Positions 1 to 64,000 of a stretch of DNA of 64,000 bases are shown here, in pieces. The position numbers and the translations under genes are program-made. The notes under the pieces were generated by a model. The model ran no database searches. It was not told the DNA's origin and saw only the letters and a program-made list of their open reading frames with translations. The stretch spans positions 496,001 through 560,000 of the forward strand of contig OY253688.1 of the NCBI GenBank assembly GCA_958009085.1, read 5' to 3'. Every line of letters starts with the position of its first letter. The first letter of the stretch is position 1. Source of the stretch: Protoeuglena noctilucae. Its lineage: Eukaryota.

Positions 1-1490
1 GGGTGGTTCCAGTGCGTGGCCTCCTCCAGGCACCGCGCGGCCATCGGGAGCATCTTGTTGGACGTGAATATCTGCTGCAGGTCGGCGACGCGGATGAAGC
101 GGGGCTCGGAGGGGTCGCGGCGGGTCCCCGTGCGGGACAGGGACTCGGTGCCCGCCTGCAGAGATGGACGGGGATGGGCGGGGATGAGCGGAGACACCAG
201 GTGCAGTGGGGGACATTCAGTTTGAGACGTATTGACAGCGAGGAGGTGGATGCAATCGGAGGAAATGGGCGTGAGCGATAAGAGGGTGCTCACGACACAT
301 GGCAAGCGCACCGCACTCCTACGAGACACCGAATGAGCGACGATGGCGCGCTCATGACACCCAGCCCAAGTCACACCTGGGACGGTGCGAGGGGGTCGCT
401 GCCCCCGCGCACGACCTCCGCCTTTTCGTCGATCGCGGACTCGACGGACAGAGCCACCCCGAGGCGGTCCTCCCGGCCGTCCAGGCCCACGGGATTGCGC
501 GTGAGGAGCAACGCGTGAACGACGTCCACCGACAGCGCCACGGGCACGTACGGGCGAGGGCACCCGAGGCTCCAGCTGAGGCGGCCCATGCAGCGGACGA
601 GCGCGTCCATCTGCGCTTTCGCTCCGGCGGTCAGGCGCCGCACGGGAGCCAGCGTCCCCGGTTGCATGCGCGGCGCCCGGGGCTGCGCGGGGGTGTGCCG
701 CATCGCCTGCACGTGCGCGAGCAGCCAGCGCAGGACGACGTGGCCGGGCGTGCCGCTACCGAAGGGGTCGGCGGGGGCGTCGGGCGCAGCGGACTCCGCT
801 GCAGCCAGGGCCGTGGGCAGCAAGCCCGGCAAACCCGAAGCCGCCGGCTGCACCGCGGACGGGCGGGCCTCGTCGGAGAACACGCGCACGGGCACCGCGA
901 CGGCCGTGTGACCGCCACGCGCGGGCGCGAAGGTCCCTTCGGTGCTGGGGCGCACCCACTGCAGCGTCGCCATGTCGAGCACGTGCATGTCCTGGAGGAG
1001 GAAGTCGCCCGCCGCGGGGCCCAGCACGGACGGCGCGAGCGCGATGGAGGTGTCCTGCCCCTTCTCCGCAGCCGCGTTCGTGGCCTCACTGCGGGAAGGC
1101 CGAGGCGATTGAAGGTAACTTGTAAAAGAGGGGCTGCGGCCGACGGTCTGCGCGCGCGCCGCCGCTTCGTCCCCACCTGAACATTTTCGGCCATATTTTG
1201 AAGACGCTTGGTTTCTGCTCGGACGTGCCAACGCCGCCGAGCAGGATGAGCTTGGCCCCTCCGCCGTACTGCAGGTCGACCGCGTCGGACAGCTCCCGCA
1301 GCAGCGTCTCAGCCACCTCCCCCGGTGCGACCGCCTTCGAGCCCTGTTCGAGCTCGTCCATCTCCGCCTCCATCGCGGGCCCCTGCGGGCGCAGGGGGGA
1401 GAAGGGCACGCACATGGAGCTGTCGCCCGCGGCTCCGCATCTGCCGCCGAACCAAACGCGGTGATAATGCAACCACTCGTTGATGGACAA
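1..1490 (-). CDS. Kelch-repeat-containing protein, multi-exon, partial (3' end runs off the window; 5' end uncertain, possibly up to ~2050)
   Basis: Spliced reading ...KLILLGGVGT|EATN...FLLQDMHVLDMATLQWVRPSTEGTFAPARGGHTAVAV shows kelch hallmarks (hydrophobic-GG, D-x-x-x-L-D...W, P-x-R-x-G-H-T). Exons at about 1-156, 376-1089 and 1226-1500 have GT/AG ends. Confidence 0.6.
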
Positions 1491-2231
1491 GATTACAAAC
1501 TACAGTGCTCAGCATCAGCTTCCCTACGAGCGCCACGGGCCGGAGATGGCCAGGGAACGCACACCCCTCGCTGGCGACGCGCACCGGGGGTCAGCGAGCA
1601 TGAGCTGGGGACTCACCCTGTCTACAATTCGCTCAAAGAGCCCCGTAACACGCTAGAACCCCTCGAGGTGCTGTAACGACGAGGTGCTAGCTGCGCGATG
1701 CCGCCGCTAGGGACTTGCGCAGCTTTGCGACGCCGGGGCGGCGAGCCGGCGGTGCGACCCTCCCTACAGTCGCAATTCCTAGTAACGATCCCTTGGTGCA
1801 ATTGTCAAAGAGACCTGTCCCAGCCTGGCGCCGAACCAGCTTGCGCACATGTTCGGGAGCTGTAGGTCCGGACCGGCGCGCTGGAGGCTGTGGCCGCGGC
1901 AAGCGACCGACCCCGGCCGCACGACAGCAATTCAAGGCTATCGGGGGAGCCTGCCCCCCACCTGTCGACCTGACTTTCCGGCAGCTCGCCTGAAACAGCG
2001 GCGCGTTTTCAATGAAATGCCATTCGCTCCGTCTCTTGCGTCGCATTTGTCGAATAGCTGCTGCAGGAGGCAGCTCTGTTTGCCTTTCCTTGACGATCTC
2101 AGTCACAGCATCGCAACGCGCCCAAAGAGCGGGATTTGGAAGGGCGGGTCAGTCAAGAGCAATTGTGTATTGACTGAGACGCTGTCGGAGCCCCGCGCAC
2201 ACGCTGCGCCGAGGCGGTTGGGTGACGGACC

Positions 2232-4192
2232 ATGCCGGCCACCGCCCCCGCCCCAAAGGGCATGCTCAAGGTGCGTCAGCCGCAGATTCGCCGACCACGT
2301 GGGCTTCACGTGATCTTCAACTCATCAGCTAGCGCTAGCGTGCGTCGTCGCGCCGCGCAGGGTCGCTGGCCGCGCGAGGGACCCTCGCTTCCGATGCAAC
2401 CGGTTGCTGCCCCGCGGCGCTCACCGAGGCACGCCTAGGCCGCAATCGTCCCCTACGCCGCTTCCTTACGTCGCAGGCCAATCAGAACCGGGTGCGCGCA
2501 TCGACGGCGCTCCAGACCAACTCGGTGTGGACGGACCTGATTGGCGTGAAGGAGCACGAGTGGAAGGGCAGCAATGCCGAGGTCGAGCGCTCCGTGGTGG
2601 CGCCCAAGATCAACAGGCAGGGGAAAGCAGGCGCGAGCAGGCAGCAGGCGGCGCAGGAGCTCCTGGAGAAGACGGGGGCGTTCGGGACGGGCAAGACGAT
2701 CGAAGAGATCATGGAGCTGGCGAAGGCGAGCGGCGCGGAGTCCATGTTGACGTTATCCGAGCTCAGTTTGACCGTGCGGCTTGACGGTCGCGATCCCGCG
2801 TGTTTCCGCAGAAGCGCGGGGCCATGGGCAACAAGACGTCGACGGTGGGCGTGTGCCGCAAGTGTGGGCTCACGGGTCACATGGAGCAGTACTGCCGCAA
2901 CGCGCTGGCGGACCTCCCGGGTCCGCTCTCGACCGAGGCGCGTGCGGCGGCGGCGGCGGCGGCCACGGGCCCTTCGCTGTCGGACATCACGCTCGACAGC
3001 GATGACTTCAGTGATGCTGAGGGCGGCCGTCGGCGGGACAGGAGTCACAAGGAGAAGCGGAGCAAGCGGGAGAAGAAGGACAAGAAGGAGAAAAAGGACA
3101 AGAAAGAGAAGAAAGAGAAGAAGCGCAAGCGTGGTGAGGGCATGCTGGAGTGACGCGGGATGGGCCATGATGCGATGCATAGATGAGTGCTGGTGCGCTG
3201 GAGGGCATAACGCGTGCCCGGTCGACGTATCGCTTGCAGAGAAGAAGCACAGGTCGAGGGAGAGGGATGAGAGGAGCAAGCGGCGGAGGGCGGGCGATGG
3301 TGCGGAGGACAAGCGAGGGGAGCCTTCGTCTGCGTCTGACTCAAGCGGTGGCCGGGAGCGACGGGGACGGTCCCGTTCCGCGTCCCTGTCCCGGTCGCGA
3401 TCGCAGTCGCGCTCTCCGCCCCGTCCGCGCGACGAGGGCCGGGAGCGCGGCGATGACGGCCGTGGGCGCGACGGGTGGGGAGAGCCGGGGCTGCCGAGGG
3501 GTGATGGGCGTGACCGGGGGGGCTGGGATGGTCGGGACGATCGCAGGGAGGCGGAGGCGAGATGGCGCCGGGATCGGGGTGGCGGGGACGAGCGGCGGGG
3601 GCGGGAGGAGCGAAACGGGTGGGGTTGGGATGAGGGCGAGCGGCGGGGGCGGGAGCGGCGTGACGGCGGTGGCAGGGACTGGGGCCGGGGTGCTCGTGAT
3701 GGCGGTGTCAATTGGGGTGAGGGAAGGGATTGGAGGGACGGGGGGGAGCGAGAGCGAGAGCGAGAGCGAGAGCGAGAGCGGGGGCATGACGATCGGGCGA
3801 GGGATTGGGGCAGGGACGAGCGCGATCGGGTGCGTGGATATGATGAGAGGGCTAGGAATGGGGAGAGGGACGAGCGGGCTGGGAGTGAAGAGGGTCGTCG
3901 GGACCGTGGGAGGCGGTCTGAGGATGGGGCGCGAGAGGAGCGGGCCCGGCCAGCGAGGGGTCATGGGTCTGGTTCCCATGATGACAGTGGCGAGGACGAC
4001 GGTGACGCGGCGGTGGAGGAGCACCTGCGGCGCGTGGCGGCGCGGGTGGAGGCGCAGGGCGGGGGGGGCACGACGGGCGGGGACAGGTCCGGCGACGAGA
4101 GACGGTCTGATCGGTCGCCGGACAAGCGGAGGGGCTCGCCGGGCGCGGCGGACATATTCAGCCGGCTCGGGCCACGCGCGGGGGACGCGTGA
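2232..4192 (+). CDS. CAX-interacting protein 4 (CXIP4)-like CCHC zinc-knuckle protein with K-rich and RS/RD-rich tail, 4 exons
   Basis: MPATAPAPKGMLK|ANQNRVRASTALQTNSVW resembles the CXIP4 N-terminus (MPATAGRVRMPANNRVHSSAALQTHGIW). Zinc knuckle CRKCGLTGHMEQYC is present. Introns ~2271-2477, 2726-2811 (GC donor) and 3134-3239 join in phase. TGA at 4190-4192. Confidence 0.8.
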
Positions 4193-4345
4193 GCGTCTTG
4201 TTTCAAACAGCTCAGCCTAGGGGCGCTTCTCAAGGCATTGAAGGCAGGAAATGACGCACAGTACGCGCCGGGCCAGTACAGCAACAAAGGCCATCCCCAA
4301 GCTGCGTTCAGCCGTTTTCAGCTGTGTTTGTGACACCTCTCTGCC

Positions 4346-6015
4346 TCACTGCAGCTCCTTGTCGAACTGGTAAACCCCGAGGCCCTTGCCCACGCGCCGG
4401 AGCTGGGACACGTACTTGGCCACCTGCAGTGCCAGTCGGGAGCATGTTATGAGGACGCGGTGTGAGGACGTGAGCAACTCGCACAGGATAGAAAGCAACC
4501 CTTTTTAGCAAGCCAAATGTGGGTCCATCCAAGCCATCGATTTGCTCTTTGCCAAGCATCTCTCATTGCCGAGCAGCACTCGCCTTGTTGACGGCGTCGA
4601 CCTGCTCGCTGAGCATCTCATCCACGAAGTCCTGCATCTGCGCGTCCCCCGCCTCCTCCGCCACCTGGTGCAGGTGCGTCAGCTTCTGCAGGTTGAGCTT
4701 CTCCAGAGCCAGCGCCATCTCCATCGCGTGCAGCGCCTCGCCCTTCTCAGCGTCGTTGAACTGCGATGGCCGGGGGCAGAGAGGTGTGTCCAGGCACACC
4801 CCACGCTAGCGGGTCACAGTCACCCTCACGGACCACCCAATGCACCTAGACACGCTCTACGCCAGTGCATCACAGTCACCCTCACAGACCACCATCTGCG
4901 TCCAGGCACACCCCACGCTAGTGAAACATCACAGTCAGCCTCATAGACCACCCCCTGCGCCCCACGCACCTCAGTGGCCGGCGCCGTGATGGGCAGCAGC
5001 TTGACGCGACCCCCGCGGACGTTCTGGTAGTCCATCAGCTGCAATCGAAGCACGGTATCGCGGCGTCAGTCACGAGGCGCGACGCACGCATCGCATCAGC
5101 GCGGGAAGGCAGGGCAGGCACACGCGCTAGCCCGGGCGCCACCCTTGCCTGCTCAGCGTGCTCGCGCTCCTCGACCGAGCTGTCCTTGAAGAACTTGGCG
5201 AAGCCCGGCAGCCCGACGTTGTCGCGGTCGAAGAAGGAGTAGAGGCTGTGGTAGATGTAGGAGATGTTGTACTCGATGTTGATCTGCTCATTGATGGCCG
5301 CCTCGCACGACGGCTTGAAGTCGACGCGGCCCAGCGACTCCGAGACCTCGTTCGTCTTCCGCACCGTGGCCAGCTCGTTCTGCGCCTGCGGGGAGTAGGA
5401 CGGGCGGGCCGGAGCTCGGGAGCGCTCGAGCGGGCGGGGCTCGTCCGGCGACCAACCAGCAGGAGTCGCGGCGCCTGCGTCATCCTCGTCGCGTCGGTCG
5501 CGGTGGACAAGCTAATAAGAGCTCTATGGATCGTGAAGCTGATACAAATGAATTGGTTCGAGCCCCCCACGCGGCGCGACGCCCCGGCCAAGTCCTGAGC
5601 AGTGCGCCCCACCTCCTTCCCGCCCATGCTCTCGAAGACGACCCCCGTCAGGTCCTGCTGCTTCTCCGACTGGGCCGAGATGCGCGAGTACCCGTTCTGT
5701 GCGCGAAGAGATCCCCGCCGCCTGCGGGCGGGAGGGGGGGTGCGGAACCAAGTCCGCTTGGCGCCACCGGGCAGCCGATGGTCCCCGCCGCCCGTCCACG
5801 CTACGCAAAGCATTCGACGGAGCCAGCGATTGCGGGCAGAGCGGTGGAAAAGGGAGGAGGGACATGAAAGGAACAGAAATTGAACCGGGTCGCCCCTCGC
5901 AGGCTGGAGAGGCCGTCCGGGATCCTGTGCGACACATGAAGCCCCTCGAACTCGCGCACCTGCTCAGGGAGGAGATCGCCGCGAGCGGCGAGGCAAGCCC
6001 GAAAGCCGCGCTCAT
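4346..6015 (-). CDS. FER: Ferritin, plastid-targeted, 6 exons
   Basis: Transit-like [26 protein letters not shown]..., then [92 protein letters not shown] and [22 protein letters not shown]. These are plant-type ferritin motifs including the ferroxidase residues. Confidence 0.95.
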
Positions 6016-6362
6016 TTCTCCGCGATCCGAGGAGCTTAGCGTCGAAGTGCGTGCGATTCACAGCGTACTATCGATGGCAGGAGTTGACGGCGAGGAGTTT
6101 TGGGCTGGAAGAGATAAAGACCCCATTTTCGGTCTGGCGTGCGCCAGGCGCGCCCGCGGCGGGCGCGAAGCACGGCACTGGCCGCACACAATTGATTCCG
6201 GCGTCGGCCTCGCCGTCGATGTGCTTGCGCAAGCTTCGGGGCCACGCGCCCCAGTCGGGCTCCGAAGGCGCACACCTACAGCTTCGTCCCGGCAGCACCA
6301 ACCCCCGCAGCCCTGCCATTGAACGACGGTCCTGTCGCTGCGGAATCAGTAGCTGCGAGCTG

Positions 6363-6440
6363 CACGTGCTCGGATGCGTCGGCAGGCGCGACCTGACCCT
6401 TTGCATACCCCGGCATGCGAGGCGTGCTCTCCGCAAACAC
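6363..6440 (-). repeat. ~78-bp direct duplicate of the last coding bases of the pLGIC gene (other copy at 8770-8847)
   Basis: cacgtgctcggatg(c/t)gtcggc...ctgaccctttgc...ccggcatgcg(a/t)ggcgtgctctccgcaaacac occurs at both positions with about 6 mismatches. Both copies encode VFAESTPRMPG(Y/N)AKGQV(A/V)PAD(A/T)SEHV. Confidence 0.9.
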
Positions 6441-6836
6441 AAGCACCAGGGGACATTTCAGACCTTGCGTGTCCTTCTTCAATCCAGCCCGCACAATGCC
6501 ATGCATGCATGTCCTGCACCCATGCCCAGACACGAGCGCCTTTGCTGCACGCTCGTCGTTGGGGTGGGTCGGAGGCCGCAGCGCTCGAGCCCCAGCGCCG
6601 ACACCTGCCCCGGCTGCGGGCGGAGGACACGGGCTGGGTGTTCAGGGCAGGGTGAGGGCTACGGAGTGACGAGGGTCGGCTGTGTGCGAGCGGCAAACGT
6701 CACGCAGGCGACGGCAGGGCAGCCGCAGCCGATGTCCAAACCCTGTCACTTCCGCACCCACCTGCACGGCTTACACACACTTTGCACCACGTGACACGCG
6801 CTATGCCTCCCTAACCCCCCCACCTGGCACCCGCGG

Positions 6837-8120
6837 TCAGATGGCCTGGCCACCGCTGCTCTTAGCCCGCAGCTCCTGCACTACGCGCTCCACAAGCCCC
6901 GGCTCCCCGCCCGCGTTGACCAGGTCCGCGCCGCGGTCGGCCACCCGCAGCACCGCCTCGGCTTTGTGCGGCAAGCTTTTTGCAGCAACGCAGATGGGCG
7001 TCCTGCCCTCCCCATCGCGCGCCTCCAGGTCCGCCCCAGCGTCCAGCAGCAGGTCCACACACGCGGCGTGCTTGACCACGTGCAGGGGCACCTGGCCTGC
7101 TGCATTGGCAGCGCTGACGTCCGCCCCCGCCGCCAGCAGCAGCCGCGCCATCTCCACCGCTCGCTTTCCATCGTCACATTCCATCGCGCCGTGGAGAGCC
7201 GTTTGAGCATGCCGACCTCTGTGATGGACGTCCGCGCCCAGCTCGATCAGAGCACGGACAGCGTCGATGTGGCGAAAACAGCATGCGACTTGAAGTGGGG
7301 CATTGTCGTCCCCCTCGCCCTGGACACTCACCCCACGCGCCGCCAGCCACCGCACCACCTCCCCATTCGCCGCGACATGCATCGCGGTATAACGCTCGCT
7401 GCCCGTGGTTGTCGCATTGGCCCCCAGCTTTATTAGCGACTCCATAACGGGCACGTTCCCACCATGCGCTGCCCAGTGTAGGGCTGAACAACCGTAGCTA
7501 TCCGCTCCATTCACGTCCGCCCCCGCCTCCACCAGCCGCCTCACGATGCCCGGCGTTGGACGACCTCTGCATACCGCTGCCAATGTCTGGTCCCGGCCAT
7601 CTTCCCCGACCTTGGCCGACGCCCCCGCCTCCAGCAGCGCCTCCACTACCGCCTCGTGACCCCAAACCCGGCATGCACCAACGCCGTCCACCACCCGTCA
7701 GTGATGTATCCTCCCTGCGCATCCACCTCCGCCCCCGCTGCCAGGCACGCCTTGACCGCCTCCAGGCAGCCCCGCGCCGTGCAGCATGACATCAGAGGCC
7801 ATGCTCTATATAGCTGCCGGTTGACGTCCGCCCCCATCGCCACCGCCACCCGCACCGCCCGCGCCACCTCCGCTTCCCCCAGCGCGTACACCCACTCCAG
7901 CCTCCCATCTGCCCCGCACCCCACTGGCCGCCGCACCCACACCGCCACCATCAGCGGCGACAGGACCATGTTCCAGTCCTCGCGCACGGCCCAGAACATC
8001 CCGTTAATGTCCGGCCCCTCCGCCACCAGCACCGCCAGCCACCACAGCCCCAGGCTCGCCCAGTGGTGCGCATGGGACCTGCCATGCGCGTACACCACCA
8101 GCGTGTCCGCCCGCCATCGC
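6837..8120 (-). pseudogene. Intronless ankyrin-repeat gene with a 1-nt frameshift near 7664 (pseudogene or sequencing error)
   Basis: Ankyrin repeats (GCSALHWAAHGGNVPVMESLIKLGAN, PLQVACCFRHIDAVRALIELGADV, LLAAGADVSAAN) are split across ORFs 7646-8254 and 6837-7694. TALVHAG..WGHEAVVEALLEAGA joins only if one base is added at GGGTTTGGGG. Start codon uncertain. Confidence 0.7.
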
Positions 8121-8766
8121 ACCCTCGTCTGCGGACACGCAAGCCGCGCACCGTCACGACTGCCCAGGCGCGCCCCCGTTCCACCACCGCAACCGCGGCG
8201 TCGGAGGCCTCGCGTCCGGCCCCGTCCTGCCAAGCCCCTGCGCGTCCCACTCACGCGTCCTGCTCCCGGCCCCCTCGGCCCCCGAACGATGCGGCGCGGC
8301 CGCAGACAAGTCTCGAGCTGCGAGACTTGAGAAGGCCGTCCTAGCTCACTTTGCTCGCTCGCTCGCGACCGATGGCTCGGGCTCGCATCCGACGTCTCGC
8401 GAGATGTGCGCTGCGTCGGGACCGAGCCGTTCGGGCCTCCCGAACGGTCGGAGGGCCGCGCGGGGGAGGCCCCGTGTCGGTTGCGCGCCAGGCCTGCGAT
8501 GCCCGCCGTCTGCTCTGCGTCGATGCGCGCGCCGGCCGGGCTATCCGTCAGAGCATGTCATCGATCGGCAAGCTGCACGTGACATCGCCCAGGGAGACGC
8601 GCAGGGAGCCGACTGCACGCGCGTCTTTGCTTTGCTTGCTTGCCCGCGAGCCCCGTCGATGGGCTGGCCGGCCGCGGCAATGCATGGCTGCATTCAAACC
8701 CTGCCTCATGCGAACTGATTTCTGCCGCTGCGTCACACTTTAGCTGCATGGCTCGCCGCGCATTCC

Positions 8767-11700
8767 CTACACGTGCTCGGATGTGTCGGCGGGCACGACC
8801 TGACCCTTTGCGTTCCCCGGCATGCGTGGCGTGCTCTCCGCAAACACCAGGTGGCACCCGTAGGCGAGCGGTTCCCACTGCTGCAGGTCCACATCCCACT
8901 CCACCAGAACTGCGAGCAGCGTGACACATGTGCACGCTCCACATAGACCCCACGCGCCGCAGCGAAGGCGAGGCGGTGGCCGAATGCGGTCCCGGGTATC
9001 CACTAATCCATGCCCTCGCATGTTCTCTTGCAATCCATCCCTCGCCCGCACACCAGCCCACCACTCACCCTCTCCCATCGTCGCGTTGAACTGCAGCACC
9101 GTCCCGACAGCCCCGGCCTCCACCCGCCGGAACTTGCGTTTCGCTCCGGCCGTCGCGACCGTTGTCGCCCCCGACACATGCGACGGCTGCGAGCCCGCCG
9201 CAGAGCCCCCTCCCATGCCCCGTGCCCCCCCGTGGCCCTTCCTCGCCACCGACGGCCCGGGCATCACCTTCATCCCCGCCCACGCGGCCGGCAGGCTCAG
9301 CAGCGTGACGAGCGCCCCGTGCTGCGGCCGTGTGGTCGCAGGCAGCGGGGGGTCCGCCAGCGCCAGCTGGTACCTCGGTCGGTCGTTACGGGGCTCTCCA
9401 ACGCAGTACGCCGCGAGGGTGCCGTCGTCCCACAGCACCTTCCACCACTTGCTGTTCTCTCCCCGCTGCACGAGCGTCCCTGTGACGTGGTCGGGCGGCA
9501 CGTAGGAGCAGTCTTCCCGGTCGTCACTGAGGACCACGCGGAGGCCCCGGACGGCCGTGTCGAAGCGAACTGCGGGGGAGGAGGGTGGGGGTGAGAGGAG
9601 TGATGGGGCGCATTGCGAAGGCGAGAGAAATAAGGAAGCGCACTGCGGGGAAGAGGGTATGGGTTGCCAAGGGTGGTGCAGCGCACTGCGAGAGTAAAGA
9701 ATGGTGAGCAAGAGGCGTGTGGTGAATGGCGAGGACATTGTAGGGAAGAGGCGGGCAACAACCAAGGTGCCAGACCAAGCGTCAGTATCACGCTCCCCGT
9801 CCTCAGCTGCCACCACCCATGCGCATGCGAGAGAGCCAGCTCCCTCACCGACCATCCCAGGCAGGAAGTCCCCACGGCTCTCCAACCCCAGCCCCGCGCC
9901 GACCAGCTCCGCAGTCTTGTAGAACCAATAGGCCCCGTTCGTGTCGCTCTTGACCACCACGGGCAGGCTCTTGTGCATCATCACGTGCACCACGGTGCCG
10001 GAGACCCCAGGGGCTAAGCACCCGAGCTGCCCCACGCCGGCCGCCTCGAACCACCGAGGAGCGATGGTCACGCGGCACCCGACTTTAGCCACCGCCTTGC
10101 TCTGGGCCACCCCCTCGCGCGTGAGCCGCTGCAGCACGGGCCACACCGGCTCCATCTGCAGCCGCTTGGACTGCAGGATGGGCACGAGGGCTGACCAGAA
10201 GGCGCGCTCGTCTCGCTTCTGGTCGAACGGGTCCATCCGCATCGCTGTCTTGCCGGTCAGGCGACCCTTGTCGTCCGTCTCGGCCTCTGCAATGGGGGAG
10301 CGTGGGTTGGATGGTAACGATTGGCTCAAACGCTCACCCAGCATACCTCTCCTAGTAAAAGCGGCGATGGCTTGACAAACACATGGCCGATGCAGTCACG
10401 TCTCACCAAACACCTTGTTGAAGTGGTGTGGCTTGTTGCCCTCCTCGTCCTCCTCCACCTCTTGCGCCTCGAGGCGCTTCGCCCCACCCTCCAGTGCCAC
10501 GGCCGCCCGGTCGCACCCGTTCTCCAAATCGGCCTTGCGCAAGTCGAGGGGCACGTAGATGGTAGATAGACCAAGCGTGAGGAAGGCCAGGGTGGCCGCG
10601 AACCACCGGCGGACGGTGCGGCGAAGGTGGCTGGCGCGGCCGAGCTGCGGGGTGGGGGCGAGGAGAGGAGGGGTTGGTGGGTAAGAGGCGATGAGGGGTG
10701 GGGACGAGGAGGGTGTGGTGGTTGGTTAAAAAGCGATGAGGGGTAGGGCCAAGGAGGGGATTCTGAAAGGCGATGAGGAATGGGGACAAGGTGACATTGA
10801 CCTCTCAGCAAGCATGCTACCAGTCTCACCTTGTTCTCCCTGGCAACTACAGTGGTAGCGCAACCTCGCAGCGCACTTCCAGTCTCACCTTGTCCTCTTC
10901 CCTGGCAATCACGTTGGCCACCGGTATCTCCTCCCCATCAAAGACCTCCTTGGCGATCTTCTCGAAGCAACGGCTGGCGTAGCCACGGACGGAGAAGGCA
11001 GACCAGTACCGGCTGCGATGGCGCGAGCATGGAAGTGTGTGGGAGTGACAGGCAACAGTACAGGCATGCACGGATTGTGTGCCGCATGTGTGGGCTGACA
11101 ACGCAGTCGCCGCACATGAAATATAGTTGCATGGCTGCGAACCACCGCCCCTCACCTGAGCTTGAAGTAGTTGGCGCCTCCCTGACTCAGCAGCCTGTCC
11201 CGTGGGTCCCAGTCGCGGTAGATGTGCTCGTGGCTGTCCACGATATGCCGCATGGCTGCCGCCACGCGCCGCTTCAGCTCCACCACCTTAAAAGCCGTCT
11301 GCAGCTCGTGCATCTTGACCGCGTTGTACACCTGCGGGCGAGATACAAGAGAGAGAGGGTGAAGAGAGGTGCATACGGTGTCGCCCAGCGTCGCGCATTG
11401 CACAACGGCGGGCGAGTCACGAGCGTGCTCAGACCATCGCGCATCCCTCTGATTAAGAAATGCTTCAGAAGGCTCCTTGTACTGCAATGGTTATGGCACA
11501 TAGTTATGGCATCGCTCAAACCGCTAGCACTCCTGCACCTCCGCACTCACCTGCAGCACGATGCCGGCGTGGATGTCGCCCGGGTCCCCGTTCTCCTGCA
11601 CTCGCTCCCGGAACTGCGCGAGCTCGATGATGGACTGGTCGACGATGCCCAGGGACTCGACCCAGGCCTGCATGACGGTGACGGCCGTCTCGCAGGCCAC

Positions 11701-13800
11701 CATCACGGCGCGGAACTGGGACCAGCGCCAGAAACCGGTCGAGAGGCGCAGGACGCAGATGAAGGCGAAGATGGCCGGGGACGCGATAAGGCTGATGCGG
11801 TCGAGGAGCCACGTGAGGTGATCCATGTTGTGCTTCCAGAGCTCGTACACGACCCACGACTCGAGGCCGGACACCCACACGAGGAGGAAGGCGGAGAGCA
11901 GGATCTCGTCCATCACGGTCAAACAAGAAACTTTCGGGAGCTTGTCCTGGAAAGGCACGGATCGGGGGGGGTGGGACAGGGTCAGAAGCACAAACGCGGG
12001 GAGGCGGAGCACGTTCACGAGAAGGCACGGGGTCAGAAGCACGGCATGCGGAGCACGTTTGAATTAATGAGCGGCCATCAAGCCCACTTATACAGATGCA
12101 ATAGTAAAGTGCAATAGCAAAGCATATATCACCTTGGTAACGAAGAGGAAGGCGACCATGGCGAGGAAGAGCGTGGTGGCCTGGGCCATGCGGGCGTTGA
12201 GCGCGTCCAGCCCCGTCATGGGGATGGAGTAACTCGAGAAGCTCATGACCATCAGCATGAAGGCGACCTGCGAGTGACGGAGCAGGGAGACTCGTATATG
12301 CATATTAAATCCCATGCTCACCATACACCTGGCTAGCATATTGCTGCAAACAAGATGAATTAAGATCCCATAACCAGATGCCCCATCATCCCCTCACCAG
12401 GAGGATGTTGATGAAGTAGTATCGGTACGCCCTCTGGAACCCCAGCCTCATGCGCAGTCGATTGGAGTCCTTCGACGCCGGCTGGGGCAGCCCCGCGCGA
12501 CCAAAGACCCACTCGTTCAGCTCGGGCATCCCCAGCCACCTGCGCGGGAGGCATGGGAGGGGCTTGGGGCATGGGGGTGTCTATGCCGCGGGCACAGGCA
12601 AGGGCGGGAGTTGGCTGGCAAAGCGTGCGAACGACAGAACGCGTTGCCTCCCCTACCCTCTGAGGGTCGCTAAGACCGTAGCAATTACAAAGTGCCTATC
12701 ACAAAGCAGCTATCATAAAGTAGCACTTTGTGATAGCTATGACCAAAGTCGCCTGGGGTGGAACCGCCAGTTGTAGTATAGCTTCATGCGGTGGCCGAGG
12801 GCGGTAATTACGATGCTGATGGTATCGCTGTCGAATGGGAAGAGCTCGAATCGCATGCGGTTTCGGATCTCCCCACGGAAACGCTGGCGGTGGCGGATGA
12901 GGCCGGCCTTGCCGTCCACGACCTCCCATGAAACGAAGCCAGGCGTACCCTCGACCTGCGGCAAGGCACGCAGACACGGTTACGACTCATGAATCCCGAC
13001 GTGGCCCATATGGCCATGCAGGGTGAGTTGCATGCGTGACTCACGACATGCCCCATGCATGAGTCACATGCGGGAGGCAGGCATGAGAGTGCGACTGCTG
13101 ATTGCAGCACGTGCACAAGCCCCCCCGCTACCATGCCCTCGCCTTCTCGAGCCCCGTCGCGTGCGTGCCGTCCTCATTGAGCAGCGCCACCTCCTCCAGA
13201 GGGTCCCAGATGCCCTCCCATGTCTCCTCGTCGCGCCAGTCGTTCGGATCCACGCCCACCATCGCCTCGTCCCGCCACACTGCGCTGATGAACATGTCGA
13301 CGTTGATCGACTTGGCCCCACCCTCCTCGCTCACGTCCATCGTCTCGATCCAAAGGCGGAAGAACACGGGGCGCTGCCGCGTGTGGTACGAGCCCCGATA
13401 GAAGACGTGGCCGAACGAGTGCTTGGCGATCTCCTGGGAGAGACTGGCACGTGCAGACGGACTCGTCGCGCTGCGCATCAGCTTCACCGTCGACCACCCG
13501 ACGAACGGGCCGGACGGCTGCAGGAGCGTGCATTCCTGAGACGGACGGCCGATGTGTCTTGGTTCGTCGGCCAAGTGTCGGCCAAGGCCCGGCCAATTTG
13601 TCATGGTTACAAAGTCCGTGCCTTGCCCGCAGTCCCCGCGCCCGCACCCGCGCCGGCACCCGCCTTGGCACAATCATGTCGGTACCTACCTGAAGAAGCG
13701 ACGGGCAGGCGACGACGTCCTCGCTAGACACGATGGCGGGGTGACGGTCCGGGGCATGCATGTCGTCGCCTTTCGCCGCGCCGGAAGCCCCGGAAGACAT
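8767..13800 (-). CDS. Cys-less (Pro-loop) pentameric ligand-gated ion channel subunit with a long C-terminal extension containing Mib/HERC2-like SH3-fold repeats, ~12 exons
   Basis: Extracellular-domain motifs VWRD...IWDP, RFRGEIRNRMRFELFPFDSDTISIVI (FPFD Pro-loop) and EW. Pre-M1 FQRAYRYYFINILL, M1-M2 AFMLMVMSFSSYSIP...NARMAQATTLFLAMVAFLFVTK, M2-M3 loop DKLPKVSCLTVMD, M4 LDRISLIASPAIFAFICVL. Downstream exons join in phase to GLRVV...GTLVQ...WWKVLWDDGTLAAYCVG...YQLALA and end at TAG 8767-8769. Confidence 0.82.
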
Positions 13801-14243
13801 CCCTGCTCTATCTATCCTGCCTGCTGCTGCCTACGTCTATCTGTATCGCAGAACACTGACCCTGGAACACGTCCGCGTGGCTCCCTAGACTGAACAATGT
13901 TCGGGGACTCGATGGTCAGGGATGCCAGGCCCACCCAGCATCCCCACGATCGTCGCTATCTTCTCCTGCCGAAGTCAGCCAACCCTGCCTGCCGGACCGC
14001 CTTTGCCCGCGTCCTGTCCTTCCCTGACATGAAAGACCGCAGTCGGTCGCAGTCAGAGCGCTGCCCGTCAGTAAAGGGCATCGGAGATGGGCTTGAGTGC
14101 AACAACCACCAAACCGCCGTCCTGCTTTCGCACTTGATGAGCGGCTGGTCGCCCACGCCCACACCCGCACACTCCGCAGGGAAAGCCTCTTTCTTAGCGT
14201 CTGTCTTTGTGGTCCTTCGCCGGGATCTCGTCGCAGGAGATCG

Positions 14244-15962
14244 ATGTCCATGTTCGGGGCGTTCTTCGGCCCTGGGCCCGATGCGGGGGGCACCTTCGAG
14301 GCAAAGTATCGCGTCTTTCCCGTGTCCTTCATCGACAAGCCGCAGCTCGAGTACGGCGACAAGGTGCGGGGCAGGACATCGCCCAGGACTTGCAGGTAGC
14401 TTTCGTGCGATAGCCGACGCGACTCTCGCCATTTCCGCGCAGGTCGTCCTCCCGCCCTCGGCCCTGAACCGCCTCACGCAGCTCCACATCCAGTACCCGA
14501 TGGTTTTCGAGATCCGCAACCCCAAGTTCCCGAAGACGTCCCACTGCGGCGTCATGGAGTTCTGCGCGGAGGAAGGGACCTGCTTCCTGCCGTACTGGAT
14601 GATGCAGAACCTGCTGCTCTCGGAGGTGACCCCGCGCGTCGCCCCGTGGCCTGCGTCATCGCGTTTGGTCGCCGAACTGACGCGGATGCATGTAGCGAAC
14701 CGCGGGAATCTCGGGGACGGCGACGCGTGCTCCGGTGCGGCGGTGCGGTCGGTCGCCATGACCACCGGGCAACGCGGATCCCGCGCCTCCCTCGCAGGGC
14801 GATTTGATCCACTTCAAGAGCGCGGTGCTGTTCAAGGGCAAGTTCGTCAAGATCCAGCCGCATACCAAGGACTTCTTGGACATCTCGGACCCCAAGGCGG
14901 TCCTGGAGACGAGCCTGCGGTGCGCTGGCGCGTGCGCGGCGCCGGGCGCGAGGCGCGCGCTCACCTGCGCAGCGCATGCTTGCTTGACAGTCGCTCCCTC
15001 CCGCGCCGGTCCTCGCCTCCCCTCGTCGGGCGCCTGCAGCGCGAAACCTCCCGTGCTTGCCCGCAGGCACTACTCCTGCCTCACCGAGGGCGATACGGTG
15101 GTCATCCAGTACAACGGGAAAAACTTTTACATCGATATCAAGGAGTGCCGGCCTCAGCGCGCCGTGTCGATCATCGAGACGGACTGCGAAGTTGACTTTG
15201 AGGCGCCGAAGGACTACGTGGAGCCGAAGCCGTCGCCTAAGGTGCCGCGATACGGGGCGCGGTATGTGCAATATGTCCAGTGCTACCCAGAGCACACGGC
15301 GGTGGCCCGCAGCGGCGCGTGCGACGAGCAGGGTGCAACTCTTTGTCGACCTCGCAGGCAGCACAGGCGGGCCCGTCGGGGGCGGCCGGGCCCGGCCAGG
15401 TGGTCAGCGGGGGCGGGGGCCGTCGCGTGGGTCTGAAGCGCCCCGACCCGCCGCAGGAGGACGGCAAGACGGCTGCCGCGGAGGCTGCCAGCACTTTCCG
15501 GTGAGTCGGCGTGGTTGGTCGCTATCGACGGTCCGTGCGCTGCGCGGCCTGCATTTCCATTATCTCCGGAAGCTCTTCGTGCTTTCGTGACACGCGCCTG
15601 AGGTTCCTGCGCCTCTGCCGTCTGCCCTCAGGCCCTTTGCGGGTGGCGGGTACAAGCTGTCGTCGGGACGGCCAGTGGAGGGCGTACCGAGCGACAAGGC
15701 CAGCGTGGCGAGCACCTCGCGCAGCCAGAGCATGTGGGGCATGGAGCGGGCTGAGCCGGGCAAGGCCCCCGAGCTGGGGACGTCCCCGTCGATCACGGGG
15801 CGACTGATGGGTGCCAAGGGCGAGCGTTTGGGGACGGCCGGGGGTGGCCAGGCGCCCGCGGCTGCGCCCAAGGACGGCGACGGCAAGGAGGGCAAGGATG
15901 GCAAGGAGGACGACGGACAGAAGTTCGAGGCTTTCAAGGGGAAGAGCTTCAAGTTGCGCTGA
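14244..15962 (+). CDS. UFD1: Ubiquitin fusion degradation protein 1, 6 exons
   Basis: [34 protein letters not shown]...[81 protein letters not shown], plus SHP-box-like PFAGGGYKL and C-terminal [12 protein letters not shown]. Confidence 0.95.
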
Positions 15963-16038
15963 CAAGAGGGGCCCGATGCTGTCACACGTGCGTGTGCGGT
16001 TGTGCGTGTTTGTGCGGGCGGATTGATGTCGAGGTTTT

Positions 16039-17294
16039 CTACAGCCCGGATATGGAGCGAATGATGAGCCGGAGCGCGTCCTGTATTGCGCGCTTCGCTT
16101 GGCCTGCCGTCCACGTCCTCATGTCGATGCCTATCCAGTAGCCGAAGCTAGCGAGCAAGAGGGCCGCAGTGAAGGCGAGCTGGAAGAGCGCGGTCACGAC
16201 GCTGACGAACGAGGCCGCCTTATCGGAAGTCAGGGCCACCGGCACCTGCCACACCATCCTGAGTGCAGCGACACACCAAACATGGGCATGGGCAGTGAGT
16301 GCAGCATCCCGGTGGGGCCCAGGAACTACTCGACATCGCCGCGGAGGCTGCGATCGCGCATCACCTCTCGGGCCGGGCGGCAGTGGCTTGCTTAGAGGCG
16401 ACCACCCTCCCCTGGCACAGAATGTCGAGCTGTGCGGGAGGCACTTGCACGGGGGAGCGCTCCCCGCGCACCAAGATTGTATCCGAGGAGTCGTGCAGTG
16501 CGGAAACGTACCGGGAGTGCACCGGGAGCTCCACCACTTGCTGCGGGCACAGCACGCTCGACCCGACATGGGGCGCATCCAGACTCATCCGCGCGCAAAC
16601 ATCATCATCCGGCAACTGAAATCGGTAGTTTGCGTTGCGAGAATACTCACTTGCATCGGCCGCCCCGGGGGGACTCGCGCAGAGAGGCGCACGGACGCCA
16701 CTGCAGTCGCGGCTGGGTTGCCTTGGTCTGGCATCCGTGCCATGCGCTCGACGTCCATGGCGTTCGAGCCAAGCTCCGACGACCACACACTATAGGTCAT
16801 GCCCCGGGCGAGGCTGAGATCGTGCAGCTCATCGGGGTCGGCGTACAACTCGTCCGGCAAGGGCTCTGCGGTCATCTCTGAGAGAGTGAGGGGTTGAAAA
16901 GGGAGCACGAGAAGCGCCACGCAATGTATATTATGCAAGTTCCTACATGCCGCACGCACGCGCAAGGAGGAGCTCCCAGAACGACTCGGCGCAGGTGCCT
17001 GCGGGCGCCGCGACGTCATACCGGATCCATCTGCGGGCAGATGGGTGGGCAGATCGCGTCACTGCCACTGAATGCGTTAGTGTTCACGTATCCCGGGCGG
17101 ACGGCACGCAAGGCCAAGGCCTCTCGTCGCCTGTGTGCCCCGTTCCCCACGAGGTCCACCGACGCGACCACCGTGTCCCTCCCCGGGTCCTGTCCCGGCA
17201 CAGGCACGTAGCCTTGATGGACACCGACGTAGAGAGCCGCGCCAGCCCCCAAAAGACCTGCGGAGACCGCCGCAGCACGGCGCACTAGCGACAT
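16039..17294 (-). CDS. PIG-X/PBN1-like GPI-mannosyltransferase I accessory subunit, multi-exon
   Basis: N-terminal hydrophobic segment (AVSAGLLGAGAALYVGV), motifs EPLPDELYADPDEL, DVE, VELPVHSR and VQVPP, and a VPV...VSVVTALFQLAFTAALLL C-terminal TM helix, matching the PIG-X layout as I recall it. Internal exon borders approximate. Confidence 0.6.
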
Positions 17295-17777
17295 GGGGGG
17301 CCCCGCCGCGCCATGGGATATCCCAGCCCCGATTTTCGCCAATGCGATGATGCGGGTAGTGTCTGAGACAACTTTAGGCTCGATTTGCGGCTGCCAGAAG
17401 TGTCAGTGTCATGACCTGAACCGGCACGTGTACAAACAGCTGTGTTTGGCGACCCATGCTCGGATACTGCCGCGATATCACATTGTTGTGCCATCCCAAG
17501 TCTCGACGGAGCGTTTGTGGTGGAGGATCGCTTTGGCTGTCGTCGCCAAGTCTTTGGGGCTCCCAGCGCCGATGGGCGACACACTGGGAGGTCAGATGGC
17601 TTCCAAGGGTAGCAGGTGCGTGCCGCGATGGCACGTCCAGGGCCCTTCGTTGTAGGTGCCACCTCAACCATTTCTCGGGCCCGTTTTAGCACCGGTGGCG
17701 CTCTTTCCTCCGCTGGTGCTGGCATACATAAGCATCGTTCTCGCCTGCGGGTGTCGGTGCAAGTATCTTTGCTGGCG

Positions 17778-20700
17778 ATGCCTCCTTCGCGCGGGGAGGG
17801 GAAGGGGCATAAGCTGCGCGGAGAGGCTCGTGCGCCGCCTTGCCTGCGCGCCGCGCTCCATCGTGGATTCCAAGCTGTCGAATGGGTGGACACCAGCGGA
17901 TCCACGTACTATGTCGACCCAGCGACGCCCTGGGCGCTCTGGGGGGAGCCCGAGGTCGCGCGGATGCGTGCGCGTTGGATTGCCGCGATGTCTCCCTCCC
18001 GCCCCCTCTCGCAGCCCTCTCCACCATGACCTGGTACTGACGGTCGTTGTTCTGGGCGCCTCGGGGGACCTGGCCAAGGTGCGCGGCCGGACAACGGCAT
18101 CGCCCGTGGGCGAGCTTAGTAAAGGCCTCCCCGCCCCGGCTGGCTTCGATGGGGCGCCCCGCCCCGATCAATGGCACAAATATAACCTCATGATTCTGCC
18201 GGATCGCAGAAGAAGACCTACCCGGCCCTCTTCTCGTTGTTCGAGCAAGGTTTCCTTCCGCCCACGGCCCAGATCATCGGCTTCGCGCGCTCCGACCTCA
18301 CCAACGAGTCTCTCCGCGACCGCCTGCGCTCTTTCCTCAAGTCCGACAAGCCGGGCACCATCGACGAGTTCCTCGCGCGCTGCACCTACGTCCAGGCACG
18401 ACGCGAGCGGGAGCGGCGCGCTCGTGACCCGCCCGCGCCCCGCCGGCCGCGACCCGCGCTTCTCAGCTCCGTCCACAGGGCCAGTACGACGCGCCCGCGA
18501 CGTTCCGGCCCCTCCAGGCCGCCATCAGCGAGCAAGAGTCCCGCGGGCCCGGTCCTTACGGCCGCCTGTTCTACTTCGCGCTTCCCCCGACCGTGTACCC
18601 CGAGGTGTGCGCGTGCCTGCGCCAGGAGTGCGTGGCGCATCACAAGGAGCACGCGGGCAACTGGCTGCGGATCATTGTGGAGAAGCCCTTTGGGAGGGAC
18701 GCGGAGTCGAGCGAGGCGCTTTCGAACGCGATGGGCGCGCTGTTCGACGAGCACACGCTGTACCGGATCGACCACTACCTGGGGAAGGAGCTCGCGCAGA
18801 ACATGGGTGTCCTGCGGTTCGCCAACACCTTCCTTGAGCCCCTGGTGAGGTCGCGAGGCGACGTGAGTGGACTGTGCAAGCAGGATGTGCGCGATGCGCG
18901 TGTGTGCATGGAGCATGCGCATGCTGTCTCTGTGTGTTATCAGCACGTGTATGCCTGGGAACTCCCGCAGTGGAACCAGCACTATACCATACATGAAGCC
19001 CATGGTCAGTTATGTTTCGCCTCATCCGCCCCCGCAGTGGAACAAGCACTACATCTCCAACGTCCAGATCGTGTTCAAGGAGCCCTTCGGGACCGAGGGC
19101 CGCGGGGGTTACTTCGACTCGTTCGGCATCATCCGAGACGTCGTGCAGAACCACCTCATGCAGGCCCTTGCCATCACGGGTGAGTGCAGTGCTTTGCATG
19201 AGTGTATGGGTGCAGCTCAGACAAGGTCGGTAGCTGACCGTCACGAGCGTGGCGGAACTCCTCACCACACAAATTGAAACTAGTCCGTACTAACATCTCA
19301 TCAACTCCCCGTCACCAACAGCCCACAACCCGCTCCCCGCTCACTACACCAGTCACCGCCCACCCCGATCACCCCGATCACCCCGCCCACCCCGCCCCTC
19401 GCCCCCAGCCATGGAGGCCCCCGTCTCCTGGAGTCCCGACGACATCCGCGACGAAAAGGTTAAAGTCCTGCGCGCGATCGAGGTCGTGAAGCCGGAGGAC
19501 GTCGTGATCGGGCAGTACACGGCTGCGGGAGACAAGCCGGGGTACAAGGATGACGACGGCGTGCCTCCCGATTCCCGCACGCCAACGTACGCCTGCTGCG
19601 TCCTGCGCATCCGCAACGCGCGGTGGCATGGCGTGCCGTTCATCATCAAGGCGGGCAAGGCCCTCGACGAGCGCAAGGCGGAGGTGCGGGTTCAATTCCA
19701 GAGCGTGGCGTCGGAGCTCTTTGGGAAGGACCCCGACAAGAGCCGGAACGAGCTGGTCATCCGATTCCAGCCTAACGAGGCCATCTACATGAAGATGAAC
19801 ATGAAGCTGCCGGGGCTGGAGATGAGGTCGACCATCGGGTGAGGAGACGAGAGGGGCGGGGTGGGTTGGACGTGTTGTGCTGACTGGGTCGGGGTCAACA
19901 GAGGAGCTTGTCGTCTTGCATTCGCGGCGTCCCTAGCACACACAGCGCCTCGCTCTGCTCTGTCCGTGCAGGGAGCTGGACCTTACGAACCTTACACACA
20001 GGTTCAATACACACGTTCATTACACACCACCCCGCTCTGTCTATGCAGGGAGCTGGACCTGACGTACAAGAACCGCTTTGATGGTATGCGTATCCCCGAC
20101 GCCTACGAGCGCCTCATCCTGGACGCCATCCGGGGGAACCAGCAGCACTTCGTGAGGTGAGAGGGTGTACGTGTGACATTGTAAAGGGAAGCAATTGGAC
20201 ATAATGGGTACTGAGCACGCCATCCGGGGGGACCAGCAGCACTTCGTGAGGTGAGAGGGGGTTTTTGGAGATGCTTTCTAGGGTCAGCAGCGCTGGGTGA
20301 GGTGAGAGATGGTTGTGAGAGATGAGAGAGGGTCAGCAGCATTTCGTGAGGTAAGAGTGGGTGGTTGTGAGGGGATACACAGCTGGGCAGAGAGGATCCT
20401 TTCAGTAAGAGTAGCACATACACGTTTCGTGCTCTCACGCAACCCCTCACCTCCCTTCCCTCACCTTCCTCACCCCCACATCCACCCACCCAGGCGCGAC
20501 GAGCTGACGGAGCAGTGGCGCATCTTCACGCCCGTGCTGCAAGGCATGGACAGAGGGAGTGTGCCACTCGAGACGTACGCCTACGGGTCGCGCGGCCCCA
20601 AGTCAGGTGCGTTGCTGTTGCTGTCTGCTGTGGTAGGTGCTGTGGTGGGGGGTGTGGTGGGGGGTGTTGAGGTGCGATGTGCGCTTACGGGTCGCGGGGG

Positions 20701-21322
20701 CCCAAGTCAGGTGAGGGCGATGGTGCCGATGGGGTGGGGTGTGGTGTGGTGGTGTGTTGGGGGCCGCTTCGATGGCCTGTGCTGGCCTGTGCTGTGTTGG
20801 GGGGTGCTGTGGTGTGGTGTGCTGGGCTGTGCTGTGCTTCTGTGACGGGCGGGGTGGTGCACCACGCATAATGTCAAGTTTACCAAGCTCCGTGCCTTGC
20901 CTCGCCTTGCAGGGGACGAGATGGTGGCCAGGCACGGCTTTGTGAAGAACGAGGGGTACAGCTGGGGAGCAGGGGCGACCGACAAGGATCTCTCTAAGGA
21001 CACCCGGCGCCTCAGCCTGTCCGCTCAGCCCCACGCACAGCCACAGCCACAGGCCCAGGCACAGCCCCAGGCACAGCCTCAGGCCCAGGCACAGCCCCAG
21101 GCACAGCCCCAGGCACAGCCCCAGGCACAGCCACAGCCCCAGGCACAGCCACAGGCGCACACGCATGCGGCAGCTGCGGCAACGACTGCGCAGGCGCAGG
21201 CACCAGCAACGCAGGGGCAGCAGCAGCAGGGGCATTCGCACGCACAGGGGCAGGGGCAGGGGCAGGGTCAGTTGCCGCCTCACCTGCACTCCACGGTGTC
21301 GTCGACGGTCGGGTCCAAGTGA
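17778..21322 (+). CDS. G6PD: Glucose-6-phosphate 1-dehydrogenase (cytosolic-type sequence) with Q/A/P-rich C-terminal extension, ~9 exons; start codon tentative
   Basis: [19 protein letters not shown] (NADP binding), [21 protein letters not shown] (active site), [85 protein letters not shown] and YGSRGP. Confidence 0.95.
21024..21155 (+). repeat. Coding tandem repeat (caggcacagccc-like units) encoding (AQPQ)n in the G6PD last exon
   Basis: gcacagccccag/gcacagccacag/caggcccag units are in frame with [10 protein letters not shown] and run on to TGA 21320-21322. Confidence 0.85.
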
Positions 21323-21872
21323 GTGATTGCGATTGGATGTATGCTGCTTGCGAACGCTGCTGCTGTCTCCCAGCAACTCTACCTTTCCATGCATCGCCTT
21401 ACACAGCTGGCAGTGACGGCTCGGACAGCTAACTCCGCTCTGCGCCCTTGCTTTGCAGGATCTGAGCGCCGTTGCGCTGACGAGAGACGCGGACGGAAAG
21501 GCGCACGCGTCTATCTGCTTCGATCGTCTTTTCCAACGGGCCATGCGCAGCGCACGTGCTTGCAAAGTGGCTGGGACGATCTCTTTTTCTACCTGCCATC
21601 CCGCCAGCGAGCAGATGGGCAGCAATTCTGTTGTGCGAAACGCTTTGCTGGCTTGTTCCATGCTCCTTCCATGACTCAGGACTTTCAATAAAAGGACATC
21701 GATCGCATCGTTTCAAACACCGACGCCACAGGTCCGGCACCGCCCCTGCTTACAGCGCGCTCCCAGCCCGCCCTGCATACCCGACAAGCCGGGTAAGACC
21801 CCCGCCAATTCCCTTTTCGACTCGGCCAGCGCGCCTCGCTCTACGCGTCGCCGCTCTACGCATCGCTGCTCG

Positions 21873-24800
21873 CTACGCGTCGCTGCTCGCGGGGCCGCTC
21901 ATCACGCCCGGCTGCCACGTCGTGCCATTGGGCGTGTCCATCAGCATGATGCCGACCGAGGCCAGGCGGTCCCTGCGATGATTAGATGGCGGAGGTTGCA
22001 TCGTGGATTCGAAATCAGCACATCGTTATTATAATGATACTAGCTATCAGCAGAACCCACCCTCACCACACCCCCAACACCCCACACACCACCCCACATC
22101 CCCACCCTTCTCACCTGACTTGGTCCGACTTGGCGAAGTCCTTGGCCTTCCTCGCCTCAGCACGTTCCTCGATGGCCCGCAGCACGTCCTGCTCCGTCAT
22201 GCCGTTACGCGCCAGGCACACGCGCTTGATGCTGTCCATGCTCTGTTCGAGTGAATCGGTGTCGATTCCCATCAGATCCAGGGCGCGGGTGATGCCCTCG
22301 TGGAGGCTGGAAAGCACGAAAGCACGAAAGGGGTCATCAATGGGGTAGGGCGTGGCATGTCGCGGCGCGGGGCAACTTGGTGTGCCTGCCATGTAACTAG
22401 ATTAGCAACCTGTCGCGTCACTTCCAGCAGCCCACAGCATTATCATCATCACTGCGCATCGAACGCCATCACTCCGCACCACAACCACACGCATCACCAC
22501 CATGCACCACCCCGTCCTCGCCTGGCCAGCACCGCGACCCGGTCTGCCCTCTTCTTGCCCTTCTTGGTCTGACAGAGGTCGTTGATCTGCTTCAAGGGGC
22601 CACTCAGGGACGCCAGGGCCTCGGGGGTGCTGCGGGGAAGGCGATTGAAGCAATATGTTTGTGTCTAGGAAACATGTATGTTTGTTGGCCTTATCTTGGT
22701 ATCTATACGATGGGCTGATACCGTGCATAGCTCAAAACCCGCAGTCTTTTGCCTCACAACATCGCTGCACCTCACCCCCAGCCACTCCCTGCCGTCACTC
22801 CCTGCCCTCACCCCCAGCCACCGCTGCCCTGCACTGCACTGCACCTCACCCCAAGTCATTCCTCAGCGCCCCCTCCACCTCCCTCAGCAGCTCCCCCCCC
22901 GGCCCCGCCCCTTTCCCCACATCGCTCCCCGCCCCCGCCATCTCCCGCTCCCCAGCCCCCTCCGATGCCTGCAATGCCTGGCGGCACTCCCTGCGATGGA
23001 CGAATAATGGAGATGGGGTAGGTGGGGTCCTTGGTTAGAAAGGGATAGAGTTGTCAGGCAGGATAGGGTAGGATAGAAAGGAACACAGTAGCCAGTCATC
23101 ACATCACTCACGCGAGGGTGGCGTAGACGTAGTACAGCCGGCACGAGGCGTCGTCGAGCGCCTGCGACGAGTAGTTGACCGGCTGCCGGTAATGCGTACT
23201 AATCAAGAACCACCGCAGCGCCATCGGGTGGTATTTCTCCAACACGTCTCGTATCGTGAAGAAGTTGCCGAGGCTTTTGGACATCTTCTCAGCATCCACG
23301 TTCACGAAGCCGTTGTGGACCCTGGGGGTGGGGGTTGGTGAGGGGTGGGGGGTTTAGTGGGAGTGGCTTGGGTGGGGTGATGGGGGGTGTGATGGGGGGT
23401 TTACGGGGCGTTGGGTGTGAGAGGAGGGATACAGGTGGTGGGCGGCAGTGGTCACATGCCCATCATGCCCGTCACACGCCCACCATAACTGACCAATAAT
23501 ATATATCCCTTTATATTCCATGTTCCATATCCCTTTATATAATATAATATAATATAATATATAATAATAAATAAATAAGAGTTAATTATATTAACTCTTA
23601 GCTAATTATCGCACCGGCTCACCAGAACCGTGCGAAGTCCACCCCCCCCGGCATGTGCTGTTTGTCGCACTCGCACGCGGCTGCCTGCGACTGTGCTATC
23701 TCGTTCTCATGATGAGGGAACACCAGGTCCATGCCGCCCCCGTGGATGTCGATCACGGGACCAAGCATGCTCCTGGGAAGGAACAGGGTTGCGGGACAGG
23801 GTTGGATTTGGTTAGTGACGATGTATTTGCAGATAAACCTCCCTCATCTGCACTCAGCCACATGACAACAGAACTGATACTAGTAACAACCATTACACAC
23901 ACATACACTCTCTCGCCTAATCATGGTCGAGCACTCGATGTGCCACCCCGGCCGCCCCTTCCCCCACGGGCTGTCCCAGGTGGGCTCCCCCGGCTTGGCC
24001 GCCTTCCACAGCGCGAAGTCCGCTGCGCTGCGCTTGCCGGAGGAGTCCTGGAAACGAGGGGGGAGGGCATTTTGTTACATTGACAGTCATGACGACAGCT
24101 GTGGACAGCGACCGGTAGCGGTGACGGGGGTTGTATACAATGACACTCCCTGCCCCTATCAGCCTCAGAAGGGCACGAAAGCAGCACCGAAACATAAAAG
24201 CACGATAACAGGATGGCCGCAGCACGAAAGCACCGGACCGACATCAGAGCACGGAATGCGGCCCTCACCGCCGCCACGCGCTGGGACGCCCCCGCCATGT
24301 TGTCCTCCTCCCTCCTCCCCGACAGCCTCCCGTACCCCTTCAGCGACTTCACGTCAAAGTACACGTCCCCGTCCACCGCGTACGCGTGGCCGTGTTCCAT
24401 GATCCTCTCGATCGTCGCGACCATGTCTGGAACGTGCTGCGTGGCCCGGGGCTCCAGTTGCGGCCTGAGGCAGTTGAGGGCATCCATGTCCTGGTGAAAT
24501 GCGTCGATGTAGGTTTGGGGAAGGTCGCCTGGGTCCATGCCGCGCTCTTGGGCCCGCTTGATGATCTTGTCATCGATGTCGGTGAAGTTGCGGCAGTAGG
24601 TGACGTCGAGGCCGGACGAACGCTGCAAGGGGGAGTGGGTGAGTATTTGTGCTGTCGATGGCGAGTCATGTTGCGGCAGTAGGTGACGTCCCAAGACCCA
24701 AGGAGTGCTGCCATATGCAGAGTGGAAATGATCTTACCCTACCCAATGGTGACTTTGTGTCTATGCATTGACTCACCAGGACTCGGAAGAGGACGTCGAA

Positions 24801-25760
24801 TGCCACGTAAGCCCGGGCGTGGCCGATGTGGGAGTAGTCGTACACTGCATTATAGAGAAGGAGAGGCGAGGGTGATGGTGAGAGTGGTGGGGGTGGATAG
24901 GGTGTTGAGGCTGGTGAGGGTGGCTGGTAAGGGTGGAGGGGGTGGTGAGGGTGGTCGGGGTGGTAAGGGTGGCAGGGGTGGCGAGGGTGAGGGTGGTGAG
25001 GGTGGCGAGGGTGAGGGTGGTAAGGGTGGCGAGGGCGGCGAGGGTGCTGAGGGCGGCGAGGGTGGCATGGGTAGTGGGGGTGGTAAGAATGGCGAGGGTG
25101 GTGAGGGTGGCAAGGGTGGCGAGGGTTGCAAGGGTGGCAGGGGTGGTGAGGGTGATGGGGGTGGTGAGGGTGGTGAGGAGGGTGGGGGTGGTGAGGGTGG
25201 TGATGAGCATGGTGGGGGTGGTGAGGCCGCATTGCAAATAAGCTGTTATGCGCAAAGAACGCCCCGCTCAAAACGCACCTGTCACCCCGCACACGTACAT
25301 CAACACCCTCTTCCCCTGCCGCAACCCACCTGTCACCCCGCACACGTACATGGACACCTTGTTCCCCTGCCCCTCCCTTGGCGTGAACTCCTCCTTCTTG
25401 CGAGACAGCGTGTTGTACAGAACCACCGGCGCGGATGCGACATCCGAAGTCACGGACGCCTCGCGGGCGGCGGCGGTCGCGCGGCAGCTGCCGCTCAAAG
25501 CCCGGCGAGTGGCGTGGGGAGAAGAAGCCGCAAGCCACGGTGCCGCAGCCCTGGGGCTCCACGCCCCCGGACGGCCGACGACGCCGGACCACGTCCGCAG
25601 CGGTCGCCGTGTCGCGAGGGGAGCGCAGCCCGTCGCCGGGGCGCTGCGCGGGCGGACATAAAAGGGGCCGGTGACCGGTCGCAGCGATGCCCGGTTCGTA
25701 GCTGCCTCCAGGGCCGCATCGGGGGGCAGCTGGATGACGAACACGCATAGTGGAATCAAG
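21873..25760 (-). CDS. CARS: Cysteinyl-tRNA synthetase with probable organellar targeting extension, ~10 exons; start uncertain
   Basis: [31 protein letters not shown] (HIGH), [86 protein letters not shown] (KMSKS), [15 protein letters not shown]|..[16 protein letters not shown] at 21873-21875. Confidence 0.93.
23495..23610. repeat. AT-rich intronic low-complexity tract with (TATAA)n microsatellite
   Basis: tatataatataatataatataatataataataaataaataa inside a CysRS intron in otherwise GC-rich DNA. Confidence 0.8.
24900..25226. repeat. Intronic G-rich minisatellite of ~9-bp units (gagggtggc/gagggtggt/aagggtggc)
   Basis: Degenerate tandem units fill the CysRS intron between the CGVT and VYDYSHIGH exons. 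The G/E-, H/P- and T/L-rich ORFs here are repeat by-products. Confidence 0.85.
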
Positions 25761-26785
25761 ACGCAATGCGCCGCGCCGCATCGGATGGAGCGACATGCGC
25801 GCGGCGCGGGGTAACGGTTGCCACGTACCTATGCACCGTCCCCGCGCCGAACATGAGCCTCCTCGCCACGGTCACGCCGTCGCAAGCGCTTCTACGTATC
25901 CAATTGCAGCCGCCGTTCAGGCGGGGAAGCATGAGGATGGCCAGCGAAGAGCGGGAGACCGTTTTGCGTGCCGTGCAACGCAAAGCCCTGTCCGCACGAT
26001 GGAAGGGCTCTAGCAGCAAACTTTTGCACAAACGGCTCTAGCAGAGCAGGATGACGACAGCAATGCCCGACTCGGCGAAAGGCCCGCGCTGGTCTGCACG
26101 CTGCAAGCGTGGGCTCTCCTGGTCCTGGCGAGACGAGCCGGGTGCGGACGGGAGCAGCCCGCTAGCCTTGCGCTCGATGTCGTCTATTCCCGGCGTGACA
26201 AAGACGCTGGAAAATGTCCCGAGCGACGACACATCCAGTCTTGCAAGTTCTTGCGAGTTCATCGCAGAGCCGTGGCCGTGGCGCCTTTTGGTGTACAATA
26301 TTAGCAAGCGAGCCCGCGCAGCTGCACCTCGGCGAGCCCGGACGGCAGCGATTGGGTCGTTGTTGGTCGGGACCCTCGCGCGGCGACCCGGCCCGCCGCT
26401 GGCCGCGTAGCTGACGTCGCAAAGCAGAACGAAGTCTCGCGAGGTGCCCGAGTTCGCCGCCAGTCGCGCCCAGCCGAGCCAGGTGCCCCTTGTTGCCCCG
26501 CAGGCGCGGGGCTGGGTCAGCCCCTCCTTGCCCGCGCTGGCGCGCCCGTTTCCGGTCTCGCGCCGCGATTGGAAAGTATTGGCAGATCGGCAGGGAATCC
26601 GCCGAGCCAACGCCGTCGCGGGTGCCGGGAGAGCGCTCGCGGGCCCCACGCCATGTGCTGGGAGCTTGAGCACTCGAGGCCCGCCCGCGGCCGCCCGCCT
26701 GGGCGATCCCGCTCGCCGCCCGCACACATGGGAAATCCATCCGTCAAAGAAGCTTATGCTCCCTCTTCCTGCCCGCAGGGCCGGC

Positions 26786-29700
26786 ATGGGCGAGTCGGAA
26801 GCCCACGGCTCGCCGAGCAGCGAGGCTGTAGGGTCGCCGCCCCTCGCCGCTGCCGCTCCGGAGTCCGAACGTCCACCGGCGGGACCTCAATCACAAGCCC
26901 CGCCCGTCCATGACGCCGAGGCGCCCGCAGCGCCGGGCGCGGAGGGCCCCGGTGCGGTCCCGGACGCCCAGCCCTCAGCTGCGAAGCTGGGCAAACACAG
27001 CATCACCATGATGGTGAGTTGCTCGCTCTACTATTCCTGCGCTCTCTCCTCGTCCCTCGTTTGCGAGATGTCTTCATCACCTCACCCCCGTCACACCCCC
27101 GTCATCCCGCTATCACCGTCAATCCAACCCTCGCCATACCCCCCCGCAGTCGCCCGCTGGGAAGGCCGTCGAGGTGCCCATCGTCTCCGATCCGCAGCTC
27201 CAGAGGGACCTCGTCTCTGCATTCGCTGGTGACACTTTTGCCCGGGCGCTGCCATACATTCCATCGCTCGCTTTGTTGCGCACACGCTTTACCGTTAGTA
27301 TTGATGTGTGTCTATGTATGCCTGTGTGAGGGTCCCCAGTCTGTCTCCCCACGCCATCCTCACTAACCCAACACCCAACTGCACCTTACCGCAGAAGACA
27401 TCGAGTCCGCCCCAGGCACCCCCGCGGCTGCTCGCAACCGCGTTCCGGCGCCGGCCGCCCACGCCAGCACCGACCCCGCGAGCCCCCCCCGCGACGCCGG
27501 CGCCGCCGACCGCTCCTGGGTGCTCGAGGACGATGCCGCTGCCGTGGACACGCGCGCGCTCGAGCGGCATGGCGAGGGGACGCCCGGCCGGGTCTCGCGC
27601 AGCGTGTCTAACAAGGCATCCCCCGCGCGCATGCACCGGGCCGGGTCGGGATCCGTGGTGGTCGGGAGCCGCGACCTGGACCGGGAGATCGAGGATCTGG
27701 AACGATACCTGGCGGCTTATGACCGGGAGTATCGATTGGAGGAGCGACTGTCGCGCCACGCGTCCCCGCGGCCCGCCACCGGGCCCGAGCGGCGCTCCCG
27801 GCGCTCGCGGCTCGTCAGCCCGGCGCCGTCCGGCGGCTCCACGCAGCCGCGGTACATGCAGCCGACCGCGGCGCGGGAGCTGGCGCTGGAAGACGAGCGG
27901 AAGCGCGCCATGCTGCCCGCCAAGACGAGCTTCCGCCTCGCCAAGGCCAACGCGCTGTTCGTCCAGGGCTTGAGGGGCGGACCGAAGGATCTGGGCGGGT
28001 TCGGCCCTCGCGGGCGGCAGGCGGCTGCGACGCCGTCCCCCGGGCGCGGGCGAGCGCGATCGCCCTTGACGCCCTCGCCGGGCCGCCGGGGATCCCCTGG
28101 GGCCAAGGGCCAGGCGCGGACTCCCGAGGAGGAGAGGGAGATAAGGCGGAAGATGCTCGTGCACGCGCGGCTGTCGCAGCGGATGCTGGAGCTGTCGGCG
28201 CCGCAGCAGAGGTGAGGGGTTGTGGGTGGGGGGGGTTGGTGTGGGGTGGTGGTGCGGGGGTGGTGTGGGAGGTAGCAGTGGGGTGCAGTGATGTCATGAG
28301 GGGGTGGAGAGCAGTGCAGCGGCGTCATGAGACGGTGAATTAATGCAGCCCAACACACTGTTCTGGGAACAACATCACTCCTTCTAACTGTGGTATTACA
28401 ACCCTAACATCGTCCCACCCACTTACAGACCCGAGGAGAAAGTCCCCTACACCTTCCAGCCCGAGCTCAATCCCAAGAGCATGATGCTCAAGCGACAACG
28501 GTCGGTGGTCGACCGAACCACGGTCGCCCAGAGCATACGCGAGAAGGAGGTACAGGGGCGCAAGGCCGAGGCCGAGTCGCCCCCGTCGCCGCTCTCCGCG
28601 CGCGTGAGGGCCGTGTCGCCAGCTGCCGGGTTCATGAGAGGTACCGAAGCATCGAGGGCCAAGAGCGTGAGCCCTAGCCCCCGGCACACCCCGCGCACCC
28701 CCCGCCGCCGCCCGATGCGGGCGGTTTCGGCGCGCGCGGTGCTGCCGCGGTCGCCGGGGATGGCGGCGCCGGTGGGGGCGTCGCCCGCGCACGAGCGGCC
28801 CATCCCGTGGAGCGCGAGAGGGAGGGAGGCGGACAAGCAGGTGGGTTGATGGGCGTGGCTGTGGAGTGGTGGCTGAATTGAGTGGGATGAGATGTGGAGC
28901 GGGTAGAGGGAGGTGGACGAGCGGGTGGGTTGATGGGCGCGAGCGAGCAGACAAGTGTGCGGGTTGCGACGGCATGGGCTTTGAGGTGTAAGTTGGGATC
29001 AGTACCATGGTAGAATTACATAATGACATCGTAACTTGCGTTAATAACGTGCTGTGCCATTCTTCGCAGGAGCCCACCCGTGCTTTGGAGCACGCCAAGA
29101 GCATGGGCACGCGTCAGTTCAAAGCAACAGAGGCGGGGCCGGACCGGGCCTTCATGCGGCCGACGCAGGCGTGGCAAGAGAGGCTGGAAGGTGAGAGTGG
29201 GATTGTGCTATTTACTGTTGAGTATTATACCTAACGTGCCGTGCGTGTCGTGCAGTGATAGCAAACATATCGATACTCCATTCATGTGCATGGTACTATG
29301 ACAGTACCATGGACACTCCATTTCATACCCAATAAGCCGTCCACACACTCCCCCCGTCCCCCCCCCCCTCACAGACGAGGACTTGGGCGCCTGGGAGAGT
29401 CAGATCGACCGCGGCCGGCAGCCCGACAAGCGACGCACCCACCGCCGCGACCCCTCCGCCACCGCACACTCCGACGCCGCAGCACGATCCGCCCGCACCA
29501 GCCGCCGCGCGGACTCCCGCGATTTCGAATCGTCGCCCCCGCCCGCCGGCCAGGGCCACGGCACCCACCACCCCAAACAGAGCGTGGGGTTGGCCACCAC
29601 GGAGCACGCCTCCCACACCCCGCACTCGCGCAATCAGAGCATGGAGGATCTGGCGACGCCGGAGCAAGCGCAGGCGATGGTGGCGCGGCGCGGGCTGAGC

Positions 29701-32700
29701 GCGGGCAAGCGGAGGGCTTTGGAGCACGCGATGTCTTTGGGGACGAAGGAGTTCAAGCCGACCACGCCGGTGGGGGGGACGCCGCATTATATGACCGACA
29801 CGGGTGAGGGTTGGGGTGGTGGCTGTTGTAATAGTGGTTATAATTGTGGTTGCGACTGTGTATATGTGACTGTGACTACTACAATATCGACCGTAATCGA
29901 TCATTCTCACATCTACACCCGTCTCATCCTCATAAAACCCCCTCCCCTTCCACCCCCTTCAGAGTCCCGCGCTCGCAAGCTCGACCCCTCCCAAGTGGAC
30001 GTCGATTACCGCGTGTCGATTGATAAAGAGCTGCGATCGAGGCCCGGGTCCCGCAGCGCCAGCGCCACACCCAGCCGCGCGCAATCGCGGGCGCAATCAC
30101 GGGCGCAATCAAGGGCGCAGTCGCGGAGGGTGTCGGCGAGCGAGGTGAGATCGTGTCAGTTTAGTAATGAATGGCTAGTACTTCTTAGTTAGGGAATATA
30201 GGTACAGCATGGGTGGGTCTGGTGCAGTCACGGGCGCAGTCGCGGTGGGCGTCGGCCAGCGAGGTGAGTTTTAACTTGGCATGCGTTTGCATGTCATCAT
30301 AGGTACAGTTATTATCATTATATATTTGTAATTTTTAAACTTGGTTTTTATCATTATATTATATTTTTTTGTTACCCAAATTCCTCAACAACATAATTGC
30401 TTCACCCCCATTTCCCCTCCGCAGTACGACGACATGAAGAGCGCCCGTTCCGTCCTCACCACCCGCACCCGCCACAGCACGCACCCCCACGCCCACGTCA
30501 CCGCCGTCACGCTCCCCGCCAACGCCCGATACGCCCGCGACACCCTATCCTCGGCTATTAAAGCCCGCGCGCCCTCCTCGCCCCCCCGCAACGGCTCCCA
30601 GACCACCGGCAGCGTGGTGGACTCGCGATCGGTGGTGTCCCGACTGGCGCGCAGCTCGCTCGGCATGGGCGGGGGGTGGCGACAGGGCGGTCTCGCCGGT
30701 GCGGGAAGACGAGTCGCCAGAGCAGTCGCCGGCGACGGGGCAGCGGCGGGGAGCGGGGGGGAGGGGGGCACAGGGGTCGCCGGGTGCGGGTGGTGGTGGT
30801 GGTGGTGGGGTGGCGAGGCGCACGCAGCTGGCTTACGGGACAAGGCGCAGCCCCAAGTCGGGGTCGATGTTCGATCCGGAGCCAGGTGAGGATTCATAAG
30901 GGTTTGGATTTGAGGATAGATGGCGTGTTGTATGCTCTGCGTATGTGCTATGCGACAGGTGGGGGGGTAGCTGATTACCCCTCATCAGCCCCGGCTGGGA
31001 CAGCACCCGCAGAACCCCTTTCCTCTCTCTCACTCTCTCCCTCTGCTCTCCGTCACTATTCAAATATCGTAAATAGCATCATCCCTCCACCCCTCATCAC
31101 AGGCATCAGCCCGGGATGGGACAAAACCCAGAGCACCCCTCTTTCTCTCACTCACTCACTCACTCACTCTCTGCTCTTTCGTAGTCATTATTCAAATATC
31201 ATCATCCCTCTCCCTCTCTCACCCAGGCATCGGCCCCGGCTGGGACAAGACCCAGAGCACCTCTACCCTGGACCTCTGGCGCCACCGCACATCGCAGCTA
31301 GACGTGATCGACCCGAACTGGGTGCCGCCCGCGCGGCAGCGGTACGGCCGGCCACGCTCCGTGTCGCCCCACGCGTCGAGGGGGTTGCCGGCGATGCGGG
31401 GGGGTGCGGGCGCGGGTGCGGGCGCGGCGGCCGGGCTCTCGCCACCCCGGTCGCTGGCTCAGGGACTGGATGGGGTGATACCTGGTGTGGGGGGGTGCGG
31501 GTGTGGGTGTGGGTGGTGTGGGTGGGGCGTCACCTGGGAGGGCTCACATGACGAGAGAAGAAAAGAGGGAGGCGATGTTGTTGGAGATGATGATACGGGC
31601 GAGGGAGCAGGTGAGAAAGGGTGGTGGTGGTGGTGGTTGATGATGGTGGTGGTGGTGATGAGACGGGCGAGGGAGCAGGTGAGAGGAGAGGGGTGGTGAT
31701 TAATGGTGATGGTGATACAAGCAAGTGAGACGATGATGGCAATTTGTTAATTTCCAATCTCCAATCTAATCCCCTCTCTCACGTCCAATCGTAGGAGAGC
31801 CACGAGAGCGCATTGCGCGCCTACACCAACCCATAGTCAGTGTAATATCTAACCACTCATATATATATAATTCATATAATCAATATTTAGTCTCCCTCTC
31901 ACACGCAGGAGAGTCACGAGAGCGCTTTGCGCGCCTACACCAAAGGACTTCGCTCCGCCGCCCCCACCACCCCCCACGCCACCCACACACACGCCCTCGT
32001 CTCCGCTTCCCGCTCCCAATCGCCGGGTGGCAGCCCCGGCCACTCTCCTAACATATCCCGGCAGCAATCGAATGCGAACGGGGTCCTTGGGATGGGGANN
32101 NNNNNNNNNNNNNNNNNNNNNNNNNNNNNNNNNNNNNNNNNNNNNNNNNNNNNNNNNNNNNNNNNNNNNNNNNNNNNNNNNNNNNNNNNNNNNNNNNNNN
32201 NNNNNNNNNNNNNNNNNNNNNNNNNNNNNNNNNNNNNNNNNNNNNNNNNNNNNNNNNNNNNNNNNNNNNNNNNNNNNNNNNNNNNNNNNNNNNNNNNNCC
32301 CGAGGAGGCCGACCCTCGTGCGGGCATCATCGACCCCCTCTACGCGCTGCACAGGCAGGAGGGGGTGGCGAGGCAGGCGCTGGTGAGAGATGAGGGGGGG
32401 GAGTGATGGGGGAGTGATGGGGGGAGGGGGAGGGTGGTGTGCAGTGTGGGTGTGGGAGTGTGGATAGGCGCGCCTGCGTCGGGCTGCGAGCGCGCTTGAA
32501 GGCCGCTCTGCTTCGCCACTTTGCGTCCCGAACGCTCGCCGGCAGCTGCTCTGGCAGTGTCGCCGCCCGAGTCAGGCGTGTGCGTGTGTGCCAGAAACGC
32601 AGGCCTGGCGCGTCGGGGTACCCCAGGCAGCGCTCGTGCTGGCCTCCAAAAGCTTGACAATTACCGATTGCAGACTTTGCATTTCATGTTCGTCATGATT

Positions 32701-34475
32701 GATACCATCTTTGACAACGTTCGACTCTGCACCCCATGACACCCTCGCACCCACCCCCCTTCCCGCAGCCCACGGTGCACTCGGACGCCGATGCGGAGAT
32801 GGCAGAGATGGATGACGTGGCAGCAAACGCACACGACATGCAAGACATGCGAGATGTGCAAGACATGCAAGACGTGGGCAGGGCAGCTGGCTATGGGGAG
32901 GCGCATGACACGCAAGACATGCAAGAGGTGCAAGACTTGGGCAGGGCAACGATGGGGGTGCAGCACATGCATGACAAAGCTGGGGGGGTGGGCCAGGATG
33001 TGCAGAGCACAGCTGGCTACGGGGCTGGCTATGGGGGGGCGCAGGGCGCGCACAACGGTGCGGATCTACCCTTACCAAGTAACACAACACACGGAGCGAG
33101 CCACGATGGCGCAACCTCCGCTGCCCCGCCCGCCCCCTCGCTACCCTCCCACACGCTTTCAGACCCCATTGCTACCCCCACACCCGCGCACCCGCACCCG
33201 CATCCGCCCATCCCCGACAGCGTTTTGCGATCCGGGCCGTCGCCGGACGCTGCTAACAACGCGAGTGCGAGCGGGGGGGGTGGTGGGTGCAACTGCCCCC
33301 GATGCCACAGCTGCTGTGGGGGTGACTGCGGTGGTGGCGGCGACAGCGATTGGGGCAAGTGGGCAGGGTGGGTATGCGAGCGGGCGTGGGAGTGGCCAGG
33401 GGAGCGCGCGGGAGCTGTTGCCTGGGGCGCCACGCAGCAGCGCGGGGCTGTCTGGGAGTGGCGGGGGTGGCGGTGCGGGTGCGGGTGGTGGTGTGAACGG
33501 TGGTGTGCATGGCGCAGGGGATGAGGGTAACAACAACTTGACGCCGATGGAGCGTCAGTTGCGGGCCATTTACGGCTGGCTAAGGGCGCTGGACCTTCCG
33601 GTGGACGAGGGCGTGGGGCTGACGGACCTGGTGTCCGACGGGGTGCTGCTGGTGAGGGAGTTGGTGATGCTGCTATATGTGATGATGGTTGAGAGGGTGG
33701 ATAAGATTGGTTGACTGGGTGTTACAATGATTGTTCCGTGTGCCCCAAGCCCGCTCACCATCACCCATGCACATCTCACCCACCCCACCCACCACACCTC
33801 CACTCCACCCTCACCACCCCACCCACTGCAACTTCCCCCCCCCTTCCCCCCCCCCCCCCTCATCCCCCCAATGCAAGCTAGCTTCCCTCCTCACCATCAA
33901 ATGCCTGCCACCCCACCCCCTACACCCCCACCCCTCTTACCACCCTCACCACCCCACCCCACCCATCCCTCACCCCTCACTCACCCTCATCACCCCATGT
34001 ACCCCCCCCCAGTGCAAGCTAGCTTCCCTCCTCACCGGCGATGTCCTGGACGGCGTCCACTGGGTCCCCAAGGCCCCCGCAGCCGCCATGCAGAACCTGA
34101 GGAAGGGGCTGGGGGTGCTTTCCGATCGCATGGGGGTCGACGCGCTGCACCTGCCGGGTGAGGGGTTAGATGCAATAGTGACATGGTTGACATGTGGTGT
34201 GGATTTGTGTTTTTGTAGTTATGGTTACAAGCATGATCACAATCATGATGTCTATTGTTACAAAGCGAAAAGCTATGATATAGTTGATGTGCTATTATAA
34301 TCCACTGCTTCCCTTCCCACCCGCAGACATGGACGACATGCTTTCCGGCGGCGACGAGCGCGTGGCGAGCACGCTGTGCCTGGTCGAGCGCAGTCTGCGC
34401 AAGGAGTGGGCGCGGGTGGCCAAGGCGCGGGCCGGGGGGCGCTACCGGCTGTCCAAGGGGCGCGTCTGTTTCTAG
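26786..34475 (+). CDS. Large S/P/R-rich protein with a C-terminal calponin-homology (CH) domain, ~14 exons; spans an assembly gap, so could be two genes
   Basis: Spliced exons include RPEEKVPYTFQPELNPKS and RYMQPT/FMRPT/YMTDT motifs. The C-terminus IYGWLRALDL...LTDLVSDGVLL|CKLASLL...AAAMQNLRKGLGVL...LP|DMDDMLSGG fits a CH-domain pattern (W..DL.DG.LLC.L...N). An apparent frameshift lies in the G8 run at 33273-33280. Confidence 0.6.
32099..32298. other. Assembly gap (200 N)
   Basis: Run of n characters. Confidence 1.
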
Positions 34476-35253
34476 ATATGTTTGTTTGTGCCGACCGTGG
34501 TTATAGGTACACCGTGTCTCTAGATGTACCAAGATATGTCGATGCGCGTGGTGTGTTGACAAGTGATCGTTATATCAGATACGCAGCTGTGCTTAGAAGG
34601 GAGGCGCAAGAGGCGTTTAGGCAGAGAAGCCATCTGCGGCTGTGCAGTTGCCGGGTGCCGACTGCAAGGTGTCAATGGCCCACAGCGGCTCTGTAGCTGT
34701 TTCACGGCGTTGCTGAGATGCCGGCGCTGACTGCGCCCATCGCAAGTCGCCACTATGTTATCAGCAACCCGCGATGCTGTGTCGATGCCGTGCGCATCTC
34801 GCTCACGTGCGGCTTTGAACTCTTTATTTCAAGTACCGTGGCTATCAACACCATATCTATACCACACCGTGGCATATGGGTCCGCATATGCTGGGCCGCC
34901 TCGACGAGGGTCTTGGCAAAAACGAATTCACTTGTAGCCAAAAAGAAAGGGAGTCAGAAAGCAGTCTCTCATATCTGTTTGGAACACAAGGGGGCACGGA
35001 ACAGCGCAGATCATCGCGGGAAAGGTAGGTGCTGAGCGAGTTGTGAGGTGAGGTGCGGGGGTGGCAGTGATATGGAAGACATGCAGACGCTGAGCCTCTA
35101 GCACACGACAGGGTGAACAAACGGTGAAAATGAAAGGACAAGAACAGATAGACATGGAAGGTGCTCCCCATGGCGGTCGTATCATGGCAAGTCGCCCGTA
35201 CCTAACCATCATCGCATCTGCACAACCACCATCCCTCTCCCACTACCACAACC

Positions 35254-37728
35254 TCAAAAGGTCATATCCGGTAACGGCGGCAGCCCCGCGAACCCGAGCC
35301 TCTCGCACCACTCCATCACGCACTGCCGGTACGGGCTGTGCGTGGCAAAGATGCTTAGCGCCTTCACTAGCGCCTCCGCCAGTTTGTCGTTATTGCTGCC
35401 GCCCAGCCACTGCAGGGATTCGATCGCCCGAACCACTTCCTCCCACGCAGTGCCGATTCCACTCTCGGTGTCGACATAATGGGCCTGGTACGTGCTGGCA
35501 GTACTGCCATTGGTCCGCATGAACTTCTCCAGGTCCCACTCCTTGCCCCCCACGAACGCCAGCATCACGTGAAACGCCAGTTTGTCGCCGGAATCGCGCG
35601 GCAGCATGTAGCTGGCGAAGTACTTGAATATGCTGGAGCGGGAGCAGGCGCGGAAGGCGTCCACGTCCACCCAGCGACGCTTCTGCGGGGGTGCGACGAT
35701 CATAGGGGGCAGGGTGGGGGATAGTGACAGGGGACGCTGGCTTTGTGCTGTAACACGCTATCGTGCTGCGGTGCGCAATCGTGCTTGTGAGGGCCATGGC
35801 AGGCCTCACCTGCCACAGGTAGGTCACGAGGAGGCAGTCGTTTTCGTTGGCCGCGTCCCGCAGCACTTGCTGCACCGCAGCGGCGTCCTCTGAGAGCAGA
35901 GACGACACAAGGTTATTGAATTGAGACAATGCGATGCATACTCTTCACTTGTACACGAGCTGTGGCTTGCCCATGTCACAAACGTCAACACCATGCACCT
36001 ATTTCGAACCGCACCCAACTTCTGCACATGCATCACACCACCCCCGCTTTCAACCAGGCACTGATCAGTTAGCACACGGCACCGCTCATTTAGCACACGG
36101 CACCGTCCATGTACGCCCATACACCACCTATCCCACCGCTCACCCGGATACTCCCCCTTCAGCAGCCGGCACCACACGCGCTCACCCACACACTGCCCAT
36201 GCAACACAATACACCCCACACCCCACCCCTCACCTGGGTACTCCCCCTTCAGCAGCCGGCACCACATCCGCGAGGCGGGCGAGGACGCCATTGAGCACAG
36301 GTGGCTGAGCGCTTCGCTGGGCAAGTCGCCCTCGACGCCGCCGTGGTAGTTCTCTGCGAACTCCCAATCGATGGCGATCCATGCGCGGTAGCAATCCATC
36401 GCCACGTCGGGGTCGCGGGCCTTGGGGAAGCGCTCCTCGAGCCTGGGAGGCAAAGATGGGGGTGGTGGTGGTGGGGTGCGAGGGTGGGAGGTGAGGTGGG
36501 GTTTGAGGGTTTGAGGTGAGGGGGTGGGAGTGGTGTGGCAGGGTGTGACGGTGGCTAGGGACCGTGAGGGTGTGAGCGGTGGTAGGGGCTACAGCTGCTC
36601 ACCTGTCCAAGTGCATCTATGTCTTTGGCACGTAGTAGAGGTGCTCAAGAGGGTGTCACCTGTCCAGGTGGATGTCGGACACATAGTACAGGTGCTCCTG
36701 GAGCATGTTGGCGTAGATGGCCGTCATCGCCGCGGCCTGGTCGTGCCACCCGGCCTCGTCCAGCCTGTTCGAAAGCGTCTGCAGCGGCCATATCGTGTCC
36801 TCCTCCGTCCTGTCCATGAAAATCGCGAAGTATTTTTGAGCGTCTGGAGGGGACGGAAAAGAAGAGATGCTACGTTGTCAATTAGGCGTGCCGGTATGCA
36901 GAGAAACGCAGGAAAACATCAACTCCGCAGGAAGCAGACTCGCCTCGCGATTTCCGGGACGCCAGGCTCCGCCAAGTTAGCACGTAGAGCACCGCTGCAG
37001 CCTGCGCCTCTTCGTCCCGGTACGAGTCGCCGAGGGCCCTGTAGTAAATCATCATGGCCGACATGAGCGGCTCGGCGAGATGGGGGTCCCTCGGAGCCGC
37101 AGGTGTGCCGAACAGGTCCTCCACAAGCGTGATGGGTTCCCCGCCCCTGCAGCGAGGACGCGGGAGTTAAACCTCGAACAAGCTCGTCACTTGTTACATC
37201 GTGGCCATGCTATTGCATGGCGCACATCAGCGTGCCGCGGGAGCGCCGTCGCGCGCGCACCAGTCCATCAACGGCGGCGCACTGTTTCGCGAATTCTGCA
37301 GCGCCTCGAACATCCGTGCGGCCTTTGCGGCGCCCGCGTAGTTCTTGTCCTTGAATCTCGACTTGACGGCGCGCATGAGGACGTGCTTGACTGCTCGCAC
37401 AGGGATGAAACGGAAGTCACGCTGGGTGTGCATTGCCGTCATTGCCGCTGTCACTCCGCGTCATCTCACCGTCCGACACGTCCACCTCATCCAAGAACGT
37501 GGCGCCGGCAGGCAGAAGCGCCGCGAGCGGGCCATCGATGTCTCCGCCCTCCATTTCCGCCTGCTTCAGCCTTGCGACGACCTCGCTGGCCTCCTGGGCG
37601 CTCGCCACGCCCCCGGTGCTCGGCAGGCGACCGTTCCCAGGCACATCGGCTACAGATATCCGCATCGTGACAGCCAACAGCGCTGCTAGGGCCAGCAACA
37701 GCCATGCGCGCAGTCGTGCGCACGGCAT
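35254..37728 (-). CDS. Hypothetical secreted protein, paralog A of a tandem pair, ~8 exons
   Basis: Signal-peptide-like MPCARLRAWLLLALAALLAVTMRISVA. Exons LDEAGWHDQAAAMTAI, VAMDCYRAWIAIDWE...HLCSMA..RMWCRLLKG, ENDCLLVTYL and DVDAFRAC...VRAIESLQWLG...SPYRQCVMEWCERLG align exon by exon with the neighbouring gene. Confidence 0.7.
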
Positions 37729-37893
37729 GGCTGGAGGGGCTGCCAGCGGCACGCCGAACGGCGTCGTCTAGAAAGCAACGGGGTCCGCGTCACTATCCTT
37801 GAATCTCCCTATCCTCGCTCCGACCTGACCAATTCTACGTAAATATCGAATTTTCCTACCAACACTAGGGCAACGCAGGCGCAGGGCTTCCAA

Positions 37894-40571
37894 CTAAGCG
37901 GGCGTGCCTCCCGAGAGCCCCAGCCGCGCGCACCACTCCATGACGCACTGCGGGTAGGTGCTCTTTTCGCCCACGATGCGCAGCGTCTCGATCAGAGGCC
38001 GCGCGAGGCGCAGGGAGCGCTCGTCCCCCATCCACTGCAGCGTCTCAATCGCCCGCACCAGCCGCTCCCCGATGCCGCCCGTGCCATCCTGCTCGAGATA
38101 CTCGACGTAGTTGGCCTGATACCAGTCGATCGGAGCGAAGAAGACGCTCTCCAACTTCGACCATCGGCTCTTCGTCCCGCCTGGCGCGTCAATGAAGGCC
38201 ATCACAACCGCGAACGCCATCTGCGAGTACCGCTCCGTCTCGCCCAAATACATCATGTCCGCGAAGTAAAGGAACGAATGCGAGTTCTTGCATTTCCTCA
38301 GAGCCTCCACGTCCAGCAGCGAGTACTTGTCTGCACGAAAAGGTCAGGTGCGAATGGATGCAAGTTCATTTACACCTTATCGTGCATTTTGGCACAGTAC
38401 GCTTGAGCGTTCACCCCTCCCACTCACGGAACAGGTAGGCAACGAGCTGGCAGTCGCCCTCCTCGGCGACGGCGCGTAGTCGCATCGCCACAGCGAGGGG
38501 GTCATCTGCAAAGGACAGGGCGGGCTGGGGCATTACCAAAGCACGCCACGTGATGCAGAGATAGGTTTACAAGTCACATCATGGCAGCTGTGACATTGCG
38601 TGACGGTACACGACCTAAGCAAGCAACCGAGCATGCTACACTTACATAGAAGGTGTCAACGGCGCTGCGACGCAAGCACGCATGCTGAATACAGCCGTGT
38701 CGTCTCACCCACGGGCAGCTTGCCCTGCACGACGCTGCACCAGGTGCGCCCCGCCACGGTGGTCGCGGCGTCGCACAGGTGCTGCTTGTCTTGGTCCGTC
38801 AGCTCAACGAGTTCGAGCGAGTCTCCCTCGCCGCTCGCGTAGATGCCCTGGGCCTCCCACTGCACCGCCAGCCACGCCACATAACACGACATCACGGCAC
38901 GCGGCTGCCGCGCACGCCGGCACCTGCCCGGGGTCCTGCGAAAGAGAGAGACAGCCACGAGATGAGTCATGCTACTTGCGCAACATGAAGATAGGAACAA
39001 GAACGGTCCTGCTCATTGCACAAGGAACATGTGCAACGGGCGACGCGCGCGAACGTGGCGCGTTTGCAATGAGCGGTGTGGGAACGTCGCACTAGGTGCA
39101 TGTCCATCGCCTCACCCCGTGTACACGTAGTCCTCTACCATGTACCCCGCGTGTATCTGGATGCGGATGGCCGTGGCCGTCATCGACGCGGCCTCGTCGT
39201 GCCAGCCCATGCGGCTAAGCGCCGTCGCCAGCTCCTGCGAGGAGCGCACCGAGGAAAGCATTAGTATCGTTACACAGCGAGGACCGATACCAGTGATTGG
39301 TCATTGCGCGCGGATTGTCGGATTGTTGCTATCAGTCTACCTACTCTGTCGGTCGCACCGACCGCATGGTCCTTTGGCCTCACCTCGGCTGCCCACCCGT
39401 TGCCCTCGTCGACGTTCGCGTTGAACGCATGTCGAAACTTCTGAGACTCTGCGCGACAGGTATTTGTAAAGTATCAATACAAGGATGATCACCATCGATA
39501 TGCCATGGCTGCTTTGGCTCCCTCTTACGCCCAGACAGATGGGCAGCACGGTCGCCCCTGCAGCACGCACTCGGTACCCTCATACCAGCAGCATGTCGAT
39601 GGAACCAAATGCAAACACATGAGCGACAAGAGCCATGATACAAGCCCTTGCCTGCGGACGTCCATCCCCCGTGATGTGCGTAAAAGACGTGGAGCAAAGC
39701 TGCAGTGTTCGCCAAGTAGTATTTGGCCTCCCCGCTCTGCCCTATGATGTCACTGCGGGCGAGTGCAAAGTCAACATAGGATACACAATCACGCTGCGCG
39801 TGTCGGGTGGGGCTTGCGCGATGCTGAATCGCGATCCCGACTCACAGGAACGTTGCATACGCAGCCAGGGCGGCCGCCTCGAACATCCGATGGGGCGCAG
39901 GCTTGTCCCCTTGCGACTTGGTCAACATGTTGTACGCGCGCTCATACAAATCGTCCATATCGTCGTCGACCCTGGAAAAGGAACGATAGAGCTCTCAAAC
40001 ACTGTTGGGACTACGCTCTGACACCTCGATCGATCGAGGCGAGCGCAGCCAAATGCGAGCTCTCACAGTGTCTTCATCCGCGCGGCCTGCTCCTTGCGCA
40101 TCTCGACGAGCGCGAGGAGCATCTTCGCTGCCACGAGGCCGTCCCTCTCCGCCGTAATGGAAGCGTCCTGGTTCTCCGCAGCATCGATGAACATGGAGAT
40201 GGCATCGGAGAGCAGCTTCTTGACTGCGAATGCCGGGGCGCGGGGCGATGACGCGGTGACGAAAGCCATGCGCACGCTTCCCTCGCCCCTCACTCACGCT
40301 TGCGCGCGTCGTCGGCGGCGATCGACGAGATGGCGTCCGGTATCACCCCGGACGTCAGCTTGAGGATGTCATCGGGCAGGGACGGGTCGCCCCTCCGATG
40401 CGGGGCCGCATCCCAGAGCGTCTCAACTTCCTCGTGAAAAGCAGACGCGACTGCGGCAGCCCTATCCAGCCCCCGCAGACCGTCAATTAAAGTGCCGCCG
40501 GCTGCGAGGAAGAAGTTTCCACAGATTGAAGCAACGAGCAAAAGCCACGGGACCCGCCAGGCGCGGCCCAT
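37894..40571 (-). CDS. Hypothetical secreted protein, paralog B of a tandem pair, ~8-9 exons
   Basis: Signal-peptide-like MGRAWRVPWLLLVASICGNFFLAAGG. Exons LSRMGWHDEAASMTAT, VMSCYVAWLAVQWE...HLCDAA..RTWCSVVQG, EGDCQLVAYL and DVEALRKC...VRAIETLQWMG...STYPQCVMEWCARLG. Confidence 0.7.
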
Positions 40572-41125
40572 TTGGGGGCAAGGCCCGGCTCCCGCTGTTA
40601 GCTACCAAGTGCAAAGAGTAGACCGCTAGCCAAACTGCGACGCCTCGGAGCGGCACCGTGTTCCTGTGGCCCAGGAGCCTCGGAGAGGCCCTCTCCTGGC
40701 GTGGCCGATGCGCCAGAGGATGCCATATCAACTAACAGAGCCCCGGGCCACGGGCGACAGCGAAAGTCTCAGTCGATGAACACAGGCGCATGGGGTTCGC
40801 GCTCAATCCGGCAGCGCGGGAGCCGGGGGAGCGGAGAGGGATTTGAACTCGCGTTCGTTCCCTGCGTCGTGCCCTGGCACCCATAGGCTTGGCGCAATCC
40901 GTTCCGCGCGCTTCATAGTCGCTGTGTTATCCTGGCCTGCCATCGCACGGGCCTTAGCGCTCCCTCGCGGAACAAGACGGATTGGAAACACCCGAGGGAG
41001 GTGTTGGCCAGCATCCAGAGCGTTCCGGCCATTGCTGTCCAAGCCAATCGCGTGCGGAGGAAGCGTTCCCAACACTCGCGGCGGTGTGACGGCACGGGTC
41101 GCGAGGCGCGAGCATTCAAGAAGTC

Positions 41126-44100
41126 ATGGGCGCAGCGCAAGACCCATCGTCGCGCGGCCGGCCGCCGCGCACCGCTGACGGCGCGGCACAAGGTGAGTAT
41201 CCGTGCTTGTGCGCGTCTGGTCGCGGCCACCTGCCCTCTGAACGCTTTGGCCCGCGATCAAATGCACGCGCACGTCTGGGAGCTCGCCCCCGCCGCAGTC
41301 CGCGTGAATCCGCGCTCCGGCGTGGCACTAGGCGGGAGAGGCGGGCCAAAGGCGCCGGGAGAATCGAGTCGCGCGGCGGGGTCGACGACATGGGAGGGGA
41401 ACATATCGCAACTCATCCACCCGCGCCTCGTCTTCTCCGCGCACGCCGCCAGAGCGGGGGCCGGCAGGTGAAAATACTGCGCGAGACCCGCTTCGTTTAC
41501 CTTCGGCCCTCTGCGCGTCGAGGCGCCCCTGCTGGGGACGGTACAGCTGCGCACTGCGACCCCCTCATCATTCGGCCTCGCTGTCGCCCCGCAGGGTCTC
41601 GCGGCCGGATGTGGGTCAGAAGGTTGCTGGTTCAAAGGGACCTCTGACGGTCCAGGAAGCCCTGGCGGCCGCTTCGCGCGCCTCCGCAGCCATCGAGGCG
41701 ATCAGCGCAGGTGAGTCGCCCCCGCGGCCGCCCGCCCGCTCATCTGCGCTCCCTCGCTGGCGCATTCGCATTCGAACCAGTGTTACGTTATTTTGCGCGC
41801 AGCTGCGCACGACCGCTTCGCTTCCCCGCGGCCCCTACCGCGCAAAGACGGTCCGTTCGTGTTGCCTCGGTCCCGGGAGCCCCTCCGCCGCCACGACCAC
41901 GACGCGGAGATCCAATCGCTCACACCTGAGGCCCTGCAGCTCCTCCTCTCGCTCCGGACGTCGGCCGCGGCCGTCCGGGACACGCTCGCCAGCACGGGCG
42001 CCGCGGCGGGTGCAGCGCGAGACCTCGCGCCCACCCCGTCCCGCGGGCGCTCGAGGGAGCGTGCGAATGTCCCCGTCGCCGCGTCGCCGCGCTCTCCCGC
42101 GCGTCTCGCGGCCGGAGTCATCCCGACGTCCCCGGCGCCGGATGTCGGCAGTCGTGGGGATGCGGACTACCACCGCGCGCGATTCACCGACGCTTCCGAC
42201 TCCCCGGACGCGGCCCCCGCCGCACCTCGCGCGAAGCGGGCGCCGGCAGCGGCCGCGCAGCGTGTGCGATCGGCGTCGGCAGCGCCGTCCCGCTCCGCCC
42301 CAACCGCAGCTCGGCCCCGCCACCGTTCCGCGTCTGCCGCGCCCGCTCGGGCCCCCCGCGTGCGGACGCGCAGCGCGCGGGAGGCGTCGCCGGGCGCGCG
42401 CGCGTCCGGGCGCGGCGGGTCTGCGCGGGAGTGGGGCGTCTCAGGCCCCCGCGCTGCATGGGAGGACACCCATCGCCACGTCGCTGAGTGGGCCGCCGGG
42501 ATCCGCAAACGCAACGCCCGGGGCGTCGCAAAGAAGACCCTCGTTCCAGGCACGTGCTCCTTGCGCCGCGCCAGTAAACGCCAGTATGATTTGTGCCGCC
42601 CGTGCATCGCCATTAGTCAAGACTGTGACCGGCCTGGCTTTTCCACCCGCAGCGCTGTGGTCGGGCCGCGAGGTGGCGGCCGAGCGCCGCCAGAAGGCTC
42701 TGCAGAAGGAGGGGAGGGAGCAGCGCAGGGTGGAGCGTGCGATCAAGGCGGCATGCAGCGACGAGGGCGGTGGGGCGATCGCCAATGCCCCTTTGGTGCT
42801 GGCCAGTCTGCGTGCTTACGACCGCCCCTGGACGACTCACATGTCGCGCAAGCGTGGCGCGGAGCAGCTGGGGGGTGGGCGGGCTGGTGGGGATGCGGGG
42901 GGTGCGGGTGGGGCGGGGGCGGGTGCGGGTGGGGGTGGAGAGGACGCGCCAGCGGCACGGCCGGTGACGGACGGTGAGTCGCGGGCGGGGTGGGTTGGGA
43001 TTCACGATGCATGGTGCGTGATGCATGGGCGGCGGGGGCTGTATGGGCGGGGGCGGCTCACGTGGGGCGACGTGTGTTGTTGGTCATGCACTACGGCTCG
43101 TACTGGAAGTAATGACCACATGGCATTACGTGCTGATACCAGCACGTAGTGTTTAATGTGTTGACGTTTTCCAGGTCGTGCCGAAGGGCTTGGTGGCTGG
43201 CGGTGTGCAGCCGAGCACACATGGCATCGACAAGCAGTCTCGCGTCATAGCGAGCGGCCGCTTCCAATTGCCATTATGCGATTGTGCGACCATAAACCCC
43301 CCTTACCCCCTTTGCAGACGTCAAGGCGCTTCTGGCGGACATTGCCAGAAACCCCCGGCGCCAGTACGCTGCGCCGTGGCAGGCGGGGATGGTCAAGAGG
43401 CGCCGTCCGGACGCGGCCGCGGGTGCTGGAGCAGAGGCCAACGTTGGTAATGCCAACGCTGGTGTTGATGCCAATGCCAGTGTCGGTGTCGGTGCCGGCA
43501 AGGCCGACGTTTCTGGCAACGCGCTCATTGGCGAGGGGGACGGCGAGGTCGGCGCGGGCGTGGATTTGAATGACAGGGTGGAGGAGGGGGCGGAGGCGAG
43601 GGGGAGCGCGGCGGAGGGGGGGGTGGAGGAGAAGGGTGGGGGCGAGAAGGGAGGCAGGCCGACGAGGGCGGAGGTGAGGGAGTGTGATGGAGAGGGACGG
43701 GATGGATGCAGGCTTGGGTAGTGTGATGCTTGGCCATGGCGCATCCGGCTTTGGCTCCCCACCAGCACCCTCACAGCAACCTGCCCCACACCCACTCCTC
43801 TCACCTCTCACCTCACCTCACCTCACATCAACCCAACCCCCCCCCACCCCCATCCCCAGGTCCGCGAGCGTTTCCTGGCCCGCCTGGCCCAAGAAAGGGA
43901 GGAGCGGGAACTGGCGGCGTTTGAGCGCGCGTATCGCACAGCACGTTTCCAGACGGTGGTGTCCTTCCTCAACGAAGCACATTTGGCGCAGGCGCGGGCG
44001 GCGAGGGCGAGGGCGGAGAGGAGGGAGGAGGAGCGGGGGGGGATGGCCAGGGATGGGCGGCAGTGGAAGGACATACTGGTGAGGGAGAGGGATGGGTGGT

Positions 44101-47100
44101 GGTGGTGGTGTGGTGTGGTGTGGGGTAGGGCGGGGCGGGGTGCTGTGTTGTTCAGATAGACATGCGGCAGTGGAGGGACATACTGGTGAGCAGGATGGTG
44201 GTGGGGAGTGATGTGGTTGGGTGTGGTGTGATATCGATGCTGTGCCGCTCCCCCACCACTCCCTCACATTCATATACCCACCCCCACCCATCTCTCCCCA
44301 ACCTCCCCAGGAGCCCAAGCCCGCCCGCCGCCTCCGTAGCCCCACCCGCAACACAATCTCTCCCCGTCGCTACGCCTTCACCCCACGCTCCGCCCAAGCC
44401 TCGCCCTCACCCGACGCGTCCCCGCGCGTCCGGTTCCCCACGCCTGACCCGGGAATGGCGGGAACGGCGGGGCATGGGGGTAGCCCTGTTGTGCTTGGGC
44501 AATCGGGACGGGCGGCGAGCCCTGTGTTGGGGCTGGGGCAGGGAGGGCGGGCAGCTAGCCCTGTGCTTGGGCAGTCGGGGCGAGTGCTGCAGGGGCAATC
44601 GGGTCGTGCGGCGAGCCCTGTGTTGGGGCAGTCGGTGCATGCGGGTGGCTCTGCCGTAGGACGGCCGCCGCTGTTGCGGGGTGGCTCGGCGGGGCAGCTG
44701 TCCGCACGGGCTGGGATGGGGCAGGGGGTGTCAGGGCAGCTGTCGGGAGGTGCTGTTGCGGGGCGGGCGTCGGCAAGTGCAGCTGCTGGGGGACAGCTGT
44801 CGGTAGGCGCTTCAGTGGGGCAGCTACCCAGCAGTGACGTGCATGCTGAGCGTGCTGGGATGGGACATGCACCCAGCACAAGCAGTAACGTGCGTGTTCA
44901 GGGTACCGCGCCATCGCCATCGCTGCCCATCGGTGTCGCTGTCGATGGTAATGCAGCAATGGGGCTATCCAGACCTGCTACCATGGATGTGGTACAACCA
45001 CAGGGCGAGGCCAGCATGCAGGCGCTGGTGACGGGGGGTGGGGCAGCGGTGGCTACGGGTCCGGCGGAGGTGGGTGGGGGAGGGGTTGGTGGTGCGGGTG
45101 CGGGTGCAGAGTTGGGGGGGGCGACGGGTGCTACTGCAACAGTGGCCCCTGCACCGGCCACTGCACCGGCGCAGGCCGTCATCGCATTCACCCCACAAGT
45201 GCCAGTACCAGCGCCAGTGCCGGCGCTAGTGTTGTCAGAATCGTTGCCAGAGTCGATGCGCGTCGACCAGGGCTTCGCGGCGCGTGTGGCGCGTGAGCTG
45301 ATGGCGCTTGACGCGAGGCTGGGGGAGCTGGCGGGAGCCGTGCCGCGACTGCAGGCGGCCATTGCTGACGCCCGGGGTGGGTCCACATCTGGGTCCACAT
45401 CTATATCTGGGGATGCATCTTTATCTGGAGATGTGTCGGTGTTATCCGCATCGCTGGTATCCGCATCGGTATCGGCACCGCCATCTGCATCGGTATTGGC
45501 ACCGGCTCCCCGCGCTGCGTCGCGATCCGCTGCCAGCGATGTCGGCGCTCCCGGCCACGCGGGCGTTTCTGGCATCTCTGGCGGTTCTAGCATCCCTGAC
45601 CGTGTGCCCGCGTCGGGCCCAGCACCTGTCGAGGGTTCGACAGCTCCCGAGTCAGCTCCCGAGTCGGCCCCCGCGCCTCGCACCTCAAAGCCGGCGCCAG
45701 TGTCGGCGTCAGTATCCGGGAGTGGCTCCGAGTACTCTGACAGCTTCGTCAGTGCGGTCAGTGCGTCGCAGTCAAGAGAGCCATCGCACGCCGCTGCTGC
45801 CTCCGCGGGTGGCGATGCGAGGGGAGCGCCCCGGCAGTCACATGACGCGAACGTGCTGTTGCCCGGCGATAACGTGCTCTTGGCCGGCCAGTGGGGCAGG
45901 GGGCTGCAGCACGCTCCGGGGAGTGGGTCTGATCACAACGCCGGCGGGGTTGGGCGTGTGGGCGGTGTGAGCGGTGGCGGCGGTGGTGGTGGGGCTGCGA
46001 GGGTGGCGTCGTTGCCCGTGGTACGCTCCTCATCTCACGCCACGGCGACTGTGTCATCGTCGATGGGTGGTGATGATACAGGCATGGATGATGATGCGAT
46101 GGGTAATGTGGCGGTCACTGACAATGACGATGTCCCAGCCATGGACGTGTTAGACTGGCAGTCGTCCGTTGCCAGCTCCGTGTTTCAGAGGGAGCCGCGG
46201 TGGGCCCCCGACGCGGCGCTGCGGCGGGGCAGGCGCGACGGCTCTGGCACAGCCGCTCTGGCGCCAGAACTGACGGTGTCAGGGGCGCTGCCGGAATCGC
46301 GGGAGGGGTTGACGCGGCCGGGGGGGTCCTCGTGGCCGTCGTCGGGATCCGTTTCTGACACGGACGGCGATCTGAGTCAGTCCCAGCCCCCCCACCTTGG
46401 TCAATCTCAAGTGGATGGGGCGGGGGCTGTGGGGAGGCGGAGACGGCGTGTTGGGGAGGGCAACAACGGTGCCAGTGTTGATGGCCTGGCGCGTGCGGCA
46501 CATGAGATGGAGATGCGGGAAGCGGCATCGGCCCCAGTCGCTGCGGGCGAGGGGCGGGGGGCGGGGGCGGTGGATGCGGCGACGGGGGCGGAGAGGGCGG
46601 CGGTTCTGCGGGCGGGACTGCGCGCCGCGTTCCGTGGTTACGCCGCGGGACTGCGCGGGGAGCGGGGGCAGGTGGCGGGGCGCAAGCGGACGCTGGCGAT
46701 GGCAGCTGGGGGTGGGGGCGTGAGTGGTGGTGGTGGTGGTAGTGGTAATGGTGTGGGTATAGGGAGACCACCCCGGGATTCGATCGCGGATGCGCTGCGA
46801 ATGCAAATGTCGAGGGGAGTGGGCGGTGGTGGTGCACGTGGGGGTGTGGGTGCGGGTGCTATGCTGCCCGCAGCCATCTCAAGCCCCCTCGCCGCGTCTC
46901 TCCGCGCCTTTTTGGACGAGAACATCGTCGCGGCCTTCCAGCGAAAGCGCGCGAGAGTCGAGGAGGAGCGGGCGCATCAGATGGCGAGGGGGGGTGCGGG
47001 TGCGGGTGCGGGTGCGGGTGGTGTGGTGGGTGTGGCACATGCAGCGACACAGGCGACTGGGCTGGGGCCCGCGGAGTCCCTCGTTGCGGCAATGGCAGTT

Positions 47101-50100
47101 GCGGATGATGACGCAGTTAGCCCAGCAGTGTCAATGCGGGTGTCAGAGTTTGGTGACACCAGTCGTGGCGGTGACGAGGGAAGTACAGCGGTGGGGGTAG
47201 CAGTGGGGGTAGCAGGGAGTGCAGTGGGAGGTGGGGCCCAGAGCAGTGCAGCGGTGGGGCCGGCGGGGGCAGCGGGGAGCGTGGATGGCGGCAGTGGGGG
47301 CGAGAACAGTGCCGCGGTGGCGATGAGTGCAACCTCGCAGCCTCACGTTCCGTTCATGCCGCCGACCGTACCCCCGCCTACATCACAGCACGTTGCGGCG
47401 AGGGAGGGGCTGCGGGCGGGGGCGGGGGTGCGGGTGGGGGATAGGGAGAGGGATGGGGAGAGGGAGAGGGGTGGTCAGTTGGGTGCCAATCGTCGCAAGT
47501 CGCCGGGGGAGCTGGAGAGGGAAATGAGGGAGGCAGTGGAGAGGCTGATGGTGGTGAGTAAGCAGGGGGGGTTGTGTGTAGTGGTGTGTGTGTTGGAGTG
47601 TGGTGGGGGTATGTGGGCAGGCGGATGTGACCATGTCGGCTCTTCCGCACTCACTAGTCACTCGCTCTCACACGCTCACCCCCACTGCTAGCCTCACTTA
47701 ACCCGCACAAATAACTAATACAATGTATAATTGCAATAATGCTCCTATAAAACCCAGGTGGAGGGCGCCCACGTGGACTTGGAGTCTCTGCGTGCGGCGC
47801 GGGAGGTGGCCGAGGCTCAGAGAGCAAGGCAGAGGGCAGAGGAAGAGGCCAGGGCAGCCAGGCGAGTGGGGTTGTTGTGGTTGGTTGTGGATGTATTGAC
47901 GTACTTGCACACTTGTGTATCATTACGTGGCTGCTTGCCTGTTCAAAAGCGCACCATCACAAAAGACGCCATCTCCCATTCCAAACCCCTCACCCATTCA
48001 AACCCCATCCGCCCCATATTTAAATCCCCTATCTCCATTTTCAAATCCACGCAGCCGCGAGGCCGAGATGCGGATGGGCGCGGCCAGGGCAGCCTTAGAG
48101 GACCGCGCTTTGGCCTTATCGGGGCAGGCGGGTCGATTCGAATCGCAGTCGGCGATTGCAATTCAAAAAGACAAGGAGGAGCGGGAGAGGGAGCAGGGTG
48201 CGGTGGAGGGGCTGGCGAGGGCGGTGGGGGTGCTGGCGGCGCAGGGGGCAGCGCAGATGGAGGCCATCGCGGTGCAGGCGAGAGTTGGGGGAGGGTGGTG
48301 GTGGTGATTGTTGTGAGTATCCATGGCTCGTTGTCGTATGATTATCAACATCTCATCATCAGCATCTCATCACCATATCATCACCATCGCTCCTCCTAAC
48401 CTCACCACCCCACCCCTTCCCCCTCTCCCCGCAGATGCAGCTGCAACAGGAAGCCCTGGCTGTTGCGTTGACCAAAACCCAAGAGGATCGTCAGCGCGAG
48501 ATGGACGCCGCGTTTGAGCGATTCGCGGCACTGCAGAGGGACTTCGCGATGGCTCAGGCGGACGTGATGGCGAAGGCGCAGGGGCCCATGCAGGAGCTCA
48601 TGGGGAGGCTGATGGAGGGTGAGTATGGGGTTATGAATGTTTGGTGACGGTACTGTATGGAAAGTTATGACAGTGGATCTGCAATGGCAGTAGATTGCTG
48701 CATGTGGGTGAGGGGCCAGCAGTCAACACTTACGCCCCCCCCTACCCTACTCTCACATCAACTTACTCCCATCAAACCCCCCCCTCTATTTCCCCCCCCG
48801 CAGGCCTGACCCAGTCCCAAGCCTTAGCTGCCGTGCGCCCCCTACAGCCCGCCCTTCGTCGCATCGACGCCGCCGCAGCCGCCGCCGCCACCCACGTCGA
48901 CAACATCCGCAAATCCATGGGGAGCGATACTGATCAAGCGATCGATGATGATAATGTCAGGAGATCGATCGGGGGTGATGGCCACGCAACGGGCGCTGGC
49001 TTGCAGAGGGATGGGGCGGGTGCGGGTGCGGGTGCGGGTGCAAATGTGGGTTCAAAACCAAAAGCGGGGTCGTCTGGGGTTATCACATCGGGGTCGGCGA
49101 GTGTGTCTGGGCGAATGGGGGAAGCTGGGGAGGGTTCTGTGTCTGTGGTTGAGAGCGAGGGGGTGGGTGGGGTCGGGGCGAGGGGTGCGGGTGCGATTGG
49201 GGGTGGGGTGGCGGGGGAGGGGTCGAGTGATTGGATCGTGGACAGCGAGAGCGGTGAGTGGGGGGGTGGTTATTTATAACTAAACATATTACATATATTT
49301 AGAGAATGTTTATTCTACAGATAATATTATCCTCATTATCATAATCTCTCCCCACCCCCGCAGAGCCCGACATCTTCAAGCCCTGCTCCCAGCGCGCGCT
49401 CCCCACCCAGCGCCCCCTCAACGCTCCTCCACCCATCGATCAATCCATCGCCGAGGAATCTGCATTGGCGAATATAAATATGCAGAAGAGCCAGTCGGGG
49501 GTAGTGGAATCGGAAGTGGCTGAAGATTCGGCTTTACATTACGATGCGCCACAAGCCATGCAGGGGGGTGGGGCGGGGGTGGCAGTTAGTGGTGTGGGGG
49601 TGGCTATGGAGGTGGATAGCGATGTGGATATCGATGAAGGGCCGCTGGGGCAGGGAGTGGATGGTGTTAAGAGAGGGTTTGGGGAGTATAGTGACAGTGT
49701 GGTGGAGGATGTGGATGGGAGCGAGGGGGGGATGGGTGCGGGGGTGGGCGGTGGGGTGGTGGGGAATGTGGTGGGGGAGGGTGGCAGGAGCGGTGGTGGG
49801 GTGGCGAGGGCGGGTGGGGTGGGGGCGGGAGAGGTGGTGGGGAGCGGGAGTGGGAGCGCTGCATTGGTGCCACAAGTCCGGCGCATGCTGACGCGAGAAC
49901 TGTCAGACAGGGCGATTGCATTGGGGGCGGGGGATATCGTTGATGGGAAGAAGGGCGGTGATGGGGTGGCGATGGCAGCAGCGGGTGCGGGTACGGTGTT
50001 GTCAGCAAGTGGGTTTGCCGATGCGAGCTCACTGGATGAATTGGCGGAGGCAGTGCTCCGTCGATTGATGGAATCGGCCAGACAAGCAGCGGCTGCTGAG

Positions 50101-53100
50101 TCAGCGGAAGTGGCCAGGAGGGTGGAGGCGGTGAGAGCGGCGTGGGAGGTGGCGAGGGGGGAGTGGGATGCGAGAGCGGTGGATAACAGCGCGAGTGAGG
50201 AGGAGCGGAGTTATGCGCGGCGCGAGGGGCGGCGGGCGGAGCTGGCGGCGGAGGCGGAGATGGCCGAGTGCCGGAGGCAGAGGTGCGTGTTTGGGGGGGT
50301 GGGGGTTGGTGGGGGGTTGGGTGGTAGTGGGGGGTGTGGGTGGAGGGTGGAGGTGGGGGTGGTAGTGGTAGTGGGGAATGGGGTGGGGTGGTAATGGGAT
50401 AGGGGGTGGGGGGAGGAGCGAGGGGTTGGGGTGGGTGGAATTGGGATGGGTTGGGATGTGTTGTGCACATGCTGGGTTTAGGGGATTGAGATGTTCATGC
50501 TGTATAGGGCGCAAGGCCGACTGTACACTCACCCACACCCAGTCACCAACACCGCACTCACCCACACTCACTCTCCTCACTCACTCTTCCCACTCACTCA
50601 CCCCGCTCACCCACACTGAACCACACTCACCCCACCCACCCTCTCACCCCCACACACTCACCCACTCACTCTCACCCACACTCACCCCCACTCACTCACT
50701 CACCCCCACCCCTCCCATTCCCAGTGCGGAGATCCAAGTGCGACTCCACTCCCACCGCGCGGCCATGGCCCGGTCACTCCCAGCCATACGCGATGCAGTG
50801 AGAGACCTGTTACAAGGCACCACACTCACAACCACCACCTCCCAATCTCCATCCACACCCGCGCTGTCACCCTCACCCGCACCCAATGCACCCGACATGC
50901 CACACGCACACGCACCCGCCCACGCTCGCGCAAGCACCCTCGCAAGCACCCAGCCCCACCCCGCCGCGCTCAGCGCTGCGGGGGCGGACGGCTCTGGCCC
51001 GGCCGCGGCCACCGTTGCTGCGGGGGGTACCACCGCCCGCCCTGACTCAGCGGGCGGCCCTGAGTCAGCCCGGGGCGTCGCGGGGTTATACCCGGGTCGG
51101 GTGCGGGGATCGATCCCCGGCGACGACAACTCCGTTTCCGTGGTCAGCGAGGTGTCTTCCTTGGGCGGGAACGACGACGCGGGCCTCTCCCTGACACGGG
51201 GATCTGGCGGGCGGGCGTCAGAGCCGGCGGCGTCGGTGTCGGTCGAATCGTCGTCGGACCTCGGCCAGCCGCTGTTCGCTGGCAGGGCGGCGCCGATCAC
51301 GCGTGCGAATAATAATATTTCCGCTAGCAACGACGCTGACCAGAATAACAAAAACGCAGCCCCCGTGGTCGCATCGAGTGACTCTATTGTGATTGAGGAG
51401 GAGGTGGGGGTGTCTATGGGTGCTGACGCGTCGCAGAGCGGAGCAATAGGCTCGGACTACGATCAGAGCGACTTTGATGGCACGGGGGTGGCAGATGGCA
51501 CAGGGGTTGTGGGTGCGGGTGCGGGTGTGGCGGGCGAGGGTGCGGGTGCGGGCACCCCTTTGCCTGGCGATTTATCGGAGAGTTCCGGTCTCGCGGAGCG
51601 CAGCGGGGAGCTGCGGGCGGCGCTGGCGGACGCCCGGCGCAGGCGGGATTCGTTGGCGGCGAGAGCGGCGCGGCTGGCGAGGCTAGCAGAGAGCCGGCGG
51701 GAGCTGGAGGGGGTGAAAAGGGAGGCTGCGGGACTCGAAGCGGCGATCGCGGTGTTGGGGCGCGCGGCGGAGGGGCAAGCGGTGGGGGAGGGGGAGCTTG
51801 CGGCGGCGGTGGCGGCGGCGGGGGGGGTGGTGGTGAGGGCTGAGCCAGGGTTACCAGCGATGGGGGCTGAGTCAGGGGCATCAGCAGCGCCTGTAGCGGC
51901 TGTGGGGCAGCGCCCGATCGCGGCGGCGGGGGCGGAGAGTGCAAGCGTCATTCCGGCAAACGCCGATCTTGCACCGCCGATGCTGACAGCGGCAGGGGTG
52001 GGTGCGGGGGTGGCTGAGGTGGCTGCGGGGAGCGGGGCTGGGCAGAGGGTTGCTGACAGTGCGGCCAGTGCTGCGGCGGGGGCGGCTGAGGGGGTTGGGA
52101 GCATGGCTGCGGAGGGGAGTGGTGGGGTGGCGAGTGCGGGTGTGGGTGTGGGGGTGCAGGGCGGTCGTGATACGAATGCTGACGTCAGCATATCCGAAGT
52201 CAGCATCGCGGAATCGATCGATTTAGACGAGAGTTTGGGAGAGCTGATGTCAGGCGCTGGGTTGGCGGAGTGGGTGGGGGGAGCGAGGGCGGGTGCGGGG
52301 GCGAGTGCAGGGGTGGGAGTGGAAAGGGGTGCGGAGGAGAATGCGGCAGGGGCAGTGCAGGTGAGTGGAGTTGGGGTGGACGAGAGTAGGGGTGATTGGG
52401 TGGGGATGGTGAGAAGCACAATGTATCTTGCAGTATGTACATTTACATGCTATAAATGGACACACTCACATATATCGCATCCTCCCTTTCCCTCTCAGGC
52501 GGCGGCCCTGGGCTTCCTGGCCCGCAAGCGACTGCCGGGGCTGATGATGGGAGATGGCGACAAGGCGACAGCTGCGGTCACTGACACGGCCACAGCCACC
52601 AACGCAGCCACAGACACAGCTGATGTTACAGCCGCAGACGCAGTTGCTACCGATGCAGCCACCGGCATAGCAACGGGTGCCGACATCGCTGCCACCGCCA
52701 CAGCCGCCGCCGCCAGGCCCGCACCAGCTCCTGTCTCAGCTTCACTGTCAGGCTCGGCGCCAGTGTCAGAGTCATCGGTGTCAGAGGTGGGCACCGACTA
52801 CGGCGACGAGTCATTTGAGGATGCTGGGGACGATAATGATGACAATATTCAAGTCGACAAGAGTGTCGATTCGAATACTGAGCGGGATGCGGGGGTTGCG
52901 GTGGGGGTGGCGGTGGGTGCGGGTGTGGATGGGCCAAGTGGTGGTGGTGGTGTGGATGTGGATAAGTCGGTTGCTGATGTTGATGATAACGCGGCTGTCG
53001 ACGCTGCTGCAGCTGACGTCGCAACAGGCGCCCTCACTCAACCCCCCACCCCACCTTCACCTTTGCTCGACCGAGATAGGAGCGGGTATGACGTGTCATT

Positions 53101-56100
53101 GGATAGGGACAAGAGCGGATATGACGTCTCTTTGCGATCAATAGATCCAATCGATACAATCATCGACCATCCATCAGCAGAGCAATTGGGGGCAGCGGGG
53201 GTGGGGGCGGAGATGGGGGATGTGGCGAGCGGTGGGGTGGGTGAGGGTGGGAGTGAGAGTGGCGATGGGGGCGGGGAGGGGTGGAGCGGGGATGTGGGGA
53301 GCACGCCGGAGGGTGGGAGATCGGTGATGAGCGAAGAGGGGAGTGGGGGTGGTGGTGCGGGTGTGGGTGGTGGTGCGGGTGGTGTGGGTGTGGGTGGTGG
53401 TGCGGGTGCGGATGTGGCGGGGGATGAGCTGGGTTTACCCCCCCCGCTGTCCGAGGAAAGTCGATCTCGTCTGGACGTGTCGATGGCGGGAGCGAGGGCG
53501 GGTGAGGGGTGTTGCGGGGGTGGGGTGGGGTGGCGGGCGTAGGATGCGTGATGTGGGCTTGATGTTTGCTGACATGATAGATTACGATTAGATTATATTG
53601 TATTCATTTTTGACTCGACATTATATGATAGCGGTTTCTTTGCATTTATTATAGTATGTTTATGTCAAGTTATTATTACCATTATTGTTAATATTCACTA
53701 ATTTTCATCATCATTACCCCCAATCGCAGGCGAGGCTTCTTATACCGTCGACTCCCTGGAGCCCCCCGACGAGGAGGGGATGCTGGAGGGGGGGGCGAGC
53801 GGGGTGTATGGCGAAGAGGGGGAGGTGGTGATCGAGGGGGAGGGGAGCCTGGAGGTGAGAAGGCGTGCGTTGGTTGGGTTGTATGTAGTCATTTCTCTAT
53901 CTATCTAGTTTTCTTCTTATAATTTTTTTTTGTTTTTGGTAATATTAATACATATAATTATAAATATAAACATTATATTACAATCATTTTATTACAATGC
54001 TATCCTCCCCACCTTCCCCCCCCAGCTGGAGAGCGAGGCCAGCCTCTCCATCGACGCCCCCCGCTCCGACGACGCCGACTTCACTTCAAATTCAAATTCG
54101 AATCCCAACGCGCCCCCGCTGTTCTCCGTCCATTCGGGCGGGTCGGAGAAGTTCGCCATGTCCCCGCCCCGCAACGACGATTCCGCTTCCTTTGCAATGG
54201 GCGTTGCTAACACTGGCACAGCCGGGAGCAGTGGTGGGGCGGGTGGGGGTGACCCTCGCGCCCTGACGTCAGGCGGCCCAGCACTGACACAGTCAGTGTC
54301 AGAAGGCGTTTCGCGGGTGCCAGAATGGCGGTCGCGGGAGGGGGGTCCCGGGGCGGCGGGGGAGGTGTTGGTGGATGAGTTGATGGCCATGGTGGTTGAC
54401 GAGGCGGTGGGGGCGGCGGTGGGGGCGGTGGTGGGGAAGGGGAGGGGGGTGGGGGCGCTGATGGAGGGGCTGGTGGCGCGGTGAGGGGGTATTGAGGATG
54501 TGGGGGGGAGGGGGGGGGGGGGGGGGGATGCTTGGGGTGTGTGGCGAGTGCAGTTTGTTGGGGGTGTGGTTGTGGGGTTTGCGGGTGGTTATGATGAGCC
54601 TAGGTTGTATTCACAGGCCCTCCTCCCTATTTTCCTCCCTCTCTCTTTCTCTCACACCCACACACCCACTCAATTACTCATCGTCACCTCCTCCTCTCTC
54701 CCCCTCAGCCACGGCTCTGCCCTCGATCCCCCCTTGGAGCAAGCACAGACATCGGCAATGCCACGGTCACCATCGCTGAATGAGAGACGAGGGAGCGGGG
54801 GGGTGCAGGAAGGGGGTGAGTGGTGGAGATGGGGGTGGGGTGGTAGTAAGGGTGGGGTTGAGGGTGGCAGTGGGGGAGGCAGTGAGGGTTGCTGTAGCTG
54901 CGGCAATGAGGATGGTAGTAAGGGAGTTGGGGTAGCAGCGGGTTTTAAAACCCCTCACATTTCATCATCTCACCCCAACCCATAACCACCCCAACCCATC
55001 ACCCCTCCCTTCCCCCCCAGACCCCTCCCTCCCCATTGTCGACCTCTCCCTCCCAACTATTGAGGCATATTTGGACCGAGTGCTGCATTGCATGGCAACG
55101 CTGGGGGTGCACGATCATGAGGGGCTGGCGGAGTGGGGGACGAGGGACTATCTGGAGATCGAGAGGGGGGGGGATACGGTGAGATGGAGGGGTGGGTGAA
55201 ATAGGAATATTGATAAGCTGATTGAGAGGGGGGGGATAAGGTGAGCTGCGAGGGGTGGGTTACATAGGATGGGATATTGATAAGCTGATTGAGAGGGGGG
55301 GGGGATAAGGTGAGTGGAGAGAGGGGTGGAGTATTGATGAGCTGATCGAGAGGGGGGGGGGATAAGGTGAGAAAGTGGATGAGAATGGGGGTGGCTAATA
55401 GTTATGGAGATGAAAAGAGGGGCGACAGGATAATTATTGCGTTTTTTGTTGATCATTGTATGCATAACACATTATCGATGGTGACCAGCATACGGTCCCC
55501 AAGGCCACAGTTGCTTGGTACAGTTATTGCTATCATTTATCAATAATTTTGCATTAATAACAGTATTTCTCCATCCCCCCAGGTCTCTGACCACCAGCAC
55601 ATGGTCCACAAGGCCACAGTTGCTCAAGGCCACAGTTGTTACTTGTTATAACTATTGTTATAAACAACAACTAAATCATACATATCTCTCTATTTTCCAC
55701 TTTCAGGTCTCTGACCACCAGCACATGGTCCACAAGGCGATCTTCGATGCCGCGACCGAGGCCGTGCTGTTGCACCAGGCCAAGGCATTGCCGGGGAGAT
55801 ACCCCCGCGGAGTGATGGGGGATCGAGTCACGCCCGTCGCTGTGAGGGGGGTGGTGGGTGGTGTGGGTGTGGGTGTGGGACTGGCGGGTGGTGTGGGTGC
55901 GAGTGCGGGTGCGGGTATGGGTGGTGGTGCAAGTGGGGCTGCAAGTGGGGCTATGGACGATGCTGACACAACAACGGCAACGGGAGCGGGAGTGGGAGTA
56001 GGTGCGAGCATGAGTGCGGGAGCGGGAGTGGGTGCAAGTGCGGGAGTGGGGTCGGGCGTGTTGGCGATGGCGAGAGAGACGGTGCTGGGGTGGGCGAGGC

Positions 56101-56604
56101 AGGGGGCGGCGTTCCCGGACATGTTCGCGCCCGCGGGGAGCGGTGAGTGGGGGTGGGGGTGGGTGGGGTTGATGGGGGTAGCGTGGGGGTGGCAGCGAGG
56201 GTGGCAGAGAGGGTGGGATTGGGAGTGGCAGTGGGGGTGGCAGTGGGGGTGGGAATGGGTGGGGTAGACGGGGATAACACTGAGGAAGGTGGGGTGGCAG
56301 TGAGGGTAGCAATGGGTGTGCGGTCACTCAATCAGTTGCGCAGTCCCATCCTTATCCCTTATCCATACCAATAACCTTATCCACCTTATCCCATCCCCCC
56401 TCCTCCCCAGGCCCCCTCCCCGAGGAGCGCAAGCGAGCCGAGCAGTCGATGGTCCAATCGCTGGTTGAATCGGACCTGACTCAGTCGATGCCCTCGTGGC
56501 TCGAAACGTCAGAGGACGCCGTCAGGTTCAAGGTGGCGCTGGCGGACGCGATATTCGACGATCTGATTAAGCAGGTGGCGGTGGAGGTGGGGGGGATGGG
56601 GTGA
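41126..56604 (+). CDS. Giant low-complexity/coiled-coil protein with C-terminal DUF4378-like region; CEP350/CAP350-like basal-body protein candidate, ~18 exons
   Basis: Last exon SMVQSLVESDL...WLETSEDAVRFKVALADAIFDDLIKQVAVEV resembles the CEP350 C-terminus (W...DE..VK..LAD.IF..LI). Upstream HMVHKAIFDAATE and central KSPGELEREMREAVERLM|VEGAHVDLESLRAAREVAEAQ resemble further CEP350 blocks. Long open exons at ~44311-47573, ~49363-50282 and ~50725-53501. Confidence 0.6.
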
Positions 56605-57410
56605 AAAGGGAAGTGGGGGTGCGATGGGGTGTGGGAGCGATGGGGGGTATGGGAGTGGGAGGGGGTGGGGAGTGGGGAGTGGGGGCTGAAAGGTGCATGA
56701 TGGGGAGTGGATGATTTGAGAATGATCTCTTCTGTGTTAGTTCGTGTTGCCCGGAATAGCAGTGGCTTCTGCCAACTGTGTTGCGATCCTTTTTCCCCAC
56801 TATCAACGCTCGGGTCGCGCGAGCGCACTTTGCATGGCTGGTGTCAGTCCGCTGGGAGCGAGCACGTTTAGTCAAATGCACATTGTGATTGAAAGCACTT
56901 CTGCTTTAAAAGCGTTACCTTTGTGTCGACTGCGCGAAGCGTTTTCAAAAGCACACAGGGCCACGCAAAGGGTGGTCTTGAAAGAAATAGTCATTGCATT
57001 GCTTCTGTACAGCAAAAGCATCGCAAAGCACAAAGACCCTGGCAGCGCATATGTGTGGGGCATAAACCAAAACACGCACACATGTGCTGCAGCAGGTTTT
57101 GCCCCCTCCAATCTATCAGCAAACATGCTCGTCAACCCTCCACATACGCACAGCGCGTATATGCCAAGCCCTGCACCCCCAACACCCCATCACCGCAACT
57201 GCACCCCACCCCCACCCCTACCCCAACCCTTCCCGCCACTCCCAACACACCCCAACTGCAACCACCCCCCCAACTCTTCCAAACTTAAAACACGTGATCG
57301 ATGACCGGATCGCACTGTCTCCACCGCCACTGCCACCCCATCACCCCCCATCCCCCTCTCCCCTAATACACGTGATTGATGACAACCCAGCCCCCATCTC
57401 CCCTCTCTCA

Positions 57411-59890
57411 TCAATACACGTGATCGATGACCAAATCGCACGCGGCCCTGAGCTCCTCCGCCGCGGCCGCGCTCATGTCCCGCGGGGCCATGACCGCGTT
57501 TTTGAAAAACACCAGCGCCACCGCCCCGATGCATCGGGCCTCCACGTTGCCCGCCTTCCGCCCCACCTCGCCCGTCAGCAGGTACTGGCAGACGCGCCTC
57601 AGGTGGAAGTCCACAGCACGAAGCGTGGCGTACTTCGGGGTCGCCTCGTAGCCATTCGCCGCCGTCATCGTGCTGCCGTAGGGCGACGTGCGGCCGCGGG
57701 CGAGCCCCGAATCCCCCAATATCATCCCCGTGAAGAAATAGATGTTCGATGCGACCTTGGCGGCCGCCTCCCGGCGCGCGCGCATCGCGGGGGAGTCCGG
57801 GGGCGGCAGAGCACGTCTGATGTTGGCTTCGTGCTGCTCGCGGGGGGCGAAGAAGGCGCGGCGGACGGAGCGGGGGTCCATGCGGCAGGCGCTGGGGGGG
57901 TGGGAGGGGTGGGAGAGGGTGGTTATGGGATTGGATCTTGGGAGGGAGGGTCGGGGCGGGGGTGTGGGTGCGGGTGCGGGTGTGTTTGGCATGTGCTGGG
58001 GTGGGGCATGAGTGGGGCGTGGGCTAACTGCCGCCTCTCATCCCACCACCCCCACCTATCCCTATCTCTTACAACACCTCTCTCTCACCTGTACGCGGGC
58101 ATCTCCCTGAGCAGCCGCAGGTAGCCCGTGAGGTGGGGCAGCCGGGGGTTGCCCGACAGCGGCTCCCCCACCACGTCGTCAAAGTAAGCATCAACGCGCA
58201 GCAGGAAGGGGGCGAAAGCACAGTCCACCATGCTGCGAGGAGTGAGTGGGGTGATTGGAGAGGGGTGGGTGGATGAAGGCGATGGTGTGGGATAACTGAC
58301 CCGAGTCAATCCGCATCAGCAACCAGTACCACGACACTGCCCCATTCCCTTCACACCTGAACGCCCCGCACATGAAGGGCCCCTCCCCCTTCCCCCCCTC
58401 CGCGTTTGCCGCCAGCAGTCTCTCGATGTCCAGCGCCGCATCCATGGCCTTGGATTTGGGGCAGGCGCCCGTGAAGGCGTCTGGGTGGAGGGGAATCGCT
58501 TGAAACCGTTACTTGAAAAGGGGGATATGCTCAATGCTAGATGCTATGCATCAATCGCCACCCCAACCCACCACTCTTGCACTGCCCCACTCACCCGTGA
58601 CCGTCTTGTAGAAGACGTTTAACTTGGCCATCTCGATCAGCTCCTTTAACCTCCCCGACCCGGGGTGGTCCTTTGGGAAGAGCAGCGCGGGGGTGTCTGG
58701 GAAGGCGCGCTCCAGGGTGGCGATGATGTTGAGGGAATCAACATAAAACTCGCCATTGATGTAGGCTGGGGGCGATGAGAGAGAAAGAGGGTGAGTGAGT
58801 AATTGGGGTGACAGGTGTAAGGGAGGGTGAGAGTTGCGGTGATAGGGGAGAAGGGAGGGTGAGTGGTTGGGGCAATTGGGGTAGGCAGGGTGGGCAAGGA
58901 CGATAGGATAAAGGGTAGCAATTGGGGACTCATGTGTTTAGAACAGCCCCCACCCATCACCATCGCAACCCCTCTCCACCCAACCCACACACTCACCGGC
59001 CGGCACGCGCCCGTCAGCCATCTTGACGTACCAGTCCGGCTTGTCGCGCAGGTTGATGTAGATGGTGTCGTAGGGAATGCCCTTGTAGGCCAGGGCCAGC
59101 CTGCGGGGCACGGCATGGCACCACTCCACTCATTCACGGTGTCGATCGATGCGTGGGTGGTATATGTGACTCTTACCATCGTCCAATCGTGCAGTTGAGG
59201 TGTCTACTCTCGATGCAGCTTGGTTACAATCATTCCCTGCCACCATCTGCCTCGCGCCTGGCCTTCCATGGCCAAACCTAAGCCCAGCGCTTGCAAACGC
59301 ACCTGACGCGCTCGCAGTAGGGGCACTGCGAGTTCGCGTCGCGGTACAGCACCACGGGCTTGTCCGTGAGGCCCTGGGGATTCTCCACGGCCGCGATCCA
59401 ATCGCAGGAGCTGCTCTGCGGGACGGTCGTGCGCCTCGCCACGCTGAACCCCTGCAGCACGTCGATCCCGGCCTTCTGCAGCAGCGAGTCCCACGACTCG
59501 ACCTCCTCCTCCCAAAAGTACGCCGAGACGCGCAGAGGGCCCGGCGCGGCCGCGCGGGCTGCGCGCGGAGGAGCGTTGCAGCGTTCATCGATGGGTGCAT
59601 TGCGAGTCCGCGAGCGAAAGGCTGCGGTTTTCGCTCCGCACGCACGCAGCTCGCGGCGAAATGTCGTTTCAGACGACGGACTCGCTCCCCGCAATTCATC
59701 GGCGTCGAGGGGGGCCGGCAAGGGGCTGCCTAGGTGGCACGCCTTGATCTCCCGCGATGGGGGAGATCTGGGCGCGTCGAGCGCCGGACGACGCACCTGA
59801 AGGGACCCTCCGAGCAGTCGGCACGCGAGCGCCCGCGAACGAGCTGCTGCGCGCGCCCAGGGTGGGGCGGTGCGCCACAGCGTGCGCCAT
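57411..59890 (-). CDS. Plastid-targeted glutathione S-transferase-like protein with CPYC motif and C-terminal extension, 7 exons
   Basis: Transit peptide MAHAVAHRPTLGARSSSFAGARVPTARRVPS|ARAAAPGPLRVSA. VVLYRDANSQCPYCER, KGIPYDTIYINLRDKPDWY...GRVP|A...DSLNII (GST-N), GPFMCGAF|SMVDCAFAPFLLR (GST-C), tail APRDMSAAAAEELRAA. Confidence 0.85.
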
Positions 59891-60220
59891 CGGACCTTAC
59901 CACGCCGCGGAGCCGCCAAGCAACGTTCTTATCACGTTTCCACGGCTTCCTGGGATTGTTTGCAAACGAATGCATCGAACGGTGGCCCAGGCTGAGGCTT
60001 GTGACGACTCCACCATGCACCGTCAGCGGGGATCGTGCCAGGGACACCCAATGGTGGTATGGTGACGTGTCACAACGACAGCAAGCATAGGGCATAGGGT
60101 GAACTTGTTAAACCGACGCTGCCGATGCGGCTACAGCAGCAGCGAGGGCCATGCCATGGATTGGGACGTGACTAGCTTGCAAACTCGGGGCACACGCGGC
60201 GCGTGCCCGGGGGCTCCCAT

Positions 60221-61832
60221 TCACTGGTAGAAGGGGAGGATGTTGGTGCAGATGTAGGCCCAGCCGACACCAGAAACCCCGCCCATGAGGAACCCGGCCG
60301 TGAAGCCCTCCCAGCCAGCAGCCGTCTGCAGGGGCGGACAGCATTCGACAGCGTCAGCGTAACACAGCGTCAGTATACCACAGCGTCGGCAGGCTAGGAG
60401 CTCTGTAGCTACCGCAGGCACGCTGTCACTGCGTCGCCGCAGCCAAAGTGTCCCCTTCCCTGCCCCGCACCCCTCGCGCACCCCACGTCCCGCACCGCTC
60501 TCCCGCAGACACCCCGTCCCCTCACCTGCAGCGGGTCCTTCTCCAGCGCGCGGCCCGTGAGCGTCTTCTTGGACATCTCGTTGTCCTCGCCCTGGAAGGT
60601 GGCCGAGCCGTAGATGGACAGGCACGCCGACAGGATCAGCACCAGCCCGGCGGCAGCCAGGCACCCCGCGACCTCCGCAGAGTCTGCGAAAGAGGAGAGA
60701 GGGAGTGAGCGGGGATGGGCGATGGTAGAGGACAGAGAAACGGGGGGTACGCGGACCGACGTCTGGCAGTCTCCGCAGAGCCAGACAAGTGCAGGGCAAC
60801 AGCCAGCCAGGTGTTGAAGCGGAATCTTAGAGTGTGCTCGCAACACGCGATCCCGATCCCGAAGAGCGAAGCGCACCGGTGTTGCGGAGGGGGCCGAGCT
60901 TGATGAAGGGGCCGGCGACCAGGAAGCCGTGGGCGAGGCCGATCTCCACGCCGCGGAGCGTGGGCGACACGGCCGTGCGGTAGGCGGGGAGGGAGGACAG
61001 GTAGCTGGCGACGATCGGGGAGGACGTCACGGGCGTCTCGAGCATGCCGATGAACGGGTCGCCGTTGAGGGGCGACACGGCGGCCTTCTGCGGGCACACG
61101 CGGGGCCGGGAGGGGTGGTCGGAGCGCATGAAGGTCGACGCCGGCGACAGAGCGTTGAAGGGGAGCGCGGAGGGGAGGGAGAGGGGCGCGGGAGGACGAG
61201 CGGGGTTGGACACTGGCAGCACGATCTAGCCCGCGTGGCGACGCCCCGGGGCATCCGGCGAAGGGAGGAGGGGCGCGATGCGCAAGAAACGGGCCAAAGC
61301 GAGCGCGGGACGGAGCCGGGGCCGGCGTCTCGCGCCCGGCGGTCGGGGAGATAGGCTCGAGCGCCCGGGACGGATTCCGAGCGAGACGCGGGCCCCCGGC
61401 GAAGGCCCGCGCGACGCAGGGATGCAGGACCACCCAACGCGATCGGCAAGACGCTAGCGCGGGGATATCGGCGGGCCCGGCGCCGGGGCGCCCGACATCG
61501 GGCACCGAATCTGCGCTGCCCCGTTTCGGGAGCCGGATGGCCGCGGCGTCCGCTCCGCCCGCGGCCGACGCGTCGCGGGAAAGGCCGAGGACGCTGGAAA
61601 AGGGGCGTCGTCCGGTCCGGGGCTCCCTGGGGCCCCAGGCACCGGCCTGTCCGTTGGATGAGTTGAAATGCGCGCCCGGGAGGAGCGCGGTGCGCTCGAG
61701 GAAGCGGCCAGGGGAACATTCTCGACGACAACAGCCCCTCACCCGCTCCGCGCGCGCCACCACGGCCTGCCTCCGCGCGGGGAGGACGGACCCGAGGCCC
61801 GCCAGGGCAGTGCGAGTCGCCACGGCCTGCAT
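60221..61832 (-). CDS. psaL: Photosystem I subunit XI (PsaL), nucleus-encoded with transit peptide, 4 exons
   Basis: [12 protein letters not shown]...[75 protein letters not shown]|...[11 protein letters not shown]...KTLTGR...[28 protein letters not shown]. Confidence 0.97.
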
Positions 61833-62428
61833 CGTCCCAGTCCTACTTCGCGAGGGGATGGCACCGGAATCACGCGCGCAGGGGCCGCGCCGGGCCCTGC
61901 TGATGACCGAGCCGGACTGGCACCAAAATCTGACAGCTCACCGGGCTTGACGGATCGCGGTCCTCGCACGACATTTTCGCGCCAAACAGCCATCGCGCGC
62001 GCTGCCCGGCCTGCACTGCGTCCAGACCGCCGACCCGTCGTTTGCACGAGCGAAAGGTGCGCCGGGGCCCCTGCAAGCTCGCTGCCCTCACTGACATCGA
62101 CACGATGACATGCTCTCGCTTCCATCGCCCGCTCTGGGGGGCGCTGTGACCCCTGCGCCGTACGTGTCTGCCCCGGCCTGGCCCCTCGCCGCTTGCCGCT
62201 GGCGCTCGAGGAGCAGGGTCTGCCCGGGGTGGCGAACTCGTGTCGCTGGCCGCTTTGGGCCGGGCAGCGCGCACAGGGATGGCGTGTGCACCCCGCCTCA
62301 ACTCTCGCCCGCGTTTCCTCCGCCCGCGCGCGCCAGGGCCGCCCAGGCCACCCCGTTGCGTTCCATCGCGTACCTCTCGCTCGTGCTTTCAGGCGGCAGA
62401 CGCCGTGGACGCGGGGGGGCGACCGAAG

Positions 62429-62872
62429 ATGTCGGGCGAGGGCGGGAGCGCCTTGACGGAGATCAAGACGGCGCCGTACGATTACCGGTGCGTAGCTGTG
62501 GCCGCGGACGCAGCTGAGGGCCCGGCGTCCGCGCAGTGGGCCCGGAACCCGCGCTGGACGTCGCTCATGATGGTCCCTGCAGGTTCCCCACGCAAAACCA
62601 GGCCCGGCACTGCTTTGCGCGCTATTGCGAGTACTTCAAGTGCATGGAGCAGACGAGCGACGAGGAGCGCTGCAGCTTCTACAAGAGGGCGTTCAAGCAG
62701 CTGTGGTGCGTTGCAGGCGTGCGGGCATCAGCTGCCCGGTCCTGCTGCAGTGACTTTGGGCACGACACAGAGCCGCCAGTGCGTCGCTTTCCGCAGCCCG
62801 AACGACTGGATCGAGAAGTGGGACGACGCTAGGAGCAAGGGCATCTTCCCCGTGGGCAACGGCATGGAGTGA
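62429..62872 (+). CDS. COX6B: Cytochrome c oxidase subunit 6B, 3 coding exons
   Basis: IKTAPYDYR|FPTQNQARHCFARYCEYFKC...EERCSFYKRAFKQLC|PNDWIEKWDDARSKGIFP has the conserved COX6B/Cox12 cysteines and TAP.D.RFP..NQ motif. Confidence 0.95.
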   Translation: MSGEGGSALTEIKTAPYDYRCVAVAADAAEGPASAQWARNPRWTSLMMVPAGSPRKTRPGTALRAIASTSSAWSRRATRSAAASTRGRSSSCGALQACGHQLPGPAAVTLGTTQSRQCVAFRSPNDWIEKWDDARSKGIFPVGNGME

Positions 62873-63003
62873 CAGGCCACGGCCCACGCGCCGCAAAAGC
62901 GACCGCCGCCCTTCCTCTAGACTTCTCTCTCGCGTCCCTGCCACATCCGGAGTAGGAGCTGGCGTCACTGACGCTGTTCAACATCGAAAACACTGGGAAC
63001 AAA

Positions 63004-63957
63004 TCATTGAAGCACCGCCATGATAGACCCCTCGCTAACGAACGTGACCTTGCCGTCCGCCAGCTCCACATCCGACGTGCCGTACTTGGAGTACATGACT
63101 GCGAAAGCGGTCGCGGAGCCAGTCACGATGCCGGAGCAGCTGGACAAGCGGGGGCTCGCATGCAGTCGCGGCGCGCGTGGCACGCACCCGTCTCGCCCGG
63201 CTTGACCTCAATCTTCACCTTCCCCCCGACGGCAATCACCTCCCCCACGAGGCCCTCGGACATGTCAAAGTCGTTCGAGCTCGTCGACGCCAGGATGATG
63301 CCCCCGGCTGCGAGTGGCGGGATGGAGAGCCGCGCTCAACATTAAGCATCTCGCTGCAGCCCCAGCCGTGGGACGTGCCCGCCGTATATCAGAGGTCTGT
63401 CTCGCTCATTCGCTCTCACCAGTCTTCTTCTCGTTCTCGCGCGGCTTGACGAGCACGCGGTCCCCCAGCGGCGCCATCTTGGTGATGTCGAGCTGCGCCC
63501 GGTCCGCCGTGACCGCCTGCGTGAGTGGACACGGCCGAAGAGACTGTTACGCCAGCGTGCGGAGGTCGGGTCTGGCTGATATATCCAGCCGAGGAGCTAT
63601 GCCGCGCCGCGCAGGCCCCGGTGTGCGCGGGAATGTGGATGACGGGGCGACGCGCGCCAGGAGCCCCCTCCGCCCCAATCCGACGACTAACGGGGTCGCG
63701 ACTCAGGCACCGCGGGCTATTGCTCCCCAAAGGAAGCCCCGGGATGCACTCTCGGTCCCTCCCGTCAACCGAGTGCGCCGGGCCGGGAACGTTCTCGAGT
63801 GGGTCTGGCGGCCCCGCTCCCGACGCGCCCACCGCGAGACGCGACGGAAGTGCTGCAGCGCATTGTAGCGAATTGTCGCGCAACGCACCTGGGCGCGCAC
63901 GCATCGACTCCCCGCCGCGCACGGCGCCACGCGCCCCGAGAAGGAGGTTGCCTGCAT
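63004..63957 (-). CDS. CPN10: Plastid chaperonin 10 (single GroES domain), 4 exons
   Basis: Transit peptide MQATSFSGRVAPCAAGSRCVRAQ|AVTA..., then MAPLGDRVLVKPRENEKKT|AGGIILA...GEVIAVG...EVKPGET|VMYSKYGTSDV...FVSEGSIMAVLQ*. Confidence 0.92.
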
Positions 63958-64000
63958 TCTCTCCGCGGTTGAGCCAGCCAGCCAGGTGATTTGCACGAAG

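Follow-up and report, generated by a model that had tools for sequence, protein, structure and literature searches.

[quoted passage not shown] The coding sequence runs on the minus strand from 13800 to 8767 and comprises 12 exons, 3000 nt once spliced, with a sole stop at its end. The first element past M4 is an amphipathic helix. It is followed, in this order, by the linker domain, which is helical, conserved and ~150 aa long, by a fifth hydrophobic helix and by a tail of ~400 aa with three small beta barrels. Our literature search found no description of this combination of channel core, linker, fifth helix and three barrels, in line with an earlier note on this DNA that did not recognize the architecture as described. 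Taken as a whole, the reading in which one gene joins these parts into a gated pore with anchoring barrels is the best explanation of our data, and we assign it a probability of about 0.6.

All 11 introns of the gene were seen as splice joints in contigs assembled from RNA runs on three samples of one study of marine metatranscriptomes (11 in X2, 11 in X3 and 9 in X4), while none of the 11 joints was present in the DNA run X5. In plus-strand coordinates, after application of the stated cut shifts, the joints lie at 8909/9069, 9569/9849, 10286/10407, 10644/10889, 11012/11156 and 11331/11551 on the tail side, and at 11946/12133, 12267/12398, 12539/12753, 12955/13143 and 13535/13690 on the core side. 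These joints confirm that the reading frame continues from the core through six more exons, with small corrections to the limits first proposed: the 3′ ends are 11156, 10889, 10407 and 9849 rather than 11157, 10890, 10408 and 9850, the exon end at the last junction is 9069 rather than 9068, and one acceptor is 10286 rather than 10287. The gaps between exons measure 120-279 nt and have GT/GC..AG ends; two introns, 12956-13142 and 12540-12752, are defined by the RNA joints as GC-AG. The weakest joint is 12539/12753, with sides of only 26 and 23 letters in two runs only, and its GC donor is backed by the related protein P0001, in which HPR is directly followed by WL without the three extra residues of a GT donor. 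RNA contigs cover the minus-strand span 8693..13993 from 5′ leader to 3′ UTR, starting from 8693 on the 3′ side and reaching 13989/13993 on the 5′ side, and the RNA of the neighboring gene starts at 14114-14121. The start codon at 13800 is set by the contigs that reach 13989/13993 without an additional joint and by an in-frame stop upstream (13833-13831).

One could suppose that a channel gene had been mis-joined to a neighboring gene for a distinct barrel protein; all that speaks for this is that gene models in dense genomes have some prior chance of read-through. This supposition is refuted by the assembled RNA contigs and by P0001, and we consider it vanishingly improbable. The joint 11331/11551, which links exon 7 to the M4 exon (itself encoding M4 plus ~64 aa past M4), occurs in 3/3 RNA runs and 0/1 DNA runs, and two single contigs, of 1965 nt (X2 record 1) and 2051 nt (X3 record 6), stretch from the exons of M1 as far as exon 11, bridging exons 4-11 in a transcript that crosses M4 and the tail as the earlier note had envisaged. 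The short inter-exon gaps with their regular ends argue in the same direction. P0001 is moreover a single 865-aa ORF without intron, found on genomic contigs as long as 64 kb, that takes in the core starting around the Pro-loop and the whole of the tail; in the window protein, a complete Cys-less core is joined to ~600 aa past M4. The alignment of the spliced window protein with P0001 is colinear and not due to chance: it has 837 columns, 418 of them identical (50%, E = 0), with 56% identity in the linker domain and 45-62% in the tail parts, linkers and inserts excepted. At least two more contig sets supply exon-sized fragments that match the linker, the fifth helix and barrels 1 and 3. P0006, which is 29% identical to the linker, has no fifth helix, a point against the main reading. 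The family is very rare, with 12 matches among 1.84 billion representatives.

By sequence comparison, the core is a divergent Cys-less pLGIC of the prokaryotic ELIC/GLIC type, with a beta-rich N-terminal domain carrying an FPFD Pro-loop, M1-M4 and a very short M3-M4 loop. Exon 1 (13690..13800, aa 1-37), delimited by RNA joints and translation, opens at the ATG without a hydrophobic signal peptide, and exon 2 (13143..13535, aa 38-168), which begins at 13535, encodes the N-terminal half of the ligand-binding-type domain and ends in a GC donor. Exon 3 (12753..12955, aa 169-236) also ends in a GC donor and contains the FPFD motif (12830-12841) without flanking Cys. An Arg-rich pre-M1 stretch and the start of M1 are found in exon 4 (12398..12539), followed in exon 5 (12133..12267) by the end of M1 and by M2 (12139-12198). 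Exon 6 (11551..11946) encodes the M2-M3 loop with LPKVS, M3 (11845-11910), the short M3-M4 loop, M4 (11743-11802), an amphipathic post-M4 helix (11656-11718) and the start of the linker domain; all of these exons are on the minus strand and bounded by RNA joints. Every feature named in the earlier note was recovered: an FPFD that no Cys flanks, M1-M4, the loop LPKVS.LT.MD, the trio of beta-rich repeats and the stretch WFAATLAFLTLGLSTIYV. P0001 matches Pfam Neur_chan_memb at 4.4e-9 (37.4 bits, cut-off 28.1) and, among PDB sequences, ELIC (2vl0) at 7.4e-10, with 2.6e-9 for the top-scoring pure GLIC chain, in alignments that take in FPFD and M1-M3/M4; this search returned 304 matches at E ≤ 1, of which the best 60 are all pLGICs. 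The spliced window protein itself matches P0024, a canonical pLGIC carrying PF02931 and PF02932 and a signal peptide, at 1.4e-10 from pre-M1 through M4. No relevant Pfam family was detected in any of the window's 11 exon translations (one irrelevant match at 0.11).

Three observations would fit a protein that retained the pLGIC fold, lost conduction and worked only to present the linker and barrels, in the role of receptor or membrane scaffold: the strong divergence of the core (24% identity to the closest pLGIC without a tail that we found); a binding-type domain whose N-terminal half gave no match to Pfam or PDB sequences; and the lack of a signal peptide, which a canonical pLGIC needs, in both N-termini seen, those of the window protein and of the relative L004. 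We nevertheless judge this reading quite improbable, given that conservation is highest in M2 and the M2-M3 loop, with TLFLAMVAFLFVTK identical between the window protein and P0001, and that the Pro-loop and pre-M1 Arg are conserved in the P0001 and ELIC alignments. The pore-facing residues T6′, L9′, A13′ and F16′ are the same as those of ELIC in the sequence alignment, which also bears out the Leu at M2 9′ named in the earlier note. A core that would assemble as a homopentameric gated pore remains our preferred reading.

The linker domain, for which no known family was found, continues through exon 7 (11156..11331) and exon 8 (10889..11012), both delimited by RNA joints and supported by the P0001 alignment. 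Exon 9 (10407..10644, RNA joints) encodes an Arg-rich flank, the fifth hydrophobic helix WFAATLAFLTLGLSTIYVPL (10546-10605) and an acidic stretch. This helix has a Kyte-Doolittle score of 1.71, zero charged residues and a low hydrophobic moment; the post-M4 helix scores 1.24, includes three residues that are polar or charged, and has the largest moment among six helices. The fifth helix probably crosses the membrane, in which case the tail would be separated by it from the ligand-binding and linker domains, which would face the other side. The helix is real and conserved; the earlier note's suggestion that it brings the repeats into the cytosol is opposed by the 6-7 Lys/Arg of the N-side flank and the missing signal peptide, because insertion rules applied to these two features place the tail on the non-cytosolic side.

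The same observations raise the tentative possibility of an inverted channel, with the ligand-binding-type domain and linker in the cytosol, the fifth helix acting as an N-in/C-out signal anchor and the barrels exoplasmic or luminal. No hydrophobic segment precedes residue 204 in the window protein, whose start codon is fixed by RNA and the upstream stop, nor does one occur in L004, which starts ~10 residues ahead of the conserved CTLL.P.GPF.GW. Counts of Lys+Arg, which are a rule of thumb and not the output of a trained topology predictor, favor this inverted orientation, with inside:outside ratios of 14:4 (window) and 13:4 (P0001) versus 4:14 and 4:13 for the canonical model with a cytosolic tail. 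Both orthologs have the 6-7 Lys/Arg in the flank ahead of the fifth helix, and this flank is also rich in Arg in P0007; N-x-S/T sequons are absent from the first 274 residues and from the linker. On the other hand, MIB/HERC2-type barrels are not known to us from any but cytosolic proteins, and P0005, the only non-fragment relative of the tail, has a RING. The tail itself contains only a single conserved Cys and a single sequon, which is not conserved, and thus nothing marks it as secreted. Our literature search found no paper on inverted pLGICs, and two pLGIC papers, PMC549065 among them, describe the binding domain as extracellular. On balance, the inverted orientation and the canonical one, in which the binding domain is outside and the tail in the cytosol, stand at roughly equal odds. 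If the channel is inverted, it would be gated from the cytosolic side and its barrels would bind exoplasmic or luminal partners.

Exon 10 (9849..10286), bounded by RNA joints, encodes a helical stretch and SH3-like barrel 1 (9901-10086). Exon 11 (9069..9569), likewise, contains MIB/HERC2-like barrel 2 (9328-9567), followed by the first strand of barrel 3 and a Gly/Ser/Ala-rich insert (9136-9240), and exon 12 (8767..8909) the second half of barrel 3 (VLVEWDVD...LVFA), the C-terminus ...SEHV and the stop TAG (8769-8767). Alignments identify barrels 1 and 2 as homologs of the repeat unit of P0005, a 759-aa protein from a public assembly with a RING and four copies of an SH3-like barrel plus MIB_HERC2, which is the sole non-fragment relative of the tail among the 1.84e9 representatives. 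P0005 is recognized by Pfam as RING plus MIB_HERC2 (3.2e-34) and matches the PDB sequences of MIB1 (4xi6) at 5.1e-14 and HECTD1 at 8.5e-10. Its non-MIB barrel matches repeat 1 (window exon 10) at 2e-6 by BLASTP and with hhalign at 68% and E 4.7e-5; one of its MIB segments matches window exon 11 at 0.001 by BLASTP. The resemblance to MIB is weaker in barrel 3, which the disordered insert splits.

Could these barrels instead be generic SH3/Tudor/KOW-like modules, in which the pattern G.RV...GT.V...W.V.WDDG arose by convergence or a shared fold constraint? Pfam MIB_HERC2 was not found on the window exons and falls below threshold on P0001 (14.1 bits, E 0.045, cut-off 33.5), PDB sequence searches with window exon 11 and with A2, a profile of the tail, matched no MIB structure, and the canonical MIB loop is missing from the repeats. 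An iterated barrel-1 profile also recruits MIB-type segments, and both barrel types therefore share a generic core pattern. In a low-confidence structure model of the tail (mean pLDDT 50.3, pTM 0.27), barrel 1 retrieved SH3, Tudor, KOW, CPH and Mib-REP folds in a tie (Z 6.4-7.6), with ties among many SH3-like families over the wider range of Z 5.5-7.6. We find this explanation rather unlikely, however, since the P0001 tail matches P0005 at 7.9e-13 in a library of 1.84e9 proteins, across barrel 1 and barrel 2 in the same order. A profile built solely from the four Pfam-verified MIB_HERC2 segments of P0005 matches P0001 repeat 2 with 68 of its own 73 positions (3.3e-11) and, in the window, detects repeat 2 partially at 3.4e-5 and the end of repeat 3 at ~5e-3. 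In the same low-confidence model, barrel 2 resembles MIB1 residues 8-77 (Z 6.7, rmsd 2.9, 67 aligned, 24% identical) and HECTD1 (3dkm; Z 6.3, rmsd 3.5, 73 aligned, 29% identical), against identities of 8-22% in the listed barrel-1 rows, all Z scores being below 8, a range that possibly reflects just a common arrangement. The earlier proposal that the second repeat matches Mib_herc2 is thus supported in part: the relationship is significant, runs indirectly through P0005 and its profile, and falls short of the Pfam cut-off.

ELIC and GLIC, the best PDB matches, likewise have FPFD, a very short M3-M4 loop and no Cys-loop disulfide, whereas their chains of 307-329 residues, which were aligned almost to their last residues, end shortly past M4, where the window protein has ~600 aa more, including a hydrophobic helix; unlike them, it has a binding domain whose N-terminal half is unrecognizable by sequence and no signal peptide. 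Excerpts of Tasneem 2004 (PMC549065) and PMC9897478 describe bacterial PBP-I and MCP-N + Cache fusions and DeCLIC, respectively, as pLGIC cores with appended globular domains; those additions are N-terminal, extracellular and small-molecule sensing, in contrast to the C-terminal additions past M4, with a fifth helix and of protein-interaction type, seen here. Tandem small SH3-like barrels occur likewise in Mind bomb 1 MZM/REP, HECTD1 and HERC2 (PF06701; 4xi6, 4xi7, 4tse, 3dkm, 2dk3), and barrel 2 shares with them G.RV ... GT.V ... W.V.WDDG ... Y.VG ... L; the window protein is devoid of their RING, HECT, ZZ and ankyrin parts, and the canonical strand 1-2 loop is replaced by a short one in barrel 2 and by a disordered insert of ~35-50 aa in barrel 3. 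P0005 has the two-barrel unit in identical order, but it is a soluble RING E3-type protein without membrane helices or channel, and its MIB domains are canonical.

The M3-M4 loop of animal receptors serves in tethering and partner recruitment. The minimal loop of the window protein cannot do so, and its barrels may have taken over this job, tethering the channel or recruiting partners. By analogy with Mind bomb, the 15 barrels of a pentamer might serve as peptide-binding or anchoring modules; the MZM (MIB/HERC2) and REP barrels of Mind bomb bind short motifs in membrane-protein tails, according to an excerpt of PMC11887331. The superfamily context agrees with the patchy distribution of Cys-less pLGICs in unicellular eukaryotes, including Chlorophyta, described in the portions consulted of Jaiteh, Taly and Henin 2016 (work also cited in an excerpt of PMC11085791), which analyzed the LBD + 4-TM core only. 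A nuclear PsaL gene split by introns also lies within the window and, together with the marine metatranscriptome source of the RNA, supports the algal origin proposed earlier for this DNA.

The RNA evidence for the channel gene consists of assembled contigs of one study, not raw reads. We compared contigs from three samples of that study (runs X2, X3 and X4) with those of a further run, X5, over positions 8000-14500 of the window. X5 is one of four runs, their kind not recorded, in which all words of 8700-13900 are present, and it was treated as DNA; about half of these words are present in four RNA runs, as expected for exons only. Our results indicate 11 splice joints on the channel gene: X2 and X3 each show all 11, X4 shows nine and X5 shows none. 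One more joint in the interval, the twelfth, belongs to a neighbour on the plus strand. Taken after the cut shifts stated by the mapping tool, the RNA joints delimit 12 exons on the minus strand of a region with a GC content of 61-68%: exon 1 at 13800-13690, exon 2 at 13535-13143, exon 3 at 12955-12753, exon 4 at 12539-12398, exon 5 at 12267-12133, exon 6 at 11946-11551, exon 7 at 11331-11156, exon 8 at 11012-10889, exon 9 at 10644-10407, exon 10 at 10286-9849, exon 11 at 9569-9069 and exon 12 at 8909-8767. The spliced coding sequence is 3000 nt long, that is, 999 codons and a stop. Nine of the 11 introns are of the GT-AG type and the other two (12956-13142 and 12540-12752) are GC-AG. An earlier note on this DNA had reported that the tail exons join in phase, which they do after a shift but not at the boundaries first proposed, where every donor needs a one-base move; its underlying observation, a channel core that continues into the tail, is confirmed with small coordinate corrections only.

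Because single RNA contigs (X2 record 1, 1965 nt; X3 record 6, 2051 nt) extend from the M1 exons to exon 11, and because M4 shares one exon with the 64 residues that follow it, the contigs do not show transcripts that end after M4, the outcome that the earlier note had named as counting against a fusion; both contigs cross into the tail. The start codon is fixed by an in-frame stop at 13833-13831 together with RNA contigs that reach 13989 and 13993 without a further joint. The transcribed 5′ leader also contains an upstream open reading frame, with its ATG at 13939-13941 (minus strand) and 18 codons (the start and 17 others) ahead of a TAG. The least secure of the joints, 12539|12753, has sides of 26 and 23 letters and is backed by the sequence of a relative. 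A 269-nt contig of X2 (12513-12781) passes unspliced through the GC-AG intron 12540-12752, which suggests that this intron is partly retained. Four tandem-like copies of about 45 nt are found inside intron 8 (10621-10793), and the X5 contigs, taken as DNA, have loose ends at 10642 and 10645, where depth is slightly raised; part of intron 8 therefore appears to be repeated elsewhere in the genome. Rfam searches over 6000-16000 returned no family.

The Pro-loop of the window protein, FPFD at residues 207-210 (12830-12841), agrees with the pattern [FY]PxD. A PDB search with P0001, an 865-aa relative with core and tail in one open reading frame, gave E values of 7.4e-10 for ELIC and 2.6e-9 for the best pure GLIC chain; the Pro-loop of P0001 falls on that of ELIC (FPFD on FPFD), and M1-M3/M4 are aligned. 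The Pfam domain Neur_chan_memb was recognized in P0001 at 37.4 bits (cut-off of 28.1). Single window exons gave no channel-domain match in Pfam; in a one-to-one search, the spliced window protein matched P0024, a canonical pLGIC in which the two Pfam domains are recognized, at 1.4e-10 from pre-M1 to M4. Four hydropathy peaks of 1.66-2.03 correspond to M1-M4, with an M3-M4 loop of about 14 residues. Pfam reported Neur_chan_LBD (PF02931) neither on P0001 nor on any window exon, the alignment of P0001 with ELIC and GLIC begins only at about β6, and exon 2, which encodes the N-terminal half of the binding domain, had no Pfam match and 0 PDB matches at E ≤ 10. The disulfide-forming Cys pair of animal-type Cys-loop receptors, 13 residues apart, is absent: since there is no Cys in RGEIRNRMRFELFPFDSDTISIV around the Pro-loop, the channel is Cys-less. 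By alignment with ELIC, the pore face is made of T6′, L9′, A13′ and F16′, in the usual numbering of pore positions; at −2′ to 0′ the window protein has N-A-R and P0001 has D-S-R.

Searching with the M3-M4 exon revealed one longer protein among 204 candidates, P0001, with 58% identity. The spliced window protein and P0001 are colinear, with 418 of 837 columns identical. P0001 and four 865-aa cluster mates reside on metagenome and assembly contigs, the longest of 64 kb, and five loci were examined. In one such genomic locus, L004, a single uninterrupted open reading frame encodes the Pro-loop and all that follows up to the C-terminal end of the tail, with two small exons upstream encoding the N-terminal half of the binding domain; the fusion is therefore independent of any splicing model. 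Given its GC content of 68% and its long intron-free open reading frames (PIF1, STEEP1, TPR, kinase), the L004 contig comes from an intron-poor eukaryote. None of the window's neighbours is found on it.

An exhaustive HMMER search with the tail of P0001 yielded 12 proteins at E ≤ 0.001 among 1.84e9 representatives. Four are exon open reading frames from the window's own genome, and five are exon-sized fragments of other assemblies (linker, fifth helix, barrel 1, barrel 3), several of which share a common 7447-nt contig. The remaining three are P0006, a homologue of the linker that lacks the fifth helix, the RING protein P0005 and one repeat protein, which was rejected. The giant repeat proteins P0012 and P0021 (3.5e-4) were not retained as kin: their scores, made up of 15 stretches with −2.6 to 6 bits apiece and high bias, were taken as repeat summation, and an iterated barrel profile recovered neither of them. 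A word-based search with the whole of P0001 at near lengths retrieved only P0001 itself among 8000 scored candidates; when just the core was used and shorter lengths were scored, one canonical pLGIC (24% identity) was retrieved besides a fragment of 95 aa. Taken together, these sequence comparisons indicate that the family of channels with barrels is real, conserved and very rare.

Beyond M4, the hydropathy profile has a weaker peak of 1.24 at residues 406-424 and a strong one of 1.71 at residues 575-593. The latter, the predicted fifth membrane helix, contains no charged residue and has a low hydrophobic moment. A six-helix topology, in which the 406-424 peak would also correspond to a membrane-spanning segment, is unlikely: among the six helices, this post-M4 one is the least hydrophobic and its hydrophobic moment is the largest, and Arg, Glu and Gln occur in it. 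We rather read this segment, which is nearly invariant between orthologs, as an amphipathic helix that does not span the membrane. The linker of about 150 residues between the two helices is 56% identical to that of P0001. It found no relatives in Pfam, in the PDB or in the ESM Atlas, where no feature matched and all structure rows had TM < 0.5. P0006 (264 aa) is 29% identical to the linker, and the fifth helix is missing in the alignment; if P0006 is full-length, the linker and the part downstream of it would lie on the same side of the membrane in some relatives.

The barrels of the tail were compared with P0005, a protein of 759 aa from a public assembly that starts with a RING and in which Pfam identifies MIB_HERC2 at 3.2e-34. 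P0005 is laid out as four units, each composed of a non-MIB barrel and then a MIB_HERC2 barrel, and its MIB domains matched MIB1 at 5.1e-14 and HECTD1 at 8.5e-10. The tail of P0001 matched P0005 at 7.9e-13 over one entire unit of barrel and MIB domain. For the window itself, exon 10 (barrel 1) matched the non-MIB barrel of P0005 (BLASTP 2e-6; hhalign probability of 68%, E 4.7e-5) and exon 11 (barrel 2) matched a MIB segment at 0.001. With a profile made from the four MIB segments of P0005 only, we obtained single-target E values of 3.3e-11 for barrel 2 of P0001 (68/73 positions), 3.4e-5 over 29 positions for barrel 2 of the window and about 5e-3 for the end of its barrel 3. Judged from these alignments, barrel 2 is homologous to verified MIB_HERC2 domains through P0005 as an intermediate.

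The Pfam model MIB_HERC2 (PF06701) had no match on the window exons even at E ≤ 10, and on P0001 it reached 14.1 bits (E 0.045, residues 663-694), below the gathering cut-off of 33.5 bits. PDB sequence searches with the tail profile A2 and with exon 11 returned chance-level rows only, with no MIB chain. The MIB loop RGPDW.W..QDGG, which comes after the first strand and is present in P0005 and MIB1, is absent from barrels 2 and 3; at this point barrel 2 has LSDDREDCSYVPPDHV instead, and barrel 3 has an insert rich in Gly and Ser.

An AlphaFold model of the P0001 tail, computed from a 7-row alignment, was poor (mean pLDDT of 50.3) and contains three five-strand units. Using this low-confidence model and VIA-align, for which Z < 8 is not decisive, barrel 2 was placed on residues 8-77 of MIB1 (4xi7_A; Z 6.7, rmsd 2.9, 67 aligned, 24% identical) and on HECTD1 (3dkm; Z 6.3, rmsd 3.5, 73 aligned, 29% identical). 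For barrel 1, HERC2, Tudor, KOW, CPH, SH3 and Mib-REP were tied at Z 6.4-7.6, with Mib REP (4tse_B; 4xi6_A 314-400) at Z 6.4 in a tie with SH3, Tudor, KOW and CPH. Foldseek aligned the tail model with tandem KOW, Tudor, KIN17, HERC2 and MIB1 at E 2e-4 to 1e-2, rows which have an rmsd of 10-20 over two domains and are usable solely as evidence of tandem SH3-like barrels. Pfam at E ≤ 10 gave no match, SH3_15 (PF18346) included, on exon 10 or on P0010, another protein from our searches. In the ESM Atlas, exon 10 obtained scores of 0.81-0.83, the nearest cluster being SH3_15 at 0.83, which serves as a lead only. We read the tail as SH3-like barrels, of which barrel 2 is a divergent kin of MIB/HERC2 domains, barrel 3 likewise and more weakly, and barrel 1 a sister type outside the assigned families. 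The earlier interpretation, a channel extended by repeats of the Mib/HERC2 kind, is, taken as a whole, partly supported.

No Pfam model covers the non-MIB barrel type of P0005, and this type may merit a separate family. For the segment 9850-10284 (minus strand), the nearest named clusters of the ESM Atlas consist of Mind bomb SH3-repeat proteins from Streptophyta, and 12-53% of the members of these clusters also have an MscS channel domain (MS_channel_2nd). If true, the green lineage would have a second type of channel fused with Mib-type barrels, a lead only at scores of 0.81-0.83; none of the papers retrieved by a literature search contained the term “Mind bomb SH3”. The window protein (...EHV), P0001 (...FDV) and P0008 (...NGV), a further protein from our searches, all end in Val, the last 20 or so residues being otherwise poorly conserved. 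Speculatively, this terminal Val may be part of a sorting or PDZ-type motif.

No hydrophobic N-terminal segment indicative of a signal peptide was found in the first 200 residues of the window protein or in L004, the start of which lies about 10 residues ahead of the conserved CTLL.P.GPF.GW, whereas the canonical pLGIC P0024 has a plain signal peptide. Under either five-helix topology, the binding domain would lie on the same side of the membrane as the linker, opposite the barrels. We counted Lys and Arg in the loops and 15-residue flanks, a rule of thumb that replaces neither a trained predictor nor an experiment: the canonical orientation, with a cytosolic tail, would have 4 inside versus 14 outside (4 versus 13 in P0001), and the inverted orientation 14 inside versus 4 outside (13 versus 4 in P0001), with 6-7 of these residues in the single flank that precedes the fifth helix. 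These predicted loop charges favour an N-in arrangement. No N-x-S/T sequon occurs in the binding domain or the linker, and the tail has one conserved Cys. To our knowledge, all MIB/HERC2 proteins are cytosolic. The available portions of two studies describe the binding domain of pLGICs as lying outside (PMC549065, PMC4795631). The lack of a signal peptide and the strongly reversed positive-inside pattern are the grounds for a tentative reading, in our opinion less likely than not, as an inside-out pLGIC: its binding domain would be cytosolic, as would the helical domain after M4, the fifth helix would carry the barrels across the membrane, to the cell exterior or into the lumen of an organelle, and gating would respond to a cytosolic ligand. 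If true, a pLGIC would be used like an intracellular release channel. No paper on an inverted pLGIC was found in a full-text literature search, and the missing signal peptide makes the opposite orientation of a pLGIC testable.

The plan of pLGICs is described as stereotyped, with a ligand-binding domain and four transmembrane segments, and the bacterial fusions with PBP-I or MCP-N and Cache domains mentioned in the accessible part of that study are N-terminal (PMC549065, Tasneem et al. 2004), as is the extra domain of DeCLIC in what is available of its description (PMC9897478). Known additions, as far as the former source extends, are thus N-terminal sensor domains of prokaryotes (PMC549065), whereas the window gene has its additional domains after M4. 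Cys-less pLGICs are reported in protists, including Chlorophyta (PMC4795631, Jaiteh et al. 2016), by a survey which, in its accessible text, had extraneous N- and C-terminal domains cut off and according to which such architectures were known only at the genome level. Surveys that trim termini in this manner can overlook the most unusual members. The same full-text search found no paper on a C-terminal pLGIC fusion, a fifth helix or a link to MIB/HERC2.

We are thus dealing with an expressed and conserved gene with a different pLGIC plan, namely a structured domain after M4, a predicted fifth membrane helix and barrels of the Mind bomb/HERC2 kind. The core would form a homopentameric gated pore. 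Mind bomb binds Notch ligands through its MZM and REP domains, which contact two short boxes in the ligand tails (PMC11887331). By analogy with Mind bomb, the appended barrels may act as peptide-binding or anchoring modules, which would allow a channel without an M3-M4 domain to be tethered or to recruit partners. Barrels of the type used by ubiquitin ligases for substrate binding appear to have been joined to an ion channel in algae, and the gene offers a natural test case for the anchoring and regulation of a channel with almost no M3-M4 loop.

Neighbouring genes were called by Pfam on raw open reading frames. UFD1 (14114-15433, plus strand), with a GT-AG intron of its own at 14362-14440, is divergent from the channel gene and lies about 120 nt from its 5′ end, and an ankyrin-repeat protein (6840-7697, minus strand; 1.4e-45) is encoded directly downstream of the channel. 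Farther away are glucose-6-phosphate dehydrogenase (18186-19839, plus strand), cysteinyl-tRNA synthetase (23924-24733, minus strand) and a nuclear, intron-split PsaL (60224-61026, minus strand), the latter pointing to a green-lineage alga. On the same strand as the channel and 2.4 kb downstream, an 84-nt copy of the end of the last channel exon was detected (6360-6443 versus 8767-8850, 90% identical). This copy encodes ...LVFAESTPRMPG.AKGQV.PAD.SEHV, with the stop codon changed to Gln, and could be a relic or an end borrowed by another gene.

Follow-up and report, generated by a model that had tools for sequence, protein, structure and literature searches.

Diverged copies of exon-intron junctions inside the introns of Protoeuglena noctilucae: local duplications that take in an exon edge and its splice signal

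Introduction

Duplications over an exon-intron boundary are known from the human F7 gene. Its IVS7 minisatellite is a 37-bp VNTR with the first unit over the exon 7-IVS7 boundary, and of its identical 5' sites the most upstream alone is used (Borensztajn et al. 2006, PMC1557585). Local duplication has also been connected with the origin of introns. Gao and Lynch reportedly put forward tandem duplication as an intron source in 2009, and Hellsten et al. are said to have treated tandem genomic duplication and intron origin (the Rogers model) in 2011. Lehmann et al. (2010, PMC2891723) and a review (PMC3443670) treat new introns and shifts in intron position as possible products of tandem genomic duplication. 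Further precedents come from mobile elements and from break repair. Huff et al. reportedly described introners as transposon-derived introns in 2016. Later papers place such introns in Micromonas, Aureococcus and others (PMC9860276, PMC12130899), and new introns in Daphnia carry short flanking repeats according to work cited in PMC2891723 and PMC3443670. Two other papers describe small tandem duplications arising by fill-in of staggered breaks (PMC8355091) and, at integration sites in O. tauri transformants, a 518-bp direct target duplication and insertions of 55-83 bp of unknown origin (PMC8002553).

Here we analyzed a single 64-kb window, the whole stretch of DNA under study, from the marine green alga Protoeuglena noctilucae; all counts refer to this window. 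An earlier note on this DNA had claimed that diverged copies of splice junctions, which we call echoes, lie inside the intron of the junction they resemble.

Results

Most junctions were taken from our own crude Viterbi predictions with manual fixes, and several gene models were corrected by hand, the echoes having misled the predictor. The G6PD junctions were set by homology to P0002, and those at 25330 (CysRS) and 28840 (CH gene) by RNA contigs. Two of the gene names proposed earlier, G6PD and CysRS, were confirmed, the latter with PF01406 in the exon at the 24573..24690 echo. The names 'pLGIC', 'CH', 'paralog A' and 'CEP350-like' gained no such backing, a Pfam search of the tested exons giving no match. 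The median exon in the window is ~153 nt long.

The claim of diverged junction copies was borne out by all 18 neighboring pairs that we aligned, which gave local alignments scoring between 26 and 82 (+2/-3). Paralog A 36598/36656 scored lowest, with 16 of 18 bases. A dust-filtered blastn search of the window against itself (E<=1e-3) returned 20 non-self matches, 15 of them direct repeats 77-128 nt apart; the other five were distant, and none lay between echo introns or joined spacers. Ungapped segments numbered 139 at offsets of 25-400, against 5 at 3025-3400 and 12 at 6025-6400. When short-period sequence was removed, 31 direct repeats were left at 25-400 nt spacing and none at either far-offset control, and three such repeats occurred in 342,004 bases from 80 unrelated metagenome loci of other organisms. 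Both copies are contained in single contigs of an independent metagenome assembly (X6) at six echo loci (the four-copy G6PD donor, CysRS a and b, CH_a, and paralog A a and b). Five of the six do not differ from the window, and the CH_a record (29326-30477) differs by a single letter and a single gap. The copies are thus not assembly artefacts, in line with the earlier statement that they are not simple assembly duplicates.

The earlier note had proposed a genome-wide comparison of each junction with its own intron and with unrelated introns, which we carried out within the window. With our rough models of its genes, 17 of 105 introns (~16%, about one in six) held an echo of their own junction, 50-140 bases deeper, found by 19 junction probes, and 8,400 comparisons of a junction probe with other introns gave none. 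Exon-interior probes, placed 45-85 nt from the junction, gave no echo in 210 cases and mid-intron probes two in 105. No block contained more than 43 nt of exon. The copies are real local duplications that take in the exon edge and the splice signal. Echo introns had a median length of 298 nt, against 195 nt for other introns, in agreement with the intron lengthening claimed before. In our models the junction lies in the first copy at donors and in the last at acceptors, as had been stated, with CysRS 24590/24672 as an exception; this rule amounts to what preserves the reading frame.

The G6PD gene (plus strand) has a newly found acceptor echo at 18964..19051 (echo 18964-18984, real junction 19037/19038, 20 of 21 bases, exon start by P0002 homology), an acceptor echo at 19957..20067 (echo 19957-19990, real junction 20048/20049, period 77), a four-copy donor at 20123..20373 (real 20156/20157; echoes 20217-20262, 20285-20324 and 20334-20373; repeat family D16) and a donor echo at 20572..20763 (real 20606/20607, echo 20676-20713, period 104). 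The X6 contig over the four-copy donor spans 19982-20661 with 0 differences. Copy 2 of this donor reaches 17 nt further into the exon than do copies 3 and 4 and is therefore an independent event. On the minus strand lie a donor echo at 10820..10897 (real donor 10888/10889; echo 10820-10838, 59 nt deeper; 27 of 30 bases matching, two small gaps) and the CysRS gene. The latter has a new donor echo at 22766..22862 (real 22849/22850, 20 of 23 bases, with a TRF array of 36 nt over the intron end) and an acceptor-side echo at 24573..24690, in which exon positions +16 to +50 recur at 24655-24690 within intron 24623-24776; in this pair (24590/24672) the conserved block begins 16 nt into the exon and the acceptor region of the echo has decayed. 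A third CysRS echo, at 25272..25371, is a donor in a 51-nt tandem unit whose real copy leaves the exon at 25330, as placed by an RNA contig. Its echo donor near 25279 would, if used, add 17 in-frame residues.

The CH gene (plus strand) carries donor echoes at 28822..28939 (new; real 28840/28841, echo 28906-28939) and 30102..30268 (real 30144/30145, echo 30221-30268, period 119, family D20), the latter with an AT-rich, unrelated spacer. At 30983..31264 the acceptor is present in three copies, a whole-unit tandem of 121-124 nt (real 31226/31227) with a 171-nt alignment and whole-unit z scores of 6.3 and 7.3. The new donor echo at 31574..31685 (real 31609/31610, echo 68 nt downstream) and the acceptor echo at 31790..31943 (echo 31790-31829, real 31907/31908, period 114) share an intron. 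A further acceptor echo at 33864..34036 (echo 33864-33895, real 34012/34013) has its AG mutated to AA. In paralog A (minus strand), the donor echo at 36101..36266 (real 36233/36234, period 90, 37 of 40 bases) is covered over both copies by an X6 contig, and the echo at 36598..36676 (real 36659/36660) is weak, its score of 26 lying at the top of the null range. The CEP350-like gene (plus strand) has a donor echo at 44057..44230 (real 44078/44079, period 107), where the spacer is also similar (z 3.7), and a four-copy donor at 55157..55372 (real 55178/55179, family D19), a whole-unit tandem with period 57-67 that TRF reports over 55157-55370 with period 57 and 3.4 copies. Its three-copy acceptor at 55484..55738 (real 55706/55707) consists of units that each begin with GT and end with CAG; in the last pair, 55580/55704, the block is identical at 35 of 35 bases and the rest of the unit at only ~62%. 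At 57290..57441 (minus strand), the last codons and stop TGA of a coding sequence, its end taken from our own model and ORF 57414-58037, are copied twice in the 3'UTR with stops TAG and TAA. Five echo loci add to those listed before: 18964/19031, 22766/22840, 28822/28906, 31574/31642 and 57290/57365/57416.

The decoy splice sites that the earlier note had claimed were recovered with a donor matrix. Fifteen of 16 echo donors scored 5.1-8.3, compared with medians of 5.4 for real donors and 1.1 for intronic GTs; the sixteenth has its GT in the alignment, the coordinate being off in the matrix scan. RNA contig X11 record 3 departs from the genome at 25330, the proximal CysRS donor, and X8 record 26 fits exon 28429-28840, a 121-nt exon and 29375-29803. 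The exon-proximal copy is therefore used in RNA at these two loci, and none of the RNA contig matches listed used an echo site. At the remaining loci, the proximal choice is predicted from the logic of the reading frame.

We then compared the sequence around the blocks, which are 88-100% identical. Whole-unit similarity was found in five of 19 pairs (two at CH_b, and CEP_a, CEP_b and CEP_c), where 0 of 300 shuffles reached the observed score and the similarity lies on the side expected of a junction-spanning unit. The term tandem duplication, used earlier, suits these ~5 pairs but not the 11 of 19 that are short blocks with a spacer indistinguishable from shuffled sequence, that is, a direct repeat of the target around an unrelated insert. 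Searches for the source of the spacers within the window stayed at shuffle level and found none. Mismatches in the exon part fell 7, 10 and 17 times at codon positions 1, 2 and 3, or ~6% at positions 1-2 and ~12% at position 3. Echo divergence thus about equals the synonymous rate and looks neutral, the pattern expected if the echo drifts freely and the exon changes at synonymous sites. Because divergence is this low and neutral-looking, the unrelated spacers cannot be decayed remainders of duplicated units.

The echoes have counterparts away from splice sites. Among 11 TRF arrays with a period of at least 30, 6-7 were intron-internal and 3 spanned an intron end. Internal repeats were present in roughly nine introns, exons contained in-frame duplications (32835-32950), and the stop codon/3'UTR edge at 57290..57441 showed the same kind of echo. 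In view of the intron-internal arrays, the exon repeats and the stop-codon echo, the duplication process is not splice-specific, and the 'junction-centred' process of the earlier note is not supported as worded. Its proposed comparison with a mid-intron null gave a divided answer: TRF arrays are mostly internal, yet per 40-nt site echoes occurred at 19 of 206 junctions and at ~9 loci in ~509 non-overlapping intron-internal sites. A 3-5-fold per-site junction excess remains and is only in part accounted for; roughly half of it (a factor of about two) could be due to constraint acting on the exon copy. Block-only pairs are almost never intron-internal.

Under the Rogers model, the start of an intron should be an in-register copy of the downstream exon start, and its end a copy of the upstream exon end. 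Over 20 nt in 118 introns, mean matches were 5.63 and 6.03 against a null of 5.75 and 5.99, and the highest values, 10 and 11, did not reach the 99.9th percentile of the null (12). In-register matches being at null level, these introns do not support intron gain by tandem duplication of an AGGT exon segment.

Discussion

The echoes resemble the F7 minisatellite in that units take in the 5' splice site together with the end of the exon, and pseudo-donors that are identical or nearly so lie behind the authentic donor. At the two loci where RNA contigs bear on site choice, these fit the most upstream donor, the one used in F7. As in F7, a first unit lies over the boundary and later units hold pseudo-splice sites, 15 of 16 echo donors being real-like. 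In contrast to that single locus in one gene, the window has echoes in ~16% of its introns, these also copy acceptor sides and a stop codon, and most pairs are blocks with unrelated filler between them rather than head-to-tail copies. To speak of an undescribed route, as was done before, overstates the case, given that boundary-spanning duplications and the F7 minisatellite are already published (PMC1557585, PMC3443670, PMC2891723). What is known is a single-gene precedent; what we describe affects many introns at both ends and is mostly filler-separated. As in the Rogers model, duplicated splice signals are tolerated because one copy is spliced out. However, the introns here pre-exist, the echo holds intronic bases (a polypyrimidine tract and CAG, or GTGAG), and intron ends are not in-register copies, and hence the events lengthen introns rather than create them.

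Like insertions at repaired breaks, the echoes combine a direct target duplication with some tens of inserted bases of untraced origin, and the O. tauri precedent likewise comes from a marine green alga. The duplications of 19-58 nt differ in size from the 5-12 nt reportedly seen at new introns in Daphnia and from the single 518-bp case in O. tauri, and it is in their sequence pattern that the natural echoes resemble these cases. With introners the echoes share marine algal hosts, insertion-linked duplication of exon sequence beside splice sites and intron content that varies widely among relatives. Unlike introners, they show no repeated family, shared termini or inter-intron similarity in the 64-kb window. 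Similar copies in different genes, as expected of transposon-derived introns, did not turn up among the echo introns of this window.

We lean towards reading the echoes as neutral scars, left in a genome where short local duplications arise at a high rate. From the observed repeats, their placement, their neutral-looking divergence, the use of the proximal site in RNA at two loci and the non-junction counterparts we infer break repair followed by a survival filter. In one form, a 19-58 nt segment would be duplicated and its copies parted by 25-109 nt of unrelated filler: a staggered break whose two ends are both filled in, and then joined through captured filler, would leave a target duplication flanking an insertion. 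In the other, head-to-tail duplications of 36-124 nt would arise and could later expand to arrays of 3-4 copies. Such events would fall in introns, exons and UTRs and persist only with the reading frame intact, that is, wholly in non-coding sequence, in frame in a tolerant protein region, or straddling a coding edge with the extra copy in the intron or 3'UTR. Echo copies would persist since splicing removes them, the upstream-most copy having to be used at a donor and the downstream-most at an acceptor. Straddling events would stay visible longer because selection on the exon holds one copy and the exon-derived block is complex sequence. Several observations sit uneasily with neutral scars. 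Constraint covers only a factor of about two of the junction excess, block-only pairs are nearly absent inside introns, uniform placement of ~100-nt units would not predict an exon part capped at 43 nt, and the 55580/55704 pattern needs patchy homogenisation or a second event; the evidence also comes from one window with self-built gene models.

Alternatively, duplication or break repair could be truly targeted to exon-intron junctions, for example if breaks cluster at the G-rich starts and C-rich ends of introns, at polymerase pause or R-loop sites, or at nucleosome edges. The per-site excess, the near restriction of block-only pairs to coding edges, their breakpoints 3-15 nt into the intron and the recurrent events at one junction, such as the independent copy 2 of the G6PD donor, all point this way. 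We nevertheless consider targeting unlikely, since in the TRF class intron-internal arrays are no rarer than those over junctions, a stop codon is echoed without a splice site, constraint on one copy and low-complexity intron sequence should produce some of the excess, and the sample is small (~20 loci).

Rather less probable is that all pairs began as whole junction-spanning tandem units, the intronic remainder having been lost by slippage and indels or the block held by short-tract gene conversion. This would suit the five pairs that keep unit similarity with a better preserved block (in CH_d, 0.97 identity against 74% overall; likewise CEP_c), the many microsatellite-like spacers, and a 10-mer that the CH_a spacer has in common with the stretch following copy 2. 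However, a neutral-like divergence of ~6% predicts remainders 85-90% identical, and 11 of 19 are at shuffle level; ongoing conversion tracts would also erase third-position differences and cannot create the extension of G6PD copy 2 past the homology of the older copies. That selection keeps the decoys as U1-binding, enhancer or regulated unproductive splice sites is very improbable: every echo donor retains its GT (~3-5% by chance at 90% per-base identity), and at 15 of 16 the matrix places a strong GT no more than 4 nt away, but echoes diverge at the synonymous rate, some acceptor echoes have no AG, and the GTGAG motif itself helps detection. Finally, direct repeats flank unique inserts, and in the nearest relative found, at loci L001 and L002, the G6PD gene is 81% identical but without any intron, so that intron content differs sharply within the lineage; even so, target-site duplication by an introner-like or other mobile element that makes or extends introns can hardly be credited, as introns and spacers lack mutual similarity in the window, the 19-58 nt blocks far exceed typical TSDs, which are much shorter, and intron ends are not in-register copies of flanking exons.

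Compared with neutral scars, a biologically farther-reaching though doubtful reading is that exon-intron junctions, and coding edges in general, are hot spots of break-and-fill-in repair in this alga, which repeatedly copies a 20-60 nt edge with its splice signal and filler into the intron. If so, this process would rank among the main causes of intron growth and would keep supplying strong decoys that the spliceosome must ignore by position, and the genome would hold a natural experiment on splice-site choice and intron lengthening across its whole length.

Copies of splice junctions inside their own introns

Introns in the window carry diverged copies of their own exon-intron junctions, placed deeper inside the same intron, which we call echoes. 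The earlier note had described such neighboring copies from the sequence alone, and all 18 pairs that it had located align locally, with scores of 26-82 (the lowest for 36598/36656). When the window was compared with itself by BLAST (dust-filtered, E ≤ 1e-3), 15 of the 20 non-self matches were direct repeats spaced 77-128 nt apart. Ungapped segments at offsets of 25-400 numbered 139, compared with 5 and 12 at two far-offset controls of equal width, and after removal of short-period segments 31 repeats were left, against none in the far-offset controls. The offset scan returned 3 repeats from 342,004 bases in 80 loci of other organisms, many of them intron-poor, so that this control speaks for genome specificity and not for a like-for-like rate. 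Simple assembly duplication does not account for the copies: contigs from an independent metagenome sample (X6) cross both copies at six echo loci, five without any difference from the window and one, the record 29326-30477 in the CH gene, with one other letter and one gap. Among the differences listed between these contigs and those of 'organism A' (X4), none was a copy-number difference at an echo locus, although contigs lose rare variants.

We aligned each junction with its own intron and with unrelated introns, testing the 105 of 118 introns that are at least 90 nt long. Donor probes comprised 40 nt (30 exonic and 10 intronic), and an echo was counted at a score of at least 30 in the own intron. 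This yielded 11 donor and 8 acceptor echoes, compared with 0 of 8,400 comparisons of probes with other introns, where the best score was 29. Echo-bearing introns thus number 17 of 105 (16%), two of them with both donor and acceptor echoes; all rates given here come from a single 64-kb window and our home-made gene models. Four echoes had previously been overlooked (18964/19031, 22766/22840, 28822/28906 and 31574/31642). The idea that echoes lengthen introns agreed with the median lengths, 298 nt for the 17 echo-bearing introns and 195 nt for the other 88.

Gene models and relatives

The window has a G+C content of 65% and contains nuclear genes, rich in introns, from a photosynthetic eukaryote. 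X4 contigs cover nearly all of the sequence up to a 200-N scaffold gap at 32099-32298 and end at its two edges (32098 and 32299). Besides G6PD (17572-21432), assigned by homology to its relative P0002, we identified cysteinyl-tRNA synthetase (CysRS), ferritin, UFD1, PsaL and ankyrin repeats; for the genes called 'pLGIC', 'CH', 'paralog A' and 'CEP350-like', a Pfam search with their exons had no match. The closest proteins with a named source belong to green algae and share 60-84% identity, and no protein of a named organism was nearer; the sole 100% match, P0122, is the PsaL fragment of the window itself. The sequence is present in 'organism A' runs and several marine metagenomes, and marine metatranscriptomes contain 26-45% of its words, in agreement with the exon share.

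Junctions in G6PD were set by homology to P0002, which is 81% identical. Outside G6PD and the RNA-supported loci they came from our own first-round Viterbi models, based on codon usage and splice sites and corrected by hand at three places where echoes had misled them; the predictor had called two echoes exons and had chosen an echo donor in CysRS. In RNA contigs, exon 25330-25643 is spliced over intron 25644-25828. A separation of 123 nt between exons 28427-28836 and 29373-29802 in such contigs agrees with a 121-nt exon at 29070-29190. These structures indicate that the exon-proximal donor, and not the echo, is used at 25330 and 28840. At most loci the predicted junction lies in exactly one terminal copy, as had been proposed: the first copy for a donor and the last for an acceptor, read in gene orientation.

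In the closest relative loci found (L001, 1-1353, and L002, 2323-3747), G6PD is uninterrupted and adjoined by a different gene than in the window, with an identity of 81% across the long exon. For G6PD in the window, homology establishes at least six introns, and our model predicts about nine; hence, intron content varies sharply within the lineage. Introns near residues 211-233 also occur in a few other loci, so at least one G6PD intron position may be old.

Introns throughout the window (e.g. 30146-30210, 31822-31910, 53551-53730 and 55396-55584) have a three-part architecture consisting of a G-rich part after GTGAG, an AT-rich complex core and a C/T-rich end; 55 such AT-rich islands fall below 40% G+C against the 65% of the window. 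The CysRS intron 24845-25329 contains a G-rich 9-nt minisatellite of about 39 copies (24876-25226). Both X4 and X6 contigs show skips and small indels over it, and it therefore probably varies in length or assembles poorly.

Echoes as decoy splice sites

Echoes create decoy sites, as the earlier note had expected. A GT lies within 4 nt in 15 of 16 echo donors, with matrix scores of 5.1-8.3 (median 5.4 for real donors; median 1.1 and 90th percentile 4.5 for intronic GTs), and the sixteenth likewise keeps its GT in the alignment. Four of the eight echo acceptors are strong and one lacks an AG; the other three either were scored at shifted coordinates or involve an oldest copy without the junction part. 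The echo donor in CysRS, if used, would insert 17 in-frame residues beside the HIGH motif. Each acceptor echo unit at 55593-55706 opens with GT, as does the true exon, and closes with CAG; these units could in principle be removed successively by recursive splicing to give an identical mRNA.

Junction specificity

The process is only weakly junction-centered, if at all. Exon probes 45-85 nt away from the junction gave no echo (0/210) and mid-intron probes gave 2/105, while tiling of intron interiors with 1,018 complex probes gave 54 matches in 15 introns. By our reading, matches in about six of these introns stem from the junction-derived arrays themselves, and in about nine introns the repeats are exclusively internal, several being G- or C-rich; junctions are therefore about 3-5 times richer per 40-nt site. 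This per-site excess is what stands of the earlier proposal of a junction-centered process, since intron-internal, exonic and stop-codon counterparts exist. The expectation that junction-spanning duplications outnumber intronic tandem arrays failed within the TRF class: 6-7 of the 11 TRF arrays with a period of at least 30 are intron-internal and 3 cross an intron end, and one of the 11 is an echo-derived array.

In-frame tandem repeats occur within a predicted exon of a low-complexity protein (32835-32950, periods 9-63 nt) and in the G6PD 3' region (21026-21156, periods 12-42 nt); the latter was modeled as an intron and may be C-terminal coding sequence. At 57290-57441 (minus strand), the last codons of an ORF and its stop codon have been copied twice into the 3'UTR, and the three stops read TGA, TAG and TAA. 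Together with the exonic and intron-internal repeats, this suggests that coding edges in general are echoed, and not splice sites as such. Selection holding one copy of a junction pair would by itself double the pair's detectable lifetime.

Age and origin of the echoes

The duplicated blocks are 19-58 nt long and 88-100% identical, with periods of 48-141 nt, divisible by three in 8 of 22 cases as expected by chance. Exon-derived mismatches number 7, 10 and 17 at codon positions 1, 2 and 3 (136, 137 and 140 sites), leaving out one mis-registered row with which they number 8, 13 and 21. The resulting divergence, ∼6% at positions 1-2 and ∼12% at position 3, matches the outcome expected if the echo drifts freely and the exon drifts at synonymous sites, and this pattern indicates that the pairs are young and the echoes neutral-looking. 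The intronic echo at 20222-20251 encodes ten residues identical to the relative's protein and keeps an Asp codon where the expressed exon (20128-20157) reads Asn, indicating a non-synonymous change of the exon after the duplication.

Tandem duplication, as originally proposed, fits some of the pairs. In 5 of 19 the remainder of the unit is also similar, on the side predicted for a junction-spanning tandem unit (0/300 shuffles), whereas in 11 the spacer is indistinguishable from shuffled sequence. Searching both strands of the remaining window for a source of the spacers gave nothing above shuffles, and the youth of the pairs rules out the unrelated spacers as decayed remnants of a tandem unit. 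Pairs with an unrelated spacer probably arose as block-filler-block. By analogy, a staggered break that is filled in and then rejoined with captured DNA would leave such an arrangement. A study of Ostreococcus tauri transformants describes a 518-bp direct target duplication at integration sites and inserts of 55-83 bp of unknown origin (PMC8002553), and another shows that fill-in of 3' overhangs in mammalian cells gives small tandem duplications (PMC8355091).

In our preferred interpretation, the echoes are neutral scars left by very active local duplication, of which only events that preserve the reading frame have persisted. This reading leaves the modest excess at coding edges unexplained, and three observations do not agree with it: the exon part of the block is always at most 43 nt, block-only pairs are nearly absent from intron interiors, and the block of the 55580/55704 pair is identical at 35/35 positions with ∼62% identity in the remaining unit. 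Patchy homogenization may therefore be superimposed, and a superimposed break hot spot associated with junctions is conceivable but unlikely. Tandem duplication as an origin of new or shifted introns is treated in a review (PMC3443670) and has been demonstrated in Drosophila (PMC2891723); here, the introns already existed and an in-register comparison, designed to detect newborn introns of the Rogers type, was negative, and an introner-like family is rejected since the introns of the window show no similarity to one another.

Significance

The echoes form a pattern that is real, frequent and neat. They resemble the human F7 intron-7 minisatellite, whose first unit straddles the boundary between exon and intron; identical pseudo-donors come after it, and the donor lying furthest upstream is the sole one used (PMC1557585), but that case concerns one locus. 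The earlier suggestion of an undescribed route thus has a one-locus precedent; a literature search lacking most subscription journals turned up no account of systematic junction echoes from any alga. If the pattern reflects nothing beyond a filter on which ordinary duplications survive, the echoes are a neat illustration and no new mechanism. They do mislead gene predictors. If the window is typical, about one intron in six has a full-strength decoy splice site 50-140 nt from the real one, which would offer hundreds to thousands of natural F7-IVS7-like cases for studying how the spliceosome chooses among identical sites, and a datable record of short introns growing by steps of ∼100 nt. The pattern would likewise point to a local-duplication and repair pathway of unusual activity in a marine green alga.
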